From Anaerolineae bacterium (GTDB lineage Bacteria; Chloroflexota; Anaerolineae; Promineifilales; Promineifilaceae): a stretch of 24,000 nucleotides of DNA. The stretch is from positions 348,138 to 372,137 of the forward strand of contig JAHDWK010000005.1 of NCBI GenBank assembly GCA_023382655.1, in the 5' to 3' direction. Within the stretch, counting starts at the first letter, position 1, and each line of letters begins with the position of its first letter. Position numbers and translations under genes: made by a program. Of the stretch, positions 1 through 24,000 are shown in pieces. Below the pieces are notes generated by a model, which had not been told where the DNA came from, made no database searches, and saw only the letters and a program-made list of their open reading frames with translations.

Positions 1-695
1 CTGGCTTCAGCCACGGTGGCGGCATTAATGCCAGTAATGGCGTGATCACGATCATCAACTCCACCATCACCTACAACCAGACACGTTTGGATGGTGGTGG
101 CATCTACATTGCCCAATCAGCAAGCAATTTCCCGACGACAGTGTACCTGTACAACGTGACGGTAGCGGATAACGTTGCCGATTCCGATGAAAATGATACG
201 GGGGTTGGCGGAGGCATCATGGTTTCCACCTTCTCCGGCTATATTCCGACCGTCTATATGCACAACAGCATCGCGGCCAACAATCGGTTACGCTTCTTTA
301 CGAACCCGATGGAGAGTGATTGCGCCGGTACGATCACTTCTGGCGGCTACAATCTGGTCAAAACATTAGCTGGCTGCGACCTCACCGGCGTTACCACTGG
401 CAATCTGACAAACGTGTACCCTCATTTAACGAATTTGTTAGACAACGGCGGGGCCACCCGCACACGCCTGCCGACCAGCCTTAGCCCGGCCATTGATGCG
501 GGCAACCCGGCTGGCTGCGCGTCTGATCATGTAGGTGGGATGCTAACCACCGACCAGCGCGCGTATCCCCGGCCTGTGGACGGTGGCAGCGGCGCGGCGC
601 GCTGCGATATGGGTGCGGCCGAATACAATTCAGCGCCGACGGAACCACCACCGCCACCGACATACAGCCTCTATCTACCCTTGATTCAGCGTTAA
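1..695 (+). CDS. C-terminal part of a right-handed beta-helix surface/secreted protein (choice-of-anchor Q-like domain); 5' end outside the window
   Basis: The frame is open from nt 3, so the tracked GTG at 42 is internal. N-S-T-I..N / GGGI beta-helix-type repeats are followed by DCAG..TSGGYNL, L.DNGGATRT, SPAIDAGN, DQRAYPRPVDG and CDMGAAEY. I associate this pattern with choice-of-anchor Q / polymorphic beta-helix C-terminal domains. The protein ends in a PPPPP linker plus TYSLYLPLIQR. Confidence 0.7.
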   Translation, partial: GFSHGGGINASNGVITIINSTITYNQTRLDGGGIYIAQSASNFPTTVYLYNVTVADNVADSDENDTGVGGGIMVSTFSGYIPTVYMHNSIAANNRLRFFTNPMESDCAGTITSGGYNLVKTLAGCDLTGVTTGNLTNVYPHLTNLLDNGGATRTRLPTSLSPAIDAGNPAGCASDHVGGMLTTDQRAYPRPVDGGSGAARCDMGAAEYNSAPTEPPPPPTYSLYLPLIQR

Positions 696-749
696 GAGAT
701 TTGCGAGTGTTGGTGAGTCAGGCCCGCCAACACCCCTGAGGATTTTCAG

Positions 750-997
750 ATGTTTACCCAAACGGATATGGAGCACATCATTCGTATGCCCAACCTTATC
801 TTGCGCAATCTGCGCTTATTATGAGTTATCCGCAGGGCATGGCACAGGTGTTAGGCAGGGAGAACACCAACTGGTGCAGTTTTGCCATGTATGCTTCCAA
901 AACGGCCGGTTATGCTATTCGCCACGACCGGCTGCCGGACAAGCTGGCGCTGGCGTTTGCCTGGGTAGACGGCCGTATTCCGACCGGCACGCTGTAG
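750..997 (+). pseudogene. Frameshifted and truncated gene remnant (two tiny ORFs, 750-824 and 821-997, joined by an ATGA overlap)
   Basis: ORF1 is MFTQTDMEHIIRMPNLILRNLRLL*. ORF2 is MSYPQGMAQVLGRENTNWCSFAMYASKTAGYAIRHDRLPDKLALAFAWVDGRIPTGTL*. Read across the frameshift, this gives an RN..L..Y....M...LG...NWC.FA.YASK.AG..IR pattern. From memory this resembles the N-terminus of a conserved family of about 300 aa (I believe DUF2515, unverified). No SD is present and a strong terminator follows directly. Confidence 0.3.
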
Positions 998-1024
998 GGC
1001 ATGATTCATTTTCTTGTGGCAAAC

Positions 1025-1060
1025 AAAAACGGCCGTCCTCATGTGAGGACGGCCGTTTTT
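1025..1060. terminator. Bidirectional intrinsic terminator (perfect hairpin flanked by an A-run and a T-run)
   Basis: The sequence is AAAAACGGCCGTCCTCA-tg-TGAGGACGGCCGTTTTT. The arms are exact reverse complements, with A5 upstream and T5 downstream. It sits between the + strand remnant and the convergent - strand gene ending at 1093. Each arm contains one ACGGCCGT copy. Confidence 0.75.
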
Positions 1061-1092
1061 GTTTCCAGAGGTTGAGACGGAATCTCTAATCC

Positions 1093-2427
1093 TTACGGCG
1101 CTACTGTGGCCGGTATAGCCGGGGTAGCAGTGGGTTGGGTGTAGAAGATCGGGTCAAGGCGCGGTATTTCCGGCGTGCGGCCACGATCAAACTCGGTGAA
1201 GGTGAGATTGCCGGTAAGACGGCCGTCTAAAAAGCTGGATAACTGTTGCTGTCTGGCCTGGGTGATGGCGGCTTCGGTTAACGGCCGTGTTTCCTGCCCC
1301 GACACCATGACGATGTAATACCGGTTGGTTTCTTCATCTACCTCATGCACAATCACCGCTGTCGGTTCATTTACCGGTTGCCCGAAAATGGTGGCAGCCG
1401 CGTCGGCGCCAAAGGATTGTTCTACCTCATCCTGGGTACGCCAGAGCAGTTCAGAAACCACCGGGTTAGAAGTCGCTTCCGGGTCAATTGGCCGGCTGCG
1501 TAGTTCATTCCACGTTTGTAAAAAGCCGTTGGCTTCCACCAGCGCCTGCGCTTCGTTGGCGTCTTCTTCTGTGTCAAAAGCCATAAAGAAGAAACTGGCG
1601 TGTGGCGCTTCGGTTGGTAGATTAAACTCTGCTCCCAGAGCCTCGGCCAGCTTTTCCCGGTAAAGCTGCAACCGGATATATTCCCGGTATTGCGTTTCGC
1701 TAATACCCTTTTCCTGGTACTGGACCAACAAGTCACTTAGCTGTTCCTGGAAAGCGGTTTGGGATACGGGTGTAGCCGTGGGCGGTGGCGTCACGGTTGG
1801 CCCCAGGGTAGCCGTGGGGAAGGGGGTGTTGGTGGGCAGCAGTTCGGTGATCACGGCCGTGGGAATAGGGGTGATAGACGGCGTGGGCATAATCGTTTCC
1901 GTTGGCGCGGGCAATGGGGTGGGCGACTGGCCGCCAAAATAGTTAAACGACTCGCCAATTGCCTCGTCTACCTCAGCATCGCTCACACTGATGCCCCGGT
2001 CCCCGGCAGCCTGCAACACAATCACCTCTTCCGCCATCTGATTCAGGACTGTTTGCCCCAGTTGTTCTGGCTGGAGTAGTTCGTTAATCAACTGTCCATA
2101 GAACTGCTGAATCAACGCCACATCACCAAACGTTTCCAACTGGTTTTCCAGCAGCAGAATGCGCTGTGTCCGCTCCAGACGTACCCGGTCTTGCCACTCG
2201 CGCAGGCTGATACTTTCCCCACTGACCTCGGCCACAGCCCGGTTGGGGGAGACAAAAACCTCATTGATGATCGCTACTAACAGGACGACCAGCAAAATAC
2301 CCCCGACGACGGCCGTAGCTATATAAATGGTACGTTTTTGTTCCCGTTCCTTCCGGGCTTTCAACACTTCTTTGCGAGACTGACGTTGTTGATCTTCGTT
2401 AACCGTTTTCGTTTGCTTCTTGGTCAT
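1093..2427 (-). CDS. Membrane-anchored SurA N-terminal-domain-like / PpiD-PrsA-like folding chaperone (no clear parvulin domain seen)
   Basis: 444-aa ORF. It has a basic N-terminus and one TM helix (IYIATAVVGGILLVVLLVAII). A helical region with SurA_N-like character follows (REWQDRVRLERTQRILLLENQL, EQLGQTVLNQMAEEVIVLQAA, VSDAEVDEAI). A long Pro/Thr linker precedes the C-terminal domain. The functional call rests on pattern memory only. Confidence 0.5.
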   Translation of the reverse strand: MTKKQTKTVNEDQQRQSRKEVLKARKEREQKRTIYIATAVVGGILLVVLLVAIINEVFVSPNRAVAEVSGESISLREWQDRVRLERTQRILLLENQLETFGDVALIQQFYGQLINELLQPEQLGQTVLNQMAEEVIVLQAAGDRGISVSDAEVDEAIGESFNYFGGQSPTPLPAPTETIMPTPSITPIPTAVITELLPTNTPFPTATLGPTVTPPPTATPVSQTAFQEQLSDLLVQYQEKGISETQYREYIRLQLYREKLAEALGAEFNLPTEAPHASFFFMAFDTEEDANEAQALVEANGFLQTWNELRSRPIDPEATSNPVVSELLWRTQDEVEQSFGADAAATIFGQPVNEPTAVIVHEVDEETNRYYIVMVSGQETRPLTEAAITQARQQQLSSFLDGRLTGNLTFTEFDRGRTPEIPRLDPIFYTQPTATPAIPATVAP

Positions 2428-2441
2428 ATTGTGCAGAAATA

Positions 2442-2465
2442 ACGGAGGGTAAACCTTCCCTCCGT
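2442..2465 (-). terminator. Hairpin just downstream of rpsR (possible terminator or attenuating stem)
   Basis: ACGGAGGG (2442-2449) and CCCTCCGT (2458-2465) are exact complements with an 8-nt loop. On the - strand the stem is followed by TATTTCT, a weak U-tract. It lies 3 nt after the rpsR stop. Confidence 0.4.
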
Positions 2466-2468
2466 CAC

Positions 2469-2690
2469 TTATTCTTGGGTAAAGGACACCAACGCCAGAT
2501 GGCGAGCGCGTTTAATCGCCTGGGCCAGTTCTCGTTGGTGTTTGGCGCAAACGCCTGTCTGGCGACGTGGCCGGATGCGGCCAAATTCATTCACATAGCG
2601 CAGCATCATATCAGACTGCTTATAATCAATGATTCTGTTTTTGTCGGCGCAGAAAGCACATGTCTTCTTGCGCACTTTTTGGTCATTCAT
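2469..2690 (-). CDS. rpsR: 30S ribosomal protein S18
   Basis: The 73-aa product contains [57 protein letters not shown], an unmistakable S18 signature. It sits in the conserved rpsF-ssb-rpsR order. Confidence 0.95.
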
Positions 2691-3033
2691 AAAAACCTCC
2701 GGTATCGGTCAAAACAATTAATTCATGCGCCACCACTTCCGTGCGGAAATGTTTACGACCCTGGTTATCTTCCCAGCTTCGCGTTTGCAGGCGACCTTCT
2801 ACGTAGACATACTGCTCGTGCCCAATGTGCTTCTGGCAAATTTCGGCCAGACTGCCCCAGGCGACCACATTAAACCACTCAGTTTCTTCGTGGCGTAACC
2901 CTTCCGATGATGTCCAACTGCGGGAGGTTGCCAGACTAAAGGTGGCTACAGCGCGGCCGGTTGGTGTTTCTCGCACTTCCGGCTGGCCGTCCACCCAGCC
3001 AATTAACATGACCTTATTTAGCCCTCGATTCAT
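2683..3033 (-). CDS. ssb: Single-stranded DNA-binding protein, OB-fold only (no C-terminal linker or acidic tip)
   Basis: The product reads [40 protein letters not shown]...[54 protein letters not shown], a typical SSB OB fold. I prefer the ATG at 3033, which has GGGAGA 6 nt upstream. The tracked start at 3069 is a TTG without an SD. The stop overlaps the rpsR start by 8 nt (ATGAATGA). Confidence 0.88.
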
Positions 3034-3085
3034 GGCGCTCTCCCATCCAGGCCCCGAGGATTTGGACAAACCCTCAGGGTCTTAT

Positions 3086-3379
3086 TTAGACCTCTTTGCG
3101 AACGACCAGGAAACGCAGTAAATCTTCTACGTAACGCATGCTTCGCTCGCTGTCGGCGACACGAGCGGGATCCAGCCTGGCTTCAAAGAAGACGTAATAT
3201 CCCTGCTTGTGTTTTCTGATGGGGTAAGCGAGCTGCCTCATGCCCCAATGGTTAGCCACAGGCTTGGCCTCTTCGCCTTCGCCATGGGTCAACCAGGTGG
3301 TGACGCGCTCAATTAACTCTTTGCGAGCGGCCTCTTCTAAATCAGGTTGGACAATGATAGTTACCTCGTACTCACGCAC
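3086..3379 (-). CDS. rpsF: 30S ribosomal protein S6
   Basis: The 97-aa product MREYEVTIIVQPDLEE...WGMRQLAYPIRKHKQGYYVFF matches S6. The GTG start is preceded by AAGGAGGT at 7-nt spacing. It is the first gene of the rpsF-ssb-rpsR operon. Confidence 0.95.
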   Translation of the reverse strand: MREYEVTIIVQPDLEEAARKELIERVTTWLTHGEGEEAKPVANHWGMRQLAYPIRKHKQGYYVFFEARLDPARVADSERSMRYVEDLLRFLVVRKEV

Positions 3380-3544
3380 GTTGCATACCTCCTTTCCTTG
3401 GAATTACTCTAGCGAGCTTTGCCCTTTTTGCCCACAATTAGGTTATAAGAGCGGAAAGCAGCAGAAGTATATAGTTGTTTGCTGTGCAACGGGGCGGGAT
3501 AATAACACAAATTATGATTTTCACAAGTGCAAGATGAGTGTTTT

Positions 3545-3572
3545 TTAACGGGCACGGCCGTCGCCGTATAAT
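3545..3572 (+). promoter_or_regulatory. Possible sigma70-type promoter for sppA
   Basis: A perfect TATAAT lies at 3567-3572. TTAACG (4/6 match to TTGACA) sits 16 nt upstream at 3545-3550. The element is 43 nt upstream of the sppA ATG. Confidence 0.3.
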
Positions 3573-3614
3573 TGCTCTTTGTTTTTTACCAATCTCCCAT
3601 GTTTCCGAGGCTTT

Positions 3615-4688
3615 ATGAGTGAAGAAATAAACGAACCCATGCCCACAGTGGCTGACACGGCCGTCGTCCCACCCCCACCACCTGCCCCCACAGTCATTCA
3701 GGTGAAAAGTGAGGGGAACGGCCGTACCCCCGCCTGGGTCTTGGCCGGCGTCAGCCTGGGTTTTTTGCTGCCCGTGTGCGCCTGTGGCTTTTTGATGGTC
3801 ACATTCTTTTTTAGTGTGGCGCTGGCAGGTAGCGCCAGCCCTGCCACCAGTTCCGGCGGTTTCGGCGACGCCATCGCCATTGTGCGCGTGGAAGGAGCTA
3901 TCACACACAGTGATGATGCCCAAAGCCCCCTGGGCGCTGTCAGCGGCACGGTCATCAATGACTTGCGTGTGGCTGCCGCCGACGATTCCGTCAAGGCGAT
4001 TATCCTGCGCGTAGATAGTCCCGGCGGTACTGTTACCGGTTCTGCCCAAATCCACGATGCCCTGGCGCAGATAGAAAAACCGGTAGTGGTCAGCATGGCC
4101 GGTACGGCTGCTTCGGGCGGTTATTATGTTAGCGCCCCGGCCGACTATATTTTTGCCCGGCCCGACACCACCACCGGCAGCCTGGGGGTGGTGCTGACGT
4201 TGTATAACGTGACCGAATTATTGGACAACGTGGGGGTGAGTGTGACCAGTATCACCAGCGGCCCCAACAAAACAATTGGCAACCCCTGGGAACCGTTGAC
4301 GGCCGAACAAGAAGCCATTTTGCAAACCATTGCCGACGAGGCGTATGATGGTTTTGTGCAGGTGATTGTAGACGGCCGTAGTCTGCCCGAAGAAGAGGTG
4401 CGCGCGTTGGCGGACGGCCGTATCTACACCGGCAACCAGGCATTAGCCCTTGGCCTGGTGGACGAGTTAGGCGACCTGCCAGATGCCATCACCAAAGCCG
4501 CCACGTTGGGCGGCATCACCGGTGAACCACGCATCGTCGAATATGAACATCTGCCCAACTTCAGCGACTTTTTCACCGGCTTTTCCTCTCGGGTTAGCAA
4601 GAGTGAAGCCGAACAAACGATGGAGCTGGTGACATCCCTGATAACCCCGCAAATCGAATACCGCTATATCGGCTCAGGCGCCAATTGA
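3615..4688 (+). CDS. sppA: Signal peptide peptidase SppA, 36K type (S49 family), membrane anchored
   Basis: An N-terminal TM segment (WVLAGVSLGFLLPVCACGFLMVTFFF) is followed by S49 motifs: ILRVDSPGGTVTGS, the MAGTAASGGYYVSAPADYIFA Ser-nucleophile region, and GRIYTGNQALALGLVDELG. I prefer the ATG at 3615, which has GAGG 5 nt upstream. The tracked start at 3579 is a TTG. Confidence 0.85.
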   Translation: MSEEINEPMPTVADTAVVPPPPPAPTVIQVKSEGNGRTPAWVLAGVSLGFLLPVCACGFLMVTFFFSVALAGSASPATSSGGFGDAIAIVRVEGAITHSDDAQSPLGAVSGTVINDLRVAAADDSVKAIILRVDSPGGTVTGSAQIHDALAQIEKPVVVSMAGTAASGGYYVSAPADYIFARPDTTTGSLGVVLTLYNVTELLDNVGVSVTSITSGPNKTIGNPWEPLTAEQEAILQTIADEAYDGFVQVIVDGRSLPEEEVRALADGRIYTGNQALALGLVDELGDLPDAITKAATLGGITGEPRIVEYEHLPNFSDFFTGFSSRVSKSEAEQTMELVTSLITPQIEYRYIGSGAN

Positions 4689-4719
4689 TGCGTGACAAGA
4701 TGACAAGCAAGGTGACACG

Positions 4720-6651
4720 GTGACAACAATGTCAGATTATGCCCTTTGTCAGCAGAAATTAGTTCGGGCAATTGGTGTAATTCGTGGCCACCGTTTTTTG
4801 GCGTTGTTGCTGTTGGTCACGCTTTTTGCCGTTCTTCTGCCCCAACCACCGGCTGCCCCGGCAGCGGCGCAGGGGCAGACCAGACTGGTGCTGGCTTTCT
4901 ATTATGCCTGGTACAGCCCTGGCTCCTTTGGCCCCGGTATCACGCCCTGGCAGCCACCCGCCCCTTACTATTCCACCGACGCGGGTGTCATCCAGCGCCA
5001 GGTGAGCCAGGCGCAGGCCGCCGGCATAGATGGTTTTGTGCAAAGCTGGTATGGGCCACAAACCACCAATAATCAGACCGAAACCAATTTTCAAACGCTG
5101 CTTAACATTGCCGCCGGCAGTGGTTTCAAAGCGGCCGTAGATTTTGAAACGGCCGGCCCCTTTTTTGCTACCAATGATGACCGCATCAACGCCCTGCGCG
5201 CCTTGCTGCAAACCCATGCCAACCACCCTGCTTACCTGCGTGTTGACGGTAAACCCGTCATTTTCTTTTGGGCTAACTGGATTCTCACGCCGGCCGATTG
5301 GGTGACGATTCGCAGCGCCGTAGACCCGGATCGTAACACCATCTGGATTGCTGAAGGTGGGAACACCAACTACCTGAATGCTTTTGACGGGCTGCATCTG
5401 TACAACATCGCCTGGTCGAGCAACCCGGCGGGTACGGCCGCAACCTGGGCGGCCAATACCCGCGCTGCCGCTGCCACCTATGGCGGTTACAAATATTGGG
5501 TGGCTACGGCCATGCCCGGTTGGGACGATACCCTGGTGGGGCGGGGCGATGCCGCCTTTGTGCGCAACCGCAACGAGGGCGCCTATTACCGCTCCAGTTT
5601 TGGTGGGGCGGCGGCCAGCGCCCCGGATATGCTCATCATTACTTCGTTTAATGAGTGGCGTGAGGGCAGTAACATTGAGCCGAGCGTGGAACATGGCGAG
5701 TTTTATTTGCAGTTGACGGCCGAACTCAGCGCCGGTTTCAAATCAGGGTCGCTGCCGACTGTGCCGCTGCCGGGGACAGATCCCACGGCAGACCCCAATG
5801 CCTCGCCCACCGCACCGCCAGCCACCTTTACCCCTGGCCCCTCGCCCACGCCCACACAGACCGCCTCACCTGCGCCGACGCTGCCCCCGACCAATACGCC
5901 ACCGCCGACCGCCACCCAAACGCCAATTGCTTCGCCGACGGCCGTAGCCGACGGCCGTGTCCTCTACCTCATCCAACCCGGCGACACCCTGCTCGTCATT
6001 GCCGACCGCTTTGGCGTGCTGGTAGCCGATTTATATGCCTTCAATAATTTGACGCCCGATTCGTTGCTGTCAGTGGGGCAGGAGATCATATTGGGTTATA
6101 GTGTGCTGCCCGATGGGTCTACTTTGCTGCCCGGTTTTCCCCAGGCGCGGCAGAAACCGGATGGTGAGATTGTCCACATTGTGCAAAGTGGCGATACGAT
6201 GTTTGGCATTGCCGCCACATATGATCTGACACTGGATGAATTGGTGGAATTAAGTGGGCTGGCGGCTGATGCCTTGTTGCAGGTGAACCAGGAAGTGGTG
6301 GTGGGTCACAAACCGCAGCCGCAAGAGGTGGGTGGTTCTTCCACCGACGGCCGTACTGCTGCCCTTTCTCTCACCGATGCCACCGCCGCACCAACGGCCA
6401 CCCTCGCGCCGCCCGCCACCCTCACCACGGCCGCTTACCCGGCGGCGGCGGCCGTGCCACCCTCGCCAACCGTTACGATCCAGGCCGTTGTCAACGTACC
6501 TACGGCCACCAGTGAGCCAACGCCGGTCACGGCCGTCGCTCCCGCCGCTGCCCCCTTTGATTTTGGCTCTATCTTGCCCTATATCTTGGCCATCATCGGC
6601 CTGCTCTTTCTGGTTGGCGCCGGTTTTTTGCTCCTGGCGCGGCGACACTGA
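4720..6651 (+). CDS. Secreted glycoside hydrolase family 99-like domain protein with two LysM domains and a C-terminal TM anchor
   Basis: A signal or anchor helix ([20 protein letters not shown]) is followed by [26 protein letters not shown] and [16 protein letters not shown], motifs I associate with GH99-like hydrolases. PT-rich linkers follow. The two LysM repeats are [34 protein letters not shown] and [39 protein letters not shown]. The C-terminal TM segment is [22 protein letters not shown]. The GTG at 4720 has AAGGTG 5 nt upstream. An alternative ATG lies at 4729. Confidence 0.75.
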
Positions 6652-6683
6652 TGAGGCTCCTCATAATTCCTAATTCCTAATTC

Positions 6684-7805
6684 ATGATTCCTATGACTGA
6701 ATCTACCCTGTTCAAAGATTACTATAACGTGGGATTGGCAGAACGAATGGCGGCGCGCATCACGGCCATATACTCCACTTTTGCCGCCGCTGCCTTCGTG
6801 GCCCAGATTGGGCCGCAGCTAGATGGGCAGGAGATGAAGGCCCGCACCCTCATCTTCACTCATGCCCTGCACGACCATCTGCCGCCTGATTTCCCGGCGG
6901 CCTGGGCGGTGCTGCAAGCCACATTAGATGCCGAACCAACGGACAGTGTGTTAGATGGTGGCTGGCATTACTGGCCGATGGCGCAGTTGATTGAACTGTA
7001 TGGATTGGAACATTTTGCCGAGGCTATGCAAGCCATGCACGAGATTACCAGACGCCACACCGCCGAATTTGCTATACGGCCGTTTCTCGTTCGTTACCCG
7101 GAGCGCACCCTGGCAGTGTTGCACGAATGGACGCAGGACGAAAACCATCATGTGCGCCGCCTGGTGAGCGAAGGCACACGGCCGCGTCTGCCCTGGGGGA
7201 TGCGGCTGCACCAGTTCATCGCCGATCCCACGCCCACGTTGGCTTTGCTGGAAAAGCTGAAAGATGACCCCTCCGAGTATGTGCGCCGTTCCGTGGCCAA
7301 CCATCTGAACGACATCACCAAAGATAATCCACACCTGGTGTTGGAAACATTGGCGCGCTGGCAGGCAAATTCCACGCCGGAACGACAATGGATTACCCGC
7401 CACGCCCTGCGTTCATTGGTAAAAGCGGGCGACCCACAGGCGCTGCGGTTGTTAGGCTATGGGCAGGCACAGGCCAGCGTCTCGGCGCTCACCGTTGCGC
7501 CGCCGGTATTAACTTTTGGTAACACACTGGAAATTGCCTTCACTTTGCAAAGTGAGGTAGATGAGCCGCAGGATTTGGTTGTGGATTATGTGATTCATTT
7601 TGTGAAGGCCAACGGCCGTACCGCCCCCAAAGTATTCAAATTGCGCAATGTCTCACTGGACGGCCGTCAATCCCTCCCCCTGCGCAAAAACCATCCTTTC
7701 CGGCCCATCACCACCCGCCGCTTTTACCCCGGCCTGCACCGGGTGGAAATTCAGGTGAATGGGCAGACATTGGCGGGGGCAGATTTTGAGCTGGTAATTG
7801 GGTAA
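6684..7805 (+). CDS. DNA alkylation repair protein family (HEAT-like repeat, AlkC/AlkD-type Pfam DNA_alkylation) protein
   Basis: The 373-aa product contains HHVRRLVSEGTRPRLPWGMRL and DPSEYVRRSVANHLNDITKDNP, paired motifs characteristic of this family. No obvious SD is present. An alternative in-frame ATG lies at 6693. Confidence 0.7.
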   Translation: MIPMTESTLFKDYYNVGLAERMAARITAIYSTFAAAAFVAQIGPQLDGQEMKARTLIFTHALHDHLPPDFPAAWAVLQATLDAEPTDSVLDGGWHYWPMAQLIELYGLEHFAEAMQAMHEITRRHTAEFAIRPFLVRYPERTLAVLHEWTQDENHHVRRLVSEGTRPRLPWGMRLHQFIADPTPTLALLEKLKDDPSEYVRRSVANHLNDITKDNPHLVLETLARWQANSTPERQWITRHALRSLVKAGDPQALRLLGYGQAQASVSALTVAPPVLTFGNTLEIAFTLQSEVDEPQDLVVDYVIHFVKANGRTAPKVFKLRNVSLDGRQSLPLRKNHPFRPITTRRFYPGLHRVEIQVNGQTLAGADFELVIG

Positions 7806-7894
7806 TTGCCGCCAATTACGCAATTACCCAATCGCCTGATCACTTCCCCAAAAAGGGGAAACGGCCGTCCGATGTCTCAGAACGGCCGTTTTCC
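7797..7894 (+). terminator. Two consecutive hairpins downstream of the alkylation-repair-family gene
   Basis: Hairpin 1 has arms ATTGGGTAATTGC (7797-7809) and GCAATTACCCAAT (7820-7832). It is a 13-bp perfect stem that overlaps the stop codon. Hairpin 2 has arms AAACGGCCGT (7859-7868) and ACGGCCGTTT (7882-7891) with a 13-nt loop, running into TTTT. It is built from two ACGGCCGT copies. Confidence 0.45.
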
Positions 7895-8523
7895 AAACGC
7901 GCGACCGACAGCCGCTAACTTGCGACAACTCGTTACTGCCAGAGCAACAGGTTTCTACCCATTTCTCCTCTTGTTGCCGCCGGCCCAGCAGTGCCCACAC
8001 CTCATCCAGACTCCAACCCCCTGGCAAAGTTGGAGTCTGCATCATCCATCATTACCCCTGTCTGGACACAAGTACAGGCTGCACTATAATCGTTTGCTAA
8101 GTGTACGATAGCCTGCCAGCGTTAAGGGATCGTTAAATGAAAAAGGACAGGCGTGATAAGCAATGAGTTAAAACTCTATCTGCCGTCTACGAAGCCATTG
8201 CCGCGCACCCCAAACCGGCACACGGCCGTTACAACCCCCGCTGTCGATCCCACCTGCTACTATAAACACCCCTCCCTTTCAAGTGCCGCGCATCCCTCAT
8301 TTTGTGGGCCGCAGCCAACCATTAGCCGACCTGGAAGTGGCGCTCACTGCTTGCCTTGGACCTGGCGCAGAAGTCGCCAGCCAGACGCCGCCCCGTTGGG
8401 CTATTGCCGGCATGGGTGGGCCAGCAGAAAAAGACACCGCGTAACGACACCCCGGACAAACCCCGCGTGATGCAGCCCTCTCCATCTGGTTATTGCACCG
8501 AGATGGTGTTACATTTTTAGGGT

Positions 8524-9978
8524 ATGGCACATTTGACCAAAACCGCTTATCTGGCCTACACGCAATGCCGCAAAGCATTCTGGATGGCTGCATACCGGCC
8601 CCATCTGGCTGCGCCGCCAGACCCCGCCACCCAGCGCCGCCTGCGCGCCGGGCAAGAGGTAGATGTGCGAGCCAGAGGGCAGTTCCCCGACGGCCGTACC
8701 ATCCCCTATCGCCCGCACCCGGAAGAGATGGCGTCGCTGACGGCACAGGCCATTGCTGAAGGCGCTACCACCTTGTTCCAGGCCACTTTCCACACCGCCG
8801 ATTTGCTGGTTAAGGTGGACATTCTCACCCGCACCGCAGACGGCTGGCATTTGATAGAAGTGAAATCCAGCACCCGTTATAAGCCGGAGGAGCACTTGCC
8901 CGATGTGGCGTTTCAGTGGTACGTGCTGCAACAGGCCGGGCTGCCCCTGGCCCAGGCCAGCCTGATGCACCTGAATGGCGACTGTCGCCATCCGGATTTC
9001 AGCAACCTGTATGCCCTGACTGACATCACCGCCGAGGTGCAGGTCTATCTGCCTCAGGTAGCGGCCGATGTTATCGTCATGCGCGAAACGATGGGCCAAA
9101 CCGAGACGCCGGTTGTGGGTATTGGCCGTCACTGTCGCCAACCTTATGCCTGCGCCTATTACGCCCACTGCTGGCAGGGTGTGGCTGGCGCGACCATCTA
9201 CGATGTTCCTTATCTCAAGCGGCCAACGGAGCAGCAGTTGGACACGGACGGCATCCGCTATGTGGCCGATATTCCGCCTGATTTTGCCCTGGGTGACAAA
9301 CGGGCTGCCGCCTTTGTGACGCAACTGCGGCAGCAGCAAACGGCCGTTGACGCCGACGCCATTCGCCGTGAGCTGGCTGCCCTGACCTACCCCCTGTACT
9401 TCTTCGACTTTGAGACGATTGATTACGCCATCCCCACCTTTACCGGCTGTAAACCGTATCAGCAAGCCCCTTTTCAATATAGCTGCCACGTGCTGCACGC
9501 GGACGGCACGTTGACGCACCATGTGTATTTGCACACAACGCCGGATGATCCGCGACGGCCGTTAATCCACTCCCTGCTCGAACACATCGGCGAAACGGGC
9601 AGTATCATCGTCTACCATGCCCCGTTTGAAAAAGGGCGGCTGAGAGAACTGGCCGATGCCTTTCCCGAACATGCGACCCGTTTATTAGACATGGTTGACC
9701 GCTTGTGGGACCAACTGGACATTTTCAAAAAACATTATCGGGATTATCGGTTTGGCGGCTCTAATTCGCTGAAATCTGTCCTGCCGGTGGTAGCGCCGGC
9801 GTTGAGCTACCAATCGTTAGCCGTGCAAAACGGGCAGCAGGCGCAGGTGGTATGGGAGCAGATGGTCGGGGAGGGGGACACGGCCGTGAAAGAGCAACTG
9901 GCCGCACAACTGCGTGCCTACTGCCATCTGGACACGCTGGCCATGGTGGAAATTCATCGCACCCTGGTTAATTTGTAG
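8524..9978 (+). CDS. DUF2779-type protein: N-terminal Cas4/RecB-like PD-(D/E)xK nuclease with a Cys cluster plus a C-terminal RNase H/DEDD-like domain
   Basis: The 484-aa product starts with LTKTAYLAYTQCRKAFW. DILTRTADGWHLIEVKSST provides D...E-V-K nuclease motifs. CRQPYACAYYAHCW is Cas4-like in its Cys spacing, together with the N-terminal Cys. LYFFDFETIDYAIP and PFQYSCH follow, and I associate them with DUF2779. Confidence 0.65.
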   Translation: MAHLTKTAYLAYTQCRKAFWMAAYRPHLAAPPDPATQRRLRAGQEVDVRARGQFPDGRTIPYRPHPEEMASLTAQAIAEGATTLFQATFHTADLLVKVDILTRTADGWHLIEVKSSTRYKPEEHLPDVAFQWYVLQQAGLPLAQASLMHLNGDCRHPDFSNLYALTDITAEVQVYLPQVAADVIVMRETMGQTETPVVGIGRHCRQPYACAYYAHCWQGVAGATIYDVPYLKRPTEQQLDTDGIRYVADIPPDFALGDKRAAAFVTQLRQQQTAVDADAIRRELAALTYPLYFFDFETIDYAIPTFTGCKPYQQAPFQYSCHVLHADGTLTHHVYLHTTPDDPRRPLIHSLLEHIGETGSIIVYHAPFEKGRLRELADAFPEHATRLLDMVDRLWDQLDIFKKHYRDYRFGGSNSLKSVLPVVAPALSYQSLAVQNGQQAQVVWEQMVGEGDTAVKEQLAAQLRAYCHLDTLAMVEIHRTLVNL

Positions 9979-10017
9979 CCACCTGGCACAAGTGAGAGGC
10001 AAGGAGAAGGTGAAAAA

Positions 10018-12684
10018 ATGGCAGAAATTCAATTGCAGGTCAACGGCCGTACTCACACCATAAACGCCCATCCTGACACACCGCTACTCTACATCTTACG
10101 CCAGGACTTGGGGCTGAAAAGCCCCAAATATGGCTGCGGCGCGGAGCAGTGTGGCGCATGTAAAGTCCTGGTGGATGGCCAGGCTGTGCCCTCTTGCCAG
10201 TTGCCTGTACACCGCGTACAGGGTTTGCCCATCATCACGTTGGAAGGGTTAGGTACGGCCGAAAAGCCACATCCCCTCCAGGAAGCGTTTATGGCCGAGC
10301 AGGCCATCCAGTGCGGCTATTGTGCCAGCGGCATGATCATCGCCGCCCAGGGGTTGCTCAATCGGGTGCGCTACCCCAGCGACGACGAGATTCGGGGGGC
10401 GCTGGCCGATAACCTTTGCCGCTGCGGCGTCTATGACCGGGTGCGCCGGGCCATCAAGTTGCGTATTGGCCGCCCGGAGCCAGCGCCCATCTACGAAGTG
10501 CATCAGACAGAAACACCCGCGGAGACGGGGACGCCGCCCCCCTTACCGCGCAGCCTGCAACAGACGCCCGACCTGGATCGCTGGCTTCGTATCAATGCGG
10601 ACGAGACCATCACCATTTTCACCGGCAAGGTGGATTATGGTCAGGGGCTAAAAACGGCCGTGGCTCAAATTGTGGCCGAAGAACTGGATGTGTCGCTGGC
10701 ACGCATTCATGTGGTTATGGCCGATACGGCCCAGACGCCTGATGAGGGCATGACCACCGGCAGCATGTCCCTGGAAACAAGCGGTTTAGCCTTGCGCTGG
10801 GTGGCCGCCGCCGCCCGGCATCACCTCCTGTCGGTGGCGTATGAGGTCTTGGAAGCGCCACGTGAACGGCTCGTGGTCAACGATGGCCTGATTACCGACC
10901 CGGTTTCCGGGCGCAGCGTCACCTATGGGGAGTTGTTTGGCGGGCGACCATTCGGATTCCAGGTCACGGGGAATATCCTGCCCAAAGCACCAGAAACGTA
11001 TAATGTTATTGGGCAGCCAAGCGAACGCCTCGACCTGCTGCCCAAAGTGACCGGCGCGGCCACCTTCATCCACGATTTAGAGCTGCCGGGCATGGTTCAC
11101 GGCCGTGTCCTCCGCCCACCTCATGCTCATGCACGATTACTGTCAGTGGATGCAGCCACCGTAGCTGGGATGCCGGGTGTGTTACAGGTGGTACGGGACG
11201 GCCGTTTTCTGGCCGTTATTGCCGAACGGGAAGAGCAGGCCATCAACGCCCTGACCGCTTTGGCCGACAGTGCGGTTTGGGAAGGGTCGGCCCAATTGCC
11301 ACCCGCCGATCAGCTATACCGCGACCTCTTTGCCCAGCCAGACCAGCCGCTGCTCATCGTGGCGGGCACGGCCGTGGACGACCCCATTCCCCCGACCCCG
11401 ATTCCGCTTGAGGCGGCGCAAACGCTGCGGGCCACCTACCATCGCCCCTACCAGATGCACGCCTCCCTCGGCCCGTCGGTGGCCGTAGCCCATTTTGACG
11501 ACGGTAAGTTGACCATCTGGACGCAGGCGCAGGGCGTCTTTCCGCCCCGCGCCGCCATTGCCCACGTCCTGGGCATGAAAGAAGCGGACATTCACGTCAT
11601 ATACCGGGAAGGGGCGGGCGTTTATGGGCACAATGGCGCGGATGACGCGGCCCTGGATGCCGCCTTGCTGGCGCGGGTGCTGCCTGGCCGCCCCGTCTCG
11701 CTGAAATGGATGCGCGCCGACGAACATGGCTGGGAGCCATATGCTCCGGCGATGAAGATTGAACTACAGGCCAGCCTGGATAGTACGGGGGCGATCATAG
11801 ATTGGCAGCAAGATGTCTGGAGTCCTTCCCACCTGGGGCGGTCGCGTTCTGGGCCTGGTATTTCCGGTTTACTGGCCGCGGCTTATCTGGCTGACCCGCT
11901 GTGGCCGCCACCGTCAGCGCCAGCACGAGGTACACACAGCGGCAGCTATCGCAATGCCGACCCGCTGTATGCCTTTGCCCGGCGGCGGATTGTGGCCCAT
12001 CATTTGCCGACCAGCCCGCTGCGCGTTTCGGCCATGCGCGGCCTGGGGGCGGTGGCTAACGTTTTTGCCATCGAGTCGTTTATGGATGAGTTGGCCTACG
12101 CTTCCGGGCAAGACCCGGTAGCTTTTCGCCTGCGCCACCTGGCCGACGAGCGGGCCAAAGCGGTGATTGAAGCGGCGGCTATAAAAGCAGGTTGGCAAAC
12201 GGGCAGGCAGCAATTGGGTCACGGCCGTGGCCGGGGCATCGGTTTTGGTCAATACAAAAACCGGCAGGCGTATACGGCCGTGGTGGTTGACCTGCATGTG
12301 GATGACAGTGGGGAAATTCACCTGGAACACGCCGTCATCGCCGCCGATGCCGGGCAAATTGTCAATCCCGATGGGCTGAGTAATCAGTTGGAAGGCGGCT
12401 TTATTCAGGCGGCCAGCCTCACACTCTATGAACAGGTCACCTGGAATGAACAAGGAATTACCAGTTGTGATTGGGATAGCTACCCTATCTTACGCTTTCC
12501 CCAGGCGCCGGTGATTGAAAACGTGTTGTTGAATCGCCCCCACCTGCCGTTTTTAGGCGCGGGCGAGGCATCTCTGGGGCCAACGGCCGCCGCCATTGCC
12601 AACGCCGTCTTTGCCGCCACCGGGCAGCGCTGGCGCGATTTGCCGTTGACGCAGCAAAGTGCCTTTACCCGCACGACCACTTGA
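10018..12684 (+). CDS. Fused [2Fe-2S] small subunit plus molybdopterin-binding large subunit of an aldehyde oxidase/xanthine dehydrogenase-family oxidoreductase (IorA-IorB-like fusion)
   Basis: Residues 1-150 carry both 2Fe-2S motifs: GCGAEQCGACKVLVDG, and QCGYCASGMI with CRCGVYDRV. The remaining roughly 730 aa resemble IorB-type Mo-binding subunits (KVDYGQGLKTAVAQIVAEEL, ADT..TPDEGMTTGS, GAGVYGHNG, GQIVNPDGLSNQLEGG, GAGEASLGP). The ATG is preceded by AAGGAGAAGGTG. Confidence 0.85.
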   Translation: MAEIQLQVNGRTHTINAHPDTPLLYILRQDLGLKSPKYGCGAEQCGACKVLVDGQAVPSCQLPVHRVQGLPIITLEGLGTAEKPHPLQEAFMAEQAIQCGYCASGMIIAAQGLLNRVRYPSDDEIRGALADNLCRCGVYDRVRRAIKLRIGRPEPAPIYEVHQTETPAETGTPPPLPRSLQQTPDLDRWLRINADETITIFTGKVDYGQGLKTAVAQIVAEELDVSLARIHVVMADTAQTPDEGMTTGSMSLETSGLALRWVAAAARHHLLSVAYEVLEAPRERLVVNDGLITDPVSGRSVTYGELFGGRPFGFQVTGNILPKAPETYNVIGQPSERLDLLPKVTGAATFIHDLELPGMVHGRVLRPPHAHARLLSVDAATVAGMPGVLQVVRDGRFLAVIAEREEQAINALTALADSAVWEGSAQLPPADQLYRDLFAQPDQPLLIVAGTAVDDPIPPTPIPLEAAQTLRATYHRPYQMHASLGPSVAVAHFDDGKLTIWTQAQGVFPPRAAIAHVLGMKEADIHVIYREGAGVYGHNGADDAALDAALLARVLPGRPVSLKWMRADEHGWEPYAPAMKIELQASLDSTGAIIDWQQDVWSPSHLGRSRSGPGISGLLAAAYLADPLWPPPSAPARGTHSGSYRNADPLYAFARRRIVAHHLPTSPLRVSAMRGLGAVANVFAIESFMDELAYASGQDPVAFRLRHLADERAKAVIEAAAIKAGWQTGRQQLGHGRGRGIGFGQYKNRQAYTAVVVDLHVDDSGEIHLEHAVIAADAGQIVNPDGLSNQLEGGFIQAASLTLYEQVTWNEQGITSCDWDSYPILRFPQAPVIENVLLNRPHLPFLGAGEASLGPTAAAIANAVFAATGQRWRDLPLTQQSAFTRTTT

Positions 12685-12762
12685 GTGGCGACCACTTGAG
12701 TCCCTCAAATTTGTATTCAGATGCTGGCGACTGTCCACACCGGGTGCCAGATTCAGGCACAC

Positions 12763-12794
12763 AAAAAAGAGCCATCTCGCGAAAGAGATGGCTC
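12763..12794 (-). terminator. Intrinsic terminator of the micropeptide gene
   Basis: On the - strand the sequence reads GAGCCATCTC-TTTCGC-GAGATGGCTC-TTTTTT. This is a 10-bp perfect stem, a 6-nt loop and a T6 tract. It begins 27 nt after the micropeptide stop codon. It is unidirectional, with no T-tract on the + strand side. Confidence 0.8.
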
Positions 12795-12821
12795 GTTGGA
12801 TCATGCGTGTGTTCGGTTGAA

Positions 12822-12884
12822 TTAGCAGCCGCAGCCACAACCAGAACCGCCACAGCAATCAGATTTTTGTTGCCGGACTAACAT
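12822..12884 (-). CDS. 20-aa Cys/Gly-rich micropeptide MLVRQQKSDCCGGSGCGCGC (7 Cys); function unknown
   Basis: This ORF is below the track's length cut-off. The ATG (12884-12882) is preceded by GGAGGT at 8-nt spacing (aatGGAGGTaaacctgATG). The stop is TAA. A near-consensus promoter lies upstream and a strong terminator lies downstream, forming a complete monocistronic unit of about 200 bp. Confidence 0.6.
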   Translation of the reverse strand: MLVRQQKSDCCGGSGCGCGC

Positions 12885-12922
12885 CAGGTTTACCTCCATT
12901 TAGAATTTTTTGCTCACTACAC

Positions 12923-12971
12923 ATAGACGATCATCTATGCGTTATTATATAGAAGATCGTCTATATGTCAA
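12923..12971 (-). promoter_or_regulatory. Near-consensus sigma70 promoter of the micropeptide gene with two 16-bp palindromic operators
   Basis: All elements read on the - strand. TTGACA lies at 12971-12966, followed by a 16-nt spacer and TATAAT at 12949-12944. Operator A (12949-12964, + strand ATAGAAGATCGTCTAT) fills the spacer. Operator B (12923-12938, + strand ATAGACGATCATCTAT) covers the expected transcription start. Both fit ATAGA-n-GATC-n-TCTAT. Their centres are 26 bp apart. Confidence 0.6.
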
Positions 12972-13061
12972 CCCCTACCCAATGACAATTCTCCGCGCGC
13001 TGGTCACCTGTGGATTCAGCGCCCATGAGGGCATGACCTGTCAAGGAAATATGCAACTCTT

Positions 13062-13098
13062 TTGAAATTTGTACAAGTCGCAGTATACTGAGTATAAT
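13062..13098 (+). promoter_or_regulatory. Candidate padR-operon promoter(s) with an embedded 10-bp palindrome
   Basis: One candidate is TTGAAA (13062-13067), N16, TATACT (13084-13089). An overlapping alternative is TGTACA (13070-13075), N17, TATAAT (13093-13098). The perfect palindrome CAGTATACTG (13081-13090) overlaps the first -10. The padR ATG at 13131 has AAGGAG upstream. Confidence 0.4.
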
Positions 13099-13130
13099 AC
13101 CGGGTATATTCTTGCAAGGAGATTAATCTT

Positions 13131-13682
13131 ATGACTGTTCGCCACGCCATGCTGGCCTTGTTAAGCAATCACCCGAAGTTTGGTTTGCAGTTGCAACAGG
13201 AGTTTGAGTCGGGGACAGGCAAGGTATGGCCTCTCAACGTGGGCCAGGTCTACACGACTCTCCAACGCCTTGAACGAGATGGACTCATCGAATGTGAGAG
13301 TGGGGAAGTTAGGGGTTCACAGAAAGATTACAGAATTACCCCGGCCGGTCGCACCGAACTTACCAACTGGCTCCAGACACCGCCCGATTTAGAACCTCCG
13401 CCAAGGGATGAGCTGGTCATCAAAGTGTTGGCGGCCTTGCGGGTGCCAGGCATCAATGTGCCAGAGCTTTTGCAGATATACCGTCGCCACCTGGTTGAGG
13501 TAATGCAGGGCTACACCTATCTAAAAGCAGAGGGAGTAGATGACGATGTGGCCCTGGCCCTCATTGTGGATGCCCAACTATTCCAGCTTGAAGGGATTAT
13601 ACGGTGGCTCGATTCGGCCGATATTCGCTTGAGGCAATTCGCACCCACCGGCTCAGACATAGGTAATATTGTGGAGGTTTGA
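13131..13682 (+). CDS. PadR family transcriptional regulator (long form with C-terminal dimerisation domain)
   Basis: The 183-aa product has a winged-HTH signature: AMLALLSNHPKFGLQLQQEFE....WPLNVGQVYTTLQRLERDGLIE, then KDYRITPAGRTEL. A helical C-terminal domain follows. Confidence 0.88.
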   Translation: MTVRHAMLALLSNHPKFGLQLQQEFESGTGKVWPLNVGQVYTTLQRLERDGLIECESGEVRGSQKDYRITPAGRTELTNWLQTPPDLEPPPRDELVIKVLAALRVPGINVPELLQIYRRHLVEVMQGYTYLKAEGVDDDVALALIVDAQLFQLEGIIRWLDSADIRLRQFAPTGSDIGNIVEV

Positions 13683-13685
13683 CAA

Positions 13686-14405
13686 ATGACTATAGCACTC
13701 GAACTACGCCAGGTATCAAAAGTCTATGGCGAAGGCCCAACGGCCGTTCGTGCCTTGTGGCAGATTGACTTGTCAGTTAAACGAGGCCAATTGGTAGCCA
13801 TTATGGGGCCGAGCGGATCGGGCAAAAGTACGCTGTTGACGATTGCCGGCAGCCTGGAGGGCCCAACCAGTGGTGAGGTGCTGGTTGGTGGCGCGGCACT
13901 GTCGAGTCTGTCGCGCGATGACCGGGCACGGCTGCGCTGTCGATCAATCGGTTATGTATTTCAGGACTTCAACTTGTTGGCAGGGCTTACGGCGGTAGAG
14001 AATGTGGGGCTTCCTTTGGAGCTGGGCGGTGCGGCCGTCAAAATCGCCCGGTCAGCCGGAATGCAGGCCCTTGAGGCGCTAGGGATCGCGGATCGGGCTG
14101 CCCATTATCCTGATGAACTATCGGGTGGTGAACGACAACGGGTCGCCATTGCTCGAGCCATCGTTGGCGAGCGCTATTTACTGCTCGCTGATGAACCAAC
14201 CGGAGCTCTGGATTCAGTGAATGGAGAGGCGGTGATGCGCCTGCTGCGTACTGCCTGTCAACGTGGGGTAGCTGGTGTTGTTGTAACCCATGACGCTCAA
14301 TTGGCCTCTTGGGCCGATCGGGTCGTGTTTTTGCGCGATGGGAGGGTGGTTGACCAGACTTCATCGCCGAGATTGGAGGTTGCTTACACGGAGGCGATGC
14401 CATGA
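13686..14405 (+). CDS. ABC transporter ATP-binding protein (MacB/LolD/BceA-like subfamily)
   Basis: Walker A is GPSGSGKSTLL, the signature is LSGGERQRVAIARA, Walker B is LLLADEPTGALD, and the H-loop is VVVTHD. The gene starts 3 nt after the padR stop. Confidence 0.9.
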   Translation: MTIALELRQVSKVYGEGPTAVRALWQIDLSVKRGQLVAIMGPSGSGKSTLLTIAGSLEGPTSGEVLVGGAALSSLSRDDRARLRCRSIGYVFQDFNLLAGLTAVENVGLPLELGGAAVKIARSAGMQALEALGIADRAAHYPDELSGGERQRVAIARAIVGERYLLLADEPTGALDSVNGEAVMRLLRTACQRGVAGVVVTHDAQLASWADRVVFLRDGRVVDQTSSPRLEVAYTEAMP

Positions 14406-16888
14406 GCCAATCAAGCCTTATTTCAATACGGAAAGGGGCAGGCGATGGCGGTCTTGCGGCTCGTCGGGCTGTGATCCGTTGGGCGTGGCGGCTGTTTCGC
14501 CGTGAGTGGCGGCAGCAACTGTTGGTATTGGGTCTGCTTACCCTGGCTGTGGCTACGGCCGTTTTCACTGCTGCATCGGCTTACAACCTGGCTCCTGTGC
14601 CGGGTAATGCTGAGTTTGGTATGGTAAATCATTACCTCCAGTTCAATGCCATTACGCCAGAAGGATTGGCGCAGGATATTGCCTTTGCCGAAACACAGTA
14701 TGGTACCATTGAGGTCATCGGCCGTTGGTTTGTGGCAGTACCTGGCTCAGTAGAGAGCATCGAGTTTAGGGCGCAAAACCCGCAAGGGGCTTATAGTGGG
14801 CCGATGTTGGCGCTGCTAGACGGCCGTTACCCCACCCACGCTGATGAAGTTGCCGTAACGGATGATGTGGCGGCAACCTTCGCTCTGGGCATTGGCGACC
14901 CCTTTGCCCTTGATGGTGTGGCGCGGACGGTGGTGGGCATAGTCGAAAATCCCAGCGACTTAAATGCTGAATTTGCCCTGGTGTCCCCCTCGTCCGATGA
15001 ACTACCGCAAGAGGTGATAATCCTGGTTGAGGCCACTGACGAGCAGGTGATCCCCTTTCGCGCACCCAGTGGAGCGACAACAACGAGGGCACGGCGGCCA
15101 GGCAACGAAGATGTAGTCGCCGCTGTAGGCGTCTTTGGCTCCACAGCCGTGACAATGCTGCTCATCGCGCTCGTCGCTACGACCAGTTTTATGGTGATAG
15201 CCCAGCGCCGCCTGCGCCAATTGGGTATGCTGGCGGCTGTCGGCGGCACCGAAAAGCACCTTCGTCTGGTGACGGTTGCCAGTGGGGTGATGATTGGTCT
15301 CCTGGCAGGGGTCATTGGTGTGGTGATCGGCCTGGCAGCCTGGTTGGCGGCGACGCCATTCATGGAACCGGTTGTTGGCTTTCGCATTAACCCGCTCAAT
15401 GTTCCCTGGTGGCTGATCGCTACCAATATCCTGCTGGCAATTATCACTGCCAGCGCAGCCGCCTGGTGGCCCGCACGTAGAATGGCGCGAATCCCTATTA
15501 TTCTGGCCCTTTCCGGCCGTCCACCCAAGCCGAAGCCAGCCCGACGTTCGGCAGCACTGGCCGGATTTTTTATCTTGGGCGGTGTCGTTTGCCTTGTCCT
15601 GGCCAACCAGACGAGCCAACTGCTTATTGTCATCGGTACTGTGGCGACTATCCTGGGGGTGCTGCTTATTGGCCCGTTTGTGCTCCAGGCTGTCGCCGCC
15701 GCAGCTGGATCGTTTCCCATTGCGGTGCGGTTAGCACTGCGCGATTTGGCCCGTTATCAGGATCGTGCCGGGGCAGCATTGGCGGCGATTAGCCTGGCTT
15801 TGGGTATTGCCGCAGCCATCGTCATCACTTCGGCGGCCGCAGAATTTACGGCCGACAAAGGCAACCTGGCCGAGAATCAGCTTTTAATTCGGACGGGCAC
15901 AGCGGTGCAGTCAGAGGGGGACAGTATTGGGGGACCATTTGTGCCAGACAGGACCCCCGCTGAACTGGACAACCTTGAAGCACAGATTACCCGATTGACG
16001 ACCGTATTGAACAATGCAGCGGTGATCCCTTTAGACGTAGCTTTCGACCCGGCGATGGAACCAGATCCCGCGTTTGGGGGGCGACCCACTGTTACCCTGG
16101 GCGAATACACCGATTTGGGTGGCATTAGCGGCTATCGAGACCTGACGCTGCTTTATGTGGCTACACCAGAGCTGCTCCATTATTATGGAATTGATGTGGA
16201 GACGATTGATCCGGCTGCAGAAGTTCTCACAGTCGAAACAGGTGAAATCAGGTTTATCGGCGTGTCCCGCTTGCCAGGCACGCGGCCGGAATTGGTAGCC
16301 AATTTTGAGCAAATATCTCCCAGTTATTCGTCGCTGCCTGGTTCATTTATCACACCGGATGCTCTGCGCCAGCGTGGTTGGGAAACGGCGCCGGTGGGCT
16401 GGCTGATTGAGGCCAATGGACCGCTCACCGCTGAGCAAATCGCTGCCGCCCGCCAGATTGCCGCAGATGCTGGTTTGACAATTGAATCACGCGACCACCA
16501 GGAAGGTTTGCTGGCCCTGCGTTCACGGGCAACGGCCGTTGGTTTATTCGTCGCCCTGGCTATTCTGGCCATGACCGTCGGCCTCATCCGCAATGAAGCA
16601 GCGGGTGATCTCAGAACACTGACGGCTGCAGGAGCTACGAGCAGGATTCGCCGCACTCTGACAGCGGCTACTGCTGGCACACTTGCCCTGCTTGGCGCTG
16701 TGCTAGGTACGGCGGGGGCATATGTCGCGCTCATCGCCGGGTACATGAGCGATATTTCAGCCCTGCGTCATGTGCCGGTTCTCAACTTACTGCTCATCGT
16801 GGTCGGTATTCCGTTGATCGCGGTGATGGCTGGCTGGATCATGGCTGGACGCGAACCGGTGATGCTCAGCCGACAACCTATCGAGTGA
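14402..16888 (+). CDS. ABC transporter permease with two FtsX-type modules and two large extracytoplasmic domains (BceB-like 10-TM architecture)
   Basis: The 828-aa product is coupled to the ATPase gene by an ATGA start/stop overlap. After the first TM helix comes a soluble domain of about 180 aa, then an FtsX-like 3-TM block (…AQRRLRQLGMLAAVGGTEKHLR…). Further TM helices are followed by a second soluble domain of about 220 aa. A second FtsX-like block closes the protein (…IRNEAAGDLRTLTAAGATSRIRR…). Confidence 0.85.
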   Translation: MSQSSLISIRKGAGDGGLAARRAVIRWAWRLFRREWRQQLLVLGLLTLAVATAVFTAASAYNLAPVPGNAEFGMVNHYLQFNAITPEGLAQDIAFAETQYGTIEVIGRWFVAVPGSVESIEFRAQNPQGAYSGPMLALLDGRYPTHADEVAVTDDVAATFALGIGDPFALDGVARTVVGIVENPSDLNAEFALVSPSSDELPQEVIILVEATDEQVIPFRAPSGATTTRARRPGNEDVVAAVGVFGSTAVTMLLIALVATTSFMVIAQRRLRQLGMLAAVGGTEKHLRLVTVASGVMIGLLAGVIGVVIGLAAWLAATPFMEPVVGFRINPLNVPWWLIATNILLAIITASAAAWWPARRMARIPIILALSGRPPKPKPARRSAALAGFFILGGVVCLVLANQTSQLLIVIGTVATILGVLLIGPFVLQAVAAAAGSFPIAVRLALRDLARYQDRAGAALAAISLALGIAAAIVITSAAAEFTADKGNLAENQLLIRTGTAVQSEGDSIGGPFVPDRTPAELDNLEAQITRLTTVLNNAAVIPLDVAFDPAMEPDPAFGGRPTVTLGEYTDLGGISGYRDLTLLYVATPELLHYYGIDVETIDPAAEVLTVETGEIRFIGVSRLPGTRPELVANFEQISPSYSSLPGSFITPDALRQRGWETAPVGWLIEANGPLTAEQIAAARQIAADAGLTIESRDHQEGLLALRSRATAVGLFVALAILAMTVGLIRNEAAGDLRTLTAAGATSRIRRTLTAATAGTLALLGAVLGTAGAYVALIAGYMSDISALRHVPVLNLLLIVVGIPLIAVMAGWIMAGREPVMLSRQPIE

Positions 16889-17212
16889 TCGCCTGCAAAG
16901 AGCATAGTCACCTGTGTTAGCTATCTCCAGGTGAAGTAGAAAATCTACCGTCAGCATCAGGTCAACGGCCGTGTTCACTACGTTTGGATTTTTGCCAGTG
17001 AATCAGAAGAGTCGTTGACAACGATTTTGACAACTGGTTATACGGGGTACACCCAACTTTATATGAACGGGCCTGGTTTGGGTCAACTGACAGGGCCAGT
17101 GGGTTGGCGATGAATTGCGTCTGAGACAGGATGAATACGGCCGTCCATGCCACTCTCTCGAGGGTTGGACAACAGTAAAAATGCAAGGGGAACAATCCAG
17201 GCAGTAAATTTC

Positions 17213-20173
17213 CTACATCATTTGTCGCTTGGCCAAATCGGCAAACACGCCTTCTGTTTTGATTAACTCGTCATAGGCGCCTTGCTGCACGACACGGCCG
17301 TCTTGCAGCACATAGATGCGGTCGGCGTTCATAATGGTGCTTAGCCGGTGGGCAATCACAATGCGGGTGGCCTGCAAATTATCCAGGCTCTCGCTGACAA
17401 TGGCCTGGGTGCGGTTGTCCAATGCGCTGGTAGCTTCGTCAAAAAAGAGGATGCGCGGCTGGTGTACCAGGGCACGAGCAATAAGCAGACGTTGCCGTTG
17501 TCCGCCAGACAGTGTGCCGCCACCTTCACTGAGTACCGTATGTAACCCCATGGGCATGGCTCTGATATCATCTTCCAGCCCGGCCATACGTACCGCCCGG
17601 CGGGCATCTTCAATGGTGAGCAGTGACGAGCCAACGATATTGGTGAAAATATCACCGGCCATCAATTTCCCGTTTTGTAATACCACGCCGATCTGGCGAC
17701 GTACCTCACGAATGTCTAAACCGGCCAGGTCACGGCCGTTGTAATAAACGGCGCCTGCCTCTGGCGTCTCAAAACCTAATAACAGGCGGAACAAGGTTGA
17801 TTTACCTGACCCTGAAGGCCCCACCAGGGCGACAAACTCACCGGGTTTCACCTGCACGGAAACATCCTGCAGAATGGCCGGCCCATCTGCCCGGTATCGG
17901 AAAGAAACGTGGCTAACTTCTAATTCTCCGGTCAATTCACCGGGGTCAGCTTTCATCTCATCCACTTCTGGTAAGGTTTCCAAAATCGGTTTGGCTCGTT
18001 CATAGGTGGGCACGATATTGAGGATAGTCACGACGGCCTGACCCAAAACCAGCACCGCCGCCAGGAATTGGACAAAAGCGGCATTAAACGCCAGAAATTG
18101 TCCGGTGGACATCGCTTCCTGACTAGAATAAGTAACCATTCCAAAGATGACAATGCTGGTGATCAGAGGAAAGGCAGCGTTAAACACTGTCAAGCGATTA
18201 GCCGTTTCACGCGCTTCATACTCTGTCTGCTTGTAACGGCTAAATTTACCGGCCCACGAAGCAAATGCATGACCTTCTACACCGGCAGCCCGCAATTTGG
18301 TTATCCCAGAGATCGTTTGCAGAACAATACCGGCGATCTGCCCCTGGAGATCAACCAATGAACGTTGATACCGAACCTGTACCCGTCCGGCGATGATGGT
18401 AACGGCCAGAGCTATGCTAACCAGAAATACAGCCACCAGTGCCAGACGGCCGTCATACCAAAAAAGCAACAACACCGAGGTGATGGAAAATACGCCTGTC
18501 AGCAACGATTGGACGACCACAGAAGACAATGTGCGTTCAATCATACTGATACCCATTACCCGCTGCCCCAGATCGCCGGCGGTATAGTCCCGGAAAAAGG
18601 AGACCGGCAACCCCAGCAGGCGATCCCACATAGCGGCCTGAATGGAATGCCCCATTTGCCCCTGCAAGCGTAACAGAGCTACGTTTTGGGTGATCTGCAC
18701 GCATAATGAGGCCAGGGCCACAAAAACCAGCAGAACACTCACCTGGAAAAGCTGCGCCCGGCTTTCATTGGGGATGATCTGGTCAATAATAAAGCCTGTT
18801 GCGATGGGAATGAACAATCCCAAAAGACTAATAACCAGGCCACATAAAAAGATGGTGCGCATGTCGTAGCCAATGTGACGCAGCCCAAACTTTACCAGAT
18901 CAAAGAGGGATAAGGCTTTTACAGGAAATGGCCGGTAAAAGGTAAAAGCGAAGGGATGTAACGTGCTGGCCACCTCTTCATCAACGACACGTTTTTCACC
19001 TGAAGACATGATCATCTCATATCTCTGACGTGGCCGTGGCAGTAAAGCTGCTGCCTGTTTTGGCTCCTCATCGCCGGCCAGAAAAGCCAACATAGGGCCA
19101 TGATTGAGCCGCCACCATTCTCCTTTGAGAGCGACGCGGCGTATTTGCACGCGGGAAGCACGGGTGATCTCGCTTAATGGATCAGCATTTTCTTTTTGAC
19201 GGCCGCCGGGTGGTTCTTTGAATTCGATGCCGAGTTGTGCGCCGAGCAGTTGGCAGGTAGCAAGCAAGGGATGGGTGTTACGGCCGTCTATCGCCGTCCG
19301 CTCCGCGGGGTTAATAAAACGGGCTGCCAGGTGACTGAGTGCCTGACCAACCATCTCCTGGTGAGAGGTGACTTTATTATGAAGACGTTCTTTGTCCTCC
19401 TCTCTCTTTTGATCCAGCCATTGTTCCAGAAAGCAGAGAATAAGCTGGTGAAACGGCGCCAGACCAAAACCTGTGGCGCCATTTTGGAGGAAGGCGGTGG
19501 TTGTGGTCACCTCAAGCTGGCTAGGCTCCATTGCTTTGAGCCAGGTACGGCTAGAGATAGGCCAGTAGAGTGTGCCATTCAGAACCGGCAACGCCACATT
19601 GCCCATAAAGGTAGATTTTCCCCTGGCGTGTCTGACCCACAAAATTCCTCGCCTGGCAGAGGCAGTGTCAGCAGGTTGCAACTGATTGCTCTGATTCAAT
19701 TCCAGGCGAATGCTTGTTTTGGGCGGTAAGACTGTTGCCAGGGCGGATGACAAATTACTAATCCAGCCGTCCACCAACGCCGCTACATGTGCGCCAAACT
19801 CCTCGTCACGCGCCAGATTCTCTAGTTGGCTTGCCTTCACTTGCAACAGGCTGGCGTTATTACTGCCTACAGCCAGCAGACCAACCCGGTCAACTTCAGG
19901 AACTAATGCCATGCCAAATAATGCCTGTCCGGCCGGTACACGAAACAGATGCTCCCGCGAACCGGCGACCTTGCCATTTTGCAGCGGCACGGCAAACAAG
20001 TCTACCCAACCGGCATAGACTACCCAGGCTATGGTGGGGTCGTTGAGCAATTCGGGGGCATTATTCCCCAATTTTTCCAGAAGGGCTGCCTTATAGCGCA
20101 AATGGAGCAGAAACAACTCTTCAACTTTATATTCTTCTGCCGGTTCTTGAGGAAGTTTTGTTGGTTCGTTCAT
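17213..20173 (-). CDS. NHLM/NHLP-type bacteriocin (RiPP) export ABC transporter, permease/ATPase subunit without peptidase domain, with an N-terminal extension of about 440 aa
   Basis: An ABC exporter TMD is followed by an NBD with Walker A GPSGSGKST, signature LSGGQRQRLLIARAL and Walker B ILFFDEATSALD. The long N-terminal region (e.g. LFRVPAGQALFGM) occupies the position where related exporters carry a cyclic-nucleotide-binding-like domain. I prefer the ATG at 20173 (MNEPTKLP...), which overlaps the upstream stop as ATGA. The tracked start at 20266 would overlap the upstream gene by 97 nt. Confidence 0.85.
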   Translation of the reverse strand: MNEPTKLPQEPAEEYKVEELFLLHLRYKAALLEKLGNNAPELLNDPTIAWVVYAGWVDLFAVPLQNGKVAGSREHLFRVPAGQALFGMALVPEVDRVGLLAVGSNNASLLQVKASQLENLARDEEFGAHVAALVDGWISNLSSALATVLPPKTSIRLELNQSNQLQPADTASARRGILWVRHARGKSTFMGNVALPVLNGTLYWPISSRTWLKAMEPSQLEVTTTTAFLQNGATGFGLAPFHQLILCFLEQWLDQKREEDKERLHNKVTSHQEMVGQALSHLAARFINPAERTAIDGRNTHPLLATCQLLGAQLGIEFKEPPGGRQKENADPLSEITRASRVQIRRVALKGEWWRLNHGPMLAFLAGDEEPKQAAALLPRPRQRYEMIMSSGEKRVVDEEVASTLHPFAFTFYRPFPVKALSLFDLVKFGLRHIGYDMRTIFLCGLVISLLGLFIPIATGFIIDQIIPNESRAQLFQVSVLLVFVALASLCVQITQNVALLRLQGQMGHSIQAAMWDRLLGLPVSFFRDYTAGDLGQRVMGISMIERTLSSVVVQSLLTGVFSITSVLLLFWYDGRLALVAVFLVSIALAVTIIAGRVQVRYQRSLVDLQGQIAGIVLQTISGITKLRAAGVEGHAFASWAGKFSRYKQTEYEARETANRLTVFNAAFPLITSIVIFGMVTYSSQEAMSTGQFLAFNAAFVQFLAAVLVLGQAVVTILNIVPTYERAKPILETLPEVDEMKADPGELTGELEVSHVSFRYRADGPAILQDVSVQVKPGEFVALVGPSGSGKSTLFRLLLGFETPEAGAVYYNGRDLAGLDIREVRRQIGVVLQNGKLMAGDIFTNIVGSSLLTIEDARRAVRMAGLEDDIRAMPMGLHTVLSEGGGTLSGGQRQRLLIARALVHQPRILFFDEATSALDNRTQAIVSESLDNLQATRIVIAHRLSTIMNADRIYVLQDGRVVQQGAYDELIKTEGVFADLAKRQMM

Positions 20174-22449
20174 GCGGTTATTGACTCCCATATTGAATCG
20201 AGTAGTCGCTCTGATTTGGGTGTATCCGCTTGGATCAGGTGGGCGTAATGCCCACCTTTGCGCCACAATTGTTCGTGTGTGCCACGCTCTACGACCAGTC
20301 CCTTGTCTAGCACAATGATTTCATCACAATCACGGATGGTACTCAAACGATGGGCGATTATAAGACAGGTACAGCCCCGACGGCGCAAGTTGTTGTCCAC
20401 AATTTTTTCGGTAACGGGATCCAGGGCGCTAGTGGCTTCATCCAATACCAGGATAGAGGGATTGGTGACCAGGGCGCGGGCAATTTCCAGACGCTGCCGC
20501 TGACCGCCGCTAAAGTTACGGCCGCCTTCACTTACCAGGCGATCATAGCCGTCGGGCTGGTTAGCAATATCATCATGGATGTGAGCATCCTTGGCGGCCT
20601 GGATGACGCTTTCTTCAGGAATGAACGAATCCCACATGGTCAAGTTCTCTTTAACTGACCCGGCAAACAAGAATATATCCTGGTCTACGATGGAGAGAGA
20701 GTTATTTAATATGATCCGCGGGATATGGGCGCGGGTTTGTCCATCAAACAGAATTTGACCTTCCCAGGGTTGATACAGGCCCGCTACCAGTCTGGCAACG
20801 GTAGATTTGCCGCTGCCGCTGCCCCCTACCAGAGCGACGCGGGAGCCTGGTTCCAGGTAGAGGTTAAAATCCTCAATAAGGGGTTTGGCTAATTTGCTGT
20901 AACCAAACGTGATGTGGCGCAATTCGATGGTTCCAGATAGTTTGGTCGGGCTGTTTTCCAGGTGCGCAGTGGAGTCTACCACCTGTACCTGGGGATCAGG
21001 TTGGTAATCAAGAACGTCATCTAATTTGTTGAGAGAGGCTTCCATTTCCTGTAGCTGGGCGCCCAGGCCCACCATCTCGTTGACAGGGGTCAGAAAGCTG
21101 ATCATCAGGGTTTGAAAAGCTACCAAAACACCGAGAGAAAGCTGGCCGTTTATGATTTGCAGGCCGCCAATGGTCAGGATAACAACACTGGTTAAAGTTG
21201 TCAGGAAGAGGGGTACGGCCGTGACAATTTGTGTTGTCTGGCCTAGTTCTTGGGTGGCGTTAAATACTTTGGCCTGATAACCTGCCCAGCGAGCAAAAAA
21301 GTCAGGCTCCCCGCCGGTAGCTTTGATTGTTTCAATGTTTTGCAGCCCACTAAAAGCTGTGGCCAACATCTTGCTGTTTTCCATTACCAGCCGTTGGTTA
21401 GCATCTGTGCGCCGACGAGAAGCAGCCCGCAATACCACAAAGTTAAGTGCGGCCATGCCAATACCCACCAGGGTTAATAAAACGCTATAACGAAACATGA
21501 CCGCAGCGTAGAAAGCAATTAATACGAGATTGAGCAAGGAAGTGGCCAGTTGACCGGAAAGTAATTGGGCTACCCGATCATTGATGCCCACCCGGGAACT
21601 GATGTCGCCGGCGCTGCGCTGGGTGAAAAACTCAATGGGCAGGCGCAAAATGTGCCAGAGCAGCCGACTGGAATTGAGTAATGAAAGTCGGGATTCCAGC
21701 CGCAGCAGATAATGTTGTTGCACGGCCGTGAGTATTCCGCGTAGTACGGCCGTGATTCCCATACCAATCAACAATGGCCCCACCCACGATTCCATTCCCT
21801 GTACCAGATAGTAATCTACAAAAAACGCGGAAAATGCCGGAATCAAAATACCTGGAATCAATAACAACAGGCTCACCAGAACGATATACAGTAGGGCTGT
21901 TTCTGACCCCCGCAAACGTTTGTACAAAGCAGTGAACAGGCTGCCCTGTTTGCTCTCTTTTTTGAATTGTTCGCTCTTTTCAAAAGTAAGCACCACGCCT
22001 GTAAAAGCCTGATCAAACTCTTCCGTGGAAACCACACGCGGGCCTGTGGCTGGATCGTTCAGAAAAACCTTGTCTTTGCTAAAACCTTCCACTACCAGAA
22101 AATGATTAAAATTCCAGTGGACGATCATGGGTAGAGGCAAGTCACGCAAAGGGCCTGGGCCATAGCGGAATCCTCTGGCCGTCAGGCCATAGGTACGGGC
22201 GGCGCGCAAGACATTGCTGGCCTTGCTGCCATCACGCGAGACGCCACATTGCACCCGCAACTCTTCCAGCGGCACATAACAACCATGGAAAGCTAACACA
22301 ATCGCCAGAGCGGCCGCGCCACATTCCACCGCCTCCATCTGTAAGATAGTTGGTGTTTTCACGCGCTGCTTGCGGGGCCAACGGCGAGATTTTCGCACGC
22401 GAGATTCTCGCGCACTCTCCTTGTTTTCCACTTGCATTTCTTGGGTCAT
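20170..22449 (-). CDS. NHLM/NHLP-type bacteriocin export ABC transporter with N-terminal C39 leader peptidase domain (peptidase/permease/ATPase)
   Basis: The C39 domain shows PTILQMEAVECGAAALAIVLAFHG (catalytic Cys) and IVHWNFNHFLVVEG (His). A six-helix TMD follows. The NBD has GGSGSGKST, FSGGQRQRLEIARAL and ILVLDEATSALD. The ATG at 22449 has AGGTG upstream. The tracked start at 22455 is a GTG. Confidence 0.9.
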   Translation of the reverse strand: MTQEMQVENKESARESRVRKSRRWPRKQRVKTPTILQMEAVECGAAALAIVLAFHGCYVPLEELRVQCGVSRDGSKASNVLRAARTYGLTARGFRYGPGPLRDLPLPMIVHWNFNHFLVVEGFSKDKVFLNDPATGPRVVSTEEFDQAFTGVVLTFEKSEQFKKESKQGSLFTALYKRLRGSETALLYIVLVSLLLLIPGILIPAFSAFFVDYYLVQGMESWVGPLLIGMGITAVLRGILTAVQQHYLLRLESRLSLLNSSRLLWHILRLPIEFFTQRSAGDISSRVGINDRVAQLLSGQLATSLLNLVLIAFYAAVMFRYSVLLTLVGIGMAALNFVVLRAASRRRTDANQRLVMENSKMLATAFSGLQNIETIKATGGEPDFFARWAGYQAKVFNATQELGQTTQIVTAVPLFLTTLTSVVILTIGGLQIINGQLSLGVLVAFQTLMISFLTPVNEMVGLGAQLQEMEASLNKLDDVLDYQPDPQVQVVDSTAHLENSPTKLSGTIELRHITFGYSKLAKPLIEDFNLYLEPGSRVALVGGSGSGKSTVARLVAGLYQPWEGQILFDGQTRAHIPRIILNNSLSIVDQDIFLFAGSVKENLTMWDSFIPEESVIQAAKDAHIHDDIANQPDGYDRLVSEGGRNFSGGQRQRLEIARALVTNPSILVLDEATSALDPVTEKIVDNNLRRRGCTCLIIAHRLSTIRDCDEIIVLDKGLVVERGTHEQLWRKGGHYAHLIQADTPKSERLLDSIWESITA

Positions 22450-22489
22450 AGACACACCTGATGGTTAGAAGCTAAAATTTGTAAAAAAG

Positions 22490-23314
22490 TTACCTACCGG
22501 AAAAGAGCAATTCAATAGGACGTTGCCAACCAATGACGATGTTTGCCTGCCCCAAAGAGCCACTGGTAAGTGAAAAATCCGGTCCCGAAGCCGATGTCCA
22601 GGCCAGTCCCGTAGGTGTTGTGGCATCTTCTAATAGGGCAATGCGCACCTTCACAGGTGCATCACTGTTCGCAATCATTGCCGCCAATTCTTCATTGCCT
22701 ATGTTGGCGACAATCCCTGACCAGGAAGAGGGGAAACTGTCAATAGAAACAATTTGCCCCAAAAGGAAACCATACTCTTCTGGTAACGCGGTTTCTGGCG
22801 CCAGTTTCACCGCTAGACCTGGCGATAAGCGCCGGGCATCCTGCCGGGAGAGATAAGCGACAGCTTCCAGGTAAACCTGACCATCAACAGGCTCCAGGCT
22901 GACAATGGGTGCGCCCGGTTCAATCAAATACCCCTCATTTGTTTTCACCTCAACGACACGGCCGTTGTATGGAGAAAGAACGGGCTGTACCGTATCCTGG
23001 CCGATAGATTTGATATGGGCAATAACCTGACCCGCTTCTACTACGTTTCCCGATGAGACGGTCAGATCGGAAACCTGGCCGCCATATAATGAGATGACAT
23101 TCTGAATGCCACCCGGTGGCAGAAAGATGACGGGACCGGCCACTTCCACCGGCATACGGCTGAATATGCTCCAGAGTACGGCCGTCAGTAAAAGCCCCAT
23201 TAACCCTGCCAGAGCGAGCCAACTTTTAGAGCCGGTTACATGCATCAGCAAATCGAGTTGTTCAGGGGATGATAATCTGTCTAGAGCCACTTTTCGGAAA
23301 ATTTGTGAGGTCAT
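22490..23314 (-). CDS. HlyD-family membrane fusion / secretion protein of the NHLM export system (unusually short, coiled-coil hairpin essentially absent)
   Basis: The 274-aa product begins IFRKVALDRLSSPEQLD and carries a TM helix (WLALAGLMGLLLTAVLWSIF). The lipoyl-like halves are GGQVSDLTVSSGNVVEAGQVIAHIKS and SPYNGRVVEVKTNEGYLIEPGAPIVSLEP. Only about 10 residues separate them. The gene lies immediately upstream of the two ABC genes. Confidence 0.78.
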   Translation of the reverse strand: MTSQIFRKVALDRLSSPEQLDLLMHVTGSKSWLALAGLMGLLLTAVLWSIFSRMPVEVAGPVIFLPPGGIQNVISLYGGQVSDLTVSSGNVVEAGQVIAHIKSIGQDTVQPVLSPYNGRVVEVKTNEGYLIEPGAPIVSLEPVDGQVYLEAVAYLSRQDARRLSPGLAVKLAPETALPEEYGFLLGQIVSIDSFPSSWSGIVANIGNEELAAMIANSDAPVKVRIALLEDATTPTGLAWTSASGPDFSLTSGSLGQANIVIGWQRPIELLFSGR

Positions 23315-23318
23315 ATCT

Positions 23319-23993
23319 TTATCCTACTCCTTGCATTTCCAGGTTCTGTAATGCCTGGCACAATAGATCAGCTGCCCCTTCTGCCGCCAATTCCTCTAGT
23401 GTGAATCGTGTGATGGCCAGCAGCATAAATGCCTGTCCTGGAACATCACGGTGTGCTTGCCGGGCAATGGTATGAAAACGTTCTATATTTCTGGCGGCGG
23501 CTACGACCTGTTTTTGTATCTCGATAAAGTTGTCACTCTGCAATACCGTCTTATCAAGATAATTCTGCAAGCGTCCCCCCTCTCGATAATATGGGAACGA
23601 TTCAAGCCCCATAAAGCGTAAGAACCAGTCAGCGTTGAATGTGCCCAGCGCCGCGACAATGCCCGCATAATCAGCCAGTAATTCGTCGAATATGTCACGG
23701 CGCATGAGGCCAAAAACACGCTTGGTGAAGTAGTGAGTACATTCATGTTCCAGCCGAATAGTCAGTGAAAGTTGCCGCCAGGCAGTTTCCGTTAACCCCA
23801 TGTCGTGCGCCGCTACACCGCTATAAGGTCCATCGAGCAAAATCATAAACCGGTCTTGATAGAAATGTTTTTGAGGGATTAACCGTTTGAACTCTGCTTG
23901 CCAGCCTGCTTCCGCCCTGTTTTGCGGATTTTCCAGTTCCCATTGTGTGCGGTAAGAGCGAATTCTGTCCCAATTGATATAACCAGATACCAT
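23319..23993 (-). CDS. Hypothetical protein with an HExxH metallopeptidase-like motif, first visible gene of the NHLM export operon (the N-terminus may extend beyond the window)
   Basis: The ORF is at least 224 aa. The motif is RLEHECTHYFTKRVFGLMRRDIFDELLADY: HExxH followed about 20 residues later by D-E, a gluzincin-like spacing. Its stop lies 4 nt before the HlyD start. The two codons upstream of the ATG at 23993 are still open at the window edge. I recognise no family. Confidence 0.55.
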   Translation of the reverse strand: MVSGYINWDRIRSYRTQWELENPQNRAEAGWQAEFKRLIPQKHFYQDRFMILLDGPYSGVAAHDMGLTETAWRQLSLTIRLEHECTHYFTKRVFGLMRRDIFDELLADYAGIVAALGTFNADWFLRFMGLESFPYYREGGRLQNYLDKTVLQSDNFIEIQKQVVAAARNIERFHTIARQAHRDVPGQAFMLLAITRFTLEELAAEGAADLLCQALQNLEMQGVG

Positions 23994-24000
23994 ACATGCG

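Follow-up and report, generated by a model that had tools for sequence, protein, structure and literature searches.

A HIP1-like iterated palindrome in Ardenticatenia-type Chloroflexota

What makes a single palindromic octamer recur throughout a stretch of bacterial DNA, within genes as well as between them? In the 24-kb stretch analyzed here (the window), which belongs to an uncultured Chloroflexota genome, the word ACGGCCGT occurs in 48 exact copies from position 969 to 23185, precisely the count and coordinates of the original prediction. That prediction put the expectation at about 0.6 copies and the excess at 50-100 fold. Dinucleotide-preserving shuffles of the window give a mean of 0.56 copies (maximum 3), and the over-representation of about 90-fold relative to chance is confirmed. 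The observed/expected ratio is 89, 97, 49 and 27 under Markov models of order 0, 1, 2 and 3, respectively, and falls to 2.3 at order 5 and 1.1 at order 6. The low values arise because nearly all 6- and 7-mer sub-words derive from ACGGCCGT itself, so the Markov comparison proposed with the prediction supports the excess at low order and is uninformative at maximal order.

Abundance and placement of the word

ACGGCCGT is the sole abundant palindromic 8-mer in the window, the runner-up having 3 copies. The base preceding the shared 7-mer ACGGCCG is nearly evenly distributed (G 18, A 15, C 15, T 12), and the repeated unit is therefore the 8-mer, as had been claimed, not a longer mobile repeat. One-off variants had been described as frequent. 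Half-site variants (ACGGCCG followed by non-T, or CGGCCGT preceded by non-A) are indeed raised, with 17 copies against about 4 expected by simple arithmetic from base composition, yet they are far fewer than the full word. Nor is GGCC avoided: not counting those inside the word, there are 254 copies versus about 141 expected by the same kind of arithmetic. Spacing across the window matches random placement (CV 1.0), and the density is unchanged in neighbouring sequence of the same genome (74 copies in 39.9 kb).

Based on the gene calls in the window, genes hold 39 of the 48 copies and 9 are intergenic. Density between genes is at least as high as within them (3.7 per kb intergenic, 1.8 per kb coding). 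Copies are given here without strand, and gene strands are stated separately. The copy at 969-976 lies between the convergent genes 42-695 and 1093-2427. Those at 1029-1036 and 1049-1056 occupy the left and right arms of a perfect 21-nt inverted repeat (1021-1064), which is terminator-like with an A-tract and a T-tract. A second inverted repeat (7856-7894), directly downstream of gene 6684-7805, has 7861-7868, intergenic by gene calls, in its left arm and 7882-7889 in its right arm, with TTTT next. The remaining intergenic copies are 3554-3561, between the divergent rpsF and S49 peptidase genes and within a promoter-like site (3545-3572); 8222-8229, in the interval 7806-8523 without a called gene; and 16965-16972 and 17137-17144, with convergent genes on either side.

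Coding context and protein footprint

The 39 genic copies read as T-A-V (17), (D/N/H)-G-R (19) or R-P (3). The SurA_N-like gene (1093-2427, minus strand) contains D-G-R at 1219-1226 (FLDGRLT), R-P at 1281-1288 (QETRPLT) and T-A-V at 1853-1860 (IPTAVIT) and 2309-2316 (IATAVVG). On the plus strand, the S49/SppA-like peptidase gene (3615-4688) has T-A-V at 3657-3664 (ADTAVVP), N-G-R at 3718-3725 (EGNGRTP) and D-G-R at 4372-4379 (IVDGRSL) and 4414-4421 (LADGRIY); the GH99/GH71-LysM gene (4720-6651) has T-A-V at 5938-5945 (SPTAVAD) and 6529-6536 (PVTAVAP) and D-G-R at 5951-5958 (VADGRVL) and 6347-6354 (STDGRTA). The HEAT/DNA_alkylation-like gene (6684-7805, plus) reads R-P at 7076-7083 (FAIRPFL), N-G-R at 7612-7619 (KANGRTA) and D-G-R at 7660-7667 (SLDGRQS). 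In the DUF2779 gene (8524-9978, plus) the copies are D-G-R at 8690-8697 (FPDGRTI), T-A-V at 9340-9347 (QQTAVDA) and 9880-9887 (GDTAVKE), and R-P at 9555-9562 (DPRRPLI).

Further downstream, the ABC ATPase gene (13686-14405, plus) carries T-A-V at 13740-13747 (GPTAVRA), and the FtsX permease gene (14402-16888, plus) T-A-V at 14555-14562 (VATAVFT) and 16532-16539 (RATAVGL) and D-G-R at 14820-14827 (LLDGRYP). On the minus strand, the ABC exporter gene (17213-20173) reads D-G-R at 17294-17301 (LQDGRVV), 18446-18453 (WYDGRLA) and 19280-19287 (AIDGRNT) and N-G-R at 17732-17739 (YYNGRDL); the C39-peptidase ABC exporter gene (20170-22449) reads T-A-V at 21215-21222 (IVTAVPL), 21722-21729 (ILTAVQQ) and 21746-21753 (GITAVLR); and the HlyD-like gene (22490-23314) reads N-G-R at 22958-22965 (PYNGRVV) and T-A-V at 23178-23185 (LLTAVLW).

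The seven copies in the molybdopterin oxidoreductase gene (10018-12684, plus) were compared with orthologues. N-G-R at 10043-10050 is likewise present in L222, L223 and L122 (family majority NGQ), and T-A-V at 10654-10661 is retained in the same three (family majority TAL). H-G-R at 11099-11106 and D-G-R at 11198-11205 (family majority DGS) are each retained in 5 of 5 compared orthologues. T-A-V is retained in four at both 11368-11375, which is GCGGCCGT in the hexamer lineage L121, and 12274-12281 (family majority AAV). H-G-R at 12221-12228 is not found in L224, L121 or L122, and in L222 the site is ATGGCCGT (C to T at position 2).

Within the window, ACGGCCGT encodes 17 of 21 T-A-V and 19 of 20 x-G-R tripeptides, which amounts to 36 of the 41 tripeptides of the T-A-V and (D/N/H/Y)-G-R types. 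Few peptides could accommodate the R-P reading: there are 6 such sites, and 3 of them have the word. The frame bias noted originally (12/13/2 in a phased subset) agrees with the full 17/19/3, but it reflects opportunity rather than preference, because the word already fills about 90% of T-A-V and x-G-R sites and R-P-compatible peptides are rare. At the Ardenticatenaceae locus L122, the word is used at 34 of 35 such tripeptides. In both the window and L122 the tripeptides themselves exceed amino-acid shuffles about 5- to 7-fold, with no excess in the Caldilineaceae control L123 and no enrichment of the reversed tripeptides; the DNA word has therefore reshaped proteins. In an alignment of 121 sequences, word-carrying lineages show DGS to DGR, AAV to TAV and NGQ to NGR.

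Could the usage of amino acids, codons or dipeptides by itself account for the excess? ACG, GCC, GGC and CGT are all fairly common codons in the window genes. However, synonymous-codon shuffles that keep the proteins, a control suggested with the original prediction, give 4.5 ± 2.1 copies (maximum 14) and codon-order permutation gives 0.87, against 39 in genes; the word is denser between genes than in coding sequence, and L123 takes it at only 1 of 8 opportunities. An origin in codon or amino-acid usage is refuted by the two shuffles, and we give it essentially no weight. Equally negligible is an origin of the copies in a short mobile repeat of the REP or MITE type, of which they would be relics. 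Two pairs of copies do lie within longer inverted repeats, but hairpin-type outward extension is seen in only 4 of 193 close pairs, and 39 of the 48 copies are in frame in ordinary genes. A mobile-repeat origin is refuted by the essentially random flanks and the positions shared with orthologues. ACGGCCGT is a DNA-level signal, neither a coding nor a mobile-element feature.

Distribution among relatives and the hexamer core

The comparison with relatives that had been proposed shows that the abundance is clade-wide. In 21 Chloroflexota assemblies (280 kb), comprising Ardenticatenaceae, Ca. Leptovillus, Ca. Leptofilum and Promineifilaceae, the word is dispersed at 1.4-3.3 per kb (about 2), with 654 copies in all. 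Homology-selected control loci (n = 80) have 0-2 copies each, and the abundance is not present in the Caldilineaceae relative L123. The word also reaches 3.5-3.7 per kb in a Mu-like phage contig (3.5 per kb) and in a conjugative-type element.

One-off variants at positions 1 and 8 number 27-63 copies each, versus 0-19 at inner positions. The sister lineages L121, L224 and L343 have bare CGGCCG with free flanks at 6-7 per kb, and L124 and L125 have CCGGCCGG in place of ACGGCCGT. The part that is stable in evolution is the hexamer CGGCCG; the outer A·T pair varies with lineage. Word sites are conserved beyond codon conservation: at 64% protein identity, four-fold-degenerate third positions are conserved at 12 of 13 sites inside the word and 143 of 312 outside (p = 0.001). 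Such strong positional conservation is equally predicted by selection on a functional site. We show that a sequence-specific process centred on CGGCCG writes the word at almost every site where protein or non-coding function tolerates it, maintains it, and forces even amino-acid replacements.

Candidate processes and comparison with known systems

ACGGCCGT belongs with HIP1 among the highly iterated palindromes (HIPs) and is lineage-specific to Ardenticatenia-type Chloroflexota. We give roughly 45% to the full explanation, in which such a palindrome is produced by the CGGCCG-centred process through a putative methyltransferase and biased repair. The most likely agent is proposed tentatively and by analogy: a CGGCCG-family DNA methyltransferase, resident and probably solitary, that would act with a repair or recombination step biased to the methylatable word. 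Near-cognate sequences would be converted to the word and cognate sites restored following mutation, and the word would therefore build up by molecular drive in any DNA replicating in host cells; resident phages and conjugative elements would gain it through the same drive. Methyltransferases with eight-base specificity are rare, so the outer pair may stem from a different component.

The methyltransferase search suggested earlier found no methyltransferase or Vsr-type gene in the window and 16 kb of flanking sequence of the same genome, and a methyltransferase motif scan of word-rich loci from hosts and viruses (about 450 kb) found none. A search for methylation data likewise yielded nothing. 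A strict Vsr-type model predicts depleted C-to-T variants; these show no visible depletion relative to other inner variants. The mechanism draws on two analogies, namely what very-short-patch repair does to Dcm sites in E. coli and Elhai's methyl-directed repair proposal for HIP1. In cyanobacteria, each alternate HIP is paired with a methyltransferase of matching specificity, and HIP deviations leave the methyltransferase core intact (Elhai 2015, PMC4390886). For HIP1, selection has been favoured over neutral replenishment (Xu et al. 2018, PMC5861425).

The word could instead be a selected functional site, either a 'self' tag in DNA uptake or homologous recombination or a Chi-like signal giving protection in both directions; selection or uptake-plus-recombination drive, not methylation-linked repair, would then uphold its density. 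We consider this unlikely, although several observations fit it: a density of about 2 copies per kb is comparable to those of uptake sequences, conservation at synonymous sites within the word lies far above background, two pairs in the window form terminator-like hairpins as is frequent among uptake sequences, and phage and conjugative densities at least equal that of the host, as expected if a tag benefits incoming DNA. HIP1 has recently been proposed as a 'self' tag in uptake or recombination, and effects on transformation are now indicated in the HIP1 literature (preprint 10.64898/2026.06.24.733823). Against this, known uptake sequences and Chi are asymmetric whereas ACGGCCGT is a perfect palindrome, hairpin-extended pairs are scarce, and the easy switching between 8-mer, hexamer and CCGGCCGG in close relatives resembles drift of enzyme specificity more than a conserved receptor code. 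Rather improbable is a binding site for an abundant nucleoid-associated or chromosome-organising protein, selected for chromosome structure. A palindrome suits a dimeric binder, the word is genome-wide and positionally conserved, and a chromosome-structure role has been argued for HIP1 (Xu et al. 2018, PMC5861425), but copies are randomly spaced along the window, no candidate protein has emerged, and near-complete saturation of coding opportunities exceeds structural need. That the word is an ordinary target of an active restriction-modification system is very improbable, even though CGGCCG is the EagI/Eco52I-type site and GGCC the HaeIII site. Targets of active restriction enzymes are normally avoided, not enriched, in hosts and their phages, whereas this word is enriched about 90-fold, abounds in the phage and conjugative DNA, and coexists with unavoided GGCC; the earlier remark on a classic restriction-modification target therefore survives as a methylation lead only.

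Among known systems, the uptake sequences of Neisseria (DUS) and Pasteurellaceae (USS) share with ACGGCCGT a density of about one per kb, intrusion into coding sequence with effects on peptides and, sometimes, use as terminator hairpin stems (here 1021-1064 and 7856-7894). They are, however, asymmetric 9-12-mers with extended consensus flanks, whereas ACGGCCGT is exactly palindromic, lacks any flank consensus and rarely forms hairpin pairs. Dcm/Vsr very-short-patch repair biases CCWGG-related words in E. coli, and is a precedent for over-representation of a methyltransferase target through mismatch correction biased to methylatable sequence. Its effect is modest and far below 90-fold; for ACGGCCGT, no Vsr or C5-methyltransferase gene was found in the DNA scanned here and T-variants are not clearly depleted.

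The predicted likeness to HIP1 (GCGATCGC) is borne out in enrichment, independence from coding, location, deviations, site conservation and spread. HIP1 and the alternate HIPs (Elhai 2015, PMC4390886; Xu et al. 2018, PMC5861425) are likewise GC-rich palindromic octamers. Copy numbers of about 2000 per Mb and an observed/expected ratio near 90 are common to HIP1 and ACGGCCGT; both occur within and outside coding DNA, have variable flanks, deviate mostly at the first or last base, and have as 6-base core a classic type II site (CGATCG and CGGCCG, respectively). In both, sites are conserved past codon conservation and related lineages have swapped to variant words. The differences are the word, the phylum (Chloroflexota, class Ardenticatenia; HIP1 has 0 copies in the window), the near saturation of coding opportunities (83-97%) with a clear proteome footprint, the pure hexamer state in close relatives, and a methyltransferase that is putative where HIP1 has DmtA and DmtC. 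As had been noted, the word is not known to have been described as a HIP, and we found no paper doing so in the searchable literature. ACGGCCGT brings HIP1-like behaviour to a new phylum under a new word, and offers a second, independent system for asking why iterated words spread.

Abundance of the word and its footprint in proteins

The palindromic 8-mer ACGGCCGT occurs 48 times in the window, or 2000 copies per Mb, and both the count and the coordinates of the original prediction are exact. Dinucleotide-preserving shuffles of the window give a mean of 0.56 copies and a maximum of 3, and the observed/expected ratio is 86–97. Based on Markov models of order 0, 1, 2 and 3 the ratio in the window is 89, 97, 49 and 27, based on order 5 it is 2.3, and based on order 6, 1.1. 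The order-5 and order-6 values are low only because the word itself supplies almost all of the 6- and 7-mer sub-words, and the maximal-order test, which the original prediction had proposed, was therefore dropped as uninformative. Only this palindromic 8-mer is abundant; the second commonest in the window has 3 copies. The pattern goes on in neighbouring contigs of the same genome (74 copies in 39.9 kb), which was assembled from runs SRR21762700 and SRR21762701. Cloning design is affected, with EagI sites every 300–500 bp.

The bases flanking the copies in the window are near random on either side. Thus, the repeat unit is the 8-mer itself and not a longer mobile repeat, as had been proposed, and a mobile-repeat origin is ruled out by the random flanks together with the in-frame orthologous positions of the copies. 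Within the window, density is 3.7 per kb in intergenic DNA versus 1.8 in genes, with 9 of the 48 copies intergenic and 81% within genes. Spacing corresponds to random placement (CV 1.0), and no regular spacing was found at the scale of the window, the contiguous sequence being 40 kb. In cyanobacteria, highly iterated palindromes (HIPs) have a periodic distribution at the 10–90 kb scale (Xu et al. 2018, PMC5861425).

According to the gene annotation that accompanies the source contig, the 39 copies within genes occupy all three frames, 17 encoding T-A-V, 19 (D/N/H)-G-R and 3 R-P. Codon and amino-acid usage, which the original prediction had named as the explanation that could undo it, does not reproduce this count. 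Shuffling synonymous codons within genes, which leaves proteins and codon usage unchanged, yields 4.5 ± 2.1 copies with a maximum of 14, and permuting codon order gives 0.87; usage is therefore excluded as the cause of the excess. Nearly every tripeptide in the window that could be written with the word is written with it (17 of 21 for T-A-V, 19 of 20 for (D/N/H/Y)-G-R and 3 of 6 for R-P-compatible positions). The frame bias noted originally is thus real in that the T-A-V and G-R frames dominate, but it is a bias of opportunity.

The tripeptides themselves are over-represented. The window contains 21 T-A-V and 20 (D/N/H/Y)-G-R, versus 4.1 expected for each from amino-acid shuffles, and the reversed tripeptides are at expectation. 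An Ardenticatenaceae locus picked by homology (L122) has 22 T-A-V versus 2.9 expected and 13 (D/N/H/Y)-G-R versus 4.0, and uses the word at 34 of 35 opportunities. The corresponding values in a Caldilineaceae control locus (L123) are 2 versus 2.8 and 6 versus 4.2, with the word used at 1 of 8 opportunities. When the 888-residue molybdopterin oxidoreductase of the window (10018–12684, plus strand) is aligned with 120 homologues, the DGS of the family is replaced by DGR, its AAV, TAL or TPV by TAV, and its NGQ by NGR in the lineages with this footprint. The word therefore shapes protein sequences and overrides weak protein constraint. The force is strong, as T-A-V and (D/N/H/Y)-G-R are approximately 5-fold enriched in the proteomes of word-carrying genomes.

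Some clusters of the word are arrays in repeat proteins. At two loci (L013, 2661–2851 and 5648–5985; L014, 7690–7920) 21-bp tandem repeats encode P-T-A-V-Q-V-I heptads, with one word per unit.

Conservation of sites and variation of the word among lineages

Conservation of the sites was evaluated by comparing two genes. At 64% protein identity, 6 of the 7 copies in the oxidoreductase gene of the window align with a copy in L122. Four-fold-degenerate sites are identical between the window and L122 in 12 of 13 cases inside the word versus 143 of 312 (46%) outside it (p = 0.001). In comparisons with two closer strains (L222 and L223, 86–88% identical) the values are 14 of 14 inside the word versus approximately 70% outside. 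HIP1, the cyanobacterial HIP, is likewise conserved between genomes beyond the same codons elsewhere, and the degree of conservation is the same as that reported (Xu et al. 2018, PMC5861425). Such conservation is compatible with selection or with a process that restores the word. The sole word difference between close strains is at 12221–12228, where ACGGCCGT in the window corresponds to ATGGCCGT in L222 (88% identical), a C/T difference at position 2. It is synonymous (CAC/CAT), and deamination of a methylated C would produce just such a C-to-T change, although this is a single event.

In the pooled loci, one-base variants of the word are present in 27–63 copies each when the change is at position 1 or 8, and in 0–19 copies when it is at one of the six inner positions. 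One-base variants had been described as frequent, which is correct for the outer positions but not for the inner ones. Four loci with oxidoreductases 66–81% identical to that of the window, L121 (1–22709), L224 (1–9734), L343 (1–11090) and L344 (1–22670), carry bare CGGCCG at 4–7 per kb (5–7 per kb in L121, L224 and L343); its flanks are free, and copies of the 8-mer are few. For L121 and L224 the protein identity is 80%. These loci represent a hexamer version of the phenomenon. The proteome footprint in the hexamer lineage is shifted to match (G-R 47 versus 29 expected, R-P 34 versus 21), and a further locus, L342, is intermediate between the two states. At two metagenome loci at 67–68% identity, L124 (1–8231) and L125 (1–12622), the top palindrome is CCGGCCGG, with 14 and 7 copies, which may be a third variant word with the common core CGGCCG. 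Relatives differ in the outer bases and keep the inner six, which makes CGGCCG the stable element and the outer pair a lineage-specific addition. A neighbour-joining tree based on the oxidoreductase gene only places the 8-mer state in two separate groups, a result that, for a single gene, is not decisive for the history of the word.

To describe the distribution of the word more widely, one genome per prokaryotic species was scanned for three copies within short distances, and at least 119 loci matched. Density is bimodal among the matches listed, and dispersed copies at 1.4–3.3 per kb are found in Chloroflexota loci only. They come from at least 21 assemblies, which include Ardenticatenaceae MAGs, Ca. 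Leptovillus affinis, Ca. Leptofilum and MAGs labelled Anaerolineae, Chloroflexia or Chloroflexota, and provide the motif densities in relatives that the original prediction had proposed as a comparison. Complete or nearly complete assemblies with the word include Ca. Leptofilum NZ_OZ244997.1 (6.36 Mb), Ardenticatenaceae JACKBQ010000001.1 (4.27 Mb) and Ca. Leptovillus affinis JADIYP01, and the Caldilineaceae assembly GCA_046328725.1 counts as a word-free relative. Leptovillus and the Ardenticatenaceae belong to the class Ardenticatenia (NCBI taxonomy). In a Promineifilaceae MAG (L061) the copies are likewise dispersed, at approximately 1.0 per kb. Pooled with the window and L122, the dispersed-word loci contain 654 copies in 280 kb, or 2.3 per kb. 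Eighty metagenome loci fetched via protein homology, not via the word, have 0–2 copies each. Matches outside the Chloroflexota (Streptomyces, Pseudonocardiales, Bacillota, Eubacterium and others) were rejected as dispersed words, being due to chance at >65% GC or to local tandem repeats with a period of 13–36. The proteins of the window resemble those of Ardenticatenaceae, Caldilineaceae and Anaerolineales. For the binning of such Chloroflexota from wastewater and soil, the word provides a sharp k-mer signature.

Mobile DNA and local features of the window

A scan of viral contigs for the 8-mer retrieved 22 word-rich loci. Two of them (L213 and L291) are parts of one 65.5-kb IMG/VR contig, a Mu-like phage that encodes a Mu-type portal, Mu F protein, protease and large terminase, and that carries 3.5 copies per kb across at least 26 kb. 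A third, on a 100-kb contig (L205), encodes ParA, FtsK/SpoIIIE, a lytic transglycosylase (SLT) and RadC, has 3.7 copies per kb and is probably a conjugative-type (conjugative or plasmid-like) element. In both elements the word is denser than in the window. The word can therefore assign phages and plasmids to the host clade, as these two were picked up in this way.

A class II lanthipeptide-type cluster (17213–24000 and 7 kb beyond, in L345; GC approximately 0.51) includes a LanM-like synthetase, two glycosyltransferases, a flavin reductase, a DUF7005 protein, an HlyD-like protein and two ABC exporters, one with a C39 peptidase. It has approximately 1.2 copies of the word per kb versus 2.2 elsewhere, and more recent acquisition is a possible reason. 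Word density can flag recently acquired islands, this cluster being at half density. The rpsR-ssb-rpsF operon (2469–3379, minus strand) has 0 copies in approximately 0.9 kb versus approximately 1.7 expected at the window average.

Two inverted repeats resemble terminators and have the word in each arm. One, at 1021–1064, has perfect 21-nt arms with A and T tracts beside them and convergent genes on either side; the other, at 7856–7894, is intergenic. Across the pooled loci 4 of 193 close word pairs are extended as hairpins, which points to occasional co-option as a terminator and not to this as the function of the word. A further 20-nt inverted repeat, ACACATAGACGATCATCTAT / ATAGAAGATCGTCTATATGT, at 12919–12977, lies upstream of a PadR-ABC-FtsX operon, where it overlaps a perfect -35/-10 promoter match (minus strand), and is probably an operator. 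A DUF2779 protein (8524–9978, plus strand) is a predicted nuclease with weak Cas4-like and RNase H-like matches, and its gene adjoins a HEAT/DNA-alkylation-repair-like gene.

Origin of the word and comparison with known repeats

Taken together, the results reveal a sequence-specific pressure at the DNA level that is centred on CGGCCG, saturates the tolerated positions and overrides weak protein constraint. It reaches all resident DNA of these cells, and its outer specificity shifts between close lineages. The target of an active restriction-modification system is normally avoided in the host and in its phages. The original prediction had pointed to CGGCCG/GGCC as a classic target of such systems, but the word is approximately 90-fold enriched in the host and is also enriched on phage and conjugative DNA, which argues against active restriction.

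The candidate agent is a CGGCCG-type methyltransferase, which would work together with repair or recombination that favours the methylatable word. We infer this by analogy with Dcm/Vsr in E. coli and with HIP1, for which a repair proposal and methyltransferase correlations were presented (Elhai 2015, PMC4390886). Pfam annotation of the window and of the sequence flanking it gave no methyltransferase, and neither did a regular-expression scan (C5 motifs I and IV, DPPY-type) of approximately 450 kb of word-rich host and viral loci. Literature searches retrieved no methylation data for these genomes, and the depletion of C-to-T variants that is the signature of Vsr is not evident in the pooled loci. 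A serious rival to methyltransferase-coupled repair is that selection maintains the word as a signal for uptake, recombination or chromosome structure, and the conservation of word sites is also expected under selection.

At slightly better than even odds (roughly 0.55), we consider this a second, independent origin of a HIP outside the cyanobacteria, a CGGCCG-centred system whose specificity has evolved among close relatives (the 8-mer, bare CGGCCG and the CCGGCCGG form), which rewrites proteins and marks the clade's phages and conjugative elements. In that case, the three states would amount to a natural comparative experiment that could identify the HIP-making machinery. What HIP1 is for and how it arose has been a question for approximately 30 years, studied in one phylum only. 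An unrelated phylum with another word, the same behaviour and relatives in three states provides a phylogenetic test, in which the gene that switches with the word (a methyltransferase, repair nuclease, uptake or binding protein) would be the machinery.

DNA uptake sequences are asymmetric motifs with an extended consensus; they often form inverted pairs at terminators and have a dedicated uptake receptor. The word differs in being a perfect palindrome without flank consensus and with few hairpin-extended pairs, and was rejected as a member of that class. REP/MITE-type repeats are extragenic imperfect palindromes of 20–40 nt or longer with a conserved body, unlike this 8-nt and mostly intragenic unit with random flanks. 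HIPs are short GC-rich palindromes with hundreds to thousands of copies per Mb and observed/expected ratios of 15–300, and the abundance in the window (2000 per Mb, ratio 86–97) falls within these ranges. The copies are dispersed through non-coding DNA and all three coding frames with random flanks, exceed what codon and amino-acid usage supply (39 versus 4.5 ± 2.1) and are conserved (6 of 7 sites at 64% protein identity, two genes compared). Deviations from cyanobacterial HIPs are biased to the outer positions, and the inner methyltransferase-type core is spared (Elhai 2015, PMC4390886); the 27–63 copies of each outer variant versus 0–19 of the inner ones follow the same pattern. The HIP papers found concern cyanobacteria only, and the searchable literature, with incomplete coverage, yields no earlier description of the word, of its core in Chloroflexi or of either in these taxa, in line with the first impression that it had not been known as a HIP. 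The word is not HIP1 proper, as the window contains no copy of GCGATCGC and one of CGATCG, and the host belongs to the Chloroflexota, not the cyanobacteria. In abundance, dispersal, coding behaviour, conservation and deviations it is nevertheless, as first proposed, the same kind of phenomenon as cyanobacterial HIP1 with a different word.

Follow-up and report, generated by a model that had tools for sequence, protein, structure and literature searches.

In cyanobacteria, the repressor SmtB, of the ArsR/SmtB family, acts on inverted repeats to control the gene for the metallothionein SmtA, a polypeptide of about 56 residues with a defined Zn4Cys9His2 fold, and this gene is induced by the ion that its product binds, in a response to Zn and Cd. 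Regulators of the ArsR/SmtB family respond to several metals, and there is a precedent for arsenite releasing ArsR from an inverted repeat (PMC4562236). The As(III) site of ArsD is formed by Cys12, Cys13 and Cys18 (PMC12415280), while AfArsR has an As(III)-binding loop with Cys95, Cys96 and Cys102, and the 10-mer Ac-NCCHGTRDCA-NH2, an unstructured peptide that models this loop, forms a trigonal-pyramidal AsS3 site on its own around As(III) (PMC11212059). Phytochelatins, (gamma-Glu-Cys)n-Gly, are short peptides rich in thiols; As(III) induces them and is chelated by them (PMC9917255). Short Cys-rich ORFs are also known from mycobacteria, where polycysteine leaderless short ORFs are functional cysteine-responsive attenuators (bioRxiv 10.1101/834739).

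Within the window, by which we mean the entire 24,000-nucleotide stretch of DNA analysed here, the annotation of this Chloroflexi genome misses a tiny gene for a 20-residue Cys/Gly peptide. The unit lies at 12763-12971 on the minus strand, as do all of its features given below, and comprises a promoter, two 16-bp palindromes, a GGAGGT, a 63-nt ORF and a terminator. It occurs in five sequence variants in related Anaerolineae (the window itself, L003, L031, L158-161 and L027), a set of only five in which four are close relatives. The -35 hexamer TTGACA (12966..12971), kept in 5/5 variants, and the -10 hexamer TATAAT (12944..12949) are separated by a 16-nt spacer and match the promoter consensus at 12/12 positions, which makes TTGACA-N16-TATAAT the sole perfect promoter match in the region scanned. 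The palindromes ATAGACGATCTTCTAT (operator 1, an ArsR-type box at 12949..12964) and ATAGATGATCGTCTAT (operator 2, 12923..12938) are imperfect, with one mismatch each to ATAGACGATCGTCTAT, and ~0.01 such matches would be expected by chance in the window. Both overlap the core promoter: box 1 fills the spacer between the hexamers and covers the first base of the -10, and box 2, 26 bp away centre to centre, lies over the predicted transcription start. The Shine-Dalgarno sequence GGAGGT (12892..12897) is invariant in all variants, with a variable 5' UTR upstream of it, and stands 7 nt before the ATG rather than the 8 nt reported in the first-pass annotation. Including its TAA stop, the ORF spans 12822..12884 (ATG at 12884, TAA at 12824-12822) and encodes MLVRQQKSDCCGGSGCGCGC; its start, length and stop are kept in all five variants. 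Cysteine makes up 5 of the 20 residues (25%, where 35% had been claimed), and the tail reads CC-x4-C-x-C-x-C, with five thiols. An alternative in-frame ATG at 12899, which has no Shine-Dalgarno sequence of its own, would give a 25-aa product (MEVNL...). Downstream, a short 3' UTR (12795..12821), identical to that of L003 at 26/27 positions and diverged in L027, leads to an intrinsic terminator (12763..12794) that starts 27 nt after the stop and consists of a 10-bp stem (12794-12769), a 6-nt loop and T6. The convergent gene ends at 12684, so that no gene lies downstream of the terminator. The promoter, the two palindromic sites and the terminator 27 nt past the stop had been described correctly in the first pass, and its view of the unit as a real, stand-alone and tightly regulated gene is supported at the level of sequence.

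The palindromes connect this unit to arsenic resistance. We scanned 185,579 species-representative genomes for the palindrome pair (ATAGA-N6-TCTAT, twice) and found it 33 times, against a chance expectation of at most ~2 loci even at 30% GC, with 24 of the 33 occurrences immediately preceding an ArsR-family gene or an ars operon. In 21 Firmicutes loci the pair stands directly before arsR-arsD-arsA-acr3-arsC or similar operons, in the Anaerolineaceae L021 and L036 it precedes arsR-arsM, and in one Saccharibacteria locus it precedes an ArsR-like gene; ArsR/SmtB, ArsD, ArsA, Acr3, ArsC and ArsM were confirmed at the box-pair loci with NCBIfam. Two more Chloroflexi arsR-arsM promoters (L162-171 and L187), which were reached by protein homology and not by the DNA pattern, have the same TTGACA-box-N9/10-box layout, bringing to four the Chloroflexi arsR-arsM promoters built in this way. 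Centre to centre, their boxes are 26 bp apart in L036 and L162, 25 bp in L187 and 27 bp in L021, and the inter-box spacer of the window's unit, ATAATAACGC, is almost the same as the one in the L021 arsR promoter, TAGAATAACGC. The operator sequence of the unit is the one that stands upstream of autoregulated arsR genes or ars operons; it does not occur upstream of padR and is not a PadR site. PadR was also considered as the regulator and set aside, since the padR promoter region has other repeats (GTATA-type) and the padR operon is missing in relatives. The 24-kb window itself holds no arsR and no other ars gene, the 120 closest homologues of the L021 ArsR include no ArsR cluster on its own 5-Mb contig (4,997,118 bp), no peptide unit was found within 10 kb of the Chloroflexi arsR-arsM operons (L162-175, L185-187), and blastn of the unit against plasmids gave only two weak operator-region matches, both in Enterococcus. 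We infer the arsenic specificity of the ArsR-type boxes from the operons that share them, and the unit is probably, by a cautious judgement, a stand-alone member of the ArsR regulon.

Because the gene carries the same repressor sites as ars operons, we favour on balance, as the most likely reading, that its product is an As(III)-binding thiol peptide, repressed by ArsR and induced by arsenite. Without arsenite, ArsR dimers would sit on both ATAGA-N6-TCTAT boxes, over the spacer and the transcription start, and keep the consensus promoter off. As(III) or Sb(III) would bind ArsR and release it from the DNA, and the short mRNA, with its strong Shine-Dalgarno sequence and its own terminator, would then be produced in quantity and translated into the 20-aa peptide, whose five-thiol tail would bind As(III) as an AsS3 centre. 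The complex may serve to buffer cytosolic As(III), as a gene-encoded analogue of phytochelatins and metallothioneins, or As(III) may be handed on to an ars enzyme or pump in the manner of ArsD. We infer each of these steps, from ArsR repression and arsenite induction to As(III) binding and the later fate of the complex. The metallothionein- or phytochelatin-like option of the first-pass annotation is thereby kept in part: a thiolate metal(loid)-binding peptide is the best reading, but membership of the bacterial metallothionein family (SmtA/BmtA) does not hold, as the peptide has no Pfam metallothionein match and 20 aa against ~55 aa for the family.

As in the SmtB-SmtA system, the promoter has sites for a repressor of the same family, and the gene makes nothing but a Cys-rich polypeptide, here predicted to sequester metal; unlike SmtA, this product has 20 aa and five Cys, its boxes are those of arsenic operons, and the repressor gene is not adjacent to it. 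The peptide resembles ArsD in its CC-x4-C-G spacing (MCCSTGVCG in ArsD, DCCGGSGCG in the peptide) and in its ars-type promoter, ArsD being encoded in operons that have the same box. However, ArsD has ~120 aa, a thioredoxin-like fold and an ArsA-docking surface, whereas the peptide gives no NCBIfam match to the ArsD model (NF033727, thioredoxin-like domain) and has only the CC-x4-C spacing in common with it, and the lineage it comes from seems to depend on ArsM rather than ArsA. Like phytochelatins it is short and thiol-rich, and induction by As(III) and its chelation are proposed for it as well, but phytochelatins are made enzymatically from glutathione, whereas the peptide is a ribosomal product with alpha-peptide bonds and would be under transcriptional control. 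The AfArsR 10-mer is likewise a short vicinal-Cys peptide, although its spacing is CC-x5-C and the AfArsR loop is part of a sensor protein, whereas the micropeptide is a free gene product. One ArsM (L030) bears GGCCSSGCSCGS at its N-terminus. Searches with the peptide itself returned little: it is absent from a 15-billion-protein collection by exact look-up, tblastn against plasmids gave no match, a PDB sequence search gave a single meaningless match to Parkin (E = 3.4), and neither Pfam (E up to 1) nor NCBIfam (E up to 0.01) placed it in a family. In the literature searched, we found no prior description of such an arsenic-switched Cys micropeptide gene.

A metagenome scan with the back-translated tail gave, among the matches listed, mostly simple sequence of the (GC)n type and Cys/Gly repeats from eukaryotes and no further Anaerolineae-type units, but the matches listed also included an ORF linked to arsN2 (L077, L109). 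This ORF (MNTIYMGGCCGGGGCGCGCGD) comes from soil and sediment contigs of another lineage, in another phylum, one of them a Krumholzibacteria MAG, and encodes 20-21 aa of the form MNTIYMGGCCG(G/D)(G)GCGCGCGD. It has an AGGAGG Shine-Dalgarno sequence, and its start codon ATG overlaps the stop of arsN2 in every arsN2 locus sampled. The ORF is present in 5/5 arsN2 lineages sampled (62-80% ArsN2 identity); the identity of arsN2 rests on a match of 140 bits to NF040501 against a cut-off of 125. Its variants differ by synonymous changes and one 3-nt in-frame indel, and it is followed by a gene for an Rce1/CPBP-like membrane protein. The arsN2-coupled micro-ORF is an independent family with the same Cys/Gly core that is linked to arsenic genes, and the likeness of the two families could be convergent.

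Conservation that ignores codon phase had been named in the first pass as the sign that the unit is a structured RNA and not a gene, and the initial pairwise comparison was worrying in this respect. Over the ~110 positions from the Shine-Dalgarno sequence to the terminator, only 2 differences separate the window from L003, with zero synonymous changes in the ORF, while the neighbouring protein gene has diverged by 25% at third codon positions. Together with a predicted fold somewhat more stable than that of shuffled sequence (z = -2.35) and five Gly codons that are all invariant across the variants, this near-identity would fit a functional RNA of ~175 nt, such as a small regulatory RNA, with the ORF incidental or the transcript dual-function. 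The further variants favour coding. The 12 tail codons (DCCGGSGCGCGC) have five or six synonymous changes and a single replacement (C20S), where 22% of random single-base changes would be synonymous (P ~0.003), and at codons 2-8 the amino acid varies freely across variants with length and frame kept. In L027 both UTRs have diverged while the Shine-Dalgarno sequence, ATG, tail and stop are retained, the terminator stems show compensatory changes in L031, L027 and L158, and the analogous arsN2-coupled ORF tolerates its 3-nt indel and has no frameshift. An Rfam scan of 12000-13600 at permissive E-values produced no family match, only sub-threshold miRNA models (17-23 bits against thresholds of 51-81) that we attribute to the palindromes. 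From the frame and length kept in five variants, the synonymous excess in the tail and the covariation in the terminator, we conclude that, on comparative evidence, the 63-nt ORF is coding; an RNA as the functional product is improbable, and nucleotide-level constraint from an RNA role may nevertheless act on the unit.

If the peptide is the product, its role still has to be weighed against other proposals, one of which comes from the neighbourhood. PadR, ABC and FtsX genes (13131-16888) are divergent from the unit and NHLM exporter genes (17213-23314) lie on its strand, as the first-pass annotation correctly noted. It combined them with the peptide into a system of peptide, repressor and transporter, which is unsupported because close relatives with the unit (L158-161) lack the PadR-ABC-FtsX operon, so that the expected co-occurrence with padR/ABC/FtsX breaks down there; moreover, neither the operon nor the exporter adjoins the unit in L003, L031 and L027, and the operators are of arsR/ars type. 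The neighbours of the unit differ between strains, and no partner gene is conserved in Anaerolineae. We also considered, and dropped, the idea that the unit works together with the convergent molybdenum oxidoreductase gene: the two form one conserved block in the window, L003 and L158, but in L031 and L027 the unit stands beside unrelated genes. The Gly/Ser/Cys core, the GG pair inside the peptide and the exporter genes, which in L158-161 lie directly upstream of the unit, would suit the precursor of an azole- or thioether-type RiPP, or a secreted peptide of another kind, that leaves the cell through the NHLM/C39 ABC system or through the ABC/FtsX pump under PadR control. We consider this highly improbable, since the window has no cyclodehydratase, radical-SAM enzyme or other maturase, just nine residues precede the core and there is no leader with a double-glycine site, co-location with the exporter is not conserved, and both the promoter, with its ArsR-type boxes, and the terminator belong to the unit itself; the azole-RiPP option raised earlier was given up on the same grounds. 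The least probable proposal is a cysteine-sensing leader ORF, in which ribosome pausing at Cys codons would control downstream genes. Like the mycobacterial polycysteine short ORFs, this is an unannotated Cys-rich micro-ORF, Cys-rich short ORFs being known attenuators (bioRxiv 10.1101/834739), and arsenic stress drains thiol pools. The mycobacterial ORFs, however, act in cis by ribosome stalling on downstream cysteine-metabolism genes with which they are co-transcribed, whereas here a strong terminator (12794-12763) is followed by the 3' end of the convergent gene (12684) and leaves nothing to regulate, the operator pair would provide the control, the Cys codons alternate with Gly codons and form no run, and the contexts are not cysteine-metabolism loci. 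A gene under ArsR control whose peptide neither sequesters nor chaperones As(III) but has another function is unlikely but deserves more weight. Such a peptide might supply thiols or reducing power to arsenate reductase or ArsM, be modified by a partner enzyme (in the second family, for instance, acetylated by ArsN2), act as a small modulator of ArsR or a transporter, or bind a different thiophilic ion such as Sb, Cd, Hg or Cu. The regulatory link would be identical, ArsR/SmtB regulators sense several metals (PMC4562236), and the micro-ORF of the second family shows translational coupling to an acetyltransferase gene and is followed by that of a membrane protein of the Rce1/CPBP type, whose family acts in peptide processing elsewhere. 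Against these options, the Anaerolineae unit lacks a conserved partner gene, both the thiol count and the CC-x4-C spacing fit known AsS3 sites (PMC12415280, PMC11212059), and the operons that share the box are all arsenic-specific sets (arsD, arsA, acr3, arsC, arsM).

Few bacterial stress systems are as well catalogued as arsenic detoxification, and its gene lists are confined to proteins of gene-caller length. Cys/Gly micropeptides such as these would escape annotation, being shorter than the length limits of gene callers, and if the present case is confirmed, operator-guided searches can expose micro-genes of this kind that protein databases overlook. We tentatively suggest, as a serious possibility, that ribosomal 20-21-aa Cys/Gly micropeptides (core CC-x3/4-C-x-C-x-C) may be an unrecognised, recurrent component of arsenic resistance in at least two phyla, acting as gene-encoded phytochelatin- or ArsD-like As(III) carriers in two formats, the stand-alone ArsR-boxed gene of Anaerolineae and the arsN2-coupled ORF of Krumholzibacteria-like bacteria. 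If the As(III)-binding reading of the window's peptide is confirmed, the ars repertoire would gain an arsenite-inducible thiol peptide of 20 residues, a ribosomal counterpart of phytochelatins and metallothioneins, and to our knowledge no smaller product of this kind is known. It would also hint at how ArsM-reliant lineages without ArsD and ArsA buffer or deliver As(III), and it would provide a minimal natural As(III) ligand as a starting point for biosensing or bioremediation.

The peptide unit lies on the minus strand at 12763-12971, and the promoter, two palindromes, GGAGGT motif, 63-nt ORF, and 10-bp-stem/T6 terminator described in the first-pass annotation are all present there. The -35 element TTGACA (12971-12966) is followed by a 16-nt spacer and the -10 element TATAAT (12949-12944), a 12/12 match that was the only perfect one in a 1-kb scan. 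Two 16-bp near-palindromes (12964-12949 and 12938-12923) are each one mismatch away from ATAGACGATCGTCTAT, and only 0.01 chance matches to such sequences are expected in the window. The Shine-Dalgarno (SD) sequence GGAGGT (12897-12892) is located 7 nt upstream of the ATG at 12884, rather than the 8 nt first reported, and the micro-ORF runs to a TAA at 12824-12822. Its product, MLVRQQKSDCCGGSGCGCGC, contains five cysteines, which corresponds to 25% of its residues and not the 35% originally stated. Beyond the stop, a 10-bp stem with a 6-nt loop and a T6 tract makes up the terminator (12794-12763). Because the next downstream gene is convergent and ends at 12684, the unit is monocistronic. On the minus strand, a 13-nt direct repeat (ACTCAAGTGGTCG, two copies, 12674-12701) spans the stop codon of this convergent gene, which encodes an oxidoreductase. 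A second in-frame ATG at 12899, five codons upstream and without its own SD, would yield a product beginning MEVNL-MLVR. The codons at 12885-12899 (ATG/TTG GAG GTA AAC/AAT CTG/CTA) are in frame with the micro-ORF and vary across variants only in a start-compatible first codon and two synonymous third positions, so a 25-aa product may be an alternative.

To be read as a gene, the unit has to be distinguished from a conserved RNA element. Between the window (9998-12974) and L003, a related MAG with 87.5% identity, third codon positions of the oxidoreductase gene differ by 25%, and only two differences, one of them a replacement (C20S), occur from the SD to the terminator. By itself this pattern is ambiguous, as it could also reflect constraint at the RNA level, and the first-pass annotation had named conservation blind to codon phase as the mark of a structured RNA. 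Additional variants settled this ambiguity in favor of coding. These were L031 (MSIRQQKSDCCGGSGCGCGC), four samples of one variant (L158-161; MSFRQQKSD..., with TCT>TCC and TGT>TGC), and L027 from a less closely related Chloroflexota MAG (MTIQQHNADCCGGSGCGCGC, with GAT>GAC, TGC>TGT, TCT>TCA, and TGT>TGC). The Anaerolineae family comprises five variants only, none of which has lost the SD or the ATG, and each is 20 codons long and ends in TAA. Within the 12 C-terminal codons, five or six synonymous substitutions stand against a single replacement; since 22% of the possible single-base changes in this tail are synonymous, this gives P ~0.003. The reading frame is therefore conserved and not the nucleotides alone, a distinction that the first-pass annotation had proposed to check. 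Among codons 2-8, six of the seven differ in the encoded amino acid, and both UTRs of L027 have diverged. The terminator stems carry compensatory changes (window, GAGCCATCTC/GAGATGGCTC; L031, GAGCCATCCC/GGGATGGCTC; L027, GGCCACCTC/GAGGTGGCC), and no Rfam family matched the unit. From this comparative evidence we conclude that the unit is a protein-coding micro-gene, the transcript of which may have a second role as RNA.

The neighborhood of the unit is as first described, with a divergent PadR-ABC-FtsX operon (13131-16888) and an NHLP-type exporter set on the same strand (ABC2, 17213-20266; C39-ABC1, 20170-22455; HlyD, 22490-23314; all minus strand). These neighbors had been proposed to supply a repressor and a transporter for the peptide, but this three-part system is unsupported because they are not conserved. 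In L158-161, the PadR-ABC-FtsX operon is missing despite otherwise shared synteny, with the unit immediately after the NHLM ABC2 gene. The operon appears to be an insertion/deletion polymorphism. Neither the PadR operon nor the exporter is found beside the unit in L003, L031, or L027. The unit accompanies the oxidoreductase in the window, L003, and L158-161, adjoins an aminotransferase-like gene in L031, and sits between patatin-like and PIN-domain genes in L027, and so behaves as an unlinked regulon member. The 24-kb window contains no RiPP maturase, no ars genes, and no visible NHLP/Nif11 precursor gene. The exporter operon and the DUF7005 gene that precedes it, cut by the window end, lie within 17213-23993. 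The convergent gene encodes an 888-aa xanthine-dehydrogenase-family molybdenum oxidoreductase with 2Fe-2S domains (10018-12684, plus strand). In related strains it is called as a 1887-aa fusion (L158, 4001-9664) with an N-terminal BTAD/NB-ARC (STAND-type) region, and the window instead has an upstream DUF2779 gene (8524-9978).

The operators point to a different regulator. A search for the box pair ATAGANNATNNTCTAT-N6-14-ATAGANNATNNTCTAT in 185,579 species, each represented by a single genome (596 Gb in total), recovered 33 loci, where chance would give at most about two even if all genomes had 30% GC. The loci were classed by reading their flanks and scoring genes against NCBIfam. In 21, all from Firmicutes (Clostridium, Enterococcus, Tissierella, and others), the pair lies between a TTGACA -35 element and the start of arsR or arsD, followed by arsD, arsA, acr3, arsC, or arsM. 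It precedes arsR-arsM in two Anaerolineaceae MAGs (L021 and L036) and an ArsR-like gene in one Saccharibacteria locus. Three loci are the peptide unit itself, namely L027, L031, and L015, the last being the same contig as L003. Of the remaining six, one is located at the end of a contig, and the other five lack an ars context (L011 3520-3561, L009/L025, L028, L029, and L032). A Patescibacteria MAG has one of these five before a ribonucleotide-reductase-like gene; the rest come from contigs of Flavobacteriaceae, cyanobacteria, and Bacteroidia. These five either match by chance, in AT-rich DNA, or serve other regulators. It is established, for example by EMSA (PMC4562236), that ArsR represses its own promoter at an inverted repeat and that arsenite lifts this repression. 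Given this and the ars genes flanking it, the box pair is best read as the putative operator of this ArsR clade. The whole promoter/operator module is common to the window unit (TTGACAT-ATAGACGATCTTCTAT-ATAATAACGC-ATAGATGATCGTCTAT) and the L021 arsR (TTGACAT-ATAGACAATCGTCTAT-TAGAATAACGC-ATAGATAATCATCTAT). Two more Chloroflexi arsR-arsM promoters, found through ArsR protein homology independently of the DNA pattern, have the same layout (TTGACAA-ATAGATGATTGTCTAT-N10-ATAGAGGATTATCAAT in L162-171 and TTGACAA-ATAGATAAGCATCTAT-N9-ATAGACCGTTATCTAT in L187). The repeats in the padR promoter of the window are unlike the box pair. Directly downstream of another Anaerolineae-type arsR-arsM pair are three tandem paralogous genes of 64-67 aa (L185 11379-12156, L186 1572-2349; MYITTYSM.EAYI...LNKLGD...) without a Pfam family.

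Judging from the anatomy of the unit, ArsR dimers at both boxes would occlude the consensus promoter until As(III) or Sb(III) frees them, and a short, efficiently translated mRNA would then give many copies of a five-thiol peptide. As(III) is bound through three thiolates, and the peptide could buffer it or pass it to ArsM or a pump. The As(III) site of ArsD consists of Cys12/Cys13/Cys18, or CC-x4-C (PMC12415280), and the same spacing is seen in the peptide and in ArsD sequences of the ars loci. A free 10-mer from AfArsR with CC-x5-C forms a native-like AsS3 site (PMC11212059). The ArsM of one ars locus (L030) has an N-terminus that starts GGCCSSGCSCGS. Arsenic specificity, expression, and As(III) binding are what we infer for the unit.

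In the SmtB-SmtA system, an ArsR/SmtB-family repressor controls a thiolate-sequestering product, and the peptide unit resembles it in its thiolate product and its predicted repressor family. We likened the peptide to SmtB-SmtA, the ArsD metal site, and phytochelatins, but it belongs to none of these families, because it had no HMM match in Pfam or NCBIfam, is one third the size of bacterial metallothioneins, and is ribosomal, whereas phytochelatins are of enzymatic origin. We class the unit within a known kind, metal(loid)-binding Cys-rich products under ArsR/SmtB control. Poly-Cys attenuators of the mycobacterial type (bioRxiv 10.1101/834739) were also compared and rejected, as no gene lies downstream of the unit in its orientation. 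A full-text literature search for Cys-rich small peptides or short ORFs linked to ArsR or ArsN2, with most subscription-journal papers outside its coverage, returned no description matching the unit.

A metagenome scan with the back-translated tail gave mainly simple sequence among the matches listed. Two soil contigs (L077 and L109) differ from these, as both encode MNTIYMGGCCGGGGCGCGCGD behind an AGGAGG SD, with an ATG that overlaps (CGATGA) the stop codon of the gene before it, arsN2 (NF040501, 140 bits; cut-off 125). Together with four further arsN2 homologs (62-80% identity, one of them annotated as a Krumholzibacteria MAG), these represent five arsN2 lineages, all with the same order of a divergent LMW-phosphatase-type (arsC-like) gene, a MarR regulator, arsN2, the micro-ORF, and an Rce1/CPBP-like membrane protein. 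This second, unannotated micro-ORF family (L077 1710-1775, minus strand; L109; L176-L184) encodes 20-21 aa, MNTIYMGGCCG(G/D)(G)GCGCGCGD, between arsN2 and the Rce1-like gene. Its variants are MNTIYMGGCCGDGGCGCGCGD, MKTIYMGGCCGDGGCGCGCGD, and MNTIYMGGCCGGGCGCGCGD, the last with a 3-nt in-frame deletion, and the remaining differences are mainly synonymous. A conserved GC-rich hairpin follows the micro-ORF (CGGCTCCGTTCCC...GGGAGCGGAGCCG). By sequence, a five-Cys core, CC-x3/4-C-x-C-x-C, in a predicted 20-21-aa product is thus tied twice to arsenic genes, through the ArsR box pair in Anaerolineae but through translational coupling to arsN2 here, and the two families may be convergent. The MarR-family regulator heading the arsN2 loci (L077 2276-2785, minus strand; L176 2440-2949; L177 2053-2562; L181 683-1186; L184 2492-3001) has conserved Cys clusters, DTICCHDISVTQC and, at the C-terminus, CCxxxCxC (four of the five variants; CCC in L181), and may be arsenic-sensing; its promoter region contains the palindrome TAGTTGC-N-ACTGACAACTA. 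The same Cys/Gly motif also ends FmdB-family zinc-ribbon proteins (TIGR02605; ...GGGCCGGGGCGCG(H)) on metagenome contigs L092 (30-1067, minus strand) and L111 (2453-2704, plus strand), but there it is the C-terminus of a larger protein.

What the first reader, a model, noticed from the sequence alone, without database searches (positions are those of the whole stretch)
17213..23993. NHLM/NHLP-type RiPP export operon with no precursor or maturase in view; the cluster is cut by the window edge
Three genes in the canonical order (HlyD-family protein, C39-peptidase ABC transporter, second peptidase-less ABC transporter with a long N-terminal extension) match the dedicated export machinery described for nitrile-hydratase-leader and Nif11-leader peptides. 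The C39 domain cleaves those leaders after Gly-Gly.

The genes are translationally coupled: a 4-nt gap, a 40-nt gap, then an ATGA overlap. I found no NHLP/Nif11-like precursor, LanM, cyclodehydratase or radical-SAM gene inside the window.

The operon is transcribed leftwards from beyond nt 24000. The cargo and tailoring genes are therefore expected just upstream, at coordinates above 24000. The chemistry of this cluster cannot be determined from the window.
Basis: partly seen in the sequence, partly recalled or inferred. Interest (0 to 1): 0.65.

Follow-up and report, generated by a model that had tools for sequence, protein, structure and literature searches.

The report
Lanthipeptide export operon, cargo found upstream
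The flagged genes are a known type of peptide-cleaving export pump, and the missing cargo is a two-peptide lanthipeptide gene cluster with two sugar-transferases just past the window edge, which makes it an ordinary new example apart from one unstudied conserved gene.

Summary
On the minus strand, 17213-23314 encodes a HlyD-like adaptor, a C39-peptidase ABC transporter and a peptidase-less ABC transporter. All three score above NCBI's equivalog cut-offs for TIGR03794, TIGR03796 and TIGR03797.

At 23319-24000 lies the 3' part of a DUF7005 gene, 4 nt upstream of the adaptor gene.

A public contig identical to the window over 11.5 kb extends it by 7 kb. It shows, in one operon: precursor, LanM, two GT1 glycosyltransferases, a flavin reductase, DUF7005, and the three exporter genes. 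Relatives about 92% identical carry two precursors ending in AGG, followed by a 14-16 residue core with two Cys.

The leaders pass the lichenicidin/mersacidin model but fail the NHLP and Nif11 models.

The adaptor lacks the roughly 148-residue coiled-coil hairpin. This short form is recurrent in databases.

DUF7005 carries an invariant HExxH-x16-ExxAD motif. It lies next to this exporter type in 35 of 41 informative metagenome loci, and I found no paper that mentions it.

Verdict: a new member of a known export system in a predicted glycosylated class II lanthipeptide cluster. Interest is moderate to low.

The parts
23319..24000 (-). The 3' part (residues 144-369 plus stop) of a 369-aa DUF7005 gene. 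The gene starts at extrapolated coordinate 24428, beyond the window.
   Evidence: PF22541 scores E = 1.6e-88 and matches profile positions 157-360 of 361. There is no in-frame stop before nt 24000. The full gene is on the identical contig L001 at 6594-7703.
23670..23747 (-). The HECTH-x16-ELLAD motif of DUF7005 (residues 228-253). It resembles the gluzincin HExxH...ExxAD signature.
   Evidence: The motif residues are invariant in a 24-sequence alignment. The motif is present in 121 of 121 listed homologues. It lies in two consecutive predicted helices, 214-239 and 246-261.
22490..23314 (-). HlyD-family membrane-fusion adaptor of the NHLM_micro_HlyD family, in a short form of 274 aa.
   Evidence: TIGR03794 scores 229.9 bits against a cut-off of 156.2, in two stretches. 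There is one N-terminal TM segment at residues 32-52. It starts 4 nt after the DUF7005 stop.
22982..23011 (-). Site where the coiled-coil hairpin is missing. Adaptor residues 102-111 replace about 148 residues present in 420-aa relatives.
   Evidence: BLASTP against P0285 (419 aa) aligns residues 1-101 to 1-101 and 112-271 to 250-410. The P0285 insert at 102-249 is a charged, heptad-like sequence.
20170..22449 (-). ABC1, a C39 peptidase / permease / ATPase exporter (NHLM_micro_ABC1).
   Evidence: TIGR03796 scores 1116.3 bits against 853.3 and matches profile positions 1-710 of 710. Pfam finds Peptidase_C39, ABC_membrane and ABC_tran. It aligns end to end with PCAT1 (4ry2) and ComA (8hf7).
21970..22356 (-). 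C39 double-glycine peptidase domain of ABC1 (residues 32-160).
   Evidence: PF03412 scores E = 7e-35 and matches profile positions 2-132 of 133. The sequence shows Q-x5-EC(GAAAL), NHFLVV and NDP motifs.
17213..20173 (-). ABC2, a permease / ATPase without a peptidase domain (NHLM_micro_ABC2). Its start overlaps the ABC1 stop (ATGA).
   Evidence: TIGR03797 scores 950.9 bits against 709.4, with residues 301-985 matching profile positions 2-686. The Walker A, signature, Walker B and H-loop motifs are intact in the sequence.
19274..20173 (-). N-terminal extension of ABC2, 300 residues, fold unassigned.
   Evidence: It lies outside the TIGR03797 model. It is conserved in ABC2 homologues next to DUF7005 at 23-47% identity. 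It has no Pfam hit. hhalign against cNMP-binding proteins is negative. The AF2 model has pLDDT 41.

Best explanation
Window 17213-24000 is the downstream half of one leftward-transcribed operon of about 14 kb for a class II lanthipeptide.

The gene order is: lanA1, lanA2 (A1 is seen only in relatives about 92% identical), lanM, GT1, GT1, flavin reductase, DUF7005, short HlyD-like adaptor, ABC1 (C39), ABC2.

Proposed mechanism:
1. LanM dehydrates Ser/Thr and forms up to two thioether rings in the 14-16 residue core (L/G)APTIGSCNMISCF(DL).
2. The GT1 paralogues probably add sugar(s).
3. The cytoplasmic C39 domain of ABC1 cuts the 62-residue leader after Ala-Gly-Gly.
4. An ABC1/ABC2 pair, with both ATP sites intact, exports the core peptide together with a membrane-anchored adaptor that lacks the hairpin which docks an outer-membrane channel.
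5. DUF7005 is a soluble protein with a gluzincin-like metal site. It is a conserved accessory of this exporter type. Its role is unknown; my guess is that it acts on the leader.

Shown here: gene content and order, family memberships, motifs, and co-occurrence. Inferred: the heterodimer, the glycosylation, the ring pattern and the role of DUF7005.
For: - The three exporter proteins score above the equivalog cut-offs.
- L001 is identical to the window over 11,511 nt and carries LanM, GT, GT, flavin reductase, DUF7005 and the exporter genes on one strand, with short gaps. The largest listed gap in this cluster is 159 nt, between A1 and A2 in L016/L015.
- LanM scores 976 bits on TIGR03897 against a cut-off of 304.
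- L001 positions 1-57 encode ...VAGGLAPTIGSCNMISCF*, ending 116 nt before lanM.
- L015 and L016, about 92% identical, carry two precursors of 78 and 76 aa with a GG site. Both pass TIGR03898.
- A strong terminator precedes A1 in L016, which marks the operon start.
- The same architecture, with a 275-aa adaptor 4 nt after DUF7005, occurs in the more distant cluster L021.
- The C39 domain is full length.
- ABC1 aligns end to end with PCAT1.
- The GTs resemble the natural-product GT1 enzymes CalG1, CalG4 and OleD.
Against: - The precursor in the window's own strain is seen only as its last 18 codons. A1 and the full leaders come from relatives about 92% identical.
- No product has been observed.
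- The GTs and the flavin reductase could act on something other than the peptide. The flavin reductase has no partner oxygenase in the operon and is not of the LanJB family.
- Exporters of this type in cyanobacteria often stand alone and serve precursors scattered around the genome. This one may therefore also export other peptides.
- No terminator was detected after ABC2.
Confidence: 0.85

Rival explanations
1. The three exporter genes form a general-purpose exporter for NHLP/Nif11 peptides encoded elsewhere in the genome. On this view they merely sit next to the LanM cluster and are not its dedicated exporter.
For: In Tolypothrix and Scytonema the DUF7005-exporter module stands without an adjacent maturase, or next to varied Nif11 precursors. 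Precursors with unrelated cores lie near these modules in many loci. Haft et al. found the cassette by phylogenetic profiling against multi-copy precursor families.
Against: The exporter genes are on the same strand as the tailoring genes and tightly spaced with them: 4 nt, 40 nt and an overlap. The cluster has no other transporter. The arrangement is conserved in L016 and L021. The cluster's own precursors carry the matching ELxDEELEAVAGG cleavage motif.
Confidence: 0.1
2. The 274-aa adaptor gene is a decayed remnant of a normal 420-480 aa HlyD gene, so the export system is defective.
For: About 148 residues are missing compared with 420-aa relatives. Most adaptors in DUF7005 loci are 480-540 aa.
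Against: The ORF is intact and closely spaced with its neighbours. The same length is kept at 94% identity (L016-L020), at 47% identity (275 aa in L021) and in L059 (274 aa). Of the 150 best representative clusters at 50% identity, 51 are 300 aa or shorter and align end to end. The excision is clean, at the point where the hairpin enters the lipoyl domain. It leaves a contiguous lipoyl-like hit at residues 79-140.
Confidence: 0.04
3. DUF7005 is a tailoring enzyme for the core peptide, for example an alpha-ketoglutarate/Fe HExxH hydroxylase. On this view it is not an accessory of the exporter.
For: HExxH proteins in RiPP clusters can be alpha-KG-dependent hydroxylases or backbone-cleaving enzymes rather than zinc proteases (PMC12636437). 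The gene lies between the tailoring genes and the export genes.
Against: It gives no NCBIfam hit (E <= 1) or Pfam hit (E <= 5) other than DUF7005 itself. It accompanies exporters whose nearby precursors have unrelated cores, with or without LanM or radical-SAM enzymes. This fits a role tied to the shared leader or exporter better than a role in core chemistry.
Confidence: 0.15

Closest known systems
NHLP/Nif11 three-gene transport cassette (TIGR03794, TIGR03796, TIGR03797; Haft et al. 2010, PMC2887384)
   Same: The three families, the gene order and the GG-leader cargo are the same. All three HMMs are passed above their equivalog cut-offs.
   Different: The adaptor lacks the coiled-coil hairpin. 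The cargo leader is the shorter lichenicidin type. A DUF7005 gene is closely spaced upstream, 4 nt from the adaptor gene, and the passages of the 2010 paper that I read list only three transport families.
PCAT1 (C. thermocellum, PDB 4ry2), ComA and LahT peptidase-containing ABC exporters
   Same: ABC1 has the same C39-TMD-NBD architecture and aligns end to end (E = 2e-98). Cleavage after a double Gly on the cytoplasmic side is established for this class.
   Different: Those exporters act as homodimers without a second peptidase-less ABC subunit. Here a paralogous ABC2 with a 300-residue N-terminal extension and an adaptor protein are co-encoded.
Cyanobacterial bacteriocin gene clusters, groups IV (LanM) and V (three-gene cassette) (Wang et al. 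2011, PMC3140520)
   Same: A LanM gene sits next to HlyD, a C39-ABC and a peptidase-less ABC. The nearest LanM and DUF7005 relatives are cyanobacterial, at 50-63% identity.
   Different: This cluster has a short adaptor, GT1 genes, no separate cNMP-binding protein, and a lichenicidin-type leader instead of an NHLP or N11P leader.
Lichenicidin/mersacidin-type class II lantibiotics (leader model TIGR03898)
   Same: The leader motif VVKAWRDPEYRETLS plus ELTDEELEAVAGG matches the family consensus IIRAWKDPEYRASLSSE / ELSDEELESITGG. The maturase is a LanM.
   Different: The core has no similarity to mersacidin or lichenicidin and lacks the TxTxEC motif. The leader is 62 residues rather than about 47. 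Export uses a three-part NHLM system, and two glycosyltransferases are present.
Glycosylated lanthipeptides NAI-112 (class III) and cacaoidin (class V)
   Same: A lanthipeptide cluster that encodes glycosyltransferase(s).
   Different: Those belong to classes III and V. The 2023 review (PMC10373908) names only these two, one class III and one class V, and no class II example. Glycosylation here is only predicted.
Gluzincin metallopeptidases (thermolysin / neprilysin type) and alpha-KG HExxH hydroxylases, as comparators for DUF7005
   Same: DUF7005 has HExxH followed 16 residues later by ExxAD, on two consecutive helices. This is the gluzincin signature as I recall it from memory.
   Different: DUF7005 shows no sequence or fold match to any zincin or to IPR026337-type enzymes. 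Metal binding and activity are untested.

Membership tests
TIGR03794 NHLM_micro_HlyD | HMM score above the curated equivalog cut-off | tested here: met
   229.9 bits against 156.2.
TIGR03794 NHLM_micro_HlyD | Full-length match to the 421-position model, including the coiled-coil hairpin | tested here: not met
   The match comes in two stretches. The best covers residues 112-273, matching profile positions 256-418. About 148 residues are absent compared with P0285.
TIGR03796 NHLM_micro_ABC1 | HMM score above cut-off, with C39 peptidase, permease and ATPase in one chain | tested here: met
   1116.3 bits against 853.3, matching profile positions 1-710 of 710. Pfam finds C39, ABC_membrane and ABC_tran.
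TIGR03797 NHLM_micro_ABC2 | HMM score above cut-off and no peptidase domain | tested here: met
   950.9 bits against 709.4. There is no Peptidase_C39 hit.
NHLM three-gene cassette | The three genes are adjacent and co-oriented, next to GG-leader precursors | tested here: met
   The precursors lie about 7 kb upstream in the same operon.
NHLP leader (TIGR03793) | Precursor scores above the model cut-off | tested here: not met
   22.2 and 22.9 bits against 50.9. Only the last 15 leader residues match.
Nif11-type leader (TIGR03798) | Precursor scores above the model cut-off | tested here: not met
   17.0 and 14.4 bits against 32.3.
Mersacidin/lichenicidin type 2 lantibiotic precursor (TIGR03898) | Precursor scores above the model cut-off | tested here: met
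   39.3 and 39.0 bits against 23.5, for A1 and A2 of L015. For the window's own strain only the last 18 codons are available.
Class II lanthipeptide synthetase LanM (TIGR03897) | HMM score above cut-off, with dehydratase and LanC-like cyclase domains | tested here: met
   976.2 bits against 304. Pfam finds DUF4135 and LANC_like.
Gluzincin metallopeptidase (for DUF7005) | HExxH plus a downstream Glu as the third metal ligand | tested here: met
   HECTH-x16-ELLAD is present in 121 of 121 homologues. That this motif defines gluzincins is from memory.
Gluzincin metallopeptidase (for DUF7005) | Zincin fold, or sequence homology to a peptidase family | tested here: not met
   The best Foldseek hit in the PDB has E = 0.8 and TM below 0.2, with a model of pTM 0.75. 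There is no hit in PDB sequences, Pfam or NCBIfam.
Gluzincin metallopeptidase (for DUF7005) | Zinc binding and peptide hydrolysis | not testable with these tools
   This needs biochemistry.
Cyclic-nucleotide-binding domain (for the ABC2 N-terminal extension) | Match to PF00027 or to cNMP-binding proteins | tested here: not met
   The window protein gives no hit. Three of 24 homologues match weakly, with best E = 0.005, below the gathering score. hhalign probability is 0.2%. The AF2 model is unusable.
LanJB dehydro-amino-acid reductase | [quoted passage not shown] | tested here: not met
   The operon's reductase is a PF01613, HpaC/RutF-like flavin reductase.

The most novel reading that the evidence does not exclude
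DUF7005 is an unrecognised fourth core component of the NHLP/Nif11-type export system. On this reading it is a soluble metalloenzyme with a gluzincin-like HExxH-x16-ExxAD site that acts on the common leader. It might, for example, destroy the 60-90 residue leader that the C39 domain releases inside the cell. A second novel reading is that the operon's product would be the first glycosylated class II lanthipeptide.
Probability: 0.3. Interest if true: 0.6.

Novelty: new member of a known kind. Interest (0 to 1): 0.38.

Why it matters
The exporter itself is ordinary. Standard annotation pipelines would name all three proteins.

Three things go beyond routine:
- **Predicted product.** It is a very small two-Cys class II lanthipeptide with two GT1 enzymes. 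The 2023 review I read (PMC10373908) lists no glycosylated class II lanthipeptide.
- **Adaptor.** A recurrent hairpin-less form suggests how this system works where no outer-membrane channel has to be docked.
- **DUF7005.** The family has at least 2,485 database members, mostly in Nostocales. It carries an invariant metal-site motif and is tightly linked to these exporters, yet I found no paper that mentions it. It is a cheap, well-defined target for learning what else double-glycine leader export needs.

Tried and rejected
- **Source genome and taxonomy.** The genome-contig scan with LanM returned only relatives at 39% identity or less, not the source genome. Names are hidden for window-encoded proteins, and two cluster look-ups gave no organism names. 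I know only that the source is a 4,997,118-bp NCBI contig. The idea that the short adaptor reflects a single-membrane envelope is therefore untested.
- **Contig look-up.** P0125 was not on record.
- **ABC2 N-terminal extension.**
  - Pfam and NCBIfam gave nothing.
  - hhalign against the cyanobacterial cNMP-binding protein was negative twice.
  - The last protein search returned only 2 hits.
  - The shallow-alignment model had pLDDT 41.
  - I reject 'cNMP-binding domain' as an assignment, though not as a possibility.
- **DUF7005.** PDB sequence search, Foldseek against the PDB and lenient Pfam scans all found nothing.
- **Flavin reductase as LanJB.** Rejected, because it belongs to a different family.
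- **Transcription signals and RNAs.** No terminator or promoter was detected after ABC2. The window has no Rfam families or tRNAs.
- **Precursors in the window.** None were found by tblastn or by motif scan.
Full report
**Observation**

The minus strand of 17213-24000 carries four closely spaced ORFs:
- 23319-24000, which runs off the window edge;
- 22490-23314, 274 aa;
- 20170-22449, 759 aa from the ATG at 22449;
- 17213-20173, 986 aa from the ATG that overlaps the preceding stop.

**Family assignment**

Against NCBIfam, the three named proteins pass the curated equivalog cut-offs of the NHLM families:

| Model | Score (bits) | Cut-off |
|---|---|---|
| TIGR03794 | 229.9 | 156.2 |
| TIGR03796 | 1116.3 | 853.3 |
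| TIGR03797 | 950.9 | 709.4 |

The generic type I secretion and bacteriocin-ABC models score below their cut-offs. Pfam finds a full-length C39 domain only in ABC1. ABC1 aligns end to end with PCAT1 and ComA. Both ABC proteins keep the Walker A, signature, Walker B and H-loop motifs. This is compatible with a heterodimer with two active sites, which is an inference.

**The fourth gene**

ORF 23319-24000 matches Pfam DUF7005 at E = 1.6e-88, but only profile positions 157-360 of 361. No stop precedes it in frame. The window therefore holds residues 144-369 of a 369-aa protein.

**Extending the window**

The adaptor protein is encoded on a public Logan contig, L001. It is 100% identical to window 12490-24000 over 11,511 nt, and window coordinate = 31022 minus L001 coordinate.

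Upstream on the same strand, at extrapolated window coordinates, lie:
- DUF7005, 23319-24428;
- a PF01613 flavin reductase, 24490-25005;
- two GT1 glycosyltransferases, 25047-26330 and 26356-27597;
- LanM, 27600-30848 (TIGR03897, 976 bits against 304);
- the last 18 codons of a precursor (...VAGGLAPTIGSCNMISCF*), 30965-31021, where the contig ends.

The two glycosyltransferases are 50% identical to each other. Their nearest solved relatives are CalG1, CalG4 and OleD.

Two relatives about 92% identical in DNA, L015 and L016, show the complete upstream end. They carry a dCache sensor gene, then a ParA/MinD-like ATPase gene followed by a strong terminator, then two precursors:
- A1, 78 aa: MSTISSEQVVKAWRDPEYRETLS...ELTDEELEAVAGG|GAPTIGSCNMISCFDL
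- A2, 76 aa: ...ELTDDELEAVAGG|LAPTIGSCNMISCF

lanM follows them.

No precursor-like ORF exists inside the window, and no other maturase does either.

**Leader type**

A1 and A2 pass TIGR03898, the mersacidin/lichenicidin model (39 bits against 23.5). They fail the NHLP model (22 against 50.9) and the Nif11 model (17 against 32.3).

Haft et al. 2010 list the lichenicidin leader as a shorter relative that shares both NHLP motifs, IIRAWKDPEYRASLSSE and ELSDEELESITGG. Both motifs match these peptides almost exactly. The cargo is therefore an NHLP-clan relative but not a member of the NHLP or Nif11 families.

**Mechanism**

- Shown: gene content, gene order, families and motifs.
- Inferred from established knowledge of LanM enzymes and PCAT-type exporters: LanM installs up to two thioether rings in a core with three Ser/Thr and two Cys. 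The C39 domain removes the 62-residue leader after GG on the cytoplasmic side. ABC1 and ABC2, with the adaptor, export the peptide.
- Glycosylation by the GT1 pair is likely but untested. A 2023 review names only NAI-112 (class III) and cacaoidin (class V) as glycosylated lanthipeptides.
- The flavin reductase has no partner oxygenase in the operon. It is not the LanJB family described for D-amino-acid formation. Its role is open.

**The short adaptor**

Against a 419-aa representative, residues 1-101 and 112-271 align with 1-101 and 250-410. The missing 148 residues are a charged, heptad-like coiled-coil segment. This is the hairpin that in HlyD-family adaptors reaches the outer-membrane channel, which is established knowledge.

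The gene is not a wreck:
- The same length recurs at 94% and at 47% identity, and in metagenome locus L059.
- Of the 150 best representative clusters out of 4,957 hits, 51 are 300 aa or shorter and align in one stretch.

I could not identify the organism. A link to a single-membrane envelope therefore remains a hypothesis.

**DUF7005**

- At least 2,485 homologues exist. They are mostly from Nostocales and are all annotated as hypothetical.
- No paper in the searched library contains the term.
- All 121 listed homologues keep HExxH-x(14-20)-ExxAD, usually HECTH...ELIAD, and lack TM-like segments.
- An AF2 model (pLDDT 76, pTM 0.75) places the motif on two consecutive helices behind a beta-sheet.
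- Foldseek finds no PDB relative, with best E = 0.8. Neither do sequence searches.

Of 41 non-redundant metagenome loci with at least 9 kb of flank, the following numbers carry each neighbour within 10 kb:

| Neighbour | Loci |
|---|---|
| At least one NHLM exporter gene | 35 |
| Adaptor plus C39-ABC | 30 |
| A 364-aa tandem cNMP-binding protein, usually immediately downstream | 30 |
| A ParA-like ATPase, usually immediately upstream | 23 |
| LanM | 10 |

Nearby precursors are NHLP or Nif11 type with unrelated cores. In Tolypothrix and Scytonema the gene string is: dCache/HAMP sensor, an unknown protein of about 866 aa, ParA, DUF7005, cNMP protein, HlyD, ABC1, ABC2. In the window's lineage the lanthipeptide cassette sits between ParA and DUF7005.

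This pattern ties DUF7005 to the exporter or the leader rather than to core chemistry. HExxH proteins in RiPP pathways can also be alpha-KG/Fe oxygenases, so a peptidase role is only one option. These loci were retrieved with motif-containing patterns. They therefore cannot be used to test motif conservation, and I used them only for gene neighbourhoods.

**ABC2 N-terminal extension**

The extension is conserved among ABC2 proteins of these loci at 23-47% identity, but it remains unassigned.

**Verdict**

It is a new member of a known export system, in a previously uncharacterised but conventional class II lanthipeptide cluster. Three modest points go beyond routine: predicted glycosylation, the hairpin-less adaptor, and the conserved unstudied DUF7005 gene.

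Noticed in passing
window 12974-17204 (PadR 13131-13682, ABC ATPase 13686-14405, 828-aa double-FtsX permease 14402-16888; + strand): This three-gene PadR / ABC / FtsX cassette converges on the export operon and is a strain-specific insertion or deletion. In the 92%-identical relative L016, the ABC2 stop is followed directly by the xanthine-dehydrogenase-like gene. It could be an acquired resistance or immunity pump, but it is not a fixed part of the cluster.
   Followed up: partly
L024 4778-20298; L026 4951-19700; most of L027-L106: Cyanobacterial loci share a conserved gene string: dCache/HAMP sensor, a protein of about 866 aa with no Pfam hit, ParA/MinD-like ATPase, DUF7005, a 364-aa tandem cNMP-binding protein, HlyD, ABC1, ABC2. 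This suggests signal-regulated export. I found no description of it.
   Followed up: partly
L021 2836-17208 (GCA_011525915.1, WYBM01000097.1): This is the nearest distinct cluster, with DUF7005 at 63% identity. It has one precursor with the same leader type but a different core (RLQDDDCTCTQGCTGTKGFTAF), LanM, one GT1 and an S9 prolyl-oligopeptidase-like protease in place of the flavin reductase. DUF7005 and a 275-aa adaptor follow, again 4 nt apart.
   Followed up: partly
P0278 (327 aa, ENA): A stand-alone protein resembles the ABC2 N-terminal extension (26% identity over half the query, E = 3e-9). The extension may therefore be an independent domain or module.
   Followed up: no
L016 16443-19700 compared with window 10018-12684: The xanthine-dehydrogenase-like Fer2/MoCoBD gene is 888 aa in the window. 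In L016 it is called as 1085 aa, with an N-terminal TPR part. The 90% cluster also holds 1887-aa versions.
   Followed up: no
L001 80-94 / L016 2368-2382 (between lanA2 and lanM): A weak hairpin (GGTGTAGAG(C/T)ACGCC) lies between the last precursor gene and lanM. It could be an attenuator that sets the precursor-to-enzyme ratio, but its score is no better than chance.
   Followed up: no
window 4720-6651 (+): A 643-aa protein combines a GH99/GH71-like glycoside hydrolase region with two LysM domains. It is unrelated to the finding.
   Followed up: no
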